NCBI GenBank assembly: GCA_938038975.1
Contig: CALHVP010000061.1
Coordinates: 22,329 to 86,328 of the forward strand
DNA length: 64,000 nucleotides
Direction: 5' to 3'
From: an uncultured Maribacter sp.
Lineage (GTDB): Bacteria; Bacteroidota; Bacteroidia; Flavobacteriales; Flavobacteriaceae
The notes under the pieces are model-generated. The model was not told the DNA's origin. It searched no databases and worked only from the letters and a program-made list of their open reading frames with translations. Of this stretch, positions 1 to 64,000 are shown in pieces. The translations under genes were made by a program, and so were the position numbers. Position 1 is the first letter of the stretch; every line of letters starts with the position of its first letter.

Positions 1-295
1 GCGATTGTGCCAAAAGAATTAAACGCACCTTTGGATCTTATTTTTTAGAAAGAATAGTTTATCAGCGTTACAAAAAAATATGTAATAGGTATTATACTTG
101 ATAAGTACCTAAAAGTAGTATTTTCAATTTCATAATGTTATATTTCATAAAGGAAGTAAAAGAATCTTTGCAACACAAGAGATGAATTTCTCTAAAGTTT
201 AATGAGTATATTAAGGTTCTAAGTTTTAGTTTTTTAGTGGAGAGTTAAGGGAGAAAATTAATTCGTTTCTCCCTATATCTTATTCTCTATAAATA

Positions 296-805
296 TTATA
301 GAAAATTACCCATTTCATCCAGTTTTACTCTTAGTGCCTTATCTCCATTTTCAAGTTTTAACTTATATCTTTTAGTCGCCCCTTTGGACTCTTGATAATT
401 TACCAAATAGATATCCTTGGTAATCGTCCATTCGGGAAATCGTTCCAAAATAGATGCCTTTACTGCAGCAGGTAGATTGACATTCTTAAACTTTTCTGCA
501 GTTCTAATTAACTTTCCCTCTTGGTCGTAAGCCGCAAGAATTTTACCATCGGGAATAAAAAAGGTAATGTTGTACAAATCATAATCATCTTGATAGAAAT
601 CTGAATTTTTCACATCAAAAGCCGCAACCTTTCTTTCCAACATTTCTACTGGTATTGATGCTACTTCTCCTGTCTTTACATCATTTAGATACTTATAATT
701 CATTGCCATTACAATGACCTCCGATAACTCTTCTGTCTTTATAATCTGGGCAGATATCTGGGTGGTTAATCCCAAGGCCAATAAGCCAAATATTACTTTT
801 TTCAT
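296..805 (-). CDS. Secreted protein with PepSY-like C-terminal region (Flavobacteriaceae conserved hypothetical)
   Basis: 169 aa ORF with N-terminal signal peptide; LPAAVKASILERFPEW...YKLKL...VKLDEMGN resembles PepSY-like repeats; boxed promoter at 863-905. Confidence 0.6.
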   Translation of the reverse strand: MKKVIFGLLALGLTTQISAQIIKTEELSEVIVMAMNYKYLNDVKTGEVASIPVEMLERKVAAFDVKNSDFYQDDYDLYNITFFIPDGKILAAYDQEGKLIRTAEKFKNVNLPAAVKASILERFPEWTITKDIYLVNYQESKGATKRYKLKLENGDKALRVKLDEMGNFL

Positions 806-893
806 AATAAAATTATTTAATTAATAGTTGAGTTTCAAGGAACCGTTGATGGTTCATATTGGCTAAATTATTTAGTAATGATGCGCTCTACAA

Positions 894-905
894 TGACCTA
901 CATCA
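894..905 (-). promoter_or_regulatory. CRP/FNR-type box TGAC-CTAC-ATCA
   Basis: -7 element TAATTTAG on minus strand at 863-870, 23 bp away. Confidence 0.8.
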
Positions 906-950
906 GTCTACAAATTTCGAATCAGTAAATAATTTTCATTTTATTAAGAC

Positions 951-962
951 TGATTTAAATCA
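951..962 (+). promoter_or_regulatory. CRP/FNR-type box TGAT-TTAA-ATCA
   Basis: Perfect palindrome; TAGCTTTG at 986-993, 23 bp downstream. Confidence 0.85.
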
Positions 963-1015
963 TATGGTACGCACTGTATCCAAGTTAGCTTTGATCAGAT
1001 AAGAAAACTTGTACT

Positions 1016-1471
1016 ATGAGAAACGTTTTAAATCAAAAAGAAGGTGTTGAGCTTTTGGCGAACAACTATATTGGTCATTTAGGGTACTTATCGGGTTCTT
1101 GTCCTTACGTAGTACCTATTACCTACTATTACGATGAGGCTTCCCAAACCATAATCAGTTACTCGTCTGAAAGCTATAAAATAGAGGCTATGCGTAAAAA
1201 CCCATTGGTTTCCCTTTGTGTTGACGAGATTTACTCGGTTACCGATTGGCAATCGATATTGGTGCATGGTACTTTTGAAGAACTTTCAAGTATTAATGCA
1301 AAGCATATGTTGCGACAGTTCTCTAACGGTGTAAAAAGTATCATAAATAAGGAACCTGATAAAAACGGCCAATTCATTAGTGAATTTTCAGCGAAGCTGG
1401 AGAAGGGAAGACCACCATTGGTATTTTTTATTAGCATCAATGGAATCAGTGGTAAGAAAAGAGAATCATAA
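1016..1471 (+). CDS. Pyridoxamine 5'-phosphate oxidase-like flavin-binding protein
   Basis: GHLG...PYVVPITY...KIEAMRKNPLVSLCVD...WQSILVHG split-barrel pattern. Confidence 0.85.
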   Translation: MRNVLNQKEGVELLANNYIGHLGYLSGSCPYVVPITYYYDEASQTIISYSSESYKIEAMRKNPLVSLCVDEIYSVTDWQSILVHGTFEELSSINAKHMLRQFSNGVKSIINKEPDKNGQFISEFSAKLEKGRPPLVFFISINGISGKKRES

Positions 1472-1544
1472 TAATTTACATCAATGAATTATGTCCAAAA
1501 CACAAGACGGATCATTTTAATAAAACTTGTAAAGACCTTTCAGC

Positions 1545-3914
1545 ATGCTAATTAAAACATTTAGTCAAATAGGTATCTCGGATATTACATCTGTAGGAGG
1601 TAAAAACGCATCTCTAGGAGAAATGTACAATCAATTAACTTCTAAAGGGGTTCGTATTCCCAATGGTTTTGCGACCACGTCCACAGCCTTTTGGAAATTC
1701 TTAAAGGAAAACGACATACAAGAATCATTAGAAAATATTATATCTGGTCTTGACAGAATACATTTTGCCAACTTGAGTTTGATTGGCAAAAGGGCAAGAA
1801 ACCTTATTATAAAAAGCATCTTATCTGATTCATTTTCTAATGCAATCATCAAAGAATATGATGACTTATGTGGCGAAGATGCCATTACAGTTGCAGTGCG
1901 GAGTAGCGCTACGGCTGAAGACCTTCCAGATGCCAGTTTTGCAGGCCAACACGACACCTTTTTAAATATTTCAGGAAAAGATGCCGTGCTGGAATCAGTC
2001 AAAAAATGCTTTGCCTCGCTCTATACTGACCGTGCTATCAAGTACCGAGAGGACAAGGGATTTCTACACAAAGATATTGCGCTATCAGTAGGTATTCAGC
2101 TTATGGTCCGTTCCGATAAAAGTTGTTCTGGCGTCGGCTTTACCATTGAGCCAGAGTCCGGTTTCGAAAATGTAATCTTACTCTCTGGTGTTTGGGGCTT
2201 AGGAGAGAACATTGTGCAGGGCACAGTAAACCCCGATGAATTTTACATATTTAAGCCTAGTCTTAAAAAAAAATACTATCCCATCATTCAAAAGAAACTA
2301 GGAGACAAGAAACTGACTATGATCTATGCTTCTAAAGCGGAAAAAGAAACGACTTTTAACGAAGATACTCCTGTTATTAAACAAGAACAATATGTACTTA
2401 ATGATGACGAAATCATTACATTGGGTAGGTGGGCAGTACTCATAGAAGAACACTATGAAAAGCCTATGGATATCGAATGGGCTAAAGATGGGATTACAAA
2501 GGAGTTGTTTATTACTCAGGCACGGCCGGAAACCGTTCATCAGAATAAAAACAAAAACATTCATATTGAATATAAATTACTGGATACAGCAAAACCTTGG
2601 GTTCAAGGCAATGCGGTCGGTTCCAAAATCAAAGTAGGCAATGCGGTTCTTTTGAACTCCCCTAGCGACGCAAAAGAGTTGACTAAAGATTCCATTATCG
2701 TAACCGATACCATTACTCCGGATTGGGACCCAATGCTTAAACAAGTGGGTGGAATTATTACGAATAAGGGTGGCCGGACTAGCCATGCCGCTATCGTAGC
2801 CCGTGAACTGGGTGTGCCCGCGATTGTAGGTTGTGGAAATGCCACCACCGAATCAATAACTAATGGGGAGACGCTTACTATGTCGTGTTCTCAAGGGAAA
2901 ACGGGGTATGTATATCAAGGGAAACTACTTTTTGAAGAGAGAGAAATCGATTTTTCAGGAATACAGCTACCGAATACGGAAGCCAAATTTATTTTGGCCG
3001 ATCCCGAAAATGCCTTTCAGCTTTCTTTTTATCCGAACAACGGTGTAGGATTACTTCGTATGGAATTCATTATTACCCACAAAGTTAAAGTACACCCAAT
3101 GGCCTTAGTGAGATTCGATGCGGTCAAAGATAGAGCGACCCGGAAGGAAATCGAAATGCTCACCAAAAACTATCCTGATAAATCCTCCTATTTTGTAGAC
3201 CAACTCTCTCAAGGTATCGCTACTATAGCAGCTGCTTTTTATCCAAAGGAGGTAATTGTAAGGTTAAGTGATTTTAAAACAAACGAATATGCCAATCTTA
3301 TTGGTGGTGTCGATTTTGAGCCCAATGAAGAAAACCCTATGCTCGGTTTCAGGGGTGCATCAAGATATTATAGCGACCTATACAAAGATGGCTTTGCATT
3401 AGAATGTGCTTCTATTTTAAGGGTCCGTGAAACCATGGGACTTACCAATCTTAAAGTAATGGTACCTTTCTGTAGAACTATCAAAGAAGGTAAAAGGGTA
3501 TTGTCTGTAATGGAAGAAAATGGATTAAAACGTAGCGAAAACGGACTCGAAATATACACTATGGTCGAGATACCCAGCAATGTAATCCTGGCAGAGGAGT
3601 TTGCCGAAATTTTCGATGGATTTTCTATAGGCTCCAATGATCTGACTCAATTGACTTTAGGTATTGACAGGGATTCAGAGATTATGGGAAATCTCTTTGA
3701 TGAAAATGATGCCGCGGCCAAACGTATGGTTGCCATGGCAATCCAATCTGCAAAAAAAACCAGCACTAAAATCGGATTATGCGGACAAGCACCTAGTGAT
3801 TTTCCAGAATTTGCCAAATTCCTTGTTAAAGAAGGCATCGACAGTATTTCTTTCAATCCCGATGCATTATTGCAAGGCATCGAGAACATTAACAATGCCG
3901 AAAAAAGCCTGTAA
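1545..3914 (+). CDS. ppsA: Phosphoenolpyruvate synthase
   Basis: 789 aa; VGGKNASLGEM, AVRSSATAEDLPDASFAGQ, GGRTSHAAIVARELG phospho-His motif, FSIGSNDLTQ. Confidence 0.97.
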   Translation: MLIKTFSQIGISDITSVGGKNASLGEMYNQLTSKGVRIPNGFATTSTAFWKFLKENDIQESLENIISGLDRIHFANLSLIGKRARNLIIKSILSDSFSNAIIKEYDDLCGEDAITVAVRSSATAEDLPDASFAGQHDTFLNISGKDAVLESVKKCFASLYTDRAIKYREDKGFLHKDIALSVGIQLMVRSDKSCSGVGFTIEPESGFENVILLSGVWGLGENIVQGTVNPDEFYIFKPSLKKKYYPIIQKKLGDKKLTMIYASKAEKETTFNEDTPVIKQEQYVLNDDEIITLGRWAVLIEEHYEKPMDIEWAKDGITKELFITQARPETVHQNKNKNIHIEYKLLDTAKPWVQGNAVGSKIKVGNAVLLNSPSDAKELTKDSIIVTDTITPDWDPMLKQVGGIITNKGGRTSHAAIVARELGVPAIVGCGNATTESITNGETLTMSCSQGKTGYVYQGKLLFEEREIDFSGIQLPNTEAKFILADPENAFQLSFYPNNGVGLLRMEFIITHKVKVHPMALVRFDAVKDRATRKEIEMLTKNYPDKSSYFVDQLSQGIATIAAAFYPKEVIVRLSDFKTNEYANLIGGVDFEPNEENPMLGFRGASRYYSDLYKDGFALECASILRVRETMGLTNLKVMVPFCRTIKEGKRVLSVMEENGLKRSENGLEIYTMVEIPSNVILAEEFAEIFDGFSIGSNDLTQLTLGIDRDSEIMGNLFDENDAAAKRMVAMAIQSAKKTSTKIGLCGQAPSDFPEFAKFLVKEGIDSISFNPDALLQGIENINNAEKSL

Positions 3915-4100
3915 CTTTGAAGCTGTCGGAAAGCAGTAATCAATCGTTCTTTAGAACTCAAATTTTCTAAATATAAGAAGTAGAAACGGGATATAAAAAG
4001 TTTCAGTAGTGCTAATTTTAAGGCTAGTAATAAGGATTTTAACACTAGGCTCAACCTCATGGAACACTATCTTTTTATCCTAATTCAAAGGGTTTATTTA

Positions 4101-4481
4101 CTAATTCGTGTTTCTACGACCTTGAACAGTTCTATTACTTCTACCCCTATTCACATTGTTCTATTTATGATATAATATATTATTGTCATCATTTAATTAC
4201 GGGGTACGCTCATATATAGAACGCCTTAAATCGAAACTTCGATTTCGGGGAGGTAAAACATTTCTTCACACCTAAACCCCACCATCTAAATATGCATAAC
4301 TATGTGCCAAGTGGTCATAATAAATACTTAAATCAGAAACATTGCGGACCACTTCTAACTAATTTGGATACAACCATGGCGGTGGCTGATGATTTACCCC
4401 TGAAGCTATTCCGACGGGACTACAACTACCAATAAAAAGTATCAATGCCAATAATAAAACCCTTGAATTTTTGAGTTCCAT
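4101..4481 (-). pseudogene. Decayed lipoprotein gene
   Basis: Minus strand reads MELKNSRVLLLALILFIGSC (lipobox-like), then PPPWLYPN*LEVVR...IYYD...YLDGGV*V*RNVLPPR with several in-frame stops. Confidence 0.55.
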
Positions 4482-4551
4482 ATCTATATGTTTAAAAGGT
4501 ATAAATATTACACCTAGGAAAGTCTACGAATTCAGAGAAGAATATTCAAAA

Positions 4552-4932
4552 TCAATGATAATTAATCAAAAATTGTTGCAAAATACCTACTTGAAAATCA
4601 CCTACCACAGAAAGGGCAGCGTCAGCATTCATTAATACCAAACCATATGCTAAATGAGACAGCTTACAATCACTAATAATTTCAGAATCAATACCGCTAA
4701 AAACTGGTTTAAAATGTTGGTCCAATTCCAACCCAGAAACTTTACACACTTGAATGGCTTTTACTACTGCATCTGATATCTGTCTGGGTGTAAGTCCTTC
4801 TTCTAATAAATCACTAGCCAAATATTTCATCCGAAGACTGTAATAAAAATCCATAAAATGAGCGATACTATCTGCGGGGCTATAATTATTAGTGAAAATT
4901 GTCATTTCCATAGCTACTGTTTTTGGATTCAT
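4552..4932 (-). CDS. Hypothetical protein
   Basis: 126 aa ORF, no recognised motif. Confidence 0.65.
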   Translation of the reverse strand: MNPKTVAMEMTIFTNNYSPADSIAHFMDFYYSLRMKYLASDLLEEGLTPRQISDAVVKAIQVCKVSGLELDQHFKPVFSGIDSEIISDCKLSHLAYGLVLMNADAALSVVGDFQVGILQQFLINYH

Positions 4933-5169
4933 AATTTATTGAATTCTTAGTCACCTAGAGTTTAATAACTTAACCGAGCACCATTTTTTTAAATTCTTTA
5001 AAATCTTTGGCAAACAACTCTATTTTATTCCCAAGACTTCGGTGTTTTTAATGGTAGTCCCTGTCAGAAAGTCCTTTTATATTTAAGTACAAACGAGATA
5101 ATAGCAGCTCATGCTGCCTAATATCATCTTCCAAATAATCAAAATAATTCTTATCTAAATCATGTAACA

Positions 5170-5361
5170 TTTTTAATATTCAGAGTTATTAGCCTCCTTT
5201 TTATGAAGCAAAGTAGCCAAAAACTTAGTTTCGTCTTTCCAGAAGGTTATGGCCTTCGGCGACTCCCTAATTTCTTGGTGAAGTACATGTAAACCAGCCC
5301 CTATATTAATGCTTTTTTTGGATTTGAAATCGTATTTTTCACGAGTCTATATTTTATTCAT
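5170..5361 (-). pseudogene. Gene remnant (hypothetical)
   Basis: ATG 8 bp after the upstream stop; MNKI*...GAGLHVLHQE / ITFWKDETKFL in shifted frames; left end approximate. Confidence 0.35.
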
Positions 5362-5368
5362 GTTTAAA

Positions 5369-6136
5369 CTATGATTGATATCGATTAAAAAAGCTGGCTT
5401 GTAGATTTTTTCTGGCCGTCTCTAAAAGCGTTTTTACCTCCTTAACGGTACACTTTTGTATCATAGCTATTTCTTCCAGTTCAAATCGATGTTCATTAAA
5501 AAGTTGGAAAACTCTTCGCATGGGAACTGGCAAATGATAGAGTACCATATTGGTATGCCTTCTTATATTTTCGTTACCTAATTCATGATCCAATTGGTCT
5601 ATAAATTCTTTATTATTGTCTTCGATAAAAATAGGATTCAAGAGAACATCATTTTTTTGATATGAAATATCGTCAAGATCTTCTATCATAACCATATCGC
5701 CATCACCATAGGTACTAAATTTTTCTTCCATTGCATCCCACTCCGGTTTGGAGTACCTGTCTATGTCCTCAATAAACAAGCTATCGAACTCCTCCTCTAT
5801 CAGTGCATCTTCTAATAATTCATCAGCCTTTTTAAATAGCCAAGGGTGCAAATCTTGTCCGTGCATAACCTCATCAAAATGGTCATAAGCTTCAATAAAC
5901 AAATGATCAACAAAGTCATCTGCCGTATATCTTCCAATATCTAGTTTCTTATTAGTTAAAGCCGTAGCTATGTTTTTTTGAATATATCGCTTTACATCAG
6001 ACATCGCTTTAAGCAGCAAGGCGTTAAAAGCTGTGGTGTTACTCTCCTTTTTAAAACGAACTAAATCAACATAACTACTTGCTACAAAAAGATGAAACTC
6101 GCGAGGTTGTTTTTTAGAATCAATTATATCACTCAT
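5369..6136 (-). CDS. Sigma-70 region 4 domain protein (atypical ECF-like)
   Basis: C-terminal LPVPMRRVFQL...LEEIAMIQKCTVKEVKTLLETARKNL region-4 HTH; degenerate region-2-like ADDFVDHLFIEAY...LHPWLFKKA. Confidence 0.7.
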   Translation of the reverse strand: MSDIIDSKKQPREFHLFVASSYVDLVRFKKESNTTAFNALLLKAMSDVKRYIQKNIATALTNKKLDIGRYTADDFVDHLFIEAYDHFDEVMHGQDLHPWLFKKADELLEDALIEEEFDSLFIEDIDRYSKPEWDAMEEKFSTYGDGDMVMIEDLDDISYQKNDVLLNPIFIEDNNKEFIDQLDHELGNENIRRHTNMVLYHLPVPMRRVFQLFNEHRFELEEIAMIQKCTVKEVKTLLETARKNLQASFFNRYQS

Positions 6137-6189
6137 GAATAATAATTTTATTGTTTATCAAAAATGCAAATTTGTCTTTGTACACTAAA

Positions 6190-6201
6190 TGATATAGATC
6201 A
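6190..6201 (-). promoter_or_regulatory. CRP/FNR-type box TGAT-ATAG-ATCA
   Basis: CATTTTTG on minus strand at 6159-6166, 23 bp away. Confidence 0.75.
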
Positions 6202-6252
6202 GTACCTCCTTGGTAAAAAGAAAAAAGAAAAACTCATAAAAAAAGACCAAAC

Positions 6253-6264
6253 TGACCTAGGTCA
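6253..6264 (+). promoter_or_regulatory. CRP/FNR-type box TGAC-CTAG-GTCA
   Basis: Perfect palindrome; TATTTTAG at 6288-6295, 23 bp downstream. Confidence 0.85.
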
Positions 6265-6299
6265 TTTTAGACCTGATAATAGGAATGTATTTTAGCTGT

Positions 6300-6526
6300 A
6301 TAATTAGGAAAGAGTAAAAGTTCATTGAAAAAATAGTATACGCACATAGTACTCGGGGGAATAACTAATGCGTACTAAAAGAAGAGGTTATATATACCTT
6401 TTAATATCTTTTGAATCTCGAACGGGTATAGAAATATATTCTAGTAGGATATCAGTATAAAGATAATATTAGGTTGATGATTATCTTCTTAGAAATCGGG
6501 GTACTTCGGTGCCCCGGTTTCTTTTA
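6300..6526 (+). ncRNA. Candidate regulon-controlled small RNA (or 30-aa sORF 6368-6460)
   Basis: Boxed promoter upstream; internal hairpin TAGTATACGCA/TGCGTACTA; strong terminator at 6491-6525; no ORF of 60 aa or more. Confidence 0.5.
6491..6525 (+). terminator. Intrinsic terminator with C-UUCG-G tetraloop
   Basis: AGAAATCGGGGTAC-TTCG-GTGCCCCGGTTTCT followed by T run. Confidence 0.8.
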
Positions 6527-6679
6527 AAATATGATATTGGTCCTTAGTTCCGTAAGGAAAAATGGGCCATAGCGATTCGAGAGATACAGTTCGTGCCAAA
6601 ATCAACTTCTAAATCATTTTAGAGATAACATGATGTAAAAGATTGTTAAGAAGTATAAACAAATTCAAACGTTTCGTAG

Positions 6680-6707
6680 GAAACAGGAGACCAAGGTCTC
6701 CTGTTTC
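6680..6707. terminator. Hairpin, probable terminator
   Basis: GAAACAGGAGACC-AA-GGTCTCCTGTTTC perfect inverted repeat downstream of the minus-strand gene ending at 6770. Confidence 0.65.
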
Positions 6708-6769
6708 TATTTTCAATAGTTTTAAAAAATTCAATTGTAGAAAGCCGTACCCAAAATCAAACCAGTTTA

Positions 6770-7265
6770 TTATTCACTATTTGTAATCAGTGCTTCCAAC
6801 ATATCTAATTCATATTCATACCCTCTTATCATAAGTAAAAAAGACCTTTCGTTTAATTCTTTTGAGTGTATAGAAACATTTTTTTTGGTTATTCCTAGGT
6901 CCCTGAGAATTTTATAGGGGCCGGAATATATTTCCCCAAAAGCTTTACCAACTATATCATTTAAGAATTGTGATGCCAATGACCCTGCTATAAATAGCAT
7001 ACTAATTTCAGAATTACAAAAAAGTCCAAATTGGGAGGTAGGCCCCAAGTAACTTTTCCAAAACTCTCGTAATTCTTTTTTTAGTCTTTAACATCTCATC
7101 ATCCTCTAAAACATAATCTTGCATCGATTTCCCCAAAACAGAAAATTGTAGCTGTGATGAGACATACTTCTGTATCTCATTAATGACCTTTTCAAGTTGC
7201 CATAAATGGCGATAACTTCTTATAATAAAATGTTTTAGTTCCTGTTTGTAAGTCTTTGTCCGCAT
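6770..7265 (-). pseudogene. Frameshifted hypothetical protein
   Basis: ORFs 7014-7265 and 6770-7048 join into one frame (...KTKKELREFWKSYLGPTSQFG...) if one base is removed from the T7 run at 7076-7082. Confidence 0.7.
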
Positions 7266-7344
7266 TATTTAGGAATGTTTAATAGCTAAGTAGGTGAGCT
7301 CATTCCTGTTCTACTTGTTTAAAAAGCATCTTAACTCCCAAAAA

Positions 7345-7356
7345 TGACTAAGGTCA
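7345..7356 (+). promoter_or_regulatory. CRP/FNR-type box TGAC-TAAG-GTCA
   Basis: TATTTTTG at 7380-7387, 23 bp downstream. Confidence 0.85.
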
Positions 7357-7427
7357 TTTCAAACGTATTTGTTCTACTCTATTTTTGAATAGATATTTAA
7401 ATAAATCAATAACTTAAAACTATTATC

Positions 7428-7757
7428 ATGACAAACGACAGTGGAAATGTTTTACTAGCACTTTTAACAGGAGCTGCAATAGGAGCTGGAATCGGAATTT
7501 TATACGCACCTGATAAGGGAATCGAGACCCGACATAAAATCAAACAAAAGGTGGACGACACCACGCACGATTTATCAGACAGAATTTCGCATGCAAAAGA
7601 GGAACTTACGAAAACCGCAAATGAGAAAAAAGATGTCTTTGACCGTAAACTGGACGAGGCTATCTCTACCATGAGTTATAAAGCAGATGATATCATCGAA
7701 AAGCTGGAAAGCAAATTGGAAGACCTTAAAAAGAAAAATGCCCAACTCCAAAAATAG
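7428..7757 (+). CDS. YtxH-domain general stress protein
   Basis: LLTGAAIGAGIGILYAPDKGIETR motif followed by coiled coil. Confidence 0.9.
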   Translation: MTNDSGNVLLALLTGAAIGAGIGILYAPDKGIETRHKIKQKVDDTTHDLSDRISHAKEELTKTANEKKDVFDRKLDEAISTMSYKADDIIEKLESKLEDLKKKNAQLQK

Positions 7758-7762
7758 CTGAT

Positions 7763-8107
7763 ATGGCTTTTGAAGAATTCAAAAAGGACCTCATGGGTGC
7801 GGAAGCCGATATGAGGTCTTATGTGGAACATAGCGACGAATACCTGAGACTTAGAATTTTTAAAGTCGTAATGCACCATTTAACAGGTATTACACAGGTT
7901 GTGCTAATTGGTATCGGTTTCGTTTTCGCGATGCTATTCTTATCGTTCGCTGCCTGTTTGGCCTTATCCGATGAACTAAACAGTTACTTTAGTGGTTTCA
8001 TAATCGTAGGCGGCTTTTATGTAGTCTTAGGAATTATGCTGTACGTTTTTAGGGCGAAACTGAATGCTCCAATTCTTAAAAAATTCTCTAAACACTATTT
8101 CGAATGA
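7763..8107 (+). CDS. Two-TM membrane protein (holin-like superfamily)
   Basis: Two hydrophobic helices; directly follows the YtxH gene. Confidence 0.65.
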   Translation: MAFEEFKKDLMGAEADMRSYVEHSDEYLRLRIFKVVMHHLTGITQVVLIGIGFVFAMLFLSFAACLALSDELNSYFSGFIIVGGFYVVLGIMLYVFRAKLNAPILKKFSKHYFE

Positions 8108-8361
8108 GTAAGGTAAAAGAATACAAGTCCTTTGAGGAAATAGACGCACGTTTAAAAGTTTTAAAACTGCAACGGGAAATTGACCAAGAAAGCCTAAAAC
8201 TACATTATTACAGGACCAAGATAGATTTGGTTCCTCGTAAACTGTTACTGGGCTTAGGCGCAACCTTCACCCAGAACAACACCTGGAAGAATATGCTTAT
8301 GGCTCTTGTTACCCAGAAAGTGTTAGGTATGCTCGGTAAGCGGCGCCAAAAGAAAGTTTAA
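8104..8361 (+). CDS. Small hypothetical protein (DUF6327-like)
   Basis: YKSFEEIDARLKVLKLQREID pattern; overlaps upstream stop by 4 nt. Confidence 0.65.
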   Translation: MSKVKEYKSFEEIDARLKVLKLQREIDQESLKLHYYRTKIDLVPRKLLLGLGATFTQNNTWKNMLMALVTQKVLGMLGKRRQKKV

Positions 8362-8370
8362 GCGTAGCAC

Positions 8371-9441
8371 TTATTTAAAACCCGCAACAAGCTCTAGTTC
8401 TTCTTTATCCAAAATAATAATCCTTCTACCACTATCCGTAGTAATCAAACCTTCATCCTTAAAATCTGAAAGGGTACGAATTGCCGTTTCGGTTGCTGTA
8501 CCTATCATGCCAGCAAAATCTTCACGAGGAATAGACATGCCTTGGTTTGGCTTTTCCTTGATCAGACCCTTTTCATAAAGTTCCAATAAAGCTTTTGCGG
8601 CACGCTGCCTTACCGATGCAAAGGCCATATCTACCAGATGAGCCTGTACACTAATCAAATTATTGGAAATCATGTTTATAAATTTTTGGGATACCATATG
8701 GTTTCCAAATAGTAATTTTATAAAATCGGCCTTTGGAATAGCACAAAGTTCAGCATCCTCCAAGACAACAGCATTCTCTACATAGGTTCCTGCAGCATGC
8801 AGCAAGGACAATTGACCCACAAAATCACCAGGGCCATAAAGACCTGTAACCAGTTCTTTTCCGGACTCTGTACCTTTATATGTTTTAATATTCCCACTTT
8901 CTATAAAATAAAGTGAATGGGCATTATCTCCTTCCCAAAAGATAATTTCCTTTTTTTCATAAGACCTTAGATTATGGTTTTTGGAGAGGCCCTCCAAATC
9001 TTTATATTCAGACGCCTCTTCCAAAAAAGTGTTTATACTTTCTAAATTTTTTATGATTTCTTTTTTTAAACTATCGTGCTTTTTTAAGCGACAGGCAATG
9101 GCTTCCAACAGTTCGTGCTCTTCAAATGGCTTTGTTAAATAGTCATCCGCACCCAAGTTCATCCCCATCCGCATAGCCTCTCTATCTGTTTTAGCGGTAA
9201 GAAAAATAAATGGGATGCTAGCCGTACCACTATCCTTACCTAAAACTCGTAGTACTTCGAATCCGTCCATTTGTGGCATCATTATGTCACAAATCACTAA
9301 ATCTGGTAAAAACCCTTTGGCTTTTTCAATACCAATAATACCATTCTCGGCCGTAAGCACTTGATAATTAGCTAGCGTCATTATTTCAGCTGTATTTTCT
9401 CTTACAGCTTTATTGTCTTCAATTATCAATATTTTTTTCAT
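8371..9441 (-). CDS. Response regulator: receiver domain fused to CRP/FNR cNMP-binding and HTH domains
   Basis: KKILIIEDN, ICDIMMP (phospho-Asp), DDYLTKPF; C-terminal PREDFAGMIGTATETAIRTLSDFK HTH; start may be 9447. Confidence 0.92.
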   Translation of the reverse strand: MKKILIIEDNKAVRENTAEIMTLANYQVLTAENGIIGIEKAKGFLPDLVICDIMMPQMDGFEVLRVLGKDSGTASIPFIFLTAKTDREAMRMGMNLGADDYLTKPFEEHELLEAIACRLKKHDSLKKEIIKNLESINTFLEEASEYKDLEGLSKNHNLRSYEKKEIIFWEGDNAHSLYFIESGNIKTYKGTESGKELVTGLYGPGDFVGQLSLLHAAGTYVENAVVLEDAELCAIPKADFIKLLFGNHMVSQKFINMISNNLISVQAHLVDMAFASVRQRAAKALLELYEKGLIKEKPNQGMSIPREDFAGMIGTATETAIRTLSDFKDEGLITTDSGRRIIILDKEELELVAGFK

Positions 9442-12400
9442 TTTCATGTAGATTTAAAGGAAGTTTTACGGTAAAGGTGCTTCCCTTACCTCTTTTGCTT
9501 TTAAAGCTTACCGCGCCATGCATCAATTCCGAGTATTGTTTAACAATATGTAGTCCTAGCCCCGTACCTTCAATGTTTATTGCGTTTTCAGCACGAAAAA
9601 ACCGTTCAAAAAGATTCCCTTGTTCTGCTTTGGGAATTCCCATTCCATTGTCCGTGATTTCAAAAATTATATGCTCTTGAATTTCTTTTAGTTCAAACTT
9701 AATTTCTTGGCCTGCTTCCGAATATTTGAGAGCATTAGACAAGAGGTTGACCAAGATATGGTTCAACAGTTTTGGATCTAGAAAAACAGGAATTTCCGCT
9801 TCAGTGTATTTTAATATAATGGCTTGTCCTTCTTTTTTTGTCCCTTCCATTTCATCAACTATAATTTTGCAAAACTGAATCAGCTCCAGATGCTGTGGCT
9901 TTGACTTTACTCTACCTTCTTCTAATTTGCTAAGGGAAAGAAAATCATTAAGTATAACTACTAAGTGCTTTACGTGCGTACGTATCCGTGCCACATGTTT
10001 TTCTCGCCTTTCTTCTTTACCGGGCTCGTTTTGTTTTCCAATAAGTATAGCAGAGGATAAAATAGCACTCAAGGGTGTTCGGAACTCATGGGAAGCCATC
10101 GAAATAAAGCGAGATTTTAATCCAATCAATTCCTCAGCTGCTTTTAATGTAGTAGTTAATTCTTCCCTAACATTTTTCTGTTCAGTAATGTTGTTAAAGA
10201 CAAATAACGCCCAGACTATATCATCCCCATCTGACCTTAATGGTTTAGCATTCAAAGCATAACAATCTGTCTGGAACTCTAGCTCAAAGGAAAGATTATC
10301 TCCTTTTACTGTTTTAAGTATATTTTGTTTAATACGTTTAACCTGATTTTTGGAAAAAAACGTAATGTCATCTATATGCTTTCCTTCAAAATCGGTCTTC
10401 TCTAAATTAGCCCGTTTGAGCTCCTCCCCTTCCACATACACTAATTCAAAATCGGTATTAAACACAACTATAAGTCCCTTAGGGAAATTTCTAGCGATAG
10501 CTGCAAAAAGGACTTGGCTACGCTTTGCTTTATCTTCTGCTATTTTGGTGACTTGTACTTGGTCTTCTAAACTAAGATTAGTCTGAATTAATTTTTGGAC
10601 CGTTGCTTCAATCTCTTTAGTGCGTTCCGCTACCTTGCTCTCTAATTTATCTGCATACGTTTCCAACTGCGCTTTAGTATTCTGAATTTCGGTAATATCG
10701 TTCTGAACTCCTATAAAATGGGTCAATTGCTGTTTCTCGTTATAAAGCGGAGTAATTGTGAGTTCATTCCAAAAAAGCGTACCATCTTTTCTATAGTTTC
10801 TTAGTACTACTTTGCAAGGCTTGCCGTTTTGAATAGCTATGGCCAGGGTCCTTATTCCCTCTTGATCATGGTCATCTTTTTGTAAAAAACGACAGTTTTC
10901 GCCTAAGACCTCGCTCGGTTGATATCCTGTTATAAGAGAAAAGGCCCTGTTACTATATAAAATAGGTAAATCTGGCTGCTGAGCGTCAACAATAATAACA
11001 CCATTGCCCGCAGCTTCTAAAGCCCTATTTCTAAGGTGTAATGAGCTCTGAATTGTATTGGTTTCTGTAATGTTTCGTGCAATGGACAGAACTTGATTTT
11101 TATTGAACGGCACTAATCGATATTCATAAATGACCGTATCATCGGCAACCGAAGACGCCAACTCTAATGTTGCCATTTCTTGGTTATGAATTACTTTTGA
11201 AATTATACTTTTCAGCTTTTTCCCAACTTCTTCAAAAAATAAATTAGTTATATTTTCACCCACTAGTTCCTCTTTTGAGATCCTGAAAGAGGAATCATCT
11301 GGAACATGTATTTCCAATATAGTTCCCTTTTTATCATAAATAGACACTACATCGGGCATAGCCTGTAAAATTGCCCTATTTTTCTCCTCACTCTCCCGTA
11401 ATTTCTGTTCGGCGAAAACTTGTTCCGTAACTTCTAAGCCTGAACTTATTAAGCCTGTAATATTGCCATTTTCATCTTTCAAGAGTGCGTTTCGCCATCT
11501 TATTAATTTTCTTCTGTTTCCTTTCGCAAGGACCCAATTTTCATAGATATCTGGCGGCTCTATTACTCCGCTGATAATTTGGCCAAATAACTGGGTAAGT
11601 TCTTTTTTTTCTTTTTTTGGTATACAATTATGGAACCAATTTTTTCCAATAATTTCATTTTGGGGATAACCAAGTATTTCACGACCTTTTTGATTAATGA
11701 GCTCAATCGTATGATTCTTATTGATTATCAAAAAAATTGATGCTGCCGCGTTTAAATATTGGTTTAGTATTTTTTTTTCCTTTTCTAATGCGTATTCTGT
11801 TTGTTTTAGATAGGTGATATCAGTAATTAAACCCTCCAAGAATAACAAGTATCCGTTACTATTATAAACACCTCGGCCTAATTCATTCAAATATTTGGTA
11901 TTCCCTAATTTATCTTTAACACGAAAAGAAAATTGATAGGGTTCCTTGTTATGAAGTGCCTCTTGTGTTGCATCCCAGATGTGATTCTGATCTGCCTCAT
12001 ATATGATATCCGAAAAATGTACCTTTCCTTCTAAAAATTCATGAGGACTAAAACCTGTTATGGTCTCACAACCATCGCTAATATATTTCATAGTCCAATC
12101 TCTGTCATTACTGCAACGATATACAATACCAGAAACATTATCAACTAGGGTACGAAGTTTCCTATCACTTTCAAAAACCGAAATGTCTGCAGGTTTACAA
12201 AAAACAATGCCTAAAGTGCTATCTTGAATAACTGTTGACCCAAATCTTATGTCAACCATAAATCTTCCACCATCTTTTCGCAATCCGTAAATCTGTAATG
12301 ATTCTGAAACACGACTTTGCATTAAATCCTTTATGAGCTCATTTGCAAATAATTTATATATATTCTTTTTGACAAGTTCATTATTTTCATAACCAAACAT

Positions 12401-12520
12401 AAGTTCTGCTGTAGCATTTGCCTTTACAATAGTTCCACTATCGTCAAGCACAAAAAAGCCAGCCAATGAAGTTTCAAAAACAGCTTGGTATATGGCGGTA
12501 TTTGACAGCTCTTCTTTCAT
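9419..12520 (-). CDS. Multi-PAS sensor histidine kinase containing a LOV domain
   Basis: Several PAS/PAC repeats; GENCRFLQ LOV motif (10880-10903) with NYRKDG..FWNEL..FIGVQ; H-box SHEFRTPL; N, G1, G2 boxes. Confidence 0.93.
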   Translation of the reverse strand: MKEELSNTAIYQAVFETSLAGFFVLDDSGTIVKANATAELMFGYENNELVKKNIYKLFANELIKDLMQSRVSESLQIYGLRKDGGRFMVDIRFGSTVIQDSTLGIVFCKPADISVFESDRKLRTLVDNVSGIVYRCSNDRDWTMKYISDGCETITGFSPHEFLEGKVHFSDIIYEADQNHIWDATQEALHNKEPYQFSFRVKDKLGNTKYLNELGRGVYNSNGYLLFLEGLITDITYLKQTEYALEKEKKILNQYLNAAASIFLIINKNHTIELINQKGREILGYPQNEIIGKNWFHNCIPKKEKKELTQLFGQIISGVIEPPDIYENWVLAKGNRRKLIRWRNALLKDENGNITGLISSGLEVTEQVFAEQKLRESEEKNRAILQAMPDVVSIYDKKGTILEIHVPDDSSFRISKEELVGENITNLFFEEVGKKLKSIISKVIHNQEMATLELASSVADDTVIYEYRLVPFNKNQVLSIARNITETNTIQSSLHLRNRALEAAGNGVIIVDAQQPDLPILYSNRAFSLITGYQPSEVLGENCRFLQKDDHDQEGIRTLAIAIQNGKPCKVVLRNYRKDGTLFWNELTITPLYNEKQQLTHFIGVQNDITEIQNTKAQLETYADKLESKVAERTKEIEATVQKLIQTNLSLEDQVQVTKIAEDKAKRSQVLFAAIARNFPKGLIVVFNTDFELVYVEGEELKRANLEKTDFEGKHIDDITFFSKNQVKRIKQNILKTVKGDNLSFELEFQTDCYALNAKPLRSDGDDIVWALFVFNNITEQKNVREELTTTLKAAEELIGLKSRFISMASHEFRTPLSAILSSAILIGKQNEPGKEERREKHVARIRTHVKHLVVILNDFLSLSKLEEGRVKSKPQHLELIQFCKIIVDEMEGTKKEGQAIILKYTEAEIPVFLDPKLLNHILVNLLSNALKYSEAGQEIKFELKEIQEHIIFEITDNGMGIPKAEQGNLFERFFRAENAINIEGTGLGLHIVKQYSELMHGAVSFKSKRGKGSTFTVKLPLNLHENEKNIDN

Positions 12521-12916
12521 TTTAAAATATTAGGTTTTGACATAATCTTGAATAAATTAATTTTAACACCTTTAGTATCATTCTTCATGTTTGATACTAA
12601 TTCATTGTACCCATTTATATGCACTGTATAGGTTATTGCCGAGATATTCATATCACTTTATTAGCATCATTTGGTCCTTTACTTGAGTAGCCCAAATTAT
12701 ATATTAGTATCATCTGAAGAAACAAGAATTATTCTTTACAGGAAAACGAGCTATTTTTCTAATAGCGCTTTCAAAAATTAAAAAATAAGCCATCCTCAAA
12801 TTAAGCCTATTAAGCAACTCGCCTTAACCCCTTCAATTCGTTATTTCCGTTAAATTCAGAAGTAAAGAATTGTACTGTTCTTAGTCAAATATATTATTGT
12901 TTAATATCCCCGCATA

Positions 12917-12928
12917 TGATATCGGTCA
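12917..12928 (-). promoter_or_regulatory. CRP/FNR-type box TGAT-ATCG-GTCA
   Basis: TATATTTG on minus strand at 12886-12893, 23 bp away; faces the LOV kinase/RR operon. Confidence 0.85.
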
Positions 12929-12955
12929 TCAAGCCGGTAGGGAAAAGAGAAAATA

Positions 12956-12967
12956 TGATAAGGGTCA
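12956..12967 (+). promoter_or_regulatory. CRP/FNR-type box TGAT-AAGG-GTCA
   Basis: TATTTTCG at 12991-12998, 23 bp downstream. Confidence 0.8.
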
Positions 12968-13023
12968 TTTTATGGTGCTAAGGAATAGTATATTTTCGAA
13001 TGCTAAAGAATAATTTTCAAACT

Positions 13024-13851
13024 ATGAAAACAGGTTTGGTACTTTCAGGAGGAGGAGTTCGTGGCGTTGCGCATATAGGTGCAATAAAAGCCTTGGAGGA
13101 ATATAATATCTACCCTTCCCATATATCTGGAACAAGTGCGGGAGCAGTTGTAGGAGCCTTGTATGCTGGTGGTTGCACTTGGGAGCAGATACTGGACTTC
13201 TTTAAAAGCACTCAAATTTTTAGTTTTACCAACTATGCCAGAAGCAAACCGGGATTTGTTGATACGGAAAAGTTCTACGACCATTTAAAATCATACCTCC
13301 CAAAAGATAGTTTTGCCTCGTTAAAGACACCTCTATTCGTTACCGCCACCAATCTTTTGGACGGTACCTTAAAAGTTTTTCAGAAAGGTGAACTGATCAA
13401 ACCAATACTTGCATCCGCAGCGGTTCCTGGACTATTTGCACCCGTATCTTTTAAAGGTGGCTATTATATAGATGGCGGCACATTGAACAACTTTCCAGTA
13501 GATCTACTAAAAATACATTGCGACCAAATTGTGGGCGTCTACGTAAATCCGTTCGAAAAAATGAATATTGCCGACCTTAAACATGCCCATAATGTATTGG
13601 AACGTGCCTACCACATTATGGTGGCCAATGAAACCATTCTTAAATTTGAAGATTGTGATTTACTCATTAGACCTGAGCGTATGGCCGAGTTTAGTATGTT
13701 CTCCTTAAAAAATATAGATATCCTTTTAGAATTGGGATATTCAGCTGCCATAACTGCGTTAAAAAGCAATGACCAACGTATTAAATTAACATCAGAAGCT
13801 GAATTTGAAGCTATGAACGGTTTCTGTATAAATGAGCCTAAGTTTAGTTAA
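13024..13851 (+). CDS. Patatin-like phospholipase
   Basis: LSGGGVRG, GTSAG, DGG motifs; start placed at 13024, downstream of the predicted promoter. Confidence 0.92.
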   Translation: MKTGLVLSGGGVRGVAHIGAIKALEEYNIYPSHISGTSAGAVVGALYAGGCTWEQILDFFKSTQIFSFTNYARSKPGFVDTEKFYDHLKSYLPKDSFASLKTPLFVTATNLLDGTLKVFQKGELIKPILASAAVPGLFAPVSFKGGYYIDGGTLNNFPVDLLKIHCDQIVGVYVNPFEKMNIADLKHAHNVLERAYHIMVANETILKFEDCDLLIRPERMAEFSMFSLKNIDILLELGYSAAITALKSNDQRIKLTSEAEFEAMNGFCINEPKFS

Positions 13852-13923
13852 ATGGTATATTGATATCTTTTAGGCGACTCGATGGTCTTATTGAACTAAG
13901 TAGCAATATAAATAATCTATAAA

Positions 13924-14571
13924 ATGAAACATTCCTTTAACACAATTCTGGTTCTGTTTTTGGTAGTAATCGGTATCTCCTGTAACACTTCCAAGAAGGA
14001 TAAAATAGATAGCCATACGGGCAGAAAAATAATAATTCAAAAACCTTTCTATTCCATAGATACAGCAAATGTTTCATTACTATGGACTGCGTATAAGTTC
14101 TCCAATAAAATAGGTGTAAGCGGTACTTTTAATGAATTTAATCTACAATTAAGAACCTATTCAGGCTCCATAGATGAGTTATTGAACAATGCTCAAATAA
14201 CCATCAATACACATTCGGTAGATACAGGTAACAACCTTAGAGACCCCAAACTAAGAACATATTTTTTTGAAGTTTTTAAGGCAGATACTATTTTAGGAGA
14301 AGTAATCGATGCCAGTAACGGTAATGCAGCAATAGTACTAAAAATGAATAAGCTTACAAACGATACTTCATTCAAATATTCAATAAAGGATGATACTTTA
14401 CAACTATCCACTCATTTAGATCTATTATTATGGAACGGAAAAGATGCCTTGAAATTACTTAATAAAGAATGTTATGACCTCCATACGGGGACTGATGGTA
14501 TATCGAAACTTTGGCCTGATGTAGATGTAGTATTAAAAATGCCGATTAAAACCCATACAAGTAAGCAATAA
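13924..14571 (+). CDS. YceI-like lipoprotein
   Basis: Lipobox GISC; WTAYK...VSGTF...SVDTGNNLRDPKL. Confidence 0.75.
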   Translation: MKHSFNTILVLFLVVIGISCNTSKKDKIDSHTGRKIIIQKPFYSIDTANVSLLWTAYKFSNKIGVSGTFNEFNLQLRTYSGSIDELLNNAQITINTHSVDTGNNLRDPKLRTYFFEVFKADTILGEVIDASNGNAAIVLKMNKLTNDTSFKYSIKDDTLQLSTHLDLLLWNGKDALKLLNKECYDLHTGTDGISKLWPDVDVVLKMPIKTHTSKQ

Positions 14572-14754
14572 AAGTTGATTATCTGCTACACCACATTAAG
14601 TGATGGCTATGAAATAAATGACTAAAAATTACAACAGATTAACATAAAGAATTTTAAAGTAGGTAGGATTCAAAAAGACAATACCCTCAGACCAAACCAA
14701 TTTACATGGACGCATTTTGGTTTTAGCATGAAGGCATTGTTATATAAAAAACTA

Positions 14755-15219
14755 TTAAGCAATTTGTACCTTTTTAGGTGGTACTTTTTTGGCCTCTTCT
14801 TTTTTGGTCAGATTAAAACTTAAGATACCGTCATTATATTTTGCTTTTATCGCCTCCTGCTTAATGCTTTCTGGTAATTGCAAAGAGCGCTCAAAGGCGT
14901 TATAACTAAATTCCTTTCGCGTAAAGTTGTCATCGATTTCTTCTTCGGAGGTCTGCTTTTCTGCTTTAATGTTTAGGCATCCATCCTCTATGGTCACTTC
15001 AAAATCTTTCTTGGCGAAACCGGGTGCCGCCAATTCAATTTCAAAATTATCATCGGTTTCCTTAATATTTAATGCCGGCTCTGATCTTTTACCGTTCCAA
15101 AAAGTATCGGGCATCAAATTTCTGGTCCATCCTCGATTATCGAAGAAATCATCCATGTCAAAAAAATCTTGGGTAATCAAGTTTCCAAAGGGTCTTCTTT
15201 TAAATTTTACTAGTGACAT
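14755..15219 (-). CDS. Hsp20/alpha-crystallin small heat shock protein
   Basis: PALNIKET...ELAAPG...FERSLQLP...AKYNDGIL, C-terminal VQI motif. Confidence 0.95.
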   Translation of the reverse strand: MSLVKFKRRPFGNLITQDFFDMDDFFDNRGWTRNLMPDTFWNGKRSEPALNIKETDDNFEIELAAPGFAKKDFEVTIEDGCLNIKAEKQTSEEEIDDNFTRKEFSYNAFERSLQLPESIKQEAIKAKYNDGILSFNLTKKEEAKKVPPKKVQIA

Positions 15220-15291
15220 AACTTATTTGTTTTAAAGGTTATACAATCTATTATATGTCTCTAAAGTAAATGGAACAAGTAGCAAATGAAA

Positions 15292-15303
15292 TGACTTAGG
15301 TCA
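15292..15303. promoter_or_regulatory. Bidirectional CRP/FNR-type box TGAC-TTAG-GTCA
   Basis: TACTTTAG (minus, 15261-15268) and TATTTTTG (plus, 15327-15334), each 23 bp away. Confidence 0.9.
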
Positions 15304-15350
15304 GTTTCAAAATTTTTTTTTGCCTTTATTTTTGAATAAATAAATAACGA

Positions 15351-17852
15351 ATGTCCATAGATAATTTTGGGATAAAAGGCTTGACAGATAACGAGGTGCT
15401 TGCAGCAAGAAAAGCCCACGGAATAAACAAGCTCACCTATAAAAAAGAAACTGGGTTTCTAAATGCCCTTAAGAGTGTTATCAAAGAGCCTATGGTCATT
15501 TTATTGTTAGTGGCCTCATCCATCTATTTAATTAGCGGAAATTTGGGAGACGGCATCTTCCTTGCAGCTGCCATTGCGTTGGTAGGCTCCATATCACTCT
15601 ATCAAGATTCCAAAAGTCGTAGGGCCCTTGAAAAACTGAAAAGTCTAACCCAACCCAACTGCACGGTCATTAGAAATGGGGAAGTAAAAGGCATACCAAG
15701 CGAACAGCTCGTTATCGGTGATAGTCTTATGGTCGCAGAAGGGACTTTAATCCCTGCGGACGGAATCATTGTTCACTCCAACGATTTTTCGGTCAATGAA
15801 TCTATTCTTACTGGAGAGTCCTTTGCTGTTTTCAAGAATGAAGAACATGCAAATAATTCCATTTTTGGAGGTACTACCGTTGCCAGCGGACTGGCCATTG
15901 CTACAGTTACTAAAATTGGCAATAAAACGGAGTTGGGGAAAATTGGAAAGAGTCTAGAGAACATTCAGGAAGAAAAAACTCCTTTGGAGCGACAGATTTC
16001 CAACTTTGTAAAGAACATGTCCATTTGGGGTGGTGTTGCTTTTCTCTTAGTATGGGGCATCAATTATTTTAAGTCCCATGATGTATTGGATAGCTTACTA
16101 CAAGCATTGACTTTGGCCATGAGTATTCTTCCAGAAGAAATTCCCGTAGCCTTCACCACCTTTATGGCCTTGGGTGCTTGGCGTTTGATGAAAATGGGGA
16201 TTGTCGTCAAACAGATGAAAACAGTTGAGGCGTTGGGAAGTGCCACCGTAATATGTGTGGACAAAACAGGTACCATTACACAGAATAAAATGAGCCTAGT
16301 TAAACTGTTTACAATGGCCTCGGGAGAAATAAGTTCGGTCGATCAAGATATGAACGAAAACGAGAAAGAACTAGTAAGATTGGCCATGTGGGCAAGCGAA
16401 CCCATTCCCTTTGACCCTATGGAAACCGCTTTGCACGAGGCCTATATGCAACTGGGTTCTTTTGATGAAAGACCCAACTATATGATGGTACACGAATATC
16501 CTTTAAGTGGAAAACCACCTATGATGACCCATATATTTGAAAATAACCAAGGACAAAGAATTATCGCAGCAAAAGGAGCACCGGAAGCTTTTTTTGAAAT
16601 TTCAAATTTAACCCCTAAAGAAAAAGTGCAAATTGTAGATGCAATAGCAACACTAGGTAAAGATGGTTATCGTCTGTTAGGTGTTGGTCTGGCCGATTTT
16701 AAGGGAACCGATTACCCTGAACACCAACAGGATTTTCAGTTTGCATTTAAGGGGATTGTCGCTTTTTATGATCCACCAAAAGAAAATATCGATTCCGTAC
16801 TACAAGATTTTGATACGGCAGGTATCAATGTGAAATTGGTAACCGGTGACTATGCTGCTACGGCCACGGCAATTGCAAAACAAATAGGTTTTAAGGGATA
16901 TGAAAACTGTATGTCCGGCGAAGAATTGATGCAACTAAGTGATTCAGAATTACAAAAAAAAGTAAAGGATACCCAGGTATTTACAAGAATGTTCCCAGAC
17001 GCCAAATTACGAATTATTACCGCCATTAAAGCAAATAAAGAAGTGGTAGCTATGATCGGTGACGGTGTAAATGACGCGCCTGCATTAAAAGCCGCCCATT
17101 TTGGTATTGCCATGGGCACCAAAGGAACAGAAATTGCAAAACAAGCAGCCTCGCTAATTCTGGTAGACGATAATCTATCCAAAATGTTGGACGCGATTGC
17201 CATGGGTAGGAAAATATATACCAACCTTAAAAAAGCGATACAATATATCATCTCCATTCACATTCCCATTATTTTGACCGTTTTTATTCCGCTAACCTTG
17301 GGTTGGCTGTACCCGACCATCTTTTCCCCCTCCCATGTTATTCTCTTGGAATTGATTATGGGACCTACCTGTTCCATCATCTATGAAAACGAACCCATGG
17401 AGGAACATACGATGCTGAAAAAACCCAGACCGTTTACTACCACTTTTTTTAAATTCAAGGAACTTGTCACCAGTATCATACAAGGCTTAGCAATTACGGT
17501 GGGTGCCTTATCAGTGTATCAATATGCCGTTTCCCAAGGTTATAATGAATACGTAACACGAACGATGGTTTTTATGGTATTAATCGTAGCCAATATATTT
17601 CTGACCTTGGTTAACCGTTCTTTTTACTTTTCGATAGGTACCACCCTAAAATATAAGAACAATTTGGTTCCTTTAATGATCGGGGTTACCATCACCATTG
17701 CCGCCCTATTGCTTTGGGTGCCAATATTTACGAGTTTCTTCAAGTTCAAAACCCTGAATAGCCATCAATTAGCGATTTGTATCGTATCCGGAAGTACTTC
17801 CGTTCTATGGTATGAGCTAATTAAATGGAGAAAGAGAAGAATAATGGGGTGA
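15351..17852 (+). CDS. Cation-transporting P-type ATPase (type II-like)
   Basis: TGES, PEEIP, DKTGT, KGAPE, TGD, GDGVNDAPALK motifs. Confidence 0.95.
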   Translation: MSIDNFGIKGLTDNEVLAARKAHGINKLTYKKETGFLNALKSVIKEPMVILLLVASSIYLISGNLGDGIFLAAAIALVGSISLYQDSKSRRALEKLKSLTQPNCTVIRNGEVKGIPSEQLVIGDSLMVAEGTLIPADGIIVHSNDFSVNESILTGESFAVFKNEEHANNSIFGGTTVASGLAIATVTKIGNKTELGKIGKSLENIQEEKTPLERQISNFVKNMSIWGGVAFLLVWGINYFKSHDVLDSLLQALTLAMSILPEEIPVAFTTFMALGAWRLMKMGIVVKQMKTVEALGSATVICVDKTGTITQNKMSLVKLFTMASGEISSVDQDMNENEKELVRLAMWASEPIPFDPMETALHEAYMQLGSFDERPNYMMVHEYPLSGKPPMMTHIFENNQGQRIIAAKGAPEAFFEISNLTPKEKVQIVDAIATLGKDGYRLLGVGLADFKGTDYPEHQQDFQFAFKGIVAFYDPPKENIDSVLQDFDTAGINVKLVTGDYAATATAIAKQIGFKGYENCMSGEELMQLSDSELQKKVKDTQVFTRMFPDAKLRIITAIKANKEVVAMIGDGVNDAPALKAAHFGIAMGTKGTEIAKQAASLILVDDNLSKMLDAIAMGRKIYTNLKKAIQYIISIHIPIILTVFIPLTLGWLYPTIFSPSHVILLELIMGPTCSIIYENEPMEEHTMLKKPRPFTTTFFKFKELVTSIIQGLAITVGALSVYQYAVSQGYNEYVTRTMVFMVLIVANIFLTLVNRSFYFSIGTTLKYKNNLVPLMIGVTITIAALLLWVPIFTSFFKFKTLNSHQLAICIVSGSTSVLWYELIKWRKRRIMG

Positions 17853-18009
17853 GTTCCCGTTTCCTACAATTTCACGATTTGAGTTACAATATAAGACCTA
17901 AAAACAGCATAGGAAATAGTTCAAGCAAATCTCAATTAATTTCTTTTATATTTACTTTAAACCAAAATTTAAATACTAAACTTGACCAAAAACCCTACTT
18001 CATCGTACT

Positions 18010-19770
18010 ATGATAAAAAAGATAGTTTTTTATGCTTTCCTAACAGCGCTTGGAGCTGTATTGTTCGTAAACCCAAATTTTAAAACAATTGCCTCTGGTA
18101 TAGCTATTTTACTTTTCGGCATGATTATGCTGGAGGAAGGATTTAAGGTCTTCGCTAAAGGCCCACTTCAAAAAATTCTACAGAAAGCAACGGATAAGTT
18201 GTACAAAAGTATCACTACAGGAGCGCTAGTTACCGCATTTATTCAATCCAGTTCTTTAGTATCAGTAATTACCATTTCCTTTATAAGCGCTGGGCTAATT
18301 AGTTTGAGTGGTGGCATAGGATTAATTTTTGGAGCCAATATAGGAACCACTGCTACCGCTTGGCTCGTTGCAGGTTTTGGATTAAAAATACAAATATCGA
18401 CTTTGGCCATGCCTATGCTTGTATTTGGCATCGTTTTTTCCTTACAAAAAAACAGCTCTTTAAGAGGACTAGGAAATATCTTGGCCGGGCTGGGCTTTTT
18501 CTTTTTGGGAATTCATTATATGAAAGAGGGTTTTGATGTTTTTAAAGAATATATTGACCTTACAAAATATGCGATTCCTGGGTTTTTAGGTGTCCTTGTA
18601 TATGCAGCAATTGGAATCGTTGTCACTACGATCCTTCAATCCAGCAGCGCGACCTTAGCTTTAATATTAACAGCGTTGGCCAGTGGACAAATTGAATATG
18701 AAAATGCGCTTGCCATTTCTGTAGGTGCGAATATTGGTACTACAATTACCGCTGTTATAGGTTCTTTAAGCTCCAATGTTGCGGGAAAAAGATTAGCAGG
18801 GGCTCATTTAATATTCAATTTTGTTACGGGGATTGTGGCCTTGGCAATTATTTTTCCCCTTGCAGATTTTGTAAACTACCTTTCTACTTTTATTGGCATC
18901 TCTAGCCAAGATTTCACCCTTAAACTGGCCATGTTTCACACGATTTTCAATGTTCTTGGTGTCCTAATAATGATACCTTTCATAAAAACAATCGAAAAGT
19001 TCTTGATGCGATTTTTCAAGGAAGAAGAAGGAAAAGGTATCGAGGAGCCTAAATATTTGAACGAAAGTATTTTGGAGTTCCCCAGTACGGTTGTTAGCGC
19101 ATTAACAAAAGAATCCAAGTCTTTATATGAAAACGCTGTTTTTGAAATTGTTACCCATGCCTTCAATATTCATACATCGGATATAAAGTCAGGTTTAAAA
19201 TCCAAGGAGATCATAAAAAAATCAAAAGAAGACTTGAAAACAGATGTACGTGGTCTTTATTACAGCAAGGTAAAAACTATTTATGGGGAAATTATAAGGT
19301 ATGCAACTGTAGCCCAAAGCACCTTGAAAATGGGTGAAAATATGAATGATAGAATTACAGAGATTAAAATTGCAAGCCGCAAAATGGTAGAAATCATAAA
19401 AACCGTTATGGAACTAGGCATTAATGTATCGCTCTATTTAAATTCAGAGAATGCCCATATGGCCAACGAGTACAATAAGTTTCGCAACAAAATAGTTAAA
19501 GTTTTACGCGTCATAAACTTGTTCCGAACTCAAAATAACAAAGAACTCCATTTTCATAAACTTATAAAACTGAGAAATGAGGCCAAGAAGGGTAAATATC
19601 AAACAACTAAATCCATAAACGAACTTATCAGCAAAAATTTAATTACTGCCGAGATGGCTTCTTCGTTGGTTAACGATAAGGATAATTTAAATGATATTAT
19701 TAAAAACCTGATTTCAGTGGCAGAATTACTCTATGGGAAAAAGGATAGTATATTAGATACTGTAAAATAA
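18010..19770 (+). CDS. Na+/Pi cotransporter family protein
   Basis: Duplicated QSSS...GANIGTT motifs and a soluble C-terminal domain. Confidence 0.9.
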   Translation: MIKKIVFYAFLTALGAVLFVNPNFKTIASGIAILLFGMIMLEEGFKVFAKGPLQKILQKATDKLYKSITTGALVTAFIQSSSLVSVITISFISAGLISLSGGIGLIFGANIGTTATAWLVAGFGLKIQISTLAMPMLVFGIVFSLQKNSSLRGLGNILAGLGFFFLGIHYMKEGFDVFKEYIDLTKYAIPGFLGVLVYAAIGIVVTTILQSSSATLALILTALASGQIEYENALAISVGANIGTTITAVIGSLSSNVAGKRLAGAHLIFNFVTGIVALAIIFPLADFVNYLSTFIGISSQDFTLKLAMFHTIFNVLGVLIMIPFIKTIEKFLMRFFKEEEGKGIEEPKYLNESILEFPSTVVSALTKESKSLYENAVFEIVTHAFNIHTSDIKSGLKSKEIIKKSKEDLKTDVRGLYYSKVKTIYGEIIRYATVAQSTLKMGENMNDRITEIKIASRKMVEIIKTVMELGINVSLYLNSENAHMANEYNKFRNKIVKVLRVINLFRTQNNKELHFHKLIKLRNEAKKGKYQTTKSINELISKNLITAEMASSLVNDKDNLNDIIKNLISVAELLYGKKDSILDTVK

Positions 19771-19841
19771 GAGAATAATAGGTTTCAGCGCAATTCCTCA
19801 CTAATTGGTTTTTATAGTAGATTTTTCAGCGCGGTCTAGTA

Positions 19842-19853
19842 TGATATTTATCA
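19842..19853 (+). promoter_or_regulatory. CRP/FNR-type box TGAT-ATTT-ATCA
   Basis: TAGTTTTA at 19877-19884, 23 bp downstream. Confidence 0.75.
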
Positions 19854-19940
19854 TTTTGAAAACCGCAACTATCCACTAGTTTTAGGCCAAGATTATATGC
19901 TTGGAATATAGTCTATCAAGAGTAAATAAAGACAAAACCT

Positions 19941-20543
19941 ATGTGGACATTCAAAAATTTTAATATTGCCGACTGGTTTTCATTTTACCGTGTTGCCGCA
20001 ATACCCTTGTTAATAATACTGTTATGGTACGGAGAACAAAACCTATTCACCTGGTTTTTACTCATTAGCTACAGTACCGATGCCATAGATGGGTATTTAG
20101 CAAGGAAACTCAAAATAACAAGCGCTAGGGGTTCTCAATTAGATTCTATTGGCGACCAGCTAACCTTCGCAATGGGTTTAATGGGTCTTATCGTTTTCGA
20201 GATTACCTTTATAAAAGAGAATATCCTACTCATTCTAGTTGCATTTTTGCCTTACCTCCTTCAAATGGTAATCGCTTTTGTAAAATACGGTAAAGCGACC
20301 TCCTTTCATACCTATCTTGCAAAAGCCTCTGCTGTTGTTCAGGGAGTATTTATTTTATGGCTCTTATTTTTTGGTCCAGTGTATTGGCTCTTCTATTTTA
20401 TGATTGTTCTAGGTCTTTTGGAAACTTTGGAAGAGATTACCCTAATTTTTATGTATGATACTTGGGTAGCCGACGTAAAGGGATATTGTTTTGCGCTAAA
20501 AGATATAAGAAGAGATAATGTAGAAAATACCGTAAAGGAATAA
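19941..20543 (+). CDS. CDP-alcohol phosphatidyltransferase family protein
   Basis: DAIDGYLAR...GSQLDSIGD signature. Confidence 0.9.
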   Translation: MWTFKNFNIADWFSFYRVAAIPLLIILLWYGEQNLFTWFLLISYSTDAIDGYLARKLKITSARGSQLDSIGDQLTFAMGLMGLIVFEITFIKENILLILVAFLPYLLQMVIAFVKYGKATSFHTYLAKASAVVQGVFILWLLFFGPVYWLFYFMIVLGLLETLEEITLIFMYDTWVADVKGYCFALKDIRRDNVENTVKE

Positions 20544-20546
20544 AAT

Positions 20547-21764
20547 ATGCGATCCTACTCTTTTTTTTCAATAGTTCTTCTATGCATGGTACTATTGCTC
20601 ATAGATATCTTAGCTTTTTATTGGTTGTTATCCATCACCCGGCCAATTACATCGATAGTACTTAAAAACAGTATTTATGCGGCCTTTTGGGTTTTTACGA
20701 TTGGTTTGATAACGTCTATTTTACTGCTAAAAATAAAACTGGAATTAGTAGCCCCTGAACGTCAACAGCTTCTAATATCTAGGTTGTACGGGCTTACGGT
20801 ATCATCCTTCATCCCTAAACTGATTTTTGTAGTGGTAATTAGCATCCTTTATTTTACCAATTTTGTGTTTTCCGAAAAAGAGTCCCTGATAGTAATACCA
20901 CTTATTGGTGTTTTTTCTGGTTTTCTCCCTTTTTTTGTGATTCTTTATGCCGTCTTTAGTGCGGTATATCGTTTTAAGGTACATCATGTTAAATTGAAAT
21001 GTGAACAATTACCAATACATTTCAAAGGCTTGCGTATTGTGCATATATCCGACCTTCATTTGGGTAGTTTCAACTTCAAGTACCATACATTAGAAGATGC
21101 CATTAAAAAAATAAACCATCTAAAGACGGATTTTATCTTCTTTACTGGGGATTTGGTAAACAACTTTGCATGGGAACTAAGAGGTTGGGATTCCGTTTTA
21201 AGTCAGTTATCCGCTAAGCTGGGGAAATATGCCGTATTGGGTAACCACGATTACGGGGATTACAGCCAATGGTCGTCCGAAGGCAAAAAAGAACTGAATT
21301 TTAAAAATATCCTAGATTTTTATAAACGAATTGGTTTTAAACTATTGATGAACGATGCGGACCTAATTGAAAAAAAGAATGAAAAGATAGCTATTGTGGG
21401 TGTAGAAAATTGGGGAAATCCGCCTTTTAAACAATATGGGGATTTGAAAAAAGCCTTAAAAAATGTCAGTAATATTTCCTTTAAAATTTTATTATCACAT
21501 GACCCCTCGCACTGGCTAGAGGAAGTGGTATTTCATACAGATATAGCAATTACCCTTGCTGGACATACCCATGGGATGCAGGCCGGTATCAACCTTAATA
21601 ACAAAAAATGGAGCCCTATAAAATATAAATACGAACATTGGGCGGGCTTATATAAACAAGGCTTGCAATACCTATACGTGAACAGGGGTTTGGGATGGAT
21701 GGGCTTTCCAGGTAGATTGGGCATGCGGCCAGAAATCACATTGATTGAACTTGAGAGAGAATAA
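20547..21764 (+). CDS. Membrane-anchored metallophosphoesterase
   Basis: N-terminal TMs; DLH, GDLVN, GNHD, SHDP, GHTHG motifs. Confidence 0.92.
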   Translation: MRSYSFFSIVLLCMVLLLIDILAFYWLLSITRPITSIVLKNSIYAAFWVFTIGLITSILLLKIKLELVAPERQQLLISRLYGLTVSSFIPKLIFVVVISILYFTNFVFSEKESLIVIPLIGVFSGFLPFFVILYAVFSAVYRFKVHHVKLKCEQLPIHFKGLRIVHISDLHLGSFNFKYHTLEDAIKKINHLKTDFIFFTGDLVNNFAWELRGWDSVLSQLSAKLGKYAVLGNHDYGDYSQWSSEGKKELNFKNILDFYKRIGFKLLMNDADLIEKKNEKIAIVGVENWGNPPFKQYGDLKKALKNVSNISFKILLSHDPSHWLEEVVFHTDIAITLAGHTHGMQAGINLNNKKWSPIKYKYEHWAGLYKQGLQYLYVNRGLGWMGFPGRLGMRPEITLIELERE

Positions 21765-21816
21765 TTTTGTTCTGAGAAACCTATATTGAAAAGAACGTAA
21801 AACGAAAAGTAGAATA

Positions 21817-22752
21817 TTGATGGTGTCTATTGTGCGAAATACACTTTCTAAAGCTCTGGCTTTCTTTTTTTTATTCTGTGGATGTGCAACAGGTTGTACT
21901 TTGCCAAAAAACCTTGTGGAAGGCACAAGGAATAGTCCTACTGCTCGGAAATCAGAAGTATACAACACAACTGAAGGCACCACAGCGCTTACAGCCACAG
22001 AAGAATACGGTTCTCATCTGCATGACCAGATTTTTATAAATTCTGATGGCAATACGCCTTTAGTAGGAGTTACCGGAGATACTAGCTTAAACAAAATCAA
22101 AATAAATGGAGAACGTGAAATGGCAACGAAGGATAGTGTTATTAGAATCAGACTTGAAATCGTTGCTGTTTTAGGAATTAAAAGCGCTGTTGCGGATAAA
22201 ATTGTAGAAAATTATTTAAATAGTGAAAAAAAGATACCCGGTGGTCATTGTCTAACCGTAAGCAAAACCCGTTTTGAAAAAGCGTATAAAGAAGTTTATG
22301 GTCATGCACTGTATCAAGATTTACCGGATAGTATGGCCACAAAATCCTTTACCCCTAAACAGGTATTCAATATGCTTTATTCATCTGCGTCAGAGCCACA
22401 ACAAGGATGGCGAAGCCTTCCAGAAAAATATAGAGGTAAAGGTAATGCTGGTGCTATTGCTTATGCCGGTATGGGCACCTTAGTTAATACATTAGAAATT
22501 TGGGGTGGTCAATTAAGACCTGGAGCACTCATGCAAGTCTGGCGGTTTAAAGAAGACTACGAGCAGGTGGTGCGAGGCGTGGATGTTAAAAAATTAGACC
22601 CGTATGGGCATTCCTTCATTTTCATGGGGTATGTACGTGACGAGGATAATACTATTATCGGCATAAATATTGCAGATCAAGGGTTTCAGAGTTATCGTCC
22701 ATTGGTACCTACTGATTATGAAGTCTGGTGGGCAGCTAACCTTAGCATCTAA
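21817..22752 (+). CDS. Hypothetical lipoprotein, possible CHAP/NlpC-P60-like fold
   Basis: Hydrophobic N-terminus with Cys; GGHC ... YGHSFIF ... ADQ possible catalytic pattern. Confidence 0.5.
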   Translation: MMVSIVRNTLSKALAFFFLFCGCATGCTLPKNLVEGTRNSPTARKSEVYNTTEGTTALTATEEYGSHLHDQIFINSDGNTPLVGVTGDTSLNKIKINGEREMATKDSVIRIRLEIVAVLGIKSAVADKIVENYLNSEKKIPGGHCLTVSKTRFEKAYKEVYGHALYQDLPDSMATKSFTPKQVFNMLYSSASEPQQGWRSLPEKYRGKGNAGAIAYAGMGTLVNTLEIWGGQLRPGALMQVWRFKEDYEQVVRGVDVKKLDPYGHSFIFMGYVRDEDNTIIGINIADQGFQSYRPLVPTDYEVWWAANLSI

Positions 22753-22861
22753 GGTGGAAATCGTCAGGTCTCGTATGAAATTTAACGTTCCTTTTGAAAT
22801 TCATTTTGGAATAAACCGTTAGAGCTATTAGAGGTTAACCTTTTATTTAATAAAACTAATC

Positions 22862-23635
22862 ATGTTATTTTTTTCCTTGTTTCTTCTGTTAGGACTTGAT
22901 GTCAACATGCCCCCAAAAATTGAATCGCCTATAGACTATAACATCGTTGAAGAAATACCTGTTTCTAATATTGAAATTATGGTGTTTAATGACACTCTGA
23001 AATCGAAACTAGAAACGAATTTGGACACGATATCCTACGCAGATACCAAAACAGATATTGATCAACTCCGAAAACGTTTAAAAGAAAAACATAAGTTGGA
23101 TAAAATTTCTCTTGACTATATAAAGACAGTATTCACAACTCATTTAGTAGATAAAATAATTCCTCATTGGTACGGTACTCCTTGGAGTTTTGGAGGTCAT
23201 ACTGCTGTACCAAACCAAGGTAAGATTGCATGTGGTTATTTTATCTCTACCACACTACGAGATATGGGCATTAAGCTAAATCGCTATAAATTAGCACAAA
23301 AATCTCCTATAGATGAGGGTAAGGTTATTAGCTGCGGATCAGATATTTATACTGTCGTGCAGGATGTTCCTGAAAAAGCATTTGAAGAAATTGATCGATT
23401 AACTAAAGAAGGACTCCACTTTATTGGATTTGACGAGGGACATGTGGGCTATCTTCTAAAACGCGAGGGTGAATTACTTCTCATTCATTCCAACTATCTA
23501 TCCCCAGTTTCGGTTTGTATAGAACCTCTCAAGGAATCAAGGGTTTTTAAAAGCTTTTCCAAATTCCACCTTGTGGAAATATCTAATAATGATTTCCTAA
23601 TAAAACGTTGGCTTAATAATAGAACCGTGTTGTAA
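22862..23635 (+). CDS. Hypothetical exported protein, NlpC/P60-like
   Basis: WYGTPWSFGG...IACGYF...GHVGYL...IHS pattern. Confidence 0.6.
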   Translation: MLFFSLFLLLGLDVNMPPKIESPIDYNIVEEIPVSNIEIMVFNDTLKSKLETNLDTISYADTKTDIDQLRKRLKEKHKLDKISLDYIKTVFTTHLVDKIIPHWYGTPWSFGGHTAVPNQGKIACGYFISTTLRDMGIKLNRYKLAQKSPIDEGKVISCGSDIYTVVQDVPEKAFEEIDRLTKEGLHFIGFDEGHVGYLLKREGELLLIHSNYLSPVSVCIEPLKESRVFKSFSKFHLVEISNNDFLIKRWLNNRTVL

Positions 23636-23844
23636 TGGATACAAATCCGGGTATTTTATATTCTATTCTTTAAGACTACAGTCAACTTTTCAATATTTAA
23701 AAAATATCATAGGAACTAGATGCTTTTACTCAAGCTATGGTTTAGAACAAATATTTTATGGATAACCAAGATATAATTTGCTTTGGATAGCTTTATACGT
23801 CAGAACATCAATAAAAGCTAGAAACGAACTATTAGGAATAGTAG

Positions 23845-24498
23845 TTACAACTTCTCTCCAAATGCCAAATCACCAGCGTCACCAATACCAGGAAGAATAT
23901 AGCCTTTGGCATTCAGCTCTGCATCAATTGTGGCAATCCATAAATGGGTGTTCTCTGGAAAGACTTGTTTCACATGCGCAATACCTTCTTTTGAACCAAT
24001 AACCGAAATAATATGAATTTGTTTAGGCTTTCCATGGTCTTTTAGTGCATTTAGTACGTTTTCTAAAGTTTTCCCTGTCGCCAACATTGGGTCCGTGAGT
24101 ACTAATATTTTATTTTCCAATGATGGTGCTGCAAAATACTTCACAATAACCTCAAAGGCATCGGCATCCCCACGATGATGTCGGAATGCTGAAATAAAAG
24201 CGTTCTCAGCACCATCAAAATAATTTAACATACCTTGATGCAAGGGTAATCCGGCCCTTAAAACGGAACAGAGCACTAAATTATCCACAGGTAAAGACAT
24301 TTCTTTGCTCCCTAGCGGAGTTTTAACGGTTTTGATATGATACGTCAAGGACTTACTCATTTCATAACTGAGTATTTCACCAATGCGCTCAATATTTCGT
24401 CGAAAACGCATTGAATCTTTCTGGATACCGGTATCCCTGATTTCTGCTATAAACTGATTTAATATGGAATTTCCTTCACTAAAGTTATGAATGTTCAT
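23845..24498 (-). CDS. upp: Uracil phosphoribosyltransferase
   Basis: VLRAGL, DPMLATG, YILPGIGDAGDLAFG. Confidence 0.96.
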   Translation of the reverse strand: MNIHNFSEGNSILNQFIAEIRDTGIQKDSMRFRRNIERIGEILSYEMSKSLTYHIKTVKTPLGSKEMSLPVDNLVLCSVLRAGLPLHQGMLNYFDGAENAFISAFRHHRGDADAFEVIVKYFAAPSLENKILVLTDPMLATGKTLENVLNALKDHGKPKQIHIISVIGSKEGIAHVKQVFPENTHLWIATIDAELNAKGYILPGIGDAGDLAFGEKL

Positions 24499-24535
24499 AA
24501 TAGAGTTTGATTATCTGAAAAATACGATTATTTAG

Positions 24536-24742
24536 TTAAGTACTACAACTTTCCCCACCCTCTTTGACACCCAGCTTGTGTAGAAATTTTTCCATTAAAC
24601 ACCATCGTGTAAATGCTGATTGTAATAAGTTAGCCCCAACGAAAAGGGTAAACCACAACCAATTTATATTAACGTACATAGCTAACAATACGCTAATAAT
24701 AATAAAAGTTCCTGCAATGGCTCTGATATATCTATTTATCAT
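24536..24742 (-). CDS. DUF2892/YgaP-like membrane protein
   Basis: 68 aa, two TMs, GANLLQSAFTRWCLME motif. Confidence 0.85.
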   Translation of the reverse strand: MINRYIRAIAGTFIIISVLLAMYVNINWLWFTLFVGANLLQSAFTRWCLMEKFLHKLGVKEGGESCST

Positions 24743-24761
24743 AATATTAATATCTTAAGGT

Positions 24762-25067
24762 TTAAATAAATTTTTCAATTGGTACCGCAACGGCCCTAAT
24801 GGGGTTGTTCGTTTCCAGATTACTATTAAATTCTTTTATGAGTTTAAAAAGCCCATCAATATTATCATCTTCAGTAAAGGAAAAAAATAAGTTGGATTCC
24901 ACCCCGCTTTTCTGGCTAGGGAACCAACTAGATGAACGTACCACGGCTGTTGGATTTTTATAGCCATCAATATCCGAACCACTAAAGCGATCAATATTCG
25001 CTTCTTTAAAAAGTCGAAACAGGTCTTTCTCAAACGCTTCTACAACGGTTACAATCAGTAGTTTCAT
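24762..25067 (-). CDS. Hypothetical protein, P-II-like fold
   Basis: MKLLIVT...; about 100 aa alpha/beta pattern; follows the RND gene. Confidence 0.6.
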   Translation of the reverse strand: MKLLIVTVVEAFEKDLFRLFKEANIDRFSGSDIDGYKNPTAVVRSSSWFPSQKSGVESNLFFSFTEDDNIDGLFKLIKEFNSNLETNNPIRAVAVPIEKFI

Positions 25068-25078
25068 TGTTATTTGTT

Positions 25079-28000
25079 TTATTTAGTATTCACTTTTGTT
25101 TCAGGATACTTCTTCCGCTCAATCATATAGTATACCAACGGCACAACCAATAAAGTTAATACGGTAGACACGATGGTACCTCCCATGAGTGATATGGCTA
25201 AACCTTGAAAAATAGGGTCAAAAAGGATCACAAAAGCACCAATAACCACAGTCCCTGCCGTTAACAGAATTGGCGTTGTTCGAACGGCACCCGCTTCAAT
25301 GGCGGCTTGCTTTAAGGGTATACCATCCGCTAATCGTAAATTGATAAAGTCGATAAGTAATACCGAGTTACGCACCATTATACCGGCCAAGGCAATCATT
25401 CCTATAAATGAAGTTGCTGTAAAAAATGCCCCCATAATCCAATGCCCCAGAACTATACCGATTAAAGACAATGGAATCGCAACCATCATTACGATTGGGG
25501 CCTTAAAGTTTTGGAACCATCCCACGATTAAAATATAAATCAAGATAATGGCGCCCAAAAAAGCAATACCTAGATCCCGAAATACCTCTAAGGTTATCTG
25601 CCACTCGCCGTCCCATTTTACGGTGTAATTATCTTCAAAATCGGGCTGACCCAAGTAACGTTCCTGCAACTCATAGCCTTGGAGTAATGGAATTTCTTTT
25701 AGCTTCTCCTCCATCCCCAAAATAGCATAGGCAGGACTCTCCAATTCCCCGGCCATATCGGCCAAGACATACACTACTCTTTTTTGGTTCTTTCTAAAGA
25801 AACTCTTAGCACTCGTGGTCTCTTGGATATCTACCAAGTCGATAATAGGGACCATATTACCCATTTTTGACCTTATCTGTAGTTGGGCAATATCGCCAAT
25901 GGTAGATTTTTCTTTTTCGTCCAGAGCCAGGACTAAACCTATTTGCTGGGTAGCATCGGCATCGTATAGGTTAGTTATTGCGCGATTGGACAAAGCCATA
26001 TTCATAGTATGGGCAATTTGCATGGGTGCAACACCATATAACATTGCTTTTTCCTTATCTATGGTGAACATATATTCCCTTTGATCAGCTTCTACCATCC
26101 AATCAATATCTACCACATCTTCGGTGTTGTTAAGAATATCTTGAATATGGTCGGCAATCCGTATCTGCTCCTCATAGTCCGGGCCATATACCTCAGCCAC
26201 AATAGTGGACAAAACAGGAGGCCCTGGAGGTACTTCGACCAATTTTACATTAGCATTATATTTAGCAGCAATACGCTGTATTTCTGGTCGCAACAGTTTT
26301 GCAATATCATGACTTTGAGCACTACGTTCGCCCTTGTCCACCAAATTCACTTGTATATCGGCCATATTGCTACCACCGCGTAAGTCATAATGCCGTACAA
26401 GACCATTAAAGGTAATAGGCGCTGACGTACCTACATAGTTTTGATAGTTGACCACCTCGGGTCGGGTCGCTAAATATTGAGCAATTTCCTTGGCAACAAC
26501 TCCCGTACGTTCTAAGGTGGTTCCTTCCGGCATATCGATTACTACCTGAAATTCGTTTTTATTATCAAAAGGCAGCATCTTCACGGCTACGGATTTTGTA
26601 AAGAACAATACCATAGACCCCATCAGTAAAATAAAAGTACCTCCTAAGAACAACCAACGTTTTTTTGAATTCTCGATCAGAGGTCGCTCAAATCTATCGT
26701 ACAATCTATAAATAAGGGTGTCTTCCAAAGGCTTTTGAACTTTTTCTGGTTGTCCTTTTTTGTCTTTTTCCCGCAAGAAAATATACCCTAAATAAGGTGT
26801 AATGGTCAAGGCCACAAACAAGGACAATATCATGGCTATAGATGCGCCAATAGGCATAGGTGCCATATAGGGCCCCATTAAACCAGATACGAAAGCCATG
26901 GGCAATACCGATGCAATAACCGTGAAAGTGGCTAAAATGGTGGGATTACCCACTTCATTAATGGCATAAAGTGCCGCTTGCTTAAAAGGCAGCCGTTTCA
27001 TCTTAAAATGGCGGTGCATGTTCTCTGCTATAATAATGGAGTCATCCACCACAATACCGGTAACAAATACCAAAGCAAACAGGGTAATCCTATTTAAGGT
27101 ATAATCCAGCATGTAATAACTCAACAAGGTCAGAGCAAAGGTAATAGGTACCGATAAAAACACCACAAGCCCCCCACGCCATCCCATGGCTAGCATGACC
27201 ACAAAAGTAACCGCAATGATAGAGCCAATGAGATGCAACAGTAGTTCCGATACTTTGTGGGAAGCCGTTTCCCCATAGTTTCGGGTCACCTCCACATGTA
27301 CATCATCTGGAATCAAGGTGGTACGCAGGTGGTCTACCTTATCGATAATCACCTCAGCAATGTTCATGGCATCCGCCCCTTTTCTTTTAGCCACGGAAAG
27401 TGTCACCGCAGGATATTCCGACCGGTACTCAGCAGCTTTTTCACTCGCCTGCCCAAAACCTAGGCTTACGTAATTCTGAGGCACTTCCGGACCATCCACG
27501 ATTTGGGCTACCTGTTTCAGGTAAATGGGACGATTTTGCTGTACGCCCACCACAAGGTTTTCCACATCTGTAACCGATGCTAGAAAATTCCCTGTCGTTA
27601 CCAGGAATTCCGTATCATTTTTATCGAAGCTGCCCGCACTTAGCTGTGCATTGTTGGCCCGAATCATTTCAGCTACAGTTAAAAAATCCTGTCCACTGGC
27701 CGCTAGCTTTTCTTTGTCCAACACCACGCGTAACTGGCGGTCCTGACCACCTATTTTATGGGTTATGGCCACATCGTTTACCTTTTTGATCTCGCTTTCC
27801 AGCTCTTGTGCCATTTGGCCTAGTTGGTAACTATCGTAGTGTTCGCTCCAAAACGTCAAACCCAACATCGGCACATCATCAATGGCACGGGTCTTTACCA
27901 ACGGGAAGGTTACTCCTTGCGGCATTTGGTCCATGTGCTTGTTGATCTCGTTGTACAACTTTACAAAAGAACGCTCAATATCTTCGCCTACATAAAACTG

Positions 28001-28294
28001 TACGATTACCATACCCTGTTCCTTCATAGACGTAGAGTAGACATATTCCACCCCTTTAATGTTACTTATCAATTGCTCTAAAGGCTTTATTACACGCGAT
28101 TCAACCTCCGTTGGACTAGCCCCTGGATACCCCACAAAAATATCTGCCATGGGCACATCTATCTGAGGCTCCTCCTCACGTGGTATTAAAAATGAACTGT
28201 ATACCCCAATGACCATAAAAACAATCATTAAAAGCACCGTTAGTTTACTGCTTATGAACATCTTGGCAATCTTGCCTGCTATTCCTTCCTTCAT
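25079..28294 (-). CDS. RND efflux permease
   Basis: 1071 aa; PGASPTEVE, GIVVDDSIIIAEN, RTTPILLT. Confidence 0.95.
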   Translation of the reverse strand: MKEGIAGKIAKMFISSKLTVLLMIVFMVIGVYSSFLIPREEEPQIDVPMADIFVGYPGASPTEVESRVIKPLEQLISNIKGVEYVYSTSMKEQGMVIVQFYVGEDIERSFVKLYNEINKHMDQMPQGVTFPLVKTRAIDDVPMLGLTFWSEHYDSYQLGQMAQELESEIKKVNDVAITHKIGGQDRQLRVVLDKEKLAASGQDFLTVAEMIRANNAQLSAGSFDKNDTEFLVTTGNFLASVTDVENLVVGVQQNRPIYLKQVAQIVDGPEVPQNYVSLGFGQASEKAAEYRSEYPAVTLSVAKRKGADAMNIAEVIIDKVDHLRTTLIPDDVHVEVTRNYGETASHKVSELLLHLIGSIIAVTFVVMLAMGWRGGLVVFLSVPITFALTLLSYYMLDYTLNRITLFALVFVTGIVVDDSIIIAENMHRHFKMKRLPFKQAALYAINEVGNPTILATFTVIASVLPMAFVSGLMGPYMAPMPIGASIAMILSLFVALTITPYLGYIFLREKDKKGQPEKVQKPLEDTLIYRLYDRFERPLIENSKKRWLFLGGTFILLMGSMVLFFTKSVAVKMLPFDNKNEFQVVIDMPEGTTLERTGVVAKEIAQYLATRPEVVNYQNYVGTSAPITFNGLVRHYDLRGGSNMADIQVNLVDKGERSAQSHDIAKLLRPEIQRIAAKYNANVKLVEVPPGPPVLSTIVAEVYGPDYEEQIRIADHIQDILNNTEDVVDIDWMVEADQREYMFTIDKEKAMLYGVAPMQIAHTMNMALSNRAITNLYDADATQQIGLVLALDEKEKSTIGDIAQLQIRSKMGNMVPIIDLVDIQETTSAKSFFRKNQKRVVYVLADMAGELESPAYAILGMEEKLKEIPLLQGYELQERYLGQPDFEDNYTVKWDGEWQITLEVFRDLGIAFLGAIILIYILIVGWFQNFKAPIVMMVAIPLSLIGIVLGHWIMGAFFTATSFIGMIALAGIMVRNSVLLIDFINLRLADGIPLKQAAIEAGAVRTTPILLTAGTVVIGAFVILFDPIFQGLAISLMGGTIVSTVLTLLVVPLVYYMIERKKYPETKVNTK

Positions 28295-28312
28295 GTGTTT
28301 TTGTGTTATTAG

Positions 28313-28407
28313 TTGGGCGTTTCCTCCTGTCGGCGGACGGGCTTTACACTTTTACTCCTCGCCAACTATCGTTGCCTGCGGGGTAACCGTTGCAATCCCT
28401 AACGCAA
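28313..28407 (+). ncRNA. Flavo-1-like structured RNA/repeat element
   Basis: GC-rich TTGGGCGTT...CGGGCTTT...TGCAATCCCTAACGCAA in an AT-rich spacer; ends can pair; resemblance to Flavo-1 is from memory, not from a search. Confidence 0.55.
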
Positions 28408-28412
28408 GCTTT

Positions 28413-29495
28413 TTATTGTATTGAAATATGTGCTCCGTTATACAGCTTTCCTTCAGCCTTAAGTATGTATTGTTCATTTGTGGATAGGCCAGACAGCACC
28501 TCTACTTGATTTCCCACAACTCTGCCCAAACGCAACCATCGTAATAACGCTGTATTCCGTTCACTTACCGTGTAAATACCACTCAATTGGCCATTTTCGA
28601 CTACGGCTTCCAACGGAATCAGTATTGCACTTGAAGCCCCTTTCCCTTCCATAGGAAACTGAACCGTTGCATACATCCCCGATAATACATTAGCATCTGT
28701 TTCCGCTAGTACCACCTTTACCATATACTGTCCGCCAGTGTTTTTAGAAGAAGTACTTACCTCGGTTACACTTCCTTTCACTGTTTTATCCAAGGCTTTC
28801 AAAAGCACTGCTACCTCAGTGTTGTTCTGTATCCCTAATATTTCGGATTCCGGTACCATGGCCATAATCTGGTAGGTTCCAGGCGACTCCATTTCCAGCA
28901 AAGGCATTACCGGGTTTGCCATATCTCCAGCTTTAATAAATTTATTGGTAACTACGCCACTGAAAGGAGCTCGGATATTGGCGTATGATAATTGAGCATT
29001 TACCTCGTTCTTCATTTCTTGGGCGGCACTTAATCGGGCTTTGGCCATTTCGTAATGTGCCGTGATATCATCCAGTTCCTTTTGGGAGGCGCTCTTGTCA
29101 TTAAAGAGTGCGGTAAAGCGTTGATAGTCTTTTTGGGTATTGTTAAAGGCCGCTTGTGCCTCAATAATCCCTGCGTTTACCTGGGCTAGTTTTGCAGAAA
29201 CATCTGCGTTATTAATACTCAACAACAGCTGCCCTTTGGTCACCTTGTCTCCCATATCCACATAAATCTTGTCTACATAGCCCATCATTCTAGTGCTAAT
29301 ATCCGCACTGTTCACCGCTTCGATTTTTCCGCTGACTGACAAAAAATTAGTGTCCGTATTTTGGGACGTCGTCCTTACTTCTACAGAAACGACCGGAGCG
29401 TTGTTGGTAGTTGCTTTTGTTTCTTTGTCGCCACAACTTGTCAAGGCCAGCGTTACCGCCAAAAATGCTGTTGGTATGTATTTTTTATTTTTCAT
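28413..29495 (-). CDS. RND periplasmic adaptor (MFP) lipoprotein
   Basis: Lipobox LTSC; GDKVTKGQLL, IRAPFSGVV. Confidence 0.93.
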   Translation of the reverse strand: MKNKKYIPTAFLAVTLALTSCGDKETKATTNNAPVVSVEVRTTSQNTDTNFLSVSGKIEAVNSADISTRMMGYVDKIYVDMGDKVTKGQLLLSINNADVSAKLAQVNAGIIEAQAAFNNTQKDYQRFTALFNDKSASQKELDDITAHYEMAKARLSAAQEMKNEVNAQLSYANIRAPFSGVVTNKFIKAGDMANPVMPLLEMESPGTYQIMAMVPESEILGIQNNTEVAVLLKALDKTVKGSVTEVSTSSKNTGGQYMVKVVLAETDANVLSGMYATVQFPMEGKGASSAILIPLEAVVENGQLSGIYTVSERNTALLRWLRLGRVVGNQVEVLSGLSTNEQYILKAEGKLYNGAHISIQ

Positions 29496-29559
29496 GGTTG
29501 TAATGGTATTGCTTTTGCTATCTATTTATATTTTTTAATCAAATAATTTATTGTAGAAC

Positions 29560-30873
29560 TTACGGAGTAGTTAAAAATTGAACGTAGACCAGTGCATAAT
29601 TGTGTTGAAAAATAGTAGCATAATATTCCAATTGCTTTTGAGCATACTGGGTTTCTGCGGTTAAGAGATCTGTTGTTTTTTCCAAGCCTTGTTCAAATCG
29701 GTTGGTAAGAATCCTAAGGGATTCTGAGGATTGCTCTAAGGCAAGGGAAGTGAGTTTCAAGTTGTTTTGCGCATCTTGTAGCATACGCATGGCCCTATTA
29801 AGTTCTATCTGACTCTCCGCTTTATACTGTTGTAGTTCTAATGTTGACCTTTCAAATTCTGCCTTACTTTTTTGTGCTTTTCCAAAGCGCTTGCTACCTT
29901 CAAGAATGTTCCATTTCAACTCCGCACCAAACAAATATCCATCCGTATCCCCTTGAAAAATTTCATCATCGTGGAGTTCATACGTTCCAAAAGCATTTAA
30001 ACGAGGTAAGAAAGACATCTTATCCGCTTTATGCATTTGCTGATACGCTTCTGTAGCGGACACCATCGCCTGGATATCGGCCCTATCCTCCGTTACAGAA
30101 GCATTTGCTTGTATCATGGCTTCCACCGGCCATACCATTAAAGTATCCAAGGGCTTTAAAAGCGCATAGCTGGTATCGTTCATTAATACGGATAATTGGT
30201 TACTGGCATTCAGCACGTTACTTTGTGTATATTGCAATTGGTTTTCAACTTCAGCGACCCTTACGTTCACAGCCAAAACATCTGATTTTTGCAGATATCC
30301 CTGTTCAAAGCTGTTATGGGCAATGCGCTGGTTCTCCATAGCAGTTTCTTTCACCTTTTGTAATACAGCTACCGTTTTGTACGCCAACTGCAATTGCATA
30401 TAGGCTTTATCCACCTCCAGTGTTATGTACTGTCCTTGACGTGCCGATTGTAGCTCCATTGCTCTTAATTTGAACTTGGCAGCCTTACGTTGATGCATCC
30501 CATCAAAATTCAAAAGGGGCTGTTCTATGGTAAGCCTCGTGGCATAATCCTCTATTTGTTGTGGATTGTTCAACAAATCGGGATTAAAGTCGTTCGCAGT
30601 TAAAATACCCTGATTCAATTTGGAACCGAAAGCCATCAAAGGATTTGTAGTCGCTATTCCCGTATGGCTAACACCAATCGTTGGAAGGATAATGGCATTG
30701 GTCTGTTTAAAATCTCCCTTAGATATCAATACATCTTGTCGAGCTATTTTTAAGGTGTTATTCCCTTCCTTAACTTTTGCTAAGACTTCCTGTTTCGAAA
30801 TCAGAACTATTTCCTGAGCGTTTGTAAGTAGTTGAAATAGAAATACTACCAGCATGAATATGATGTTTTTCAT
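29560..30873 (-). CDS. TolC-family outer membrane protein
   Basis: Signal peptide, two OEP repeats, first gene of TolC-MFP-RND operon. Confidence 0.92.
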   Translation of the reverse strand: MKNIIFMLVVFLFQLLTNAQEIVLISKQEVLAKVKEGNNTLKIARQDVLISKGDFKQTNAIILPTIGVSHTGIATTNPLMAFGSKLNQGILTANDFNPDLLNNPQQIEDYATRLTIEQPLLNFDGMHQRKAAKFKLRAMELQSARQGQYITLEVDKAYMQLQLAYKTVAVLQKVKETAMENQRIAHNSFEQGYLQKSDVLAVNVRVAEVENQLQYTQSNVLNASNQLSVLMNDTSYALLKPLDTLMVWPVEAMIQANASVTEDRADIQAMVSATEAYQQMHKADKMSFLPRLNAFGTYELHDDEIFQGDTDGYLFGAELKWNILEGSKRFGKAQKSKAEFERSTLELQQYKAESQIELNRAMRMLQDAQNNLKLTSLALEQSSESLRILTNRFEQGLEKTTDLLTAETQYAQKQLEYYATIFQHNYALVYVQFLTTP

Positions 30874-30926
30874 TCGATTACTTTTTTTTAGTTTACTTAT
30901 GCAAAACTATAGGCTTAATGAGGGCT

Positions 30927-30950
30927 GGTCAGTAACCTAGGTTACTGACC
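30927..30950 (-). promoter_or_regulatory. Second motif GTAAC-CTAG-GTTAC within a perfect 24-bp palindrome
   Basis: GGTCAGTAACCTAGGTTACTGACC; TAGTTTTG on minus strand at 30902-30909, 23 bp from the TAAC-N4-GTTA core. Confidence 0.85.
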
Positions 30951-31035
30951 GCATAATATATACGTATCGGTCATTACCGCAATCCAGATTTTAATATCTC
31001 GATTCGGGAATTTTAGTGGTAGTAACGCAAGCAGC

Positions 31036-31944
31036 CTATTGGAGTTTATTTTTGGTGATAAACCAATAGCTAATACCTGCAGAAAAATAGAAAGTACTTT
31101 CCAAATCTTCCGTTATAATTGTATCTGCCGTCGTTATCGTAGCACTGGTTTGGGGGAATGCCAGTACAGGGGTAAAGGAAAAAATAAACTGTTTGTGATA
31201 GTATTGCAAGGGAAGGCTTAGCTCGACATTTAAAATATTGAACTCCGAAGCTTCCTGAATCTCAACTGTTGTTGAAACGGTTGAGCTAGAACCACCAGAA
31301 CCTTGCCCCTGACCTTGTCCCTTTCGATTCCCCAAACGGCTAGTACTATAATATTCCTGATAGAAATATTGAGATCCCGCATATACCGATATGGATGGGC
31401 CAATTAAAAAACTCTTGTCATTGTTATAAAAAAAACGGTCCAACAAAAGGCCTACAAAAATATCCGTAGAACTACCGTCATTGAAATAAGTGCTAGCCAT
31501 TAAGGATACTTCCAGTGCTTTTAAATCATAGCTGAGAAAACCGGAGATGTCTCCCAAAACAGAGGATTTTGCATTATAGCTATCGTCGTTAAAAAAATAG
31601 GCTGTGCTGGAAATGCCTCCACCGAGTTTTTCGCCACCAAAGGTATATCCAAAACTGGTCAGGAACAGATCTACCCTATTCTCTTCTGAGCCCACCAAAT
31701 AGGATACTGAGGCATCTACAAAAAAACCGGACGTATCATAATACCCTATGGAAGGAAAAATATAAGGCGCTACAATGGAATCTCGCCTTCCCATAAAGAC
31801 GGCGTCATTGATATAACTGATGTCCGTTAAGACATAAGATTCTGAATTTCCCGAGATTTCCTCGGTGGATTTTTTGTTGTTCTGTGCCATCAAAAATAGG
31901 GGCATGCAAAACAACACAAATGAATAGATGTGCCAAGTTTTCAT
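31036..31944 (-). CDS. Putative outer-membrane beta-barrel protein
   Basis: Signal peptide from MKTWHIY; amphipathic strands; FSAGISYWF near the C-terminus; Gly/Gln/Ser-rich loop. Confidence 0.65.
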   Translation of the reverse strand: MKTWHIYSFVLFCMPLFLMAQNNKKSTEEISGNSESYVLTDISYINDAVFMGRRDSIVAPYIFPSIGYYDTSGFFVDASVSYLVGSEENRVDLFLTSFGYTFGGEKLGGGISSTAYFFNDDSYNAKSSVLGDISGFLSYDLKALEVSLMASTYFNDGSSTDIFVGLLLDRFFYNNDKSFLIGPSISVYAGSQYFYQEYYSTSRLGNRKGQGQGQGSGGSSSTVSTTVEIQEASEFNILNVELSLPLQYYHKQFIFSFTPVLAFPQTSATITTADTIITEDLESTFYFSAGISYWFITKNKLQ

Positions 31945-32013
31945 GATTGTGAAATTTAGATGAGAAAGAAATGGGCTTTGCCATTTGGTCATGGCAAAGC
32001 CCACAAATACATT

Positions 32014-32688
32014 TTATCTAGTTGCCTTTTTACCTTTCTTTTTCGTCGAAGGTTTTTTGACTCCATTTTTCATCATCTTCTTATTGGTCATCTTATTCTT
32101 CTTAACCATCATTTTACGATGTTGGTACATGTTCTTGAACTTGGCCCCATCCATATTGATGCATTCCCCATCCTGAAGTCTCAATTGTTTGCGCTGTGCA
32201 TCTTGATAACTGCCATCGGGATTTACAATCATGCCATCGCCAAGATTTACTTGATTTTGGAGACGGTTCTGCTCCCTATTTCTTATTTGAAAGACTTCGC
32301 CTTCTATCATCATTATCTGATACCTACTTTGATTACGCTCTTGCATCTGTGCTTGGCCCAATCCTTTGTTTTCTTGTTTTACCTTGTACCTGTATTGATA
32401 TTCGTTACGATACTTGATGCCATCATTGTCCAAACATTCGCCATCTTGAAGACGCAATCTATCACGATCCCTTGTCATATAAGAGCCGTCAGGATTCACT
32501 ACGGTACCATCGTTCAAGGTGATTGGGTCCTGCAATCGTATTTGATCTCGATCTCGAATTTGGAGTACATCGCCATCGACCAGCATGAGTCGGTCTTGGT
32601 CTCGGTCTTGCACTTTATCTTGATCTTGGGCGGTTAATAGGCTTGTTCCTAAAATTATATAAGCTGCTACTAAAAATATTTTTTTCAT
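32014..32688 (-). CDS. Secreted repeat protein (DUF6799-like) with two ~70-aa repeats and Lys-rich tail
   Basis: LNDGTVVNPDGSY...LRLQDGEC repeated as LGDGMIVNPDGSY...LRLQDGEC. Confidence 0.7.
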   Translation of the reverse strand: MKKIFLVAAYIILGTSLLTAQDQDKVQDRDQDRLMLVDGDVLQIRDRDQIRLQDPITLNDGTVVNPDGSYMTRDRDRLRLQDGECLDNDGIKYRNEYQYRYKVKQENKGLGQAQMQERNQSRYQIMMIEGEVFQIRNREQNRLQNQVNLGDGMIVNPDGSYQDAQRKQLRLQDGECINMDGAKFKNMYQHRKMMVKKNKMTNKKMMKNGVKKPSTKKKGKKATR

Positions 32689-32746
32689 TGCTATAGTTTT
32701 AAATTCACACTAGGTCAAATGTATTCCTGGTTTTACTCTCCTGAAA

Positions 32747-32758
32747 TGACTTACATCA
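32747..32758 (-). promoter_or_regulatory. CRP/FNR-type box TGAC-TTAC-ATCA
   Basis: TACATTTG on minus strand at 32716-32723, 23 bp away. Confidence 0.85.
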
Positions 32759-32918
32759 GTAACTCGTTAATTTAGTTGCCAGAATTGTTTTACATAATAA
32801 AGCGCTCCTTGTAACGAGAGCCTCTTTCTTCAAAAAAAACAATCGATATTTCTGTTTCAAATTTTTAAACACTTTTTCCAAATACTTTAGCTTAACCTGT
32901 GCTGGTTTTTTGATAGAA

Positions 32919-32930
32919 TGACTTACGTCA
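32919..32930 (+). promoter_or_regulatory. CRP/FNR-type box TGAC-TTAC-GTCA
   Basis: TATTTTTA at 32954-32961, 23 bp downstream. Confidence 0.75.
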
Positions 32931-32969
32931 TGGTGTTGAAAATATTCAATAGCTATTTTTATCTTTTCG

Positions 32970-32983
32970 GTAACATAGGTTAC
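32970..32983 (+). promoter_or_regulatory. Second motif GTAAC-ATAG-GTTAC
   Basis: TATATTTT at 33006-33013, 23 bp from core; upstream of the sulfite oxidase gene. Confidence 0.75.
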
Positions 32984-33047
32984 AGTATTTAATATTGAAA
33001 GGGAGTATATTTTAAAAAATAAAATCATCTAGAAAACAAACCGCCCA

Positions 33048-34268
33048 ATGAAAAGAAGAAGATTTATGAATAGAGCCGTATTAGGTTCGGCTACTACAAT
33101 CTTAGGCACGGATATCGTGTTTAGCTCTTTCATGCCAAAAGGCTATCAACCCTTGATACTACAAGATCCGAATCCTTTTGAAATGTTCAATAAGGATAAG
33201 GGTATGGAGGTACTGAATGATAAACCATGGAACATTGAGGCCAAGGCGCATCTTTTGGATGATAAGATCACTCCCAATAAATACATGTTTATAAGAAATA
33301 ATGGGCTTATTCCAGAAAATATAGATGCCAGTTCTTGGACATTGACCATTGACGGTGAATCTGCAAAACAGCAGAAAACATTTACCCTTTCGGAACTAAA
33401 GTCAAATTTTCCGCAATACACCTATCAGCTTACGTTGGAATGTGGTGGCAACGGTCGTAGTGAATTCGATCCTCCGGCCAAAGGCAACCAATGGACAGTC
33501 GGTGCCGTATCATGCGCTACATGGACTGGGGTAAGATTACGAGATGTTTTGGAAACCGTTGGCATAAAAGACGACGCCATTTATATTGGTTACCATGCTG
33601 CCGATGTCCATCTTAGTAGAGATCCAGATAAAGAATCGATTTCTAGGGGTGCTCCAATACCCAAGGCCTTACAAAATGAAACACTATTGGCCTTTAAAAT
33701 GAACGGAGAAGATATTCCCATAGCACATGGCTATCCTTTACGACTGGTAGCCGGTGGTTGGCCGGCCTCGGTTTCAGGTAAATGGGTCAACAGAATCAGT
33801 GTGCGCAATAAAATACATGACGGTGAAAAAATGACGGGTACATCGTATCGCGTTCCTTGCAACCCCATAGCACCGGGAGAAAAAGTAAAGGATGAAGACA
33901 TGTGTATTATCGAGTCAATGCCCGTGAAGTCATTGATAACCTATCCGAAGTCAGGTGCGACCATTAAAATAGGAAATCAATTGAACATCCGAGGCCATGC
34001 TTGGGCGGGAGAACTGGAGGTTTCGAAAATGGAATATTCCATAGATTTTGGTACTACTTGGACAATCTGTCCCATAGAAAAACCCTTTAACCCCTTGGCT
34101 TGGCAACATTTTTCCGCCGCTGTAGATTTTCCCAAGAAAGGTTATTATGAGGTATGGGCAAGAGCCACAGACTCCAAAGGAGTTAGCCAACCTATGTTAT
34201 TACCTGGTTGGAACCCAAAAGGATATTTAAATAATGCATGTCATAGAATTGCAATAAAAGTCGGGTAA
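33048..34268 (+). CDS. Sulfite oxidase-family molybdoenzyme (SorA/SoxC-like), Tat-exported
   Basis: MKRRRF twin-Arg; FIRNNG, LECGGNGR (Mo-ligating Cys), WTGVRL, HGYPLRL, VWARATD. Confidence 0.93.
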   Translation: MKRRRFMNRAVLGSATTILGTDIVFSSFMPKGYQPLILQDPNPFEMFNKDKGMEVLNDKPWNIEAKAHLLDDKITPNKYMFIRNNGLIPENIDASSWTLTIDGESAKQQKTFTLSELKSNFPQYTYQLTLECGGNGRSEFDPPAKGNQWTVGAVSCATWTGVRLRDVLETVGIKDDAIYIGYHAADVHLSRDPDKESISRGAPIPKALQNETLLAFKMNGEDIPIAHGYPLRLVAGGWPASVSGKWVNRISVRNKIHDGEKMTGTSYRVPCNPIAPGEKVKDEDMCIIESMPVKSLITYPKSGATIKIGNQLNIRGHAWAGELEVSKMEYSIDFGTTWTICPIEKPFNPLAWQHFSAAVDFPKKGYYEVWARATDSKGVSQPMLLPGWNPKGYLNNACHRIAIKVG

Positions 34269-34753
34269 TGGTAGACCATGAAAAACTTGTTCAAAGCATA
34301 AAACAGATACGGAAATTGATGGTTGTTATAGTCTTGTGTTTTGTTGCTGTAGCGAGTATTCTGTTATATGTATTGATAGATCCCACAGGCTCCACTTTTA
34401 AATCAAAACAATCTTTGCAAGAATATGTAAAAGTACTAGAAGTAGACGAAGTGGGTTTTGATAAGATAGAAAATGGCATCCACGTAAGAACGGGGCTTAT
34501 AGAAGCAGAGGGATTGACGGAGGTAGTCAATAATTGCACCAACTGCCATTCCGCAAAATTGGTTACACAAAATAGGATGAACAAAGAACAGTGGATAGCC
34601 ACTATACGCTGGATGCAGGAGACACAAAATCTTTGGAATCTGGGAAACAAAGAGGAAATTATAGTGAATTATCTGGTAACCAATTATCCCTCTAAAAAAA
34701 AGGGTAGAAGAGAAATCTTGACCAATATAGAATGGTATGAATTAAAGAATTAG
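34268..34753 (+). CDS. Membrane-anchored monoheme cytochrome c (SorB-like partner)
   Basis: CTNCH; WIATIRWMQ; overlaps the oxidase stop codon. Confidence 0.88.
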   Translation: MVDHEKLVQSIKQIRKLMVVIVLCFVAVASILLYVLIDPTGSTFKSKQSLQEYVKVLEVDEVGFDKIENGIHVRTGLIEAEGLTEVVNNCTNCHSAKLVTQNRMNKEQWIATIRWMQETQNLWNLGNKEEIIVNYLVTNYPSKKKGRREILTNIEWYELKN

Positions 34754-34817
34754 ACTATATCACTTTGATGAGCTGCCCTTTGAAAAAGATAGTATTACAA
34801 TTATAAATAAATAGAAT

Positions 34818-35696
34818 ATGGAAAAGTATATTGAAGCATTTTGGAATTCTTTTACGGGAAGCCTGCAATGGACGTGGAAATCCATTTTATTCGAAGTTCC
34901 TTGGCACATGAATTATTTTTGGGGCCTTACGGTCATCTCATTAGTGGTATGGGGATTGGAAATCCTATTTCCATGGCGAAAGGAGCAATCTATTTTCAGA
35001 AGGGATTTTTGGTTGGATGCCTTTTACATGTATTTTAACTTTTTCGTATTTGCAATTGTCATAAGCGGATTTTACAAGTTGTTGGAGATTTTCTTCATGG
35101 ATGTGGGGATGACGGCCAAAAGCTTGGCCATTGTGGATATTTCTAACATGCCTATGTGGGCGCAATTACTTCTTTTCTTTATTGTGATGGATTTTGTACA
35201 ATGGTTTACCCATGTTTTGCTCCACAAATATTCATTTTTATGGAACTTTCATAAAGTGCATCATTCGGTAAAAGAAATGGGGTTTGCGGCACATCTTCGC
35301 TACCATTGGATGGAAAACATTCTATACAAACCCTTAAAAGTACTCGGTGTTATGGTATTGGGTGGTTTTGAACCAGAACAAGCCTATATTGTGCATTTCG
35401 TTGCCATAGGCATTGGGCATCTTAATCATGCCAATATAAAGGTTACCTGGGGGCCTTTGAAATATGTTTTTAACAACCCTGTAATGCACCTATACCATCA
35501 TTCATATGTGCTTCCAAAAGGCTCATACGGTGTAAACTTTGGCATTAGCCTTAGCCTTTGGGACTATATTTTTAAAACAAACTATATTCCAGAGGACAGT
35601 GGGACTATCGATTTGGGTTTCCCTGGAGATGAAGACTTCCCACAGGATTTTATACATCAGGAAATATATGGATTTAGAAAATCGAAAAAAGACTAA
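34818..35696 (+). CDS. Sterol desaturase/fatty acid hydroxylase family protein
   Basis: His boxes HVLLH, HKVHHS, HLNH, HLYHH. Confidence 0.9.
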   Translation: MEKYIEAFWNSFTGSLQWTWKSILFEVPWHMNYFWGLTVISLVVWGLEILFPWRKEQSIFRRDFWLDAFYMYFNFFVFAIVISGFYKLLEIFFMDVGMTAKSLAIVDISNMPMWAQLLLFFIVMDFVQWFTHVLLHKYSFLWNFHKVHHSVKEMGFAAHLRYHWMENILYKPLKVLGVMVLGGFEPEQAYIVHFVAIGIGHLNHANIKVTWGPLKYVFNNPVMHLYHHSYVLPKGSYGVNFGISLSLWDYIFKTNYIPEDSGTIDLGFPGDEDFPQDFIHQEIYGFRKSKKD

Positions 35697-35698
35697 AG

Positions 35699-36397
35699 TT
35701 ATGTGCCAAGTTCTGGAAGATGGACTCCTCGTCGCAAAATTGAAATACCCATTAGCATAAGCCAAAGAGCTTTTATGTGAAAAAGCGGTTTGTAGATTTC
35801 AAAGTTGTCTGGTATGCCCATGATTATTCCCATTGCTGCAAGGCCCAATAGCATGGTAAACCAGCCTAACCATCTCTGTACAATCTTCCATTTTACGAGT
35901 CCAGTGCCTAATAACACCAATCCAACTCCGGAAAAGACTCGGCCAAATCTTACAAAACAGGTCACATATTGGTTCGTGTAAAGGATGCTACCCATAAATT
36001 CCTGAATTTCACTTGTTGACTTTCCTAGGGTATTACCAACACCCCAGGCCCCAAAGTTATAATAGAAAGCAGATGCTATAGCAAGAGTAATACTGCCTAT
36101 AACAACCATTCCCACTCCTGGTGCTATTAGAACTCGATAAGGTTTCTTTAATGTAATCGATGCAAGTGCAAACATCGCAACAGCCATAATGACCCAGCCA
36201 AATATATGAATCCTATACATCCAAATCCAATTCCATAACTTCTCATCAATTAGACTAAAATCAGATACTACCAAATACTCGCCTACATGGTGTGGCGACA
36301 AAACCCAACCGCCCCAAAGCATTAATGCGGCTGCGATAAATACCCAACCTATAAATTTAGTTTCAAAATCTTTTTTTATAACTTTTTTATTTTTCAT
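35699..36397 (-). CDS. Hypothetical multi-pass membrane protein
   Basis: About 6 hydrophobic segments. Confidence 0.7.
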   Translation of the reverse strand: MKNKKVIKKDFETKFIGWVFIAAALMLWGGWVLSPHHVGEYLVVSDFSLIDEKLWNWIWMYRIHIFGWVIMAVAMFALASITLKKPYRVLIAPGVGMVVIGSITLAIASAFYYNFGAWGVGNTLGKSTSEIQEFMGSILYTNQYVTCFVRFGRVFSGVGLVLLGTGLVKWKIVQRWLGWFTMLLGLAAMGIIMGIPDNFEIYKPLFHIKALWLMLMGISILRRGVHLPELGT

Positions 36398-36500
36398 GAT
36401 TTCACACGTTTAAAACCGGTAGGATTCAATGGTACAGTTATCCACAAATCTATAAGGTGATTTAGTTTCTGAAGATGATGAATGAGGATGGGAATAAAAA

Positions 36501-36512
36501 TGATTTACATCA
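36501..36512. promoter_or_regulatory. CRP/FNR-type box TGAT-TTAC-ATCA with non-canonical spacing
   Basis: Full motif match, but the nearest good -7 element (TAGATTTG, minus, 36445-36452) is 48 bp away. Confidence 0.45.
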
Positions 36513-36541
36513 TCAATTATCTATTTTAATAGATAATAAAA

Positions 36542-36573
36542 AAAGAGCTTACCATTCTACTAGTAAGCCCTTT
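36542..36573 (-). terminator. Intrinsic terminator after rhodanese pseudogene
   Basis: Minus strand AAAGGGCTTAC-loop-GTAAGCTCTTT followed by T run. Confidence 0.6.
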
Positions 36574-36618
36574 CATCATTAATCAAAAAAACAACTTAAA
36601 CAATGTTCTAAACCATGT

Positions 36619-36960
36619 CTAACATTTTACTATCATTACCCGACCTTTTAAATCGTAAATCTTGGAAAAACCCATTTCAAAAAGTTTCCTTGAAGCTTTT
36701 TGACTTCTATTACCTGCTCTACAATATACATATAATGGCTTTTCTTGATCTAGTCGTCTAATGGCTCTATTAAATTAAGTAGGTTGAAACTAATTTATGT
36801 TTATAGCTCCGTTAATATGTTCATATTCTCGTGGAGTTCTTACATTTAACTGTTGCATGTTCATATTAACCAAGGCAACCAAAAAACTGGTTGAAGATAA
36901 TATGTTGTCATTATCTGATGTTAGTTCACTTGTACCAAAGAGGAAATTAAAAAAAGCCAT
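36619..36960 (-). pseudogene. Rhodanese (sulfurtransferase) pseudogene
   Basis: MAFFNFLFG...NVRTPREYEHINGAININ*FQPT*...LYVYCRAGNRSQKA...IYDLKG; two in-frame stops. Confidence 0.8.
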
Positions 36961-37153
36961 TTTGATTTGGGGTTTTAATCTTTATTATAGGGGTATCTTA
37001 TTTCTATATGATACTACCAATTAAAACAGAAACCGACTCTAACTTTTAGCCACACAAAGTAGGTTAAACGTACCAAAAGTCATCATATTTCCCTTTCATT
37101 TGCCGGTAAAACTATTTGAAAGCAAAAATACCATATTCTACACAAGAGTTTTG

Positions 37154-37167
37154 GTAACTTTTGTTAC
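37154..37167 (-). promoter_or_regulatory. Second motif GTAAC-TTTT-GTTAC
   Basis: TATTTTTG on minus strand at 37123-37130, 24 bp from core; faces the rhodanese pseudogene. Confidence 0.7.
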
Positions 37168-37277
37168 ACAACTCCGTGTTTTATGCTAAAAAAATGCAAA
37201 ACTTTAGATTTGGCATCTTAAGAAGTTTAAATTCTGTGGAGCCCGAATAAGCATAATAAAAAGAAATGACCTAAATA

Positions 37278-38261
37278 TTAATTGTCAGTATCAAAATTGA
37301 TACTCCATATTCCTCGAACTTCGTTATCTCCGTAGCCCATGGCCTTATCTTTTGGATACACAAATTTTAAAGCGGATAAAGTCTCTGGTAAAATTTGTTC
37401 ATCAGGTTTGCCGTGGCATTGAAGACATAGCGTATTGGTGATAATGGGGTAGTAAAAATTAACCTCTCCATTATTGATGTGTACAATCGGTTTCATATCA
37501 TCGCCTGATGCAAGTGCTTTTTTGAAGTTTAAGATATATCTCAATTCCTCTTCATTGGCTTGATTTTCCGGGTTTCTTGTTTGGTCGGAGACTCTCTTCA
37601 CAATGGCATTATTCATTATTGAAATGCTATCTGTTAGCTTTATAGCAGCAGAATGGCAAAAATCAATAGCTTCAACAATTCCTTTTTCTCGAATCACTTT
37701 AGCTAAATTTTCACCTAAAAGACTCTTGGCCTCTTTGGCATAACTAAGACCGATAGAAGCATAAAACCCCTCTGCATCTGGATAGTCAACATAGTTGCAT
37801 TTCTCCATCCCACTTCCTTTCATATGCACTTTTTGAAAACAAGAACCAAACCCTTCTGGACACTCCAATTCATTATCATAGATATAATCTGCAATTTGTG
37901 CAATGGCATCGTCAGGAATGGGCATATATGGCATAGGGCCAAATTTCGCATGAGCTCCTGGCATTTTGGTCTCCGTTTCAGGGTCATTTACCCATCGAAT
38001 CAATGCTTCCATAAATTCTTCTTTCGTCGTATTAGAATCAATGTAGTGTCTTTTAATAGCCACCATTGGTGGTGCAATTCTATTGACCATTGAAGCTTTT
38101 GGATCATGACAGAGGGAACATTCTTGTTCCATAATCAATTTCCCTAGATGTGCTTTTTCAACAATCTCTTTGTTATAAACAGGCTCCATTTTTGATTTTT
38201 GCCAATTCTCACATGCTACATTCATTAGTATCAGAAGACAAAAAAATAAATATCGCTTCAT
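37278..38261 (-). CDS. Di-heme c-type cytochrome lipoprotein (DUF3365-like C-terminus)
   Basis: Lipobox NVAC; CSLCH and CLQCH; RVSDQTRNPENQ, YPKDKAMGY...VRGIWS. Confidence 0.85.
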   Translation of the reverse strand: MKRYLFFCLLILMNVACENWQKSKMEPVYNKEIVEKAHLGKLIMEQECSLCHDPKASMVNRIAPPMVAIKRHYIDSNTTKEEFMEALIRWVNDPETETKMPGAHAKFGPMPYMPIPDDAIAQIADYIYDNELECPEGFGSCFQKVHMKGSGMEKCNYVDYPDAEGFYASIGLSYAKEAKSLLGENLAKVIREKGIVEAIDFCHSAAIKLTDSISIMNNAIVKRVSDQTRNPENQANEEELRYILNFKKALASGDDMKPIVHINNGEVNFYYPIITNTLCLQCHGKPDEQILPETLSALKFVYPKDKAMGYGDNEVRGIWSINFDTDN

Positions 38262-38310
38262 TTCGGTAATTTTTTACAGGCAAGTTCTGATTTTTACCAA
38301 TAGTAAAAAA

Positions 38311-38322
38311 TGATTATAATCA
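38311..38322 (-). promoter_or_regulatory. CRP/FNR-type box TGAT-TATA-ATCA
   Basis: Perfect palindrome upstream of the cytochrome gene; -7 position degenerate (GAACTTGC). Confidence 0.6.
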
Positions 38323-38364
38323 GGAAGGAATAATAGAGACCCAAGAGCAGATAAATTAATCACA

Positions 38365-38997
38365 TTACAAGGAAATAATCTTTACATAATTTCTATGGAG
38401 CTTTACCTTACCCATATTTTCAAGTTTCTTTAGTAATCTGGATATGACCACCCTAGAGGTGTTAAGATCGTAGGCAATTTCTTGATGGGTATTATAGATG
38501 GTGTTTTTTTTGGTTACCCGAACCTTTTCCTTCATATACTTCAGAAGACGTTCATCCATATTTAAAAAGGCGATACTGTCCAATGTTTCCATTAACTCAT
38601 TCAATCGGCTCTGGTAGGTGGTTAGTACAAAATTGCGCCAACTTTTAAAGCGAAACATCCATTCCTCCATTTTTTCTACTGGAAGCATTACTACCTTGGA
38701 TTTGGTCTCAGCAACAGCTCTTACTTCACTTTGCGTGTTACCCATACAACAGACTAAACTCATTGCACAGGTGTCTCCATCCTCTAAAAAATAGAGAAGC
38801 AGCTCGTTACCATCATTATCTTCGCGAAGAATTTTAACAACCCCGGATACCAATAATGGCATTGACTTTATATACTGTCCTATTTCCATAAGCTTTTCGC
38901 CTTCAGATAAAGCCTTAAAAGTGCCAACTTCATTAATCTCCTTTAAAAGCTCTTCCTCGAAAATATGTCCGTAATGTGTTGTCAATTCTTTAAACAT
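38365..38997 (-). CDS. Stand-alone CRP/FNR family regulator
   Basis: cNMP fold with GDTCAMSLVCC; HTH THQEIAYDLNTSRVVISRLLKKL. Confidence 0.92.
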   Translation of the reverse strand: MFKELTTHYGHIFEEELLKEINEVGTFKALSEGEKLMEIGQYIKSMPLLVSGVVKILREDNDGNELLLYFLEDGDTCAMSLVCCMGNTQSEVRAVAETKSKVVMLPVEKMEEWMFRFKSWRNFVLTTYQSRLNELMETLDSIAFLNMDERLLKYMKEKVRVTKKNTIYNTHQEIAYDLNTSRVVISRLLKKLENMGKVKLHRNYVKIISL

Positions 38998-39001
38998 ACC
39001 T

Positions 39002-40087
39002 CTAGCTATTTGAAGTTTTAAATAGTATAAACTCGCTAATATTATTCCTATCTATTGCACCAATAATTTTTCCCTTATCAGTAACAGGAAAAAAGTCCTT
39101 CTTTTCCGTGGCAATCAATTCTAATACCTTCGATATTGCCAAAGATGCATCAATAGGGTGAAATACCTTTTCCATTATTTTACCCACCAAAACAGAAGGT
39201 GTCCTGGCATTTTTCACTAGTAACTTTTGACTGATAATACCTACTATGTTTTCATTCTCTACTACCACAAAATCCTTTTCTGAACCTGCTAGGGTAATCT
39301 CTATGACTTCTTGCACTGTACTAGTGGGTTTCAATATACTGATATTTGTCAAGGTAGCTTCTTTTACTACATGACCTTGTAGTAAGGAATTTTGTTTTAC
39401 AAATTTATTCTCACCATAAGCTCCAAAAAAGATAAAAAAAGCAATCAATATCAAAAATGGATTAAAGAATAGTCCAAGAATGAAGAAAAGAATAGCTAAT
39501 CCTTGTCCAATGCTAGAGGCAATTTTTGTTGCTACAACCCGACCTAATCTAAAAGATAAGAGCGCCCTAAGTACGCGACCACCATCCATAGGAAAAGCAG
39601 GAATGAGATTAAAGACAACCAACATCACATTGGCAAAAAAGAGGTAGAACAGAAAGTTTTGAAAAGTTGGCTGGTACAACACTTCTTCCAATATCAACGC
39701 TTCAAAATTAAAATAGCTTTTCACTGGTACTATGAAATACAGCAGCAAGGCAATAAGAACATTTACGGCAGGTCCGGCGAAGGCTACCAATAATTCCTGT
39801 CCTGGTTTTTCCGGCATTTTATCTAAAGTTGCAACTCCCCCAACAGGTAACAACAGAATCTTTTGCGTGTTTATATTAAATCTTCTCGCGGTCAGTGCAT
39901 GACCCAATTCATGTAAGACCACACAAACAAATAAGACCAAAATCAATACTTCGTTGAAAAATATCCTATCAAGACTTGCGCCTTGTTGAATTTCTAAAAA
40001 AGCGACCCAAAGCAGTAATAGGGTAAACGTCCAATGTACTTCTATTTTAATTCCCAAAACGCTTCCTAATTTTAAAACTCCTTTCAT
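39002..40087 (-). CDS. Site-2 (M50) zinc metalloprotease with CBS domains
   Basis: HELGH, AGPAVN, NLIPAFPMDGG, C-terminal CBS pair. Confidence 0.93.
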   Translation of the reverse strand: MKGVLKLGSVLGIKIEVHWTFTLLLLWVAFLEIQQGASLDRIFFNEVLILVLFVCVVLHELGHALTARRFNINTQKILLLPVGGVATLDKMPEKPGQELLVAFAGPAVNVLIALLLYFIVPVKSYFNFEALILEEVLYQPTFQNFLFYLFFANVMLVVFNLIPAFPMDGGRVLRALLSFRLGRVVATKIASSIGQGLAILFFILGLFFNPFLILIAFFIFFGAYGENKFVKQNSLLQGHVVKEATLTNISILKPTSTVQEVIEITLAGSEKDFVVVENENIVGIISQKLLVKNARTPSVLVGKIMEKVFHPIDASLAISKVLELIATEKKDFFPVTDKGKIIGAIDRNNISEFILFKTSNS

Positions 40088-40136
40088 AAGCCTGATTATT
40101 TTTAGCTAAGGTATTTTGGAACTGACTTTTCATCAA

Positions 40137-40148
40137 TGACTTTGGTCA
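40137..40148. promoter_or_regulatory. Bidirectional CRP/FNR-type box TGAC-TTTG-GTCA
   Basis: TACCTTAG (minus, 40106-40113) and TACATTTG (plus, 40172-40179), each 23 bp away. Confidence 0.9.
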
Positions 40149-40209
40149 TATGAGACCTCTAGTACAAGCATTACATTTGAAACTAAATGCTAGCTAAAAT
40201 GACATACAA

Positions 40210-41175
40210 ATGAAAAAAATAATTACCCTAACAGTGAATCCAGCAATTGACAAAAGCACAACAGTCTCAGGAATAAAACCAAATAGTAAATTAAGATGTG
40301 CAAAGCCTGTCTATGAAGCTGGTGGCGGTGGCATTAATGTTTCACGAGTATTACATACACTTGGTGCAAATTCTTTATGTATGTATATGGCAGGAGGATC
40401 TTCAGGGAAACATTTACAAGATCTTTTGGTAGATTCGGAAATAGTACAACAGGTAATTCCCATCGCAGGAAAGGTTCGGGAAAATCTCTCTGTGTATGAT
40501 ACTACAAACAAAGAGCAATACCGGTTTGGAATGCCAGGACCAATGGTGAATCCAAGTGAATGGAAAAATACACTAGGTCAATTGGAAGGTATACTATCAG
40601 ATGGCGATTTCTTAGTAGCAAGTGGAAGCCTTGGCCCAGGTATGCCAATTGATTTTTTTGCCCAAGTATCTCATATTTCACAAAAGAAAAAAGCAAAATT
40701 TATTCTGGATACTTCTGGGGATGCTTTACTAAAAGGAGCGGAAGCTGGTGTGTATTTATTAAAACCTAACCTGGGCGAGCTTGCCAAGCTCTGCGGTGTA
40801 AACACCATCTCTTTTTTTGAACTGGAGTCCGTTGCTAAAACCTTCCTAAAGAATAATCCTTGCGAGGTATTGGTAGTTTCTTTAGGTGCCCAAGGCGCAA
40901 TACTAGTCACTAATTCAACTCTAGAATATATTACCGCTCCCATTGTATTTCAAAAAAGCACCATAGGTGCTGGCGATAGTATGGTTGCGGGAATGATATA
41001 TTCCCTTGCCAAAGGCAAATCCTTAAGAGAAATGGCAAAATACGGCGTGGCTTGTGGTACTGCCGCGACCATGACCGAGGGTACCCAGCTTTGTAAAAAG
41101 AGAGATGTGGAGGAACTAAATAATTGGATCCTTACAAATTCGGAGACATGCCATAAAATGAAAAATACAGCATAA
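40210..41175 (+). CDS. pfkB: PfkB-family (1-/6-phosphofructokinase-type) hexose kinase
   Basis: TVNPAID, AGGGGINVSR, LKPN..EL, STIGAGDS. Confidence 0.88.
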   Translation: MKKIITLTVNPAIDKSTTVSGIKPNSKLRCAKPVYEAGGGGINVSRVLHTLGANSLCMYMAGGSSGKHLQDLLVDSEIVQQVIPIAGKVRENLSVYDTTNKEQYRFGMPGPMVNPSEWKNTLGQLEGILSDGDFLVASGSLGPGMPIDFFAQVSHISQKKKAKFILDTSGDALLKGAEAGVYLLKPNLGELAKLCGVNTISFFELESVAKTFLKNNPCEVLVVSLGAQGAILVTNSTLEYITAPIVFQKSTIGAGDSMVAGMIYSLAKGKSLREMAKYGVACGTAATMTEGTQLCKKRDVEELNNWILTNSETCHKMKNTA

Positions 41176-41197
41176 AAGATAAATTAAAAAACAATTC

Positions 41198-41595
41198 ATG
41201 GATTACTATTTTTTAATAATTCTTAAAATTAAAAACTTCGAAGAAGCCATTATAAGAACTATAGAAGCTTTAAAAGAAGAGGGCTTTGGCGTATTGACAG
41301 ATATTGATATAAAGGCCACGCTAAAAAATAAATTAGATGTGGATTTTCATAATTATAGAATTTTAGGAGCATGTAATCCAGCATTGGCTTTTGAAGCACT
41401 TCAAGTGGATGATAAGATAGGCACCATGCTACCATGTAATGTAATTCTACAGGAAAATCATTGGCCATTATAGAAATTGCTGTCGTAGACCCTGTGGCAT
41501 CTATGCAAGCCGTTCAAAATGAACACTTAATACAAGTGGCAAAAACGGTCAGGGAAAAACTTTAAAAGGTAATTCAAAAGATAAACGATATCTAA
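41198..41595 (+). pseudogene. DUF302 protein, frameshifted
   Basis: GFGVLTDID...YRILGACNP...MLPCNVIL; C-terminus IEIAVVDPVASMQAV...REKL*KVI lies in another frame after about 41460 and has a further stop. Confidence 0.75.
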
Positions 41596-41611
41596 ATTGG
41601 TTTTAGACTCA

Positions 41612-42223
41612 ATGATACAACTAAAGCTAATAAGGGTATTATGTATTTTTGGATGTTTTATAATATTCGCATGCCCAAATTCCTTTGCACAAAGTAAGTC
41701 ACACATATATTTTCAACAAAAAGGTGGAAAGCTATACTCATTCGGTTTGGAATACGTCTTGGGATTCAATAACTCGATAGAACCCTATTCCTTAAATCTT
41801 GGATATGGCGCTCAACTTTCCAAAAACCTTGCACTACATGGGTTACTTGACGTATCGGCAACCAGCGGCACTCACCTTTTGAATACCAATACGGCACTAA
41901 CTACCTTTAACGCGGAAAGTTTTGGAGTAGGTACTTCCTTTCTATTAAGATGGTACTTTATTAAAATTGGTGGGGTTCGACTATTCATAAATGCAGGTGG
42001 TGGCATTCTTTATACCTTCAAAAATTTTCCACCCAACGGCACCAGATTAAACTTTACAGCCCGGCCGGATGCTGGACTCACCCTACATCTAAATAGTTTT
42101 ACTCAATTTTCAGTAAGTGTAAACCGATTTCACTTGTCCAATGGACAGGGCTATAAACATCCGCATAAGACTTCGTTCCACGGATTGGGAATTTTTGCAA
42201 ACATTGGATTTCAAGGAAAATAG
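41612..42223 (+). CDS. Acyloxyacyl hydrolase / PagL-like outer membrane barrel
   Basis: Signal peptide; FPPNGTRLNF, RFHLSNG (H-x-S-N) motif. Confidence 0.7.
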   Translation: MIQLKLIRVLCIFGCFIIFACPNSFAQSKSHIYFQQKGGKLYSFGLEYVLGFNNSIEPYSLNLGYGAQLSKNLALHGLLDVSATSGTHLLNTNTALTTFNAESFGVGTSFLLRWYFIKIGGVRLFINAGGGILYTFKNFPPNGTRLNFTARPDAGLTLHLNSFTQFSVSVNRFHLSNGQGYKHPHKTSFHGLGIFANIGFQGK

Positions 42224-42229
42224 CGCTAC

Positions 42230-42241
42230 TGACTAAAATCA
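42230..42241 (+). promoter_or_regulatory. CRP/FNR-type box TGAC-TAAA-ATCA
   Basis: Weak -7 element TATCTTCT at 42265, 23 bp downstream. Confidence 0.65.
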
Positions 42242-42308
42242 TTTTATCTCTTTGTACAATTAGCTATCTTCTTGATTACTATATAAAACACTATAAAATT
42301 CAAAAATA

Positions 42309-42593
42309 ATGAAAACTTCAGCTACTACTAACATGTGTCAAAGTTGCGGTATGCCAATACACCATTTATCTGATTTTGGCACCAACAAAGACGATACCAT
42401 TACTACGGAATACTGTCATTTTTGTTATCTCCAGGGAAAATTCGTAGACCATGGAATTTCTTTAGAAGAGAAAATTGAAAAGAACATAGACATCGCTCAT
42501 AAAACAGGGATGACCCGGGAAGAGGCTACTATTTTAGCTCATGAAACACTCCCCACGCTCAAAAGATGGAAAGGAATGAAACCTGTGGAGTGA
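42309..42593 (+). CDS. Zinc-ribbon domain protein
   Basis: CQSCGMP...YCHFCY...LPTLKRW. Confidence 0.85.
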   Translation: MKTSATTNMCQSCGMPIHHLSDFGTNKDDTITTEYCHFCYLQGKFVDHGISLEEKIEKNIDIAHKTGMTREEATILAHETLPTLKRWKGMKPVE

Positions 42594-42619
42594 AATAAGC
42601 AACCTAATCATAAAAACTA

Positions 42620-43075
42620 TTACTTGCCATATTTAACCAAAATTGCCATCTGACCTGCATGGTGATTGGTATGCGATACAATGCGGCCAAAGGCCTCTGC
42701 TTTTGTCTTGATTCCGAATTCTTTAGTAGATATGGTTGTTTCCCAATCAGTATCTTTTTGCTGGGCTACAATTTCTTTTAGTATGTTGAAGGAACTAGCA
42801 ACATAGGCTTTAAGTTCTGCAAGATTAGTCCATTCGCCCGTATCCTTTTGAGCGATGACCGTTTTAGCAATTACCTTGACACTTTTGTCTTCAAAAACGT
42901 TCTTTGCAAAAAGGAGCTCCACATCCCCTATATGCCGAATCAAAAACCCGACACTATTGACAGAGGGTGGTAGCTTTTTCTTTAAGTCCTCTTCCGTTAG
43001 ACTATCCAGTTGCTTGGTAAAACGAGTTCTTGCCTCCGTCCAAAGTTCTACAAATACTTGTGTTTTTGTTTTCAT
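42620..43075 (-). CDS. DinB family protein
   Basis: NSVGFLIRHI...HTNHHAGQ. Confidence 0.88.
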   Translation of the reverse strand: MKTKTQVFVELWTEARTRFTKQLDSLTEEDLKKKLPPSVNSVGFLIRHIGDVELLFAKNVFEDKSVKVIAKTVIAQKDTGEWTNLAELKAYVASSFNILKEIVAQQKDTDWETTISTKEFGIKTKAEAFGRIVSHTNHHAGQMAILVKYGK

Positions 43076-43078
43076 TCT

Positions 43079-43750
43079 TTATGGCCTTAGATAACCTTTG
43101 TAGTTCTTTAATCCCAAATTTACCATTTCAAGCGCTGCTTGGCTGGTCATTGTAGCACCAGATAATACATCGACAATAATACCATCGTCGATTCTTTTTT
43201 CCATGTTTATTTGCAAAGTGAAGGTATTTTTTTCTAGGTCTATTTTTTTGTCGGTGAACATTTCCTCAAAGTGGGATTGTGTCATTGCCGACCCGTACCC
43301 ATCGGATTCTGCATTATGTTCGAATTCTATTTTTTTTATTTCTAAAGATGTTCTGGCTACCAATACCTTGGCCCAAATAGGTCCTGCAAATCCGATTCCC
43401 TCAACAGGTAAAATCACAGTGTCGCTGCCTTTTAGTTCAAATATAGGCCATGCAAACACCTTTTCACCTTGTATCATCTTTCTGTAAAGGGCTATCGCTG
43501 TATTTATATTAATAGTAGTTACCGTTTGGTTTTCATCAATTTGCTTAAAGTAAATAAATTGATGTACATCCGATATATCCGTAAAGTCGAAATCGGCAAA
43601 TTTACCAAGTTCGACCATAAGCTGAGGAACAGAACGTGTCAAGTTTTCTTTGGCTATGGTTTCTTCAACTTTTGGTTTTTCGGTCTTAGGTTTTTCTTGG
43701 CAGTTCCAAAACAAAATAATTATAGCGAAACATATGACATTAATTTTCAT
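43079..43750 (-). CDS. FMN-binding lipoprotein (NqrC/RnfG-like)
   Basis: GIGFAGPIW, HNAESDGYG, VDVLSGATMTS flavinylation motif. Confidence 0.8.
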   Translation of the reverse strand: MKINVICFAIIILFWNCQEKPKTEKPKVEETIAKENLTRSVPQLMVELGKFADFDFTDISDVHQFIYFKQIDENQTVTTININTAIALYRKMIQGEKVFAWPIFELKGSDTVILPVEGIGFAGPIWAKVLVARTSLEIKKIEFEHNAESDGYGSAMTQSHFEEMFTDKKIDLEKNTFTLQINMEKRIDDGIIVDVLSGATMTSQAALEMVNLGLKNYKGYLRP

Positions 43751-43767
43751 ATAGTACGGTTTTAAAT

Positions 43768-44538
43768 TTAAGCCGTTAACATACCTCCATCCACAACATG
43801 GGTACAACCAGTGATATATTTGCTTTCATCGGATGCCAAGAACAAAGCGAAATCGGCAATTTCGGTTGACTCTGCATACCGTCCGTAGGGTACAGTAGAC
43901 TCAAATCCTTTAAGTACCTGCTCTGGACTTTCAGGCGACATATCTTTCTCTATACGTCGCATCATTTCATTATTCACAGGACCTGGATGAATGGTATTTA
44001 CACGTATTTTTTTATCAGCAAACTCCAATGCAGCCACTCGCATAATACCAACAACAGCATGTTTGGTGGCTACATAGGCCCCTAATCCAACAAAACCTTT
44101 AAGTCCGGCAACAGATGAAGTTATCATAACGCTACCCCCTTTTGTCATTTTAGGGACTACATGTTTACAACCCAACCAAACCCCTTTTAAATTCACGGCA
44201 ATCACTTGATCAAAAATAGTATCAGGATACTCGGAAATGGGCTTTGAAGTACCTTCTATACCTGCATTTGCAAAAAAGATATCAATCCTGTTATGCACTT
44301 CCAACGTGTGTTCCACTACCTTTTGGTTATCCTGTGATTTGGAAACGTCCGCGACGCAATAAGACAGGTTTTCGTGATCTATTTCAACACTAGCCTTTTC
44401 CAAAGCCTCTTTGCTAATGTCAACGATGACCACTTTAGCACCCTCGTTCAAAAACAACTTTGCAGTTGCCACTCCTATTCCTCCGGCACCACCAGTAATG
44501 ACTGCTACTTTATTCTTTAATCGTTCCATAGTCAACAT
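43768..44538 (-). CDS. SDR family oxidoreductase
   Basis: TGGAGGIG, ANAG, YVATK, IRVNTIHPG. Confidence 0.93.
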   Translation of the reverse strand: MLTMERLKNKVAVITGGAGGIGVATAKLFLNEGAKVVIVDISKEALEKASVEIDHENLSYCVADVSKSQDNQKVVEHTLEVHNRIDIFFANAGIEGTSKPISEYPDTIFDQVIAVNLKGVWLGCKHVVPKMTKGGSVMITSSVAGLKGFVGLGAYVATKHAVVGIMRVAALEFADKKIRVNTIHPGPVNNEMMRRIEKDMSPESPEQVLKGFESTVPYGRYAESTEIADFALFLASDESKYITGCTHVVDGGMLTA

Positions 44539-44593
44539 ATTTTATTTATTCCAATACCTAAACTGAACTAGTTTCAGTTAAAAAGGGAACTCC

Positions 44594-45230
44594 CTAATTA
44601 TCCTGTGTTATTTTTAGAATTTCCCAGCCTTGTTCCTTGAGGTATACCGCAACTAAACCATCTGCCAAATGCTTTACCCCAATAGAAGGAATTTGATAGC
44701 GCCTTTTGGTCATTTGTATGTTTTGCCTTTTTTCAAAATATTCCTCGATTTTTCCCGAAGTATCAAACAAGACATCGAAAAACTTGAACTCGTGTATATT
44801 TAAATTGAATTCATTTTTTCCTTTTAAGGTTTTATCAAATAGCACTCCGGTAGCGTAACCTTTATTCAATGGATATACATTTAAGAATTAAGGTTCTATA
44901 ACGGTATTACCCTTGCTATCAATGAAACCATATAACGGAACACCATCCTCTACATTTTTTGTAACCAAACACCTTCCATCTTTAAAAATAGGATACCGTA
45001 CTCCAGAAACATCTAATTTATCGGTATTGGCATTCCTGTCCCAATAAACATCATCTCAAAATTAATGACCAGCATGCTTTCTTCATTAATAAAACCCCAT
45101 TTTCAACCTTGACGTACAGCTGCTAATCCTTCGCTGAAAGGCGCAATTTCATCAATTCCTTTTAGGTCTTGTGCAGCTGTTGTCTGTGGAAAGGCCAAGA
45201 CTAGAATTATCAATAATATAAAACGTATCC
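44594..45230 (-). pseudogene. WG-repeat protein pseudogene
   Basis: EIAPFSEGLAAVRQG*KWGFINE, YGFIDSKGNTVIEP*F; stops and a frameshift; 5' end approximate. Confidence 0.75.
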
Positions 45231-45284
45231 TGGTTATTTATTTTTGAGTTGTTCAAAACTAGAATGAATTAATTCCTTCTGAAA

Positions 45285-45296
45285 TGACTAAAATCA
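45285..45296 (-). promoter_or_regulatory. CRP/FNR-type box TGAC-TAAA-ATCA
   Basis: TAGTTTTG on minus strand at 45254-45261, 23 bp away. Confidence 0.85.
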
Positions 45297-45327
45297 TTCA
45301 AGAATACATATTCTAATACCTCAGGTT

Positions 45328-45780
45328 CTAAAACATTAAATTTGAATATATCATACTTTTCAAATTTTTAGGTAATACATCACGTATGTCCTCCATTTCA
45401 CCCAAGGAAATATACTTTCTAAGGTATATAAAAGTGGTATCCACATAATTTTCGGCAACCTCATCGGAATATTGAAAATCATTGACCTCAGCAGGCCAGT
45501 CGTGGGCACGAACCAAATCCAGAAATTCTGCCATCTGCTTGATTTTGGGCTTTTTCTTTTTAATATTCCAACCATTTACATAGACCCCTTTGAGGAACAT
45601 GGGAAGTTGTGCCATAAGCTGTAAGGATTCCTCTGCAGGGATAATATCCCGTAGGGCATGCATGATGGCTGTAAAAATTCGACCTGCCTTATCGCGGTCT
45701 TTGGGCATATTCATTTCTTTCGCATAGTCCTTTAAAAAGGTATTGCCCTCTGTTGCGTACTGATTAAAATTAAGTGCCAT
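45328..45780 (-). CDS. DUF2267 family protein
   Basis: AIMHALRD...LMAQLPMFLKGVYVNGW...GEMEDIRDVLPK. Confidence 0.85.
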   Translation of the reverse strand: MALNFNQYATEGNTFLKDYAKEMNMPKDRDKAGRIFTAIMHALRDIIPAEESLQLMAQLPMFLKGVYVNGWNIKKKKPKIKQMAEFLDLVRAHDWPAEVNDFQYSDEVAENYVDTTFIYLRKYISLGEMEDIRDVLPKNLKSMIYSNLMF

Positions 45781-45835
45781 AATAGTCTAATTTAGAATTT
45801 AGTATAAAATTTAGCATTACTAGCTAACCTTGAAA

Positions 45836-45847
45836 TGACATAAATCA
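45836..45847. promoter_or_regulatory. CRP/FNR-type box TGAC-ATAA-ATCA
   Basis: TACTTTTG at 45871-45878, 23 bp downstream; lies between divergent DUF2267 and HPF genes. Confidence 0.85.
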
Positions 45848-45902
45848 TTTTCTTAAAAGAATAACCTTTATACTTTTGAGTAGAAACTAAAAATGCCCTA
45901 TT

Positions 45903-46214
45903 ATGACGATTAATATGCAGTATGTACAGATGCCAGAAAGCGAATCCTTAAATAATATTGTAACTCGGAACCTTCAAAAATTATCACATAAATATGATTT
46001 TATAATCCGGGCCGATGTTTTCTTTAAGCTAGGACAAAGTAAAGACGGCATGGACAAAATATGTGAAATGCAACTAAGTGCACCAGGACCACGAATCTTT
46101 GCAAAATCTACCGAAAACAATTTTGAAAAAGCAGCTGCAGAAACCATTAGTGATTTGGAAAAACAGCTGAGAAAACGAAAAGAAAAATTTAGTCGCCGAA
46201 ATAAAGTAATGTAA
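45903..46214 (+). CDS. raiA: Ribosome hibernation factor HPF/RaiA
   Basis: About 100 aa; ADVFFK...PGPRIFAKS...FEKAAAETISDLEKQLRKRK. Confidence 0.85.
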   Translation: MTINMQYVQMPESESLNNIVTRNLQKLSHKYDFIIRADVFFKLGQSKDGMDKICEMQLSAPGPRIFAKSTENNFEKAAAETISDLEKQLRKRKEKFSRRNKVM

Positions 46215-46215
46215 C

Positions 46216-47046
46216 ATGAACAGGATATTAGTTCCAATAGATTTTTCAGAACCATCTGCCTATGCCTTAGAAGTAGCAGCAAGCATAGCAAAGTACCAAA
46301 AGGCAGAAATTGTGGTACTACATATGCTAGGGCTATCCGAGGCACTGCTGAACAAAGACGAAAACCAAGAATATGAAGAAGCTAAATACTATATGGAACT
46401 GGCTAGAAAGCGCTTTAAACTGTTTTTGGACAAATCATATCTCAAACATATTAAGATCAAACAAATAGTTCAAAACTATAAAATATTCAAGGAGCTAAGC
46501 AAAGTGGCTCAAGAACAAAATACTCATCTGATTGTTATGGGGTCCCACGGCACCAGTGGCATGAACGAATTCTTTGTAGGCTCCAATACCGAAAAGGTGG
46601 TACGCACCTCAGACGTTCCCGTTCTGGTGGTAAAAATGCAAAATTCTGATTTCAAGGTTAAAAAGATACTATTTGCATGTGATTTTATGGATGATGCTAT
46701 TTTGGCCTTCAAAAATGTAAAAGCGTTCGCGGCAAACTTTTCCGCTGAGTTGGAAATGGTATATATCAATACACCATATTATAGTTTCGTAAGCACTGCC
46801 GAAATTGAAGAACGCATTTCAAAATTCTTTTTTAAAGCAGGCAACGAAGAACAGGAAGTTAACATCTACAACGATTATGGTGTGGAGCTTGGTCTGATGA
46901 ACTATGCCAAAAAGAATCATTTTGATATTCTTGCATTACCCACTAGAGGCAGAAAGCCAATTTCCCATTTTTTATTAGGAAGCAGGAGTATTGGTGAGGA
47001 TGTAGCCAACCATGCAAATTTACCTGTATTGACTTTTAAAATATAG
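46216..47046 (+). CDS. Universal stress protein (tandem USP domains)
   Basis: ILVPIDFS, LIVMGSHG...GSNTEKVVR. Confidence 0.95.
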   Translation: MNRILVPIDFSEPSAYALEVAASIAKYQKAEIVVLHMLGLSEALLNKDENQEYEEAKYYMELARKRFKLFLDKSYLKHIKIKQIVQNYKIFKELSKVAQEQNTHLIVMGSHGTSGMNEFFVGSNTEKVVRTSDVPVLVVKMQNSDFKVKKILFACDFMDDAILAFKNVKAFAANFSAELEMVYINTPYYSFVSTAEIEERISKFFFKAGNEEQEVNIYNDYGVELGLMNYAKKNHFDILALPTRGRKPISHFLLGSRSIGEDVANHANLPVLTFKI

Positions 47047-47073
47047 CACCATCCTTAATTATGGTAATACTAA

Positions 47074-47475
47074 CTACTTCATTAACAATCCAATTTTAGC
47101 CAGTATAATAAGCTCTGCCTTGTTCTTACCAGAGAAAGAACTAGCAATGGCATTGGCTGTTTTCTTAGTCAGCAATTTTATTTTACTAGAAAATGCAGTT
47201 GGATGCTCTTCATAAAAGTCCTTAAACTCCTCAAAACATTCCTCGCTTGTTCTAGTGTACTCCATTAATACATCAAAAACAATTTCGATTTGGTTTGCGG
47301 CATCGGTACCATAACGGTCTTTAAAGTCATCTACATACAACCAATCTTTCTTAACAATTTCCTTTACTTGATTCCATTCATTAGCATGGACGTTACCATC
47401 GCTTATCGCTACGGCATAAAACAGTTTACCCAAGTTTTCATAAAGTCCGTTCATAGTTTTAGTTGTGTGTTTCAT
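47074..47475 (-). CDS. TerB-like hypothetical protein
   Basis: LFYAVAISDGNVHANE ... GKNKAE. Confidence 0.6.
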   Translation of the reverse strand: MKHTTKTMNGLYENLGKLFYAVAISDGNVHANEWNQVKEIVKKDWLYVDDFKDRYGTDAANQIEIVFDVLMEYTRTSEECFEEFKDFYEEHPTAFSSKIKLLTKKTANAIASSFSGKNKAELIILAKIGLLMK

Positions 47476-47530
47476 CTTTAAAATCTTTTGTACTACATCG
47501 TAAATTAAGTTATGCAGCTTATAATTTCAA

Positions 47531-47542
47531 TGACCAATATCA
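47531..47542. promoter_or_regulatory. CRP/FNR-type box TGAC-CAAT-ATCA
   Basis: TAATTTAC (minus, 47500-47507) at 23 bp; only 12 bp from TATATTTG (plus, 47555-47562) of the kinase gene. Confidence 0.8.
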
Positions 47543-47566
47543 GTTTGTATTCTTTATATTTGATAC

Positions 47567-49087
47567 ATGCATGTTTTTGAAAAGAATAGTAATATTTTCA
47601 ATCTACTTTCCGAGGGAGTATCCGAAGGTATCATTGTCGTTAATGCACAGCAGATAATCGTTGCTACCAATACATCAGCAGAACATATGTTTGGTTATAC
47701 GAAGAAAGAACTGATTGGAAAACCGTTAGAAACGCTGATACCGAAAAGATTCCATAACAACCATGTTGCTCAAGTTAAACACTTTATAGCGAAAAGCGAT
47801 AAACGACAAATGGGCCATGGTAGAGAATTATTCGGTATATGTAAAAATGGTCATGAATTTCCTTTAGAGGCAGGCCTAAATCCTTTTAAACTATACGGGG
47901 CCACATATGTAATGGCGCTTGTTATAGATATTACAGAGCGTAAAATTAAGGAAAAAGAACTTAGCCATTGGGCTCGTATTTTTGACGAATCACTGAACGA
48001 AATCTATGTTTTTGATGCGGATTCCTTAAAATTTACCAACGTAAATAAGGAAGCACAGCGAAACATTGGATATACCATGAAAGAGCTGACTCATATGACA
48101 CCAGTAGATATCAAACCAGAGTTAACTAAGAAGAAGTTTGAAAAACTAATACAACCGCTAATAGGTGATAATTTAGGGAAAATACAATTTGAAACCGAGC
48201 ATAAAAGAAAGGACGGTTCTACCTACCCCGTAGAAGTGCATGTGCAATTATCGGTAATGGGAGCAAAAAAGACTTTTGTAGCTATCATATTAGATATTTC
48301 CGAACGAAGAAATTATACCCAAAAACTTGAGAAAAAAGTTGCTGAACGAACCCTGCAATTGACAGAGGCCCTTACCAAAGAAAAAGAACTGAACGAATTA
48401 AAGACGCGTTTTTTATCGTTGGTATCCCATGAATTTAAAACACCATTAAGCAGTATTTTAACCTCTATTACCTTGTTGGGAAAATATACCGAGACAGCGC
48501 AACAAGAAAAACGTAACAAACATGTAAATACCATCAAAAATAAGGTCAAATATCTTGATTCGATTCTTAACGATTTTCTTTCAATAGAGAAATTGGAATC
48601 TGGAAAAATCAAGTACAATATAGAGCGATTTCACTTGAGTAAAATCATTAACGAAGTTGTCTATAATTCTAATTTGATGCTCAAAGCGGGTCAAAAAATC
48701 CAATATCCCGAGAACATCGATAGTATCACTATCCAATTCGATGAAAAAACCTTGAAACTTGCCTTGTCCAATCTTGTCCATAACGCAATCAAATATTCCC
48801 CAGAAGAGTCCATTATAGAGGTAATGGTTACAACAGATACTACCCAAATAGTAATTAAAGTCATAGATCAGGGTATCGGTATCCCTGAAGAAGAACAAAA
48901 ACACATTTTTGAACGCTATTTTAGGTCGAAAAATGCCCTTTTGACACAAGGCACTGGCATTGGCTTGAACATTGCAAAACAGCAACTAGAAAACTTAGGT
49001 GCACGCATAGAGTTCACAAGCAAAGAGAACAATGGGTCAATTTTTACAATAAATATCCCAAAGAACTTAATACCAAACAGTAAATGA
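47567..49087 (+). CDS. FixL-like heme-PAS sensor histidine kinase
   Basis: AEHMFGY...LIPKRFHNNH...MGHGRELFG...GHEFP (proximal His and distal Arg positions); second PAS; SHEFKTPL H-box. Confidence 0.9.
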   Translation: MHVFEKNSNIFNLLSEGVSEGIIVVNAQQIIVATNTSAEHMFGYTKKELIGKPLETLIPKRFHNNHVAQVKHFIAKSDKRQMGHGRELFGICKNGHEFPLEAGLNPFKLYGATYVMALVIDITERKIKEKELSHWARIFDESLNEIYVFDADSLKFTNVNKEAQRNIGYTMKELTHMTPVDIKPELTKKKFEKLIQPLIGDNLGKIQFETEHKRKDGSTYPVEVHVQLSVMGAKKTFVAIILDISERRNYTQKLEKKVAERTLQLTEALTKEKELNELKTRFLSLVSHEFKTPLSSILTSITLLGKYTETAQQEKRNKHVNTIKNKVKYLDSILNDFLSIEKLESGKIKYNIERFHLSKIINEVVYNSNLMLKAGQKIQYPENIDSITIQFDEKTLKLALSNLVHNAIKYSPEESIIEVMVTTDTTQIVIKVIDQGIGIPEEEQKHIFERYFRSKNALLTQGTGIGLNIAKQQLENLGARIEFTSKENNGSIFTINIPKNLIPNSK

Positions 49088-50136
49088 AAACAATTTTATT
49101 AATAGAGGACGACAAAGCTTTGCGAGAAAACACCGCAGAGCTTTTAGAGCTATCTGGTTATACAGTTATTACTGCACCTAACGGAAAAATAGGAATCGAA
49201 GTTGCTAAGAAAAAGCTTCCCAATGTTATTATCTGTGATATTATGATGCCTGTAATTGATGGCTACGGGGTTCTAGAAAATTTATCTTCAGATGAAAAAA
49301 CCAAACAGATTCCCTTTATATTTTTATCGGCCAAAACTGAACATAAAGAAATACGCAAGGGTATGGATTTGGGTGCAGATGATTATTTGACAAAACCTTT
49401 TGAAGAAAGTGATCTCATGAGTGCCGTGGAGAGCAGACTAGCTAAGGCAGAACTCCTAAGTCGTATGCTTGACAACACATCAAACAATCATGGTGTTTCT
49501 GATGATGAACTGCGCACCTTGAACGAATTGAAGAACTTTTTTGACGACAACGGAGAAATAGTCAATTTTGAAGAAAGTGAAACTATTTATGAGGAAGGCT
49601 CACGATCCAGTATGATTTATTTGATACTAAAAGGACTTGTCAAATGCTATATTATGGATGCAGACGGCAAGGAATTAATTACCTCCTTACACAGGGCAGA
49701 TGACTTTTTAGGCTTTAGCTCCTTTCTTAATAATACGCCCTACCAAGAATCGGCAACTGCAATAGAACCAGTAGCCTTAGCAGGAATTTCAAAAGATAGC
49801 CTTAAAGAAATTTTAAAAAAAAACAATAACATTTCATTAGAATTAATGGAACTCTTTACGGAGAATATTAGTGTTTTTAAGGCTCAATTACTACAAATGG
49901 CATATAGCTCCGTTCGTAAGAAAACGGCACAGACGCTTCTTCAATTTGCCGAAATTATGAACAGGAATACTGAAGACCCAATCAAAATATCGCGTAACGA
50001 TTTAGCAAGTGTTGCCGGTATTGCTACTGAAAGTCTAATACGGACCTTATCAGGATTTAAAAAAGAGGGATTAATAGATATAGAAGGCCGAAACATACAT
50101 ATAAAAGAATTAAAGGCCTTACGGTATGTAAATTAG
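49084..50136 (+). CDS. Response regulator: receiver domain fused to CRP/FNR cNMP-binding and HTH domains
   Basis: ICDIMMP, DDYLTKPF; SRNDLASVAGIATESLIRTL HTH; overlaps the kinase stop. Confidence 0.93.
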   Translation: MKTILLIEDDKALRENTAELLELSGYTVITAPNGKIGIEVAKKKLPNVIICDIMMPVIDGYGVLENLSSDEKTKQIPFIFLSAKTEHKEIRKGMDLGADDYLTKPFEESDLMSAVESRLAKAELLSRMLDNTSNNHGVSDDELRTLNELKNFFDDNGEIVNFEESETIYEEGSRSSMIYLILKGLVKCYIMDADGKELITSLHRADDFLGFSSFLNNTPYQESATAIEPVALAGISKDSLKEILKKNNNISLELMELFTENISVFKAQLLQMAYSSVRKKTAQTLLQFAEIMNRNTEDPIKISRNDLASVAGIATESLIRTLSGFKKEGLIDIEGRNIHIKELKALRYVN

Positions 50137-50167
50137 ATATAGTCATAAACAAGAAATAGGCACAACC

Positions 50168-50179
50168 TAATACATATCA
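50168..50179 (+). promoter_or_regulatory. Degenerate box TAAT-ACAT-ATCA
   Basis: One mismatch to consensus; TACTTTTG at 50203-50210, 23 bp downstream; precedes the USP pseudogene. Confidence 0.6.
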
Positions 50180-50227
50180 TATTCACATATCTTTCATGGG
50201 CTTACTTTTGATTACCAAACCATTGGA

Positions 50228-51063
50228 ATAAACCATCTTTTAGTTCCCACAGACTTTTCAGATAATTCTTGGAATGCACTTGAATATGCAGTAAGATTAT
50301 ACAAAAAAAAACCTTGTACCTTTTATATTTTACATATTGGAAATTTATGGCAATCAGCTATCAAAAGTAACTCTTTTGTTTTTCCTAATGAAAAAATAAG
50401 CCTGTCTTTAAAAGAAAGACTAATTTCACTTTTTGAACGAACTAAAACATTACCCATTAACGAAAACCATCATTTTATTGTTTTACAGGAGTATGGAGAC
50501 TTTATAGATATTATCCGTAAAACGAAAGATGAAAAAAAATAAACCTAATAGTTATGGGAACCAAAGGTGCATCGGGTATAAAGGCATACACTATAGGAAG
50601 TAATGCAGGGGACGTTATAAAAAAAGTGCTTTGCAACGTATTGGTCATACCGGAAAAAGCAGAAATTAACATACCCAAAGAAATAGCCTTTGTAACGGAC
50701 TACAATCTTTTTTACACCTTCCCTATTTTAAAAACACTTACAGAATTACAAAGAATCACAAAAGCGCATTTTCATGTTACAAATGTTTCAAACAACAACA
50801 TCAATTTAACAACATCACAAGAAAAAAACAAAGCGTATTTATTAGAATATTTAAGGGAAACAGCTACGAATGCCTATGATTTTCATCATATAAATGATAA
50901 AAGTACCAAGACCGCTATTCTAGATTTTGTGGACGACAACAGGGTAGATATGTTAACCATGGTCGCCAAAAATCTGAATTTCTTTCAACAACTATTATTT
51001 GATACTACCATTGAAAAGTTAAGTTTTCATACCACGATACCACTACTTGTACTGCATGAATAG
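50228..51063 (+). pseudogene. Universal stress protein pseudogene
   Basis: ATA in place of ATG, then NHLLVPTDFSDNSWNA...; frameshift in A8 run at 50532-50539; C-terminal part is ORF 50554-51063. Confidence 0.85.
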
Positions 51064-51081
51064 CCTATGGTAGTATTGAAC

Positions 51082-51093
51082 TGACCAATATCA
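51082..51093 (+). promoter_or_regulatory. CRP/FNR-type box TGAC-CAAT-ATCA
   Basis: TATTTTTA at 51117-51124, 23 bp downstream. Confidence 0.8.
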
Positions 51094-51147
51094 TAGTAAT
51101 TGGAGCTATTCACTTCTATTTTTATAAAAACATTAAATGGAAGACCG

Positions 51148-51999
51148 ATGAAAAAAATCCTAATTCCTACCGATTTTTCAGACAACTCTAAAAATGCAAT
51201 TCGCTATGCGCTTGAATTGTTCAAGGAAAAACCTTGTCATTTTTTTATCATCTATGTGAATATAGAAGGTTCGGGTTTTATCGAAAAACCACTTTATAAG
51301 TTTGGCACAAACGTAGTGGTAGAAAAAAGGCCAAAAAACATAGCCATAAAATTAAAGGAGTTAAAAGATTTCGTTGCGTCGATTTTTGCAGATAAAAAGC
51401 GGCATCATTTTTCAATGATTTCTGAAAGGGGTCACTTTTTAAAATCGATTCGGCAACAAATACAAGAAAAAGAAATAGAGCTCATCGTGATGGGAACTAA
51501 CGGCGCGTCTGAACTCAGAGAATTTTTTATTGGAACCCGTTCAGGAGATGTCATAACAAAAGTAGCATGTGACGTACTGGTGGTACCGGATGGAACAATA
51601 TACAATGACTTTGCCAAGGTTGTTTTTCCGGTAGATTTTGAAGTTATTTATGATGATGTCACATTAAATAAAATAGCGGAACTAATTACTTCAGAGAAAA
51701 CTCAAATCCAACTTTTATATGTTACTAAATCTCCAATTTCACTTTTAAAGCAGGTAAAACTACAGCGAGAACAACTGATACAGCGAATCGAAGCAATACT
51801 ACCTAATCCTATAAGTTTTCATAGGGTTATATCTAAAAAAGCGGAGGAAGGTATTTTAATTTTCACCAAAAGCGTACATGCTGACCTAATTGTTATGATT
51901 TCCAAGGATTATGGCCTTCTGCAAAAGTTATTTTTAGACACTACCGTAGAGGAAGTAAGTTTTGATACAACTATTCCTCTTTTATCGCTTCAAGGATAA
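51148..51999 (+). CDS. Universal stress protein
   Basis: MKKILIPTDFS, LIVMGTNG. Confidence 0.95.
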   Translation: MKKILIPTDFSDNSKNAIRYALELFKEKPCHFFIIYVNIEGSGFIEKPLYKFGTNVVVEKRPKNIAIKLKELKDFVASIFADKKRHHFSMISERGHFLKSIRQQIQEKEIELIVMGTNGASELREFFIGTRSGDVITKVACDVLVVPDGTIYNDFAKVVFPVDFEVIYDDVTLNKIAELITSEKTQIQLLYVTKSPISLLKQVKLQREQLIQRIEAILPNPISFHRVISKKAEEGILIFTKSVHADLIVMISKDYGLLQKLFLDTTVEEVSFDTTIPLLSLQG

Positions 52000-52031
52000 T
52001 AAGCAACACTATTGTCATCCAAAGTATAGAA

Positions 52032-52043
52032 TGATTAAAATCA
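52032..52043 (+). promoter_or_regulatory. CRP/FNR-type box TGAT-TAAA-ATCA
   Basis: TATTTTTG at 52067-52074, 23 bp downstream. Confidence 0.85.
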
Positions 52044-52096
52044 TAGGGTATGAATTGTTATCGAAATATTTTTGAATAGTCATAAAAACAAAGTAC

Positions 52097-52942
52097 ATGA
52101 GAACGATATTAATACCTACCGATTTTTCTGCCAATGCTATGCATGCGATACACTACGCACTACAACTCTACAAATGCGAACGTACCAACTTCTATTTTTT
52201 ACATGCTTATGCGGATGAAGTGTACGGCCCATTTAAAAATAATGAAGGAGCTACCATGGAAGAACAAAAAAAAACAATCCAAAAAACTGTAGATGTATCC
52301 TTAAAAAAACTAGTACAAGAAGTAATAGAAAAATATCACAATCCTAAACATAATTTTGAGATAAAATCTTCTTTTGAGTCTTTGGTAGATGCTGTTAATG
52401 ATTTCGCCAATCAAATAAATGTAGATCTTGTAATTATGGGTACCCAAGGGCAGACAGCAAACAAAAAGATAACATTTGGCAGCCATACAGTGCAGGTATT
52501 CAAATATGTAAAATGCCCAGTCTTGGCCATTCCAGAAAATTATGAGTACCAACAACCAAAAAAAATAGTATTCCCTACGGATTATATGCTGCCCTATAAA
52601 CGTAGAGAGCTAAAGCTCTTAAATAGGTTAGCCGGCGAATTTAAATCAGAAGTCTATTGCCTGCATATTTCTGATTTTGAAGATTTAAGTCGTAGACAAA
52701 TAGACAACAAACGGTTCTTAAAAGAATCTTTACCAGATGCCTACCTGTTTTTTGAACGTAGCCCTGTCAAAAATAAAGGCGAGGTTATTATGGAATACAT
52801 TGTATCGAATAAGATAAACCTATTGGTTATGGTAAATTCTAGGCACTCCTTTTTGGAAGATATGTTATACCGATCCACGGTAGATGAAATTGGGCTACAA
52901 CCTAAGGTTCCCTTTTTAGTCATGCAGAATCTTCCTAGATAA
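52097..52942 (+). CDS. Universal stress protein
   Basis: ILIPTDFS, LVIMGTQG. Confidence 0.95.
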   Translation: MRTILIPTDFSANAMHAIHYALQLYKCERTNFYFLHAYADEVYGPFKNNEGATMEEQKKTIQKTVDVSLKKLVQEVIEKYHNPKHNFEIKSSFESLVDAVNDFANQINVDLVIMGTQGQTANKKITFGSHTVQVFKYVKCPVLAIPENYEYQQPKKIVFPTDYMLPYKRRELKLLNRLAGEFKSEVYCLHISDFEDLSRRQIDNKRFLKESLPDAYLFFERSPVKNKGEVIMEYIVSNKINLLVMVNSRHSFLEDMLYRSTVDEIGLQPKVPFLVMQNLPR

Positions 52943-52959
52943 CTTTTAAGCTTGTCAAT

Positions 52960-53814
52960 ATGAAAAAAATACTCCTACCTACCGATTTCTCAGACAATGC
53001 CTGGAACGCTATCTGCTATGCACAACTCTTATTTAAAGAAGAGCAATGTGACTTTCATATTCTACATACCTATACCCCTACCTTTTATCGATTGGATTAC
53101 ATGATGGGTGGACCCACCTATAGCGCTATCCCGGACATGGGTGTAGAAGTTGCGCAGGCCGGTTTAGAAAAAACACTCATAGATATTAAAAATAACTTTG
53201 ATAATCCAAAGCACTCGTTTCAGACCTTTTCTACATTCAATACGCCAGTCAATGAAATCATTGAACGTACCACATCTAAAAAATTCGACCTCATCATCAT
53301 GGGCACTCAAGGGGCTACAGGGGCAAAAGAAATTTTTCTGGGATCACATACCGTTCATGTTATACGAAGATCTACTACTCCTGTCTTAGCCGTTCCACAA
53401 GGGTACGCGTTTAAAGAATTAAAGTCCGTTGTTTTTTCTACTGACTACTTAGACACCTATCAAGGAAAAAACTTAAAAATCCTGAAGTTCCTTGTTAAGT
53501 TGCACCATGCGAAATTAACCGTTTTGCATATCAAGGAGGAATATGAGTTGTCTGATGAGCAAAAAGATAATAAACAAAGCCTTAACGCTTTGTTTAAAAA
53601 CCTAAATCCTGATATCATTGAGGAAAGAGGAAAGTTGATGCCAAATGCGATTCAAGAATACATAGAAGAACATAAATCCGAACTCTTAATAATGATGAAT
53701 AAAAAGCATAGCTTTTTTGAACGTATCCTGAACAAACAAAACCTGGACACCATAGGTTATCATACCAAAATACCGCTGTTGGTACTCCCTGAAACAGCTG
53801 AAATCAAAAAATAG
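52960..53814 (+). CDS. Universal stress protein
   Basis: ILLPTDFS, LIIMGTQGATG. Confidence 0.95.
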   Translation: MKKILLPTDFSDNAWNAICYAQLLFKEEQCDFHILHTYTPTFYRLDYMMGGPTYSAIPDMGVEVAQAGLEKTLIDIKNNFDNPKHSFQTFSTFNTPVNEIIERTTSKKFDLIIMGTQGATGAKEIFLGSHTVHVIRRSTTPVLAVPQGYAFKELKSVVFSTDYLDTYQGKNLKILKFLVKLHHAKLTVLHIKEEYELSDEQKDNKQSLNALFKNLNPDIIEERGKLMPNAIQEYIEEHKSELLIMMNKKHSFFERILNKQNLDTIGYHTKIPLLVLPETAEIKK

Positions 53815-53820
53815 AATATC

Positions 53821-54663
53821 ATGAAAAATATTGTACTCCCTACGGATTTCTCAGACAATGCCTGGAACGCCATTTTTACCGTTCTAAAATTATTTAAAGA
53901 TCTGGAATGTACATTTTATTTACTGCACGCCTATGAGCCTAATACCCTAAATATGTTAGGTCAAAAGGGCCAGCAACGATTAGGAGTTATTTACGATTCC
54001 CTGTCAGAACATTCTAGACAAGAGCTAGGTAAAGTTATGGCCTACTTGAAAAAAAAATGTCATAATCCAAAACATAGCTTTGAAACCATCTCAGCGTCAG
54101 ACCCCTTAGAGAATGCGCTAGCACACCTTGTGGAGCAAAAAGATGCTGATTTGATATGTATGGGTACTCAGGGAGCTACTAGTGCCAAACAAGTTTTCAT
54201 GGGCACTAATACGGTTAAAGTGCTAAAAAAAATAAAGGACTACCCTATTTTGGTGGTACCTTCAGACCATGATTTTAAGGCATTAAAATCGCTCGCATTC
54301 CCTACGGATTTTTCTAAAAAATATGAACAACACCAATTACAACCTATGACCGAGTTGGTGTCGCTTTGGAAAACCAACATACAAATTGTACATGTAGCCG
54401 TAGAATTTGAGATGAACGACCAACAAATTTTGAATCAAAAGAGATTAAAAAAATACTTAAATGGTTTTGATGTTATGTTCTACAATATAGATTTTGAGGA
54501 CAATATTGCCTACACCCTCGAAAAGTTTATTGTGAATACAGAAATAGATATGATGGCCTTAATACAGTACCAACATAGTTTTTGGGAAAAGATAATTAGA
54601 GAATCTGTCATAAAAAAGATGACATTCCATACCAAAGTACCTTTACTGATTCTACCCGAATAA
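53821..54663 (+). CDS. Universal stress protein
   Basis: IVLPTDFS, LICMGTQG. Confidence 0.95.
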   Translation: MKNIVLPTDFSDNAWNAIFTVLKLFKDLECTFYLLHAYEPNTLNMLGQKGQQRLGVIYDSLSEHSRQELGKVMAYLKKKCHNPKHSFETISASDPLENALAHLVEQKDADLICMGTQGATSAKQVFMGTNTVKVLKKIKDYPILVVPSDHDFKALKSLAFPTDFSKKYEQHQLQPMTELVSLWKTNIQIVHVAVEFEMNDQQILNQKRLKKYLNGFDVMFYNIDFEDNIAYTLEKFIVNTEIDMMALIQYQHSFWEKIIRESVIKKMTFHTKVPLLILPE

Positions 54664-54695
54664 GTACTATTTTAATACTCTTTATTTTAAAAGTG

Positions 54696-55556
54696 ATGAT
54701 CTCAAAACATATTCTTTTACCGACAGATTTTTCATCTAATGCCCGTAATGCAATCGATTATGGAATCACTCTTTTTAGCAAGGAGGAATGTGTTTTCTAT
54801 GTATTGAACGCTTTCGAAGTTGGAGCATCGGGTCTAAGCAGCACAATGGGAAAAGCAAAAAATACACGGTTGTACAGGGCAATAAAAGAAGAATCCAAAC
54901 GAAATGTTACATCCCTATTGGAAGAATTAAACACAAACAGTAATAATCCATTGCACAAATTCGAAGGGTTAAGCTTATCAGATTCCTTGTTGCACGCCGT
55001 TGGAAAAACGATAATAGATTATAGCATTAGTTATGTTTTTATGGGCTCCAAAGGCTCTTCAGCTATAAAAGAGGTTTTTATAGGGAGCAGTACGGTAAGC
55101 GTAATAAAACATATTGATTTCTGTCGTTTAGTAGTAGTACCAGAAAACTACAGTTTTCAAATTCCGAAACAGATAGCCTTTGCTACCAATTTTGAGCATG
55201 TGTATTCAAAAATTGAATTGGTCCCACTATTTAATTTAGCCAGTTTATGGGATTCAGAAATTGTCATAGTACATGTTCATAAAGGTAAAGAACTTACACA
55301 ACAACAGAAAACGTGTAAAAATATATTGGTAGAACGGCTTGATGGTATATGCCTAAGTTTTATAGAGGTACCAGGAGCATCAAAAGTATCGGACACTATC
55401 CAATTATTTACCTCGGAGCATACGGATGTAGGCATGATTGCCATGGTCAATTATTGGCACAGCTTTTTTAATAAATTGACTACTGAAAATGTAATTAACA
55501 GGGTTGCATTTCAAACAAAAGTTCCGTTTTTAGTTTTTCCACTTATAGACCCGTAA
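54696..55556 (+). CDS. Universal stress protein
   Basis: ILLPTDFS, VFMGSKG. Confidence 0.95.
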   Translation: MISKHILLPTDFSSNARNAIDYGITLFSKEECVFYVLNAFEVGASGLSSTMGKAKNTRLYRAIKEESKRNVTSLLEELNTNSNNPLHKFEGLSLSDSLLHAVGKTIIDYSISYVFMGSKGSSAIKEVFIGSSTVSVIKHIDFCRLVVVPENYSFQIPKQIAFATNFEHVYSKIELVPLFNLASLWDSEIVIVHVHKGKELTQQQKTCKNILVERLDGICLSFIEVPGASKVSDTIQLFTSEHTDVGMIAMVNYWHSFFNKLTTENVINRVAFQTKVPFLVFPLIDP

Positions 55557-55612
55557 AAGTGAAGGATGTATTGCGTGATAGATAGGCATGAAATATATTT
55601 ACAATTGATTCT

Positions 55613-55846
55613 TCATGTTGAACCTAGCACTATGTCCATGTTGCATTTTTGAATGCGATACCCAATTCTTGGTAATTCTTGTTTTACACTTTCAAATGCA
55701 CTTTGTCCATTAGAAAGAAAATGCAGCATCCCGTTATTGACATCTATAATTTATGATTCAAATATCTAAGATTCGGTTTAGATTCCTCACAATAATGGGC
55801 TTACATGTTTAGAATCTAGGTTTTTAAGGATTGTGAGTGCTTTCAT
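55613..55846 (-). pseudogene. Decayed small protein, HMA-like fold
   Basis: MKALTILKNLDSKH / CKPIIVRNLNRILDI* / DVNNGMLHF...VKQELPRIGY across shifted frames; boxed promoter upstream. Confidence 0.55.
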
Positions 55847-55894
55847 ATTTTCTGGTTTTAATGTTAAAATAAGGCACGAATTCTGATTTTAAAA

Positions 55895-55906
55895 TGACGT
55901 AGGTCA
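55895..55906. promoter_or_regulatory. Bidirectional CRP/FNR-type box TGAC-GTAG-GTCA
   Basis: TATTTTAA (minus, 55864-55871) and TTTATTTG (plus, 55930-55937), each 23 bp away. Confidence 0.8.
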
Positions 55907-55961
55907 GTTGAAACTGATTTTATGTTTTTTTTATTTGTACTCGGGTAAAAAATAAAAAGAA

Positions 55962-56933
55962 ATGGCAATAGAAGTAGTTCTAAGCATAGATATTGGAGGT
56001 AGTCTTACCAAGGTTGGCCTTGTAACTAGAGATGGGAATATTTTGGATAAGGTTTTGTTTAAAACCAACGCACAAAGACCATTTCCAACCTTTATGAAGA
56101 AACTACAATTAGAGGTGGAACACTTACAATCAAAATTTAATTCCGAGATAAAAATATGTGCCATTGGTGTTGGTGCACCAAATGCAAACCCTTTTACTGG
56201 CCTAATTGAAAACCCTCCAAACCTTAATTGGGGCCAGGCTACACCAATCCAAAGAATTCTTAATCAAACTTATAAATTATCGGTTACACTCGCTAACGAT
56301 GCGAATGCGGCTGCCTTAGGAGAAATGCTTTTTGGTTCCGCCAAGGGCATGAAAAACTTTGTTGTACTAACGCTAGGAACCGGACTAGGAAGCGGTATTG
56401 TAGTAGATGGGCAATTGTTAATTGGAGAACACGGTACTGCAGGAGAAATAGGCCATGTAAACGTAGACCCAAAGGGCAGAATGTGCAATTGTGGATTACA
56501 AGGCTGTTTAGAAACCTATGCCTCAGTAACGGGAATCAAACGAACAGTATTTGAGTTGATGGCGGATATGTATGAGAATTCCCCCTTAAAAAGTCTTAGT
56601 TTTGAAGAGATGACAGGTATCGAAATTTCAGATGCTGCCTTAACCGGGGATAAATTAGCCTTGGCTGCTTTTGAAAAAACAGGTAAAATCTTAGGAAGTA
56701 AAATAGCAGATACTATAGCACATATAGATCCAGAGGCAATCATCCTTTCGGGAGGATTGAGCAAAGCCGGAAATGTGCTCCTAAATCCTGTAAAAATGCA
56801 TATGGAGCAGTATCTCTTTAATGCTTACAAAGGCAAAGTAAAGGTCTTATTATCAACCTCCACAAGCGCCGACGCCGTATTAGGACCCGCTGCTATGGCT
56901 TGGCTAGAATTGAGAAATATTCATATTGGATGA
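55962..56933 (+). CDS. ROK family sugar kinase (glucokinase-like)
   Basis: IDIGGS, NDANAAALGE, TLGTGLGSG, GEIGH, CNCGLQGCLE. Confidence 0.93.
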   Translation: MAIEVVLSIDIGGSLTKVGLVTRDGNILDKVLFKTNAQRPFPTFMKKLQLEVEHLQSKFNSEIKICAIGVGAPNANPFTGLIENPPNLNWGQATPIQRILNQTYKLSVTLANDANAAALGEMLFGSAKGMKNFVVLTLGTGLGSGIVVDGQLLIGEHGTAGEIGHVNVDPKGRMCNCGLQGCLETYASVTGIKRTVFELMADMYENSPLKSLSFEEMTGIEISDAALTGDKLALAAFEKTGKILGSKIADTIAHIDPEAIILSGGLSKAGNVLLNPVKMHMEQYLFNAYKGKVKVLLSTSTSADAVLGPAAMAWLELRNIHIG

Positions 56934-56942
56934 CAATCATCA
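56931..56942 (+). promoter_or_regulatory. CRP/FNR-type box TGAC-AATC-ATCA overlapping the ROK stop codon
   Basis: TATTTTTA at 56966-56973, 23 bp downstream. Confidence 0.8.
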
Positions 56943-56992
56943 TTTCAATGGTATTTCAATGCCCTTATTTTTAGGTGTAAATCATATACACT

Positions 56993-57832
56993 ATGAAAAA
57001 CATACTCATACCTACAGATTTTTCCGATAATGCATGGAACGCCATAATCTACGCTATTGAATTGTTCAACAGAAAAGAATGTATTTTTTATTTAGTTAAC
57101 GTGCTACCCATTACTTCGTATACCGGTGGCGAAGCAACTGTATATGTAGCCCCTGAAATACTTCAAGAAGGTGTTTTAAAGGAAAATAGGGAGAAGTTGA
57201 AAAAATTATTAGGGGAAATAGAACGATTAACCGATAATCCAAAACATACGTTTGTAAGCGCTGCCTTATACGGGTTTTTTACCGACAAAATAAAACAAGA
57301 GGTAGCGGACAAAAATATTGATTTAATTATCATGGGAACCAAAGGGGCATCTGGCATAAAGGCTGTTTCTATGGGGAGTAATACTGGTAACGTAATCACA
57401 AAAGTATCTTGTGCGGTGTTGGCAATTCCTGCGGGTGCACGTTATAGCGAACCGAAGGCAATAGGTTTTCCAACGGACTTTCAATTAGGCTATACTGTTA
57501 ACGTATTGAAACAGCTTAAAGAGGTAGTGATGCTACATTCATCGGCTTTAAAATGTCTACATGTTTCAACCAAAAAGGATGAACTGACGATGCTACAATT
57601 AAAAAACCGTGATTTTTTAAGGGACTATTTTAAAAACACGGAATGTTCTTTTGGCACCCTATCAGAGAAAAAATTAGATGTAGCCGTTCAACATTTTGTT
57701 GAAAGCCAAAATTTGGATATGATCGTTATGGTAGCCAAAAATTTGAATTTCTTGGAACGTATTCTTTTTAGGCCTAGGGTAGAAAAAATTAGTTACCATA
57801 CCACCGTCCCATTCTTAGTGTTACATGAGTAA
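56993..57832 (+). CDS. Universal stress protein
   Basis: ILIPTDFS, LIIMGTKGASG. Confidence 0.95.
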   Translation: MKNILIPTDFSDNAWNAIIYAIELFNRKECIFYLVNVLPITSYTGGEATVYVAPEILQEGVLKENREKLKKLLGEIERLTDNPKHTFVSAALYGFFTDKIKQEVADKNIDLIIMGTKGASGIKAVSMGSNTGNVITKVSCAVLAIPAGARYSEPKAIGFPTDFQLGYTVNVLKQLKEVVMLHSSALKCLHVSTKKDELTMLQLKNRDFLRDYFKNTECSFGTLSEKKLDVAVQHFVESQNLDMIVMVAKNLNFLERILFRPRVEKISYHTTVPFLVLHE

Positions 57833-57865
57833 ATTGCTTACACCAATGTATATAATTCTAACACC

Positions 57866-58354
57866 ATGCCCAGACCAAAAATAAAAAAAGAACTATTGAC
57901 ATTAAGCCAGAAAAACTATAATAGGCTTTTGGATTTTATTGAATCGCTTAATGAAATTGAACGGAATAAAGAGTTTCCGAAAGGATACCTAAACAGGAAT
58001 AGCACTAATTTAATTGCTAGTTTACATCATTGGCATCTCATGTTTTTAAATTAGTATGCCGAAGGAATGTCCGGTAAAAAACCGGATATGCCCGCCAAAG
58101 GCTTTACATGGAAAACCATACCCGAGCTAAATCGAACGATTTGGGAAAAGTACAAGGATGTAAATTATCCAAACGTGAAAAAACTTTTAGATTCTTCGTA
58201 TGCCGATATTCAAAAACTAATCGAAAAACATACAGACGAGGAACTCTTCGAAAAGAAAAGGCACGAATGGACAGGCACTACATCATTGGGTTTCCGCTAC
58301 CTCCAGTCAATATGATTGGCATATAAACTTGTAAAGAGAGCAATAAAAATCTAG
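57866..58354 (+). pseudogene. ClbS/DfsB (DUF1706) family pseudogene
   Basis: MPRPK.K.ELL...MFLN*YAEGMSGKKPDMPAKGFTWK (probable TGG to TAG at 58052); frameshift near 58290 before SATSSQYDW. Confidence 0.8.
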
Positions 58355-58367
58355 TGATTACCTGTTT

Positions 58368-58667
58368 TCAAGAATGCGATTTTACGATTTGTACAATAGC
58401 ATCCTTTTGCACAACCCCCGACTGTCGCCAAAGCTGTTTCCCATTCTTGAACAAGAGCATGGTGGGTACTCCCCTAACTTGATATTTTGCGGCTAAGGAT
58501 TGGTTTTTATCCACGTCAATCTTTACAATCTTAACGCTTTCTCCCATTTCATCCTTTACCTGTTTTAAAATCGGCACCAACATTTTACAAGGGCCGCACC
58601 AATCGGCATAAAAATCGACCAAAACCGGTGTTTCTGAATCTATTATTTTAGAAAAACTACTTTTCAT
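58368..58667 (-). CDS. trxA: Thioredoxin
   Basis: VLVDFYADWCGPCK, VRGVPT. Confidence 0.95.
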   Translation of the reverse strand: MKSSFSKIIDSETPVLVDFYADWCGPCKMLVPILKQVKDEMGESVKIVKIDVDKNQSLAAKYQVRGVPTMLLFKNGKQLWRQSGVVQKDAIVQIVKSHS

Positions 58668-58716
58668 CCATTTCAATTTAAAGATTAAAAATACAAAAAA
58701 CAAGCACTGGGCTAAC

Positions 58717-58728
58717 TGACCAATATCA
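58717..58728. promoter_or_regulatory. Bidirectional CRP/FNR-type box TGAC-CAAT-ATCA
   Basis: TATTTTTA (minus, 58686-58693) and TAGTTTTA (plus, 58752-58759), each 23 bp away. Confidence 0.85.
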
Positions 58729-58783
58729 TAGCTTTTAGATTTCTTCTATACTAGTTTTAACTTATAATCAAAACTATGAGGCC

Positions 58784-59620
58784 ATGAAACGTATTCTTTT
58801 ACCTACTGATTTTTCGGACAATTCTATTAAAGCCATAAGGTATACGCTGTTGACTTATAGAGATGTGAAGTGTACTTTTTATTTATTAAACACCTATACC
58901 CCAACGGTCTACCAGACGGAGTATCTTATGGGGAGTCCCGGCCATATTGGTTTGGGAGACATACTTCAAGAAAATAGTCTAACCCAACTAGAAAAATTAA
59001 AAAAACGTTTGAAAAAGCAACATAAGAACGCAAACCACACTATAATCGTTCGTTCTGCCTTTAATACCTTACTAGGCGAAATATCCCATACTGTAGAAGC
59101 TGAACATATAGATTTGATTGTAATGGGAACTACAGGAGCCACAGGCGCAAAGGAAATTCTTTTTGGTACAAATACGGTACATGTAATTAAAAAGGCAAAA
59201 TGTCCCGTTATAGCGGTTCCTCCAAATTTTGAATACGAGGCACCAAAGGAAATCCTGTTTCCAACAGACTACGAAGTTGAATACGAAAAGAAAAAAATGG
59301 CTCCGCTAATGGCAATTATACAGCAGCATAAATCAAGAATAAATGTGCTTCATGTTCGTGCCGGTTATGACTTAAATAGTATCCAAGAAAAGCATAAATC
59401 ACAACTTGAAAAATTATTGGGAAACAGCGCGCTGTTTCACGAAGTACCCGATAACGGAATCATAGATGCAGTCAATGCCTTTCAGGTCAAGCAAAAAATA
59501 AACCTTTTGGTTATGGTACAGAACAAACACACCTTTATGGAACGCCTGTTTATTGAGCCCATTATCAAAAAAATAGGTTTTCACGTTACCGTACCCTTTA
59601 TGGTACTACCACAACTTTAA
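58784..59620 (+). CDS. Universal stress protein
   Basis: ILLPTDFS, LIVMGTTGATG. Confidence 0.95.
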   Translation: MKRILLPTDFSDNSIKAIRYTLLTYRDVKCTFYLLNTYTPTVYQTEYLMGSPGHIGLGDILQENSLTQLEKLKKRLKKQHKNANHTIIVRSAFNTLLGEISHTVEAEHIDLIVMGTTGATGAKEILFGTNTVHVIKKAKCPVIAVPPNFEYEAPKEILFPTDYEVEYEKKKMAPLMAIIQQHKSRINVLHVRAGYDLNSIQEKHKSQLEKLLGNSALFHEVPDNGIIDAVNAFQVKQKINLLVMVQNKHTFMERLFIEPIIKKIGFHVTVPFMVLPQL

Positions 59621-59639
59621 AGAATTAAAGAATTAAAAA

Positions 59640-60491
59640 ATGAAAAATATATTAGTCGCTACAGACTTTTCGAATAATGCCTATAGTGCGCTGCACTATG
59701 CCACACAATTATTGGCATCAAAACCCTGCACTTTTTATATCTTAAATGTATTCGATAAGCTTACACCCATACTTGGTAATAAAGCAAAATTATTTAACAA
59801 TAAGCACCGGTTAACAACACTACAAAAAGAATCAAAAGAAGGTCTAGAAATTACCTCGCATAGAATTGTCTTGGATACAGATAACACGAAACATCTGTTT
59901 AAAACAATTTCTAAAAAAGGAAACTTAGCGGATACTATTGCTAAGACCATTGAGGAAAAGAAAATAGATTTAGTGGTCATGGGCAATAAAGGACTTAACG
60001 AAACAGCTGATATTTTCTTTGGCAGCAATACCATAAAAACGATAAACCATATAAACAAATGTCCAGTGCTAGCTATTCCAGGGGAAACGGACTTTAAAAC
60101 GCCCAAAGAAATAGCATTTATTACCGACTTAAAAAGAGACTGTACCAAAGACTCGATAGCACCTCTACTGTTTTTAGCCTCCCTTACCAAGGCATCGGTA
60201 AGCGTAATGCACATAACGGAAGAAAAGATATTAAACAAGGAACAAGAATCTTATAGAAAACTATTGGCACTGTGCCTAAAGGATATTGACCACAGCTTTC
60301 ATTGGGTCCAAAAATTTGAGGATAAGGCAAAAGTTATTGAAGTATTTCTAAAAAAACAGCAAATAGATATGTATGCAATGGTGAACCATAAACGGAATCT
60401 GTTTGAAAAATTGACTCGGGAGCCTGTCATAAAAGATGTGAGTATGTATGCGGACATTCCTTTTCTCATCCTTCCGCATCAAGAAGTGTAA
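59640..60491 (+). CDS. Universal stress protein
   Basis: ILVATDFS, LVVMGNKG. Confidence 0.95.
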   Translation: MKNILVATDFSNNAYSALHYATQLLASKPCTFYILNVFDKLTPILGNKAKLFNNKHRLTTLQKESKEGLEITSHRIVLDTDNTKHLFKTISKKGNLADTIAKTIEEKKIDLVVMGNKGLNETADIFFGSNTIKTINHINKCPVLAIPGETDFKTPKEIAFITDLKRDCTKDSIAPLLFLASLTKASVSVMHITEEKILNKEQESYRKLLALCLKDIDHSFHWVQKFEDKAKVIEVFLKKQQIDMYAMVNHKRNLFEKLTREPVIKDVSMYADIPFLILPHQEV

Positions 60492-60525
60492 AAAATGCAA
60501 CCTAATATCCCAAAACAATGTAATT

Positions 60526-61365
60526 ATGGACAAAAGAATATTAATTCCAACGGATTTTTCAAAAAATGCCCTACATGCAGTGCGCTATGGACTTGATCTT
60601 TATGAAAAATTAAATTGTGAATTCTACTTTTTAAACGTTTTCCAAGGAAATCGTTATAGCACAAATGGCCTTAATATCCCAGAGCCTGGAAGCCCAGCAT
60701 ACGAAACCAAAAAGAAGAAATCCGAGGAAAATTTTGTAAAGCTATTGGACATGTTAGAACTACACCATGACAACCCAAAGCATTCTTACTATACAATTTC
60801 CACGTTCAATTTTTTATCGGAGGCCATTAAGCAAACCATAGCAGAAAAAGATATCGAACTCGTAATTATGGGTACAAGAGGTGCTACGGCAAATCGCGAA
60901 ATAATTTTTGGTGGTAACACTGTAAATGCAATGGAGAAAATACGAGAATGCCCAGTACTTGCAATCCCACCAGATACTCGGTTTTCAACACCTAAGGAAA
61001 TTGTTTTTCCAACAAATTATAAAACAGCTTTTAAACGAAAAGAATTAAGCTACCTGATAGAAATTGCGATGATGCACAAAAGTGCAATTAAAGTACTAAA
61101 CATAACAAAAAAAGCAGATTTAACAGCGATACAACAAAACAACAAGCGTTTGTTGGGTGCTATCTTGGAAACTGTTGAACATAGTTTTCATACACTAAGC
61201 CACAAGGATATATCCGATGGGATAACCGCCTTTGTAGAAAGTAGGGATAGTGATATGATTGCATTTATAAATAGTAAACATTTTTTCTTCGGTAGCGTAT
61301 TTTCTAAACCTTTGGTCAAGGAAATTGGGTATGATGCTACCGTTCCTATTTTGGCTTTACACTAA
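60526..61365 (+). CDS. Universal stress protein
   Basis: MDKRILIPTDFS, LVIMGTRG. Confidence 0.95.
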   Translation: MDKRILIPTDFSKNALHAVRYGLDLYEKLNCEFYFLNVFQGNRYSTNGLNIPEPGSPAYETKKKKSEENFVKLLDMLELHHDNPKHSYYTISTFNFLSEAIKQTIAEKDIELVIMGTRGATANREIIFGGNTVNAMEKIRECPVLAIPPDTRFSTPKEIVFPTNYKTAFKRKELSYLIEIAMMHKSAIKVLNITKKADLTAIQQNNKRLLGAILETVEHSFHTLSHKDISDGITAFVESRDSDMIAFINSKHFFFGSVFSKPLVKEIGYDATVPILALH

Positions 61366-61377
61366 AAACAGAAAACT

Positions 61378-61791
61378 ATGAAACGTATTGGAATTTGGAT
61401 GGATAAAAAAAAAGCACAAATTATGCGACTCCATGAGGAAGAAGAAAAATTTGAGATACTTTTCTCAAATCTGGACTTTTTGAAACCTACAGGTGGGTCA
61501 CGGACCAGATTGGCAAAATGGGGACCACAGGATGTTGTTCATGATAGTAAATACCTAGCAAAGGAAAAACAACAATTAAAAACGTATTTCAACAACTTGG
61601 CCGATGCAATTGGCGATGCTGATGCCATAGCGCTGTTTGGCCCTACGGATACCAATCAAAAGTTTAAAAAAGATATAGAAAGAAACCATAAAGCTTTAAC
61701 AAAGAAATTAAAGGCTATAACTAAATCGGATAGCATGACGAAAAATCAAGTAAAGGCATTAGTTCGAGACTATTTTAGACATTTAAGATGA
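61378..61791 (+). CDS. Hypothetical protein, host-attachment/baeRF (eRF1-like) superfamily candidate
   Basis: IGIWMD..KA, YFNNLADAI.DADAIALFGP, MTKNQVKALVRDYF. Confidence 0.55.
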   Translation: MKRIGIWMDKKKAQIMRLHEEEEKFEILFSNLDFLKPTGGSRTRLAKWGPQDVVHDSKYLAKEKQQLKTYFNNLADAIGDADAIALFGPTDTNQKFKKDIERNHKALTKKLKAITKSDSMTKNQVKALVRDYFRHLR

Positions 61792-61859
61792 ATAAGGTTT
61801 TATTTAAATCGAAGACAGCCAAGTAATTCTTGTTTTGCGTGTCTTGGCAATATATTTAT

Positions 61860-62759
61860 ATGGAGGAACTATTGGATATTTTCGAAAGCCCTTTTGTCGT
61901 AAAAGTAACAAAACTGATACTTTGGATTTTATTTATTGTTTTTGCAATAGGCTTTATGCGTAAACTCTTAAAACGAAGAATAAATGATGCAGCTATTCGC
62001 TACAAGGCTCAAAAAGGGGTAGAGATTTTTGGTTATGTACTAATAGTATTGATGATTCTATTATCCTTTACGGTAGAGAATCACGAAGACTACACCATCA
62101 TTATTGGACTTTTTACTGCAGGAATCACCTTCACTTTACAAGAATTAATTTTAAGCATAGCAGGGTCTTTCTATATCTTTTTAGTTCGTGTGTATAAACC
62201 AGGGGATCGAATAGAAATAAATAGCATAAAAGGCGACGTTATCGATATAGACAGTATTTATACCACATTAATGGAAATGGGCGAATGGGTAAGTAGTGAT
62301 AATTATTCCGGTAGAATTGTAAAAATTAGTAATGCCTTTGTGTTTAAAGGACCCATTAAGAATTACTCTATGGATTTTCCCTTTGTTTGGGACGAGCTGA
62401 ACATTCTGATCACCTATGGTTCGGATATTGAAATGGCAAAAAAAATAGTTTTGGATACCGCTTCGGAACTACTTTTTGATTACACCAAAAATTCATTGGC
62501 AAAATGGAAAGAGATGGTGGCTCGTTATTACATAGAAAATGCCACATTAGCACCTACTATAGCCGTTAGTCTTGCAGATAATTGGATCGTACTTAACCTA
62601 AGGTACATTACAGATTACAAATTAAGGCGAGTGACCAAACATAACTTGTATCAAGAAATTGAACGGGTTATCTCGGCTTCAAATGGAAAAATCGCCTTGG
62701 CATCCGCAACACTGCAACTACTCAAAATACCTGAATTAGATGTCAATCTAAAAAAATAA
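61860..62759 (+). CDS. MscS-family mechanosensitive channel
   Basis: AGITFTLQE...YKPGDRIEI...GDVIDID...IKNYS. Confidence 0.9.
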   Translation: MEELLDIFESPFVVKVTKLILWILFIVFAIGFMRKLLKRRINDAAIRYKAQKGVEIFGYVLIVLMILLSFTVENHEDYTIIIGLFTAGITFTLQELILSIAGSFYIFLVRVYKPGDRIEINSIKGDVIDIDSIYTTLMEMGEWVSSDNYSGRIVKISNAFVFKGPIKNYSMDFPFVWDELNILITYGSDIEMAKKIVLDTASELLFDYTKNSLAKWKEMVARYYIENATLAPTIAVSLADNWIVLNLRYITDYKLRRVTKHNLYQEIERVISASNGKIALASATLQLLKIPELDVNLKK

Positions 62760-62760
62760 T

Positions 62761-63606
62761 ATGCCCACCAAAACAGAAATTCAAATCATCAAATCCTCTG
62801 GGGAGAAAGCTAAATTTTCATTGGATAAACTTCGGAATTCCCTGAAGCATAGCGGAGCTGACCATAACTTAGTAGCAGAAATTCTAGATAAGGTTTATGA
62901 TGAGCTATACGAAGGTATTTCTACTACTGAAATTTATAATAGAGCATATGCCCTTCTTAAAAAAAAGAAGTCTGTCTTTGCCTCAAAATATAAATTAAAA
63001 AAGGCTATTTATGAGTTAGGACCTACAGGGTTTCCCTTTGAGCGTTTTGTGGGCAACATATTGGAATATTCTGGCTACACTACCAAAGTAGATGTAATCA
63101 TGGACGGTATCTGTGTCACCCATGAAATAGATGTGGTAGCGGAAAAAAATAGACAAATAACCATAATTGAATGCAAATTCCATAGCGAAGAAGGGCTAAA
63201 CTGCAACGTAAAAGTACCGCTTTATATTCATTCTCGTTTTAATGATGTCAAAAACCATTGGATTAACAAAAAACGAGAAAAAAAAGAACTCGATAGCGGT
63301 TGGGTTGTCACCAATACCCGTTTCACTGCAGATGCTATACAGTTTGGCAACTGCGCAGGATTATATCTTTTAAGCTGGGATCATCCATTAGAAGATGGTC
63401 TAAAAGATCGTATAGATCGGTTAGCCTTATACCCCATTACCGTTTCTACCTTATTAACAAATAAAGAAAAGCAGTTTTTATTAAGCAGAGATGTGGTCTT
63501 GTGCAGACAGCTTTGGAAGGATAAATTCTTTTTAGATCACTTGGGAATCTCCAAAACAAGGAAAGTAAAAATTCTAGAAGAAATGAAACAACTTTGTAAT
63601 CCATAA
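62761..63606 (+). CDS. ATP-cone domain fused to PD-(D/E)xK (Mrr-like) nuclease domain
   Basis: IIKSSGEKAKFSLDKL ATP cone; FPFERFV...HEIDVVA...IIECKFH...VVTNTRFT. Confidence 0.8.
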   Translation: MPTKTEIQIIKSSGEKAKFSLDKLRNSLKHSGADHNLVAEILDKVYDELYEGISTTEIYNRAYALLKKKKSVFASKYKLKKAIYELGPTGFPFERFVGNILEYSGYTTKVDVIMDGICVTHEIDVVAEKNRQITIIECKFHSEEGLNCNVKVPLYIHSRFNDVKNHWINKKREKKELDSGWVVTNTRFTADAIQFGNCAGLYLLSWDHPLEDGLKDRIDRLALYPITVSTLLTNKEKQFLLSRDVVLCRQLWKDKFFLDHLGISKTRKVKILEEMKQLCNP

Positions 63607-63609
63607 CAT

Positions 63610-64000
63610 ATGAACAACATCAAAATTCATTTTTTAGGCGCATCTGGCACTGTAACCGGATCTAAATTCTACATAGAAACACCAGAATTAAATCTTATGA
63701 TAGATTGTGGTATGTTCCAAGGGTTAAAAGAACTTCGTCTACTGAATTGGAAGGCCTTGCCCATAGAAATGTCTAAACTAGACTATGTTTTGCTAACGCA
63801 CGGTCATTTAGACCATACAGGGTTTCTACCTCGTTTACTACATCAAGATTTCAAAGGAGAGATTATTGGTACCGCACCTACCTTAGAAATAGCAAAAATA
63901 ATTCTGTTGGATAGTGCTAAAATTCATGAAGAAGAGGCCGAAAAAGCGAATAAGGAAAGCTACGGTAAGCATCACCCTGCATTGCCTTTTTATACGATGA
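63610..64000 (+). CDS. Beta-CASP-type MBL-fold metallo-hydrolase (partial, runs off window)
   Basis: FLGASGTVTGS, IDCGMFQG, LTHGHLDHTG. Confidence 0.88.
   Translation, partial: MNNIKIHFLGASGTVTGSKFYIETPELNLMIDCGMFQGLKELRLLNWKALPIEMSKLDYVLLTHGHLDHTGFLPRLLHQDFKGEIIGTAPTLEIAKIILLDSAKIHEEEAEKANKESYGKHHPALPFYTM

Follow-up and report, generated by a model that had tools for sequence, protein, structure and literature searches.

Background

Flavobacteriaceae play a major part in degrading algal organic matter and encounter low oxygen on particles and within biofilms, and we found no oxygen-sensing regulon described for this family in the literature searched. A 64,000-nucleotide stretch of an uncultured Maribacter sp. 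genome (hereafter the window) clusters genes reminiscent of the DosR regulon of Mycobacterium tuberculosis (HspX, CtpF, PfkB, Rip3, RafH, Rv0080/Rv3129, several USPs and Rv2629), raising the question of whether they form a low-oxygen programme and which regulators would switch it. A preliminary description had proposed a hypoxia and dormancy programme driven by REC-CRP/FNR fusions instead of a NarL-type DosR.

A common promoter code across the island

The Hsp20, P-type ATPase, PfkB, M50-CBS, HPF, PNPOx-like and USP classes named in that description were all recovered by Pfam and NCBIfam searches (Table 1), and for every class it listed a box stands either immediately before the gene or before the first gene of the run on that strand. 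An unbiased spaced-palindrome scan of the window ranked ATGA-N6-TCAT first (15 occurrences vs 2.7 expected). The refined box MTGAY-N4-RTCAK gave 24 matches vs 0.90 in shuffles, a partly circular count since the box was refined on the same window. Spacing provided an independent check: in 50 of the 116 flanks of 58 intergenic island boxes, TAnnTTTG (at most 1 mismatch) is found at a distance of exactly 22 bp, with 0–6 occurrences at each other spacing from 10 to 44 bp. The proposed cluster of genes that share a box and encode DosR-like cargo is upheld.

In the available portion of PMC9723704, the Bacteroidota -7 element spans -12 to -5. The 22 bp spacing consequently places the box centre near -41.5. 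This is the classic FNR activator position, and the box almost certainly acts as a functional activator site.

Genome-wide, 61 promoter-like sites (box plus -7 element) were detected, 53 on two contigs and 4 at the cbb3 oxidase locus; the boxed region extends far beyond both ends of the window, with no box match between 19.9 and 32.7 kb of the window (RND pump and others). The two island contigs hold 14 of the genome's 17 USP matches. Within the window, 10 intact USP genes and 1 broken one lie between 46216 and 61365, and the USPs appear to be a local expansion. The GC content of the island is near that of the whole genome. Across 151 genomes, the promoter pattern occurs 2332 times vs 70 for the reversed pattern; for any member of the family, the regulon can be predicted from the code of box, 22 bp and -7 element almost without background.

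Table 1 Features of the window, numbered from its first nucleotide
Feature	Position	Strand	Remarks
Box ATGACCTACATCAG	893-906		-7 partner on minus strand; serves ORF 296-805
Box before PNPOx-ppsA	950-963		TAGCTTTG 22 bp downstream
PNPOx-like flavoprotein (Pyridox_ox_2)	1016-1471	+	Pfam
PEP synthase PpsA	1545-3914	+	Pfam; also in Rhodococcus DosR-type and Paraburkholderia islands
Sigma70/ECF-like protein	5369-6136	-	Boxed (6189); 42.5 bits, below cut-off 42.9 (NCBIfam)
Two boxes	6189-6202, 6252-6265
Box before YtxH-like and holin-X-like genes	7344-7357
YtxH-like and holin-X-like membrane proteins	7428-8107	+	Pfam; presumably general-stress-type cargo
REC-CRP1: receiver, cNMP-like, Crp HTH	8371-9447	-	Pfam
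HK1, multi-PAS kinase with LOV domain	9419-12520	-
Two boxes	12916-12968		12916 (minus, towards HK1 operon), 12955 (plus, patatin)
Hsp20	14755-15219	-	Pfam
Bidirectional box (Hsp20 / P-type ATPase)	15291-15304		-7 element each side
P-type ATPase, type IIA-like	15351-17852	+	Pfam; highest-scoring model TIGR01522 (type IIA), score under cut-off
Box before CDP-alcohol phosphatidyltransferase / metallophosphoesterase	19841-19854
Two boxes	32746-32931		32746 (DUF6799), 32918 (molybdo-oxidoreductase operon)
Box before 232-aa membrane protein	36500-36513
Box before cytochrome c/Tll0287-like gene	38310-38323		Without strict -7 partner
M50-CBS site-2 protease	39002-40087	-	Pfam
Bidirectional box (M50-CBS / PfkB)	40136-40149
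PfkB, phosphofructokinase-2 type	40210-41175	+	Highest-scoring specific model 6-phosphofructokinase II, score under cut-off
Box before zinc-ribbon protein	42229-42242		Without strict -7 partner
Box	45284-45297		-7 partner on minus strand
Box between DUF2267 and HPF-USP	45835-45848
HPF/YfiA hibernation factor, short form	45903-46214	+	103 aa; Pfam, NCBIfam
USP	46216-47046	+	Pfam
Box	47530-47543		23 bp before HK2 start, 54 bp before divergent 133-aa gene
HK2, PAS histidine kinase	47567-49087	+
REC-CRP2: receiver, cNMP-like, Crp HTH	49084-50136	+	Pfam
One-mismatch box with -7 partner, then broken USP gene	50167-51063	+	Gene without usual start codon; frame break in A run near 50540
Boxes 51081, 52031 and five USP genes	51081-55556	+
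Box 55894, ROK kinase, box 56930, USP	55894-57832	+
Thioredoxin and bidirectional box 58716	58368-58729	-
Three USP genes	58784-61365	+	Pfam
Stand-alone aeRF1/Balon-type middle domain	61378-61791	+	baeRF-like, predicted
MscS channel and ATP-cone/Mrr protein	61830-63606	+	Run continues outside window into beta-CASP ribonuclease

Link to oxygen limitation

In published Flavobacterium psychrophilum data (supplement file 3), oxygen limitation raises ccoI from log2 8.35/8.62 to 13.59/13.71 and ccoS from 9.84/10.14 to 14.96/14.94, both about 30-fold; the divergent Crp/Fnr gene, by contrast, drops from 10.96/11.75 to 9.57/10.52. The mapped ccoI and ccoS promoters carry the box in the same -7 layout, the box overlaps the promoter of the divergent gene, and the island core box is identical to the cbb3 box of these induced promoters. 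FNR being the likely reader in F. psychrophilum, such data support the box rather than the hybrids. Induction of the box by low oxygen is, in our view, very probable. The hypoxia part of the earlier proposal thereby gains ground from the FixL-like sensor described below, the boxed cbb3 promoters and this induction; dormancy, and induction by NO or CO, are hypothetical at this point and not supported as stated.

Candidate readers of the box

Two REC-cNMP-HTH_Crp fusions are encoded, each downstream of a PAS histidine kinase, with recognition helices GTATETAIR (REC-CRP1) and GIATESLIR (REC-CRP2). No N-terminal Cys cluster of the Fe-S FNR type was seen in the REC-CRP proteins, and 38 homologues hold 0–5 Cys. 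FixL haem-PAS domains bear a proximal His and a distal Arg. The N-terminal PAS of HK2 has FixL haem-PAS as best PDB match and keeps both (His66, Arg86), as do 19/32 kinases adjoining REC-CRP genes (His alone counted, 25/32). HK1 has a LOV motif, GENCRFLQ, at residue 540 and its best PDB matches are among LOV proteins; a FixL-type His was looked for in its first PAS and not found. Judged from sequence, each receiver-CRP/FNR fusion would be paired with its own kinase, one FixL-like with a haem-PAS and the other with a LOV domain, haem sensing by HK2 being predicted. No published study of such haem-sensor kinase and receiver-CRP hybrid wiring was found in the literature searched.

Of 150 genomes of the family, 71 were found to carry a REC-CRP fusion; among 200 genomes of the phylum, a full-length fusion was found in 27, which belong to 9 families. 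A box lies downstream of the REC-CRP2 orthologue in 29/29 best-scoring relatives. A stand-alone FNR is encoded off the island (contig C147), with a CxxC and a central Cys, putatively Fe-S binding, and a recognition helix (GTATESCIR) matching that of the fusions. Among 128 family genomes at least 90% complete, the median number of box plus -7 sites is 27 with both regulators (n = 37), 15 with REC-CRP only (n = 30), 9 with FNR only (n = 49) and 0 with neither (n = 12), kin not being independent and 'absent' meaning not found with one query. At least 4 sites are present in 29/30 genomes with a fusion and no FNR match vs 0/12 with neither, which makes the REC-CRP fusions credible readers of the box, and they quite probably contribute in this strain. 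FNR alone can, however, run a large regulon, since 44/49 FNR-only genomes have at least 4 sites (maximum 38). The proposed REC-CRP drive thus stands as to credible readers and is not supported as to sole drivers; refutation by REC-CRP deletions, as initially suggested, would be confounded by an FNR with the same helix and by the boxed FNR-only genomes.

Could this FNR activate the whole island, leaving the hybrids a minor role or a role for their neighbours only? Its helix, the large FNR-only regulons and the box at the fnr/ccoI promoter in 19/20 hand-picked REC-CRP-negative genomes would fit, but genomes with a hybrid and no FNR match exceed FNR-only genomes in median site number, and island half-sites differ from those of the FNR locus, so that we consider this distinctly improbable. 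Boxes upstream of cbb3 genes also persist in 4/4 informative FNR-negative genomes, a fifth locus being without promoter region; in the five genomes checked, a divergent Crp protein with Cys (L117) is present in one, and a different type of Crp, its helix reading ETVIR, in two.

Half-site position 6 is C or G in 44% of cases in the island, 44% at REC-CRP1 loci, 10% at REC-CRP2 loci and 3% at cbb3 sites. Since the island is closer to REC-CRP1 loci, and HK1 yielded a LOV domain and, in its first PAS, no His of the FixL type, much of the island may answer another signal. A general-stress or light-linked island run by HK1 and REC-CRP1, with oxygen control by HK2 and FNR limited to the USP run and cbb3, would explain these half-sites, the full LOV motif and the cargo of YtxH, holin-X, BON, LigD primase domain and sigma-like proteins, which we take to be general-stress genes. 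It nevertheless appears improbable: LOV motifs occur in only 4/7 REC-CRP1-type kinases, 2/7 keep the FixL-type His, the core box is that of oxygen-limitation-induced cbb3 promoters, and site numbers are higher in genomes with at least 2 fusions (median 43, n = 9), as expected if further inputs act on a single regulon. Haem-PAS (oxygen), LOV (blue light or flavin redox) and FNR could also converge, through two receiver-CRP fusions plus FNR, on one box whose inner base tunes which regulator wins; this is unlikely as well, if somewhat less so, and would make a light- and oxygen-gated dormancy island in marine flavobacteria.

We favour the reading in which the window is part of a clustered stress, ribosome-hibernation and carbon-metabolism set under one FNR-type box, likely a low-oxygen survival programme switched by HK2 via REC-CRP2. 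The other hybrid, REC-CRP1, and the core FNR probably recognise this box as well. When oxygen falls, deoxy-haem HK2 would autophosphorylate and pass its phosphate to the receiver Asp of REC-CRP2, whose dimer would bind MTGAY-N4-RTCAK near -41.5, in place of a -33 element, and recruit sigmaA polymerase to the TAnnTTTG -7 element, as if FixL-FixJ-FixK were condensed into two proteins. LOV-containing HK1 may provide a second input via REC-CRP1, and the stand-alone FNR may mainly serve cbb3 promoters. The output would silence ribosomes (HPF, Balon-like protein, baeRF domain), hold proteins (Hsp20, USPs, FtsH, M50) and keep up substrate-level metabolism (PfkB, PpsA, glycogen phosphorylase, 2-hydroxyacid dehydrogenase). 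We lean slightly towards expecting that deletion impairs anoxic survival.

Comparison with known low-oxygen systems

The island shares with the DosR/DevR and OsdR regulons the Hsp20, type II P-ATPase, PfkB, M50-CBS, PNPOx-like, USP, HPF and Balon-like classes, together with Rv2004c-like, PRTase and hydrolase classes and a haem kinase as likely sensor. It differs by its short HPF and by the cbb3 oxidase belonging to the boxed set; the characteristic DosR cargo is present in part, the genome's 5 nitroreductase matches lying off the island contigs. As proposed, no NarL/DosR-type regulator was found by Pfam among the island ORFs scanned, and CRP/FNR-type control is supported; a true DevR homologue used as query has its best genome match off-island, at 30%. 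Pfam showed no GAF match in HK1 or HK2, both PAS kinases, unlike the GAF-haem kinases DosS/DosT. The OsdR consensus gave 0 matches even when 3 mismatches were allowed; Streptomyces OsdR targets are likewise clustered, according to the available part of PMC5069765.

The DevR-bearing island of Rhodococcus plasmid pDK1 has subfamilies in common with ours (PfkB, PpsA, the Rv2004c-like pair, Hsp20, alpha/beta hydrolase, PNPOx, DUF4010), as would be expected if the DosR regulon itself had been inherited or acquired en bloc and its regulator replaced later. Such an origin is very improbable given identities of only 25–53%, no common gene order seen, a closest foreign partner that varies by gene (PpsA 50% to Paraburkholderia, 34% to Rhodococcus), foreign USPs that mostly fail to match island USPs, and an island GC near the genome's. 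Under the three-sensor reading, itself unlikely, a single mobile pool of dormancy genes would have come, in three different phyla, under the control of DosR, Anr/FixK and REC-CRP switches.

The idea itself is not new. The available portion of the lxa paper (PMC3721108) already describes, in Burkholderia cenocepacia, a physically clustered 50-gene low-oxygen regulon with six USPs, alpha-crystallin, a phosphofructokinase and a cation ATPase, a TGA-N6-TCA box at 17 intergenic points with Crp/Fnr regulators proposed, a stated DosR overlap and lower anoxic survival upon lxa deletion. Loci of this kind in Burkholderia and Paraburkholderia combine TTGAY-N4-RTCAA boxes with genes for BON, beta-CASP, PfkB and PpsA. 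The Maribacter island likewise clusters multiple USPs, Hsp20, PfkB and a cation ATPase, and has TGA-N6-TCA at many intergenic sites, with the box at the activator position. It differs in belonging to another phylum, in its -7 element, in its outer box base (A/C, T in lxa), in its likely readers (FNR and receiver-CRP fusions that each have a dedicated kinase) and in its size, at least 150 kb if contigs C61 and C212 form one island. Similar low-oxygen islands are thus already known in Burkholderia and Streptomyces, while the REC-CRP wiring was not found in the literature searched.

The FixL-FixJ-FixK cascade, in the excerpts available, shares the FNR-type box at -41.5 and cbb3 genes (fixNOQP, fixGHIS) among its targets, and the FixL-type haem-PAS with His and Arg is predicted in HK2. 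In Maribacter, receiver and CRP/FNR output are fused in one protein, with no separate NarL-type FixJ and FixK, the kinase is soluble, and a second paralogous pair carries a LOV domain. Our analysis provides the family with an exact promoter code and three testable regulators, adds a third phylum to the DosR/lxa pattern, and offers a harmless model for the role of the common USP, Hsp20, PfkB and Balon cargo.

A predicted release-factor-type fold at the end of the USP run

The possible baeRF-like protein of the preliminary description was borne out by structure modelling. Pfam gave nothing at E ≤ 0.001 for the 137-aa ORF 61378-61791; the model of this protein (pLDDT 74) aligns with the Rv2629 chain at Z 12.2 (rmsd 2.4, 116 residues aligned), tied with Pelota, and the top 13 rows of the structure search are all aeRF1/Pelota/Balon. 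As modelled, it has the aeRF1/Pelota/Balon middle-domain (release-factor) fold, in common with baeRF1/Balon and without both of their flanking domains; ribosome binding is putative. Families without these domains, and links of baeRF1/Balon to HPF, Hsp20 and OsmY, are already reported in the available portions of PMC10901736 and PMC6514570. Contig C212 encodes a boxed full-length baeRF family 7 protein that matches Balon, and the closer Rv2629 counterpart lies outside the window.

Gene content and extent of the boxed island

Scanning 63 ORFs of the window against Pfam, we recovered all the gene classes named in the preliminary description, which had compared them with the DosR dormancy regulon, including USP genes, of which 10 are intact and one is broken. 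The Maribacter genome that holds the window comprises 3.29 Mb in 279 contigs (85% complete). The names of homologues indicated marine Flavobacteriaceae, for instance Maribacter and Arenibacter, and several of the DNA runs containing the window sequence were marine or algal metagenomes. The 137-aa protein returned no family from Pfam or NCBIfam and matched only unnamed Bacteroidota clusters in the Atlas, one of them auto-named 'translational machinery'; its predicted structure aligned best with the middle domain of aeRF1/Pelota/Balon. Core domains of baeRF1 standing alone are already described in the accessible text of PMC6514570.

The 70 intergenic boxes (MTGAY-N4-RTCAK) of the genome were mainly carried by contigs C61 (45, between 8 and 115 kb), C212 (13) and C147 (3), and 23 of the 61 strict box-plus-promoter sites fell in the window (C61, 38; C212, 15; C147, 4; C123, 2; C171, 1; C217, 1). 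The end of C61 shares sequence with C123. Among the 114 proteins scanned in the boxed region beyond the window were a baeRF7/Balon-like protein, two BON proteins, more PNPOx-like proteins, a second copy each of Hsp20, PfkB and the P-type ATPase, a split Rv2004c-like pair, a PRTase, hydrolases, dodecin, glycogen phosphorylase, a beta-CASP nuclease and FtsH. On contig C147 lay the cbb3 oxidase genes together with an FNR-like gene standing alone, also boxed. Clustering of the sites is common in relatives, not universal: 27 of 42 lay within 60 kb in one genome (G042), a second held several smaller clusters (G048) and in a third the sites were scattered (G035).

Further features of the island and its surroundings are given in the table. 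The helical proteins of 130-165 aa are a family without Pfam match that has five or more members on the island, most of them boxed, and the tandem row of G035 suggests a repeated boxed gene family.

Coordinates of the regulators and other features of the boxed island and related loci (L, loci; C, contigs; G, comparison genome)
Feature	Location	Strand	Remarks
Sigma70/ECF-like protein	window 5369-6136		255 aa; boxed
REC-CRP1	window 8371-9447	-	partner kinase HK1
Box-free stretch	window 19900-32700		13 kb, interrupts the island; RND efflux set, upp, unknown exported proteins
Higher GC	window 26-30 kb		inside the box-free stretch
Crp-family protein	window 38365-38997		helix of SRVVISR type
REC-CRP2	window 49084-50136	+	partner kinase HK2
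USP gene directly behind REC-CRP2	window 50167-51063		broken; box mismatched
137-aa protein	window 61378-61791
PycTM (Pycsar effector) domain protein	L001:6656-7255		just beyond the island's left edge
Helical protein, 130-165 aa family	L003:2386-3390
Helical protein, 130-165 aa family	L003:17249-17716
Helical protein, 130-165 aa family	L005:10952-11341
Helical protein, 130-165 aa family	L006:3493-3900
Fusion of glycogen synthase-like domain and alpha-glucan phosphorylase	L004:5378-9625 (C61)		1416 aa; boxed
CheB-CheR-PAS fusion, then PAS kinase and lone receiver protein	L005:12890-18186 (C212)		fusion boxed; receiver resembles that of REC-CRP
Crp-family protein	L006:11969-12628		helix of SRVVISR type
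Second HPF gene	L010:4304-4603 (C97)		off-island; exact box 108 bp upstream, without strict -7 partner
Box-plus-promoter units in tandem	G035:C1:559528-591760		five, near-identical

Box and promoter architecture

When spaced palindromes were scanned without bias, ATGA-N6-TCAT came out on top, and its refined form, the box, occurred 24 times against 0.9 in shuffles. An independent test measured the distance between the box and the -7 element of Bacteroidota promoters (TAnnTTTG): it was exactly 22 bp for 50 of 116 flanks on the island, 45 of 88 at cbb3 loci and 106 of 248 from 20 loci of the family, over a near-flat background at other spacings. Placing the -7 element at -12 to -5 (PMC9723704) centres the box at -41.5, where CRP/FNR activators of class II sit. 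Several boxes were flanked by a -7 element on both sides, serving divergent genes. Against a reversed-pattern control, which is a poor one, box counts showed no separation between genomes that carry REC-CRP and those that lack it (p 0.05-0.8); a wrong-spacer control and then the box-plus-promoter pattern took its place.

Candidate readers of the box

The Maribacter strain encodes both regulator types, receiver-CRP/FNR fusions and FNR, and the helix ATExxIR is common to REC-CRP1, REC-CRP2 and the FNR of C147, which formed three separate old clades in a quick tree that left the branching order between them unresolved. The fusion was detected in 71 of 150 genomes of the family and FNR in 94 of them, absence meaning no match with one query. 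Over the 128 genomes at least 90% complete, which are kin and not independent, box-plus-promoter sites had a median of 27 where both regulators were found, 15 in fusion-only and 9 in FNR-only genomes, and 0 (range 0-2) where both were missing, the pattern having been tuned on part of this set. Since the box is kept in fusion-only and FNR-only genomes, either regulator type can accompany it. The earlier proposal that REC-CRP fusions drive the programme agrees with the sites of the fusion-only genomes, but has to make room for FNR, which is present here and accompanies boxes by itself elsewhere. The half-site had C/G at position 6 in 44% of the sites on the island and 44% of those at REC-CRP1 loci, 10% at REC-CRP2 loci and 3% at FNR loci, which hints, from base composition at this position, at a partial division of labour among the readers, with a large role for REC-CRP1.

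Of 20 hand-picked fusion-negative genomes, 19 had a box at the promoter of fnr/ccoI, and all 18 in which ccoS/ccoNO was covered had one upstream of these genes. No fnr gene was seen adjoining the cbb3 genes of genomes without FNR match, and these genes still had upstream boxes in the four informative ones (4/4). Five genomes with neither regulator gave no match to the CRP domain in a search run without positive control.

The two other Crp-family proteins of the island carry a different helix and, by this helix, would not be candidates for reading the box. The sigma70/ECF-like protein adjoins REC-CRP1 in several relatives and could form a second regulatory tier. At the position behind REC-CRP2, where the Maribacter USP gene is broken, a perfect box was kept in 29 of 29 relatives, and two other DNA runs listed no indel at the break. 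A kinase and REC-CRP pair was also present on six Bacteroidota plasmid records (L108; matches H81-H86); upstream of this pair on Runella plasmid NZ_CP030856.1 (L108), the box reads TTGAT-N4-GTCAA, and the outer box base therefore varies by family.

Probable low-oxygen signal

The N-terminal PAS domain of HK2 had FixL as its best PDB match, followed by DosP, and keeps the His and Arg that we take to be the haem ligand and distal residue. In 32 kinases adjoining REC-CRP genes, taken from 40 chosen REC-CRP loci, the His was kept in 25 and both residues in 19. A LOV domain containing the photoactive Cys motif is present in HK1 and common to 4 of 7 related kinases. Of 20 loci from other families, 6 had the cbb3 genes no more than 10 kb away from the fusion.

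Start sites mapped in F. psychrophilum (PMC9723704, supplement file 3), taken as base 51 of a 61-base segment as inferred from the -7 position, place a box at the ccoI and ccoS promoters, 22 bp ahead of the -7 element. Both genes rise ~30-fold under oxygen limitation, and the divergent Crp/Fnr gene, with a box over its own promoter, falls in expression (same supplement). This induction is the sole expression evidence, and bears on the box, not on the island; RNA runs X19 and X20 yielded nothing beyond short, scattered contigs.

Relation to known regulons and origin of the cargo

On regulator, kinase and box alike, the island falls outside the DosR regulon, and by analogy would work like lxa of Burkholderia cenocepacia. 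The consulted sections of PMC3721108 describe lxa as a low-oxygen cluster of 50 genes with six USPs and a TGA-N6-TCA box, Crp/Fnr regulators as candidates, an anoxic-survival phenotype and an explicitly stated overlap with DosR; according to parts of the respective papers, Anr deletions abolished survival under anoxia in a different B. cenocepacia strain (PMC9104464), OsdR controls a clustered DosR-like gene set in Streptomyces (PMC5069765), and RaiA, Hsp20 and OsmY are known neighbours of Balon genes (PMC10901736). The concept of a clustered, boxed low-oxygen regulon is already published, and a dormancy role here is only proposed. Response-regulator domain censuses reportedly may list the REC-Crp architecture. 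Our search, which left out most subscription papers, found no paper on the flavobacterial regulon or the receiver-CRP fusion, a single alphaproteobacterial paper having turned up, and a term search in the accessible text of PMC3590769 returned no mention of receiver fusions. With a promoter code and three candidate regulators, a family-wide oxygen response becomes directly testable.

The cargo had been ascribed to convergent assembly or ancient sharing. Foreign islands were reached via the best plasmid matches of PfkB, one of the four neighbourhoods examined (Methylocystis) being without cargo cluster. The Rhodococcus plasmid island, taken as proxy for M. tuberculosis proteins in the comparison of DosR cargo, held a true DevR homologue (328 bits); the Burkholderia and Paraburkholderia islands held FNR-type boxes. 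Among foreign ORFs matching the Maribacter genome, the best match fell on the island for 7 of 28 from Rhodococcus (one counted twice, from overlapping loci) and 10 of 33 from Betaproteobacteria, the island representing 170 of 3046 genome ORFs and three matches being PfkB by construction. Most island partners had no off-island paralogue, identities ranged from 23 to 53%, and the partner organism differed gene by gene. Foreign USPs mostly missed those of the island, which share 21-38% identity among themselves. A WS/DGAT search gave no match in any control genome. Judged from these alignments, the island would fit a mosaic in which an old exchangeable gene pool is joined by USPs that expanded locally and by a switch specific to the phylum. 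The Rhodococcus replicon, pDK1 (NZ_CP118328.1; L105, L109, L110), is a linear plasmid with a DevR/GAF-kinase pair and ~70 kb of DosR-like cargo.
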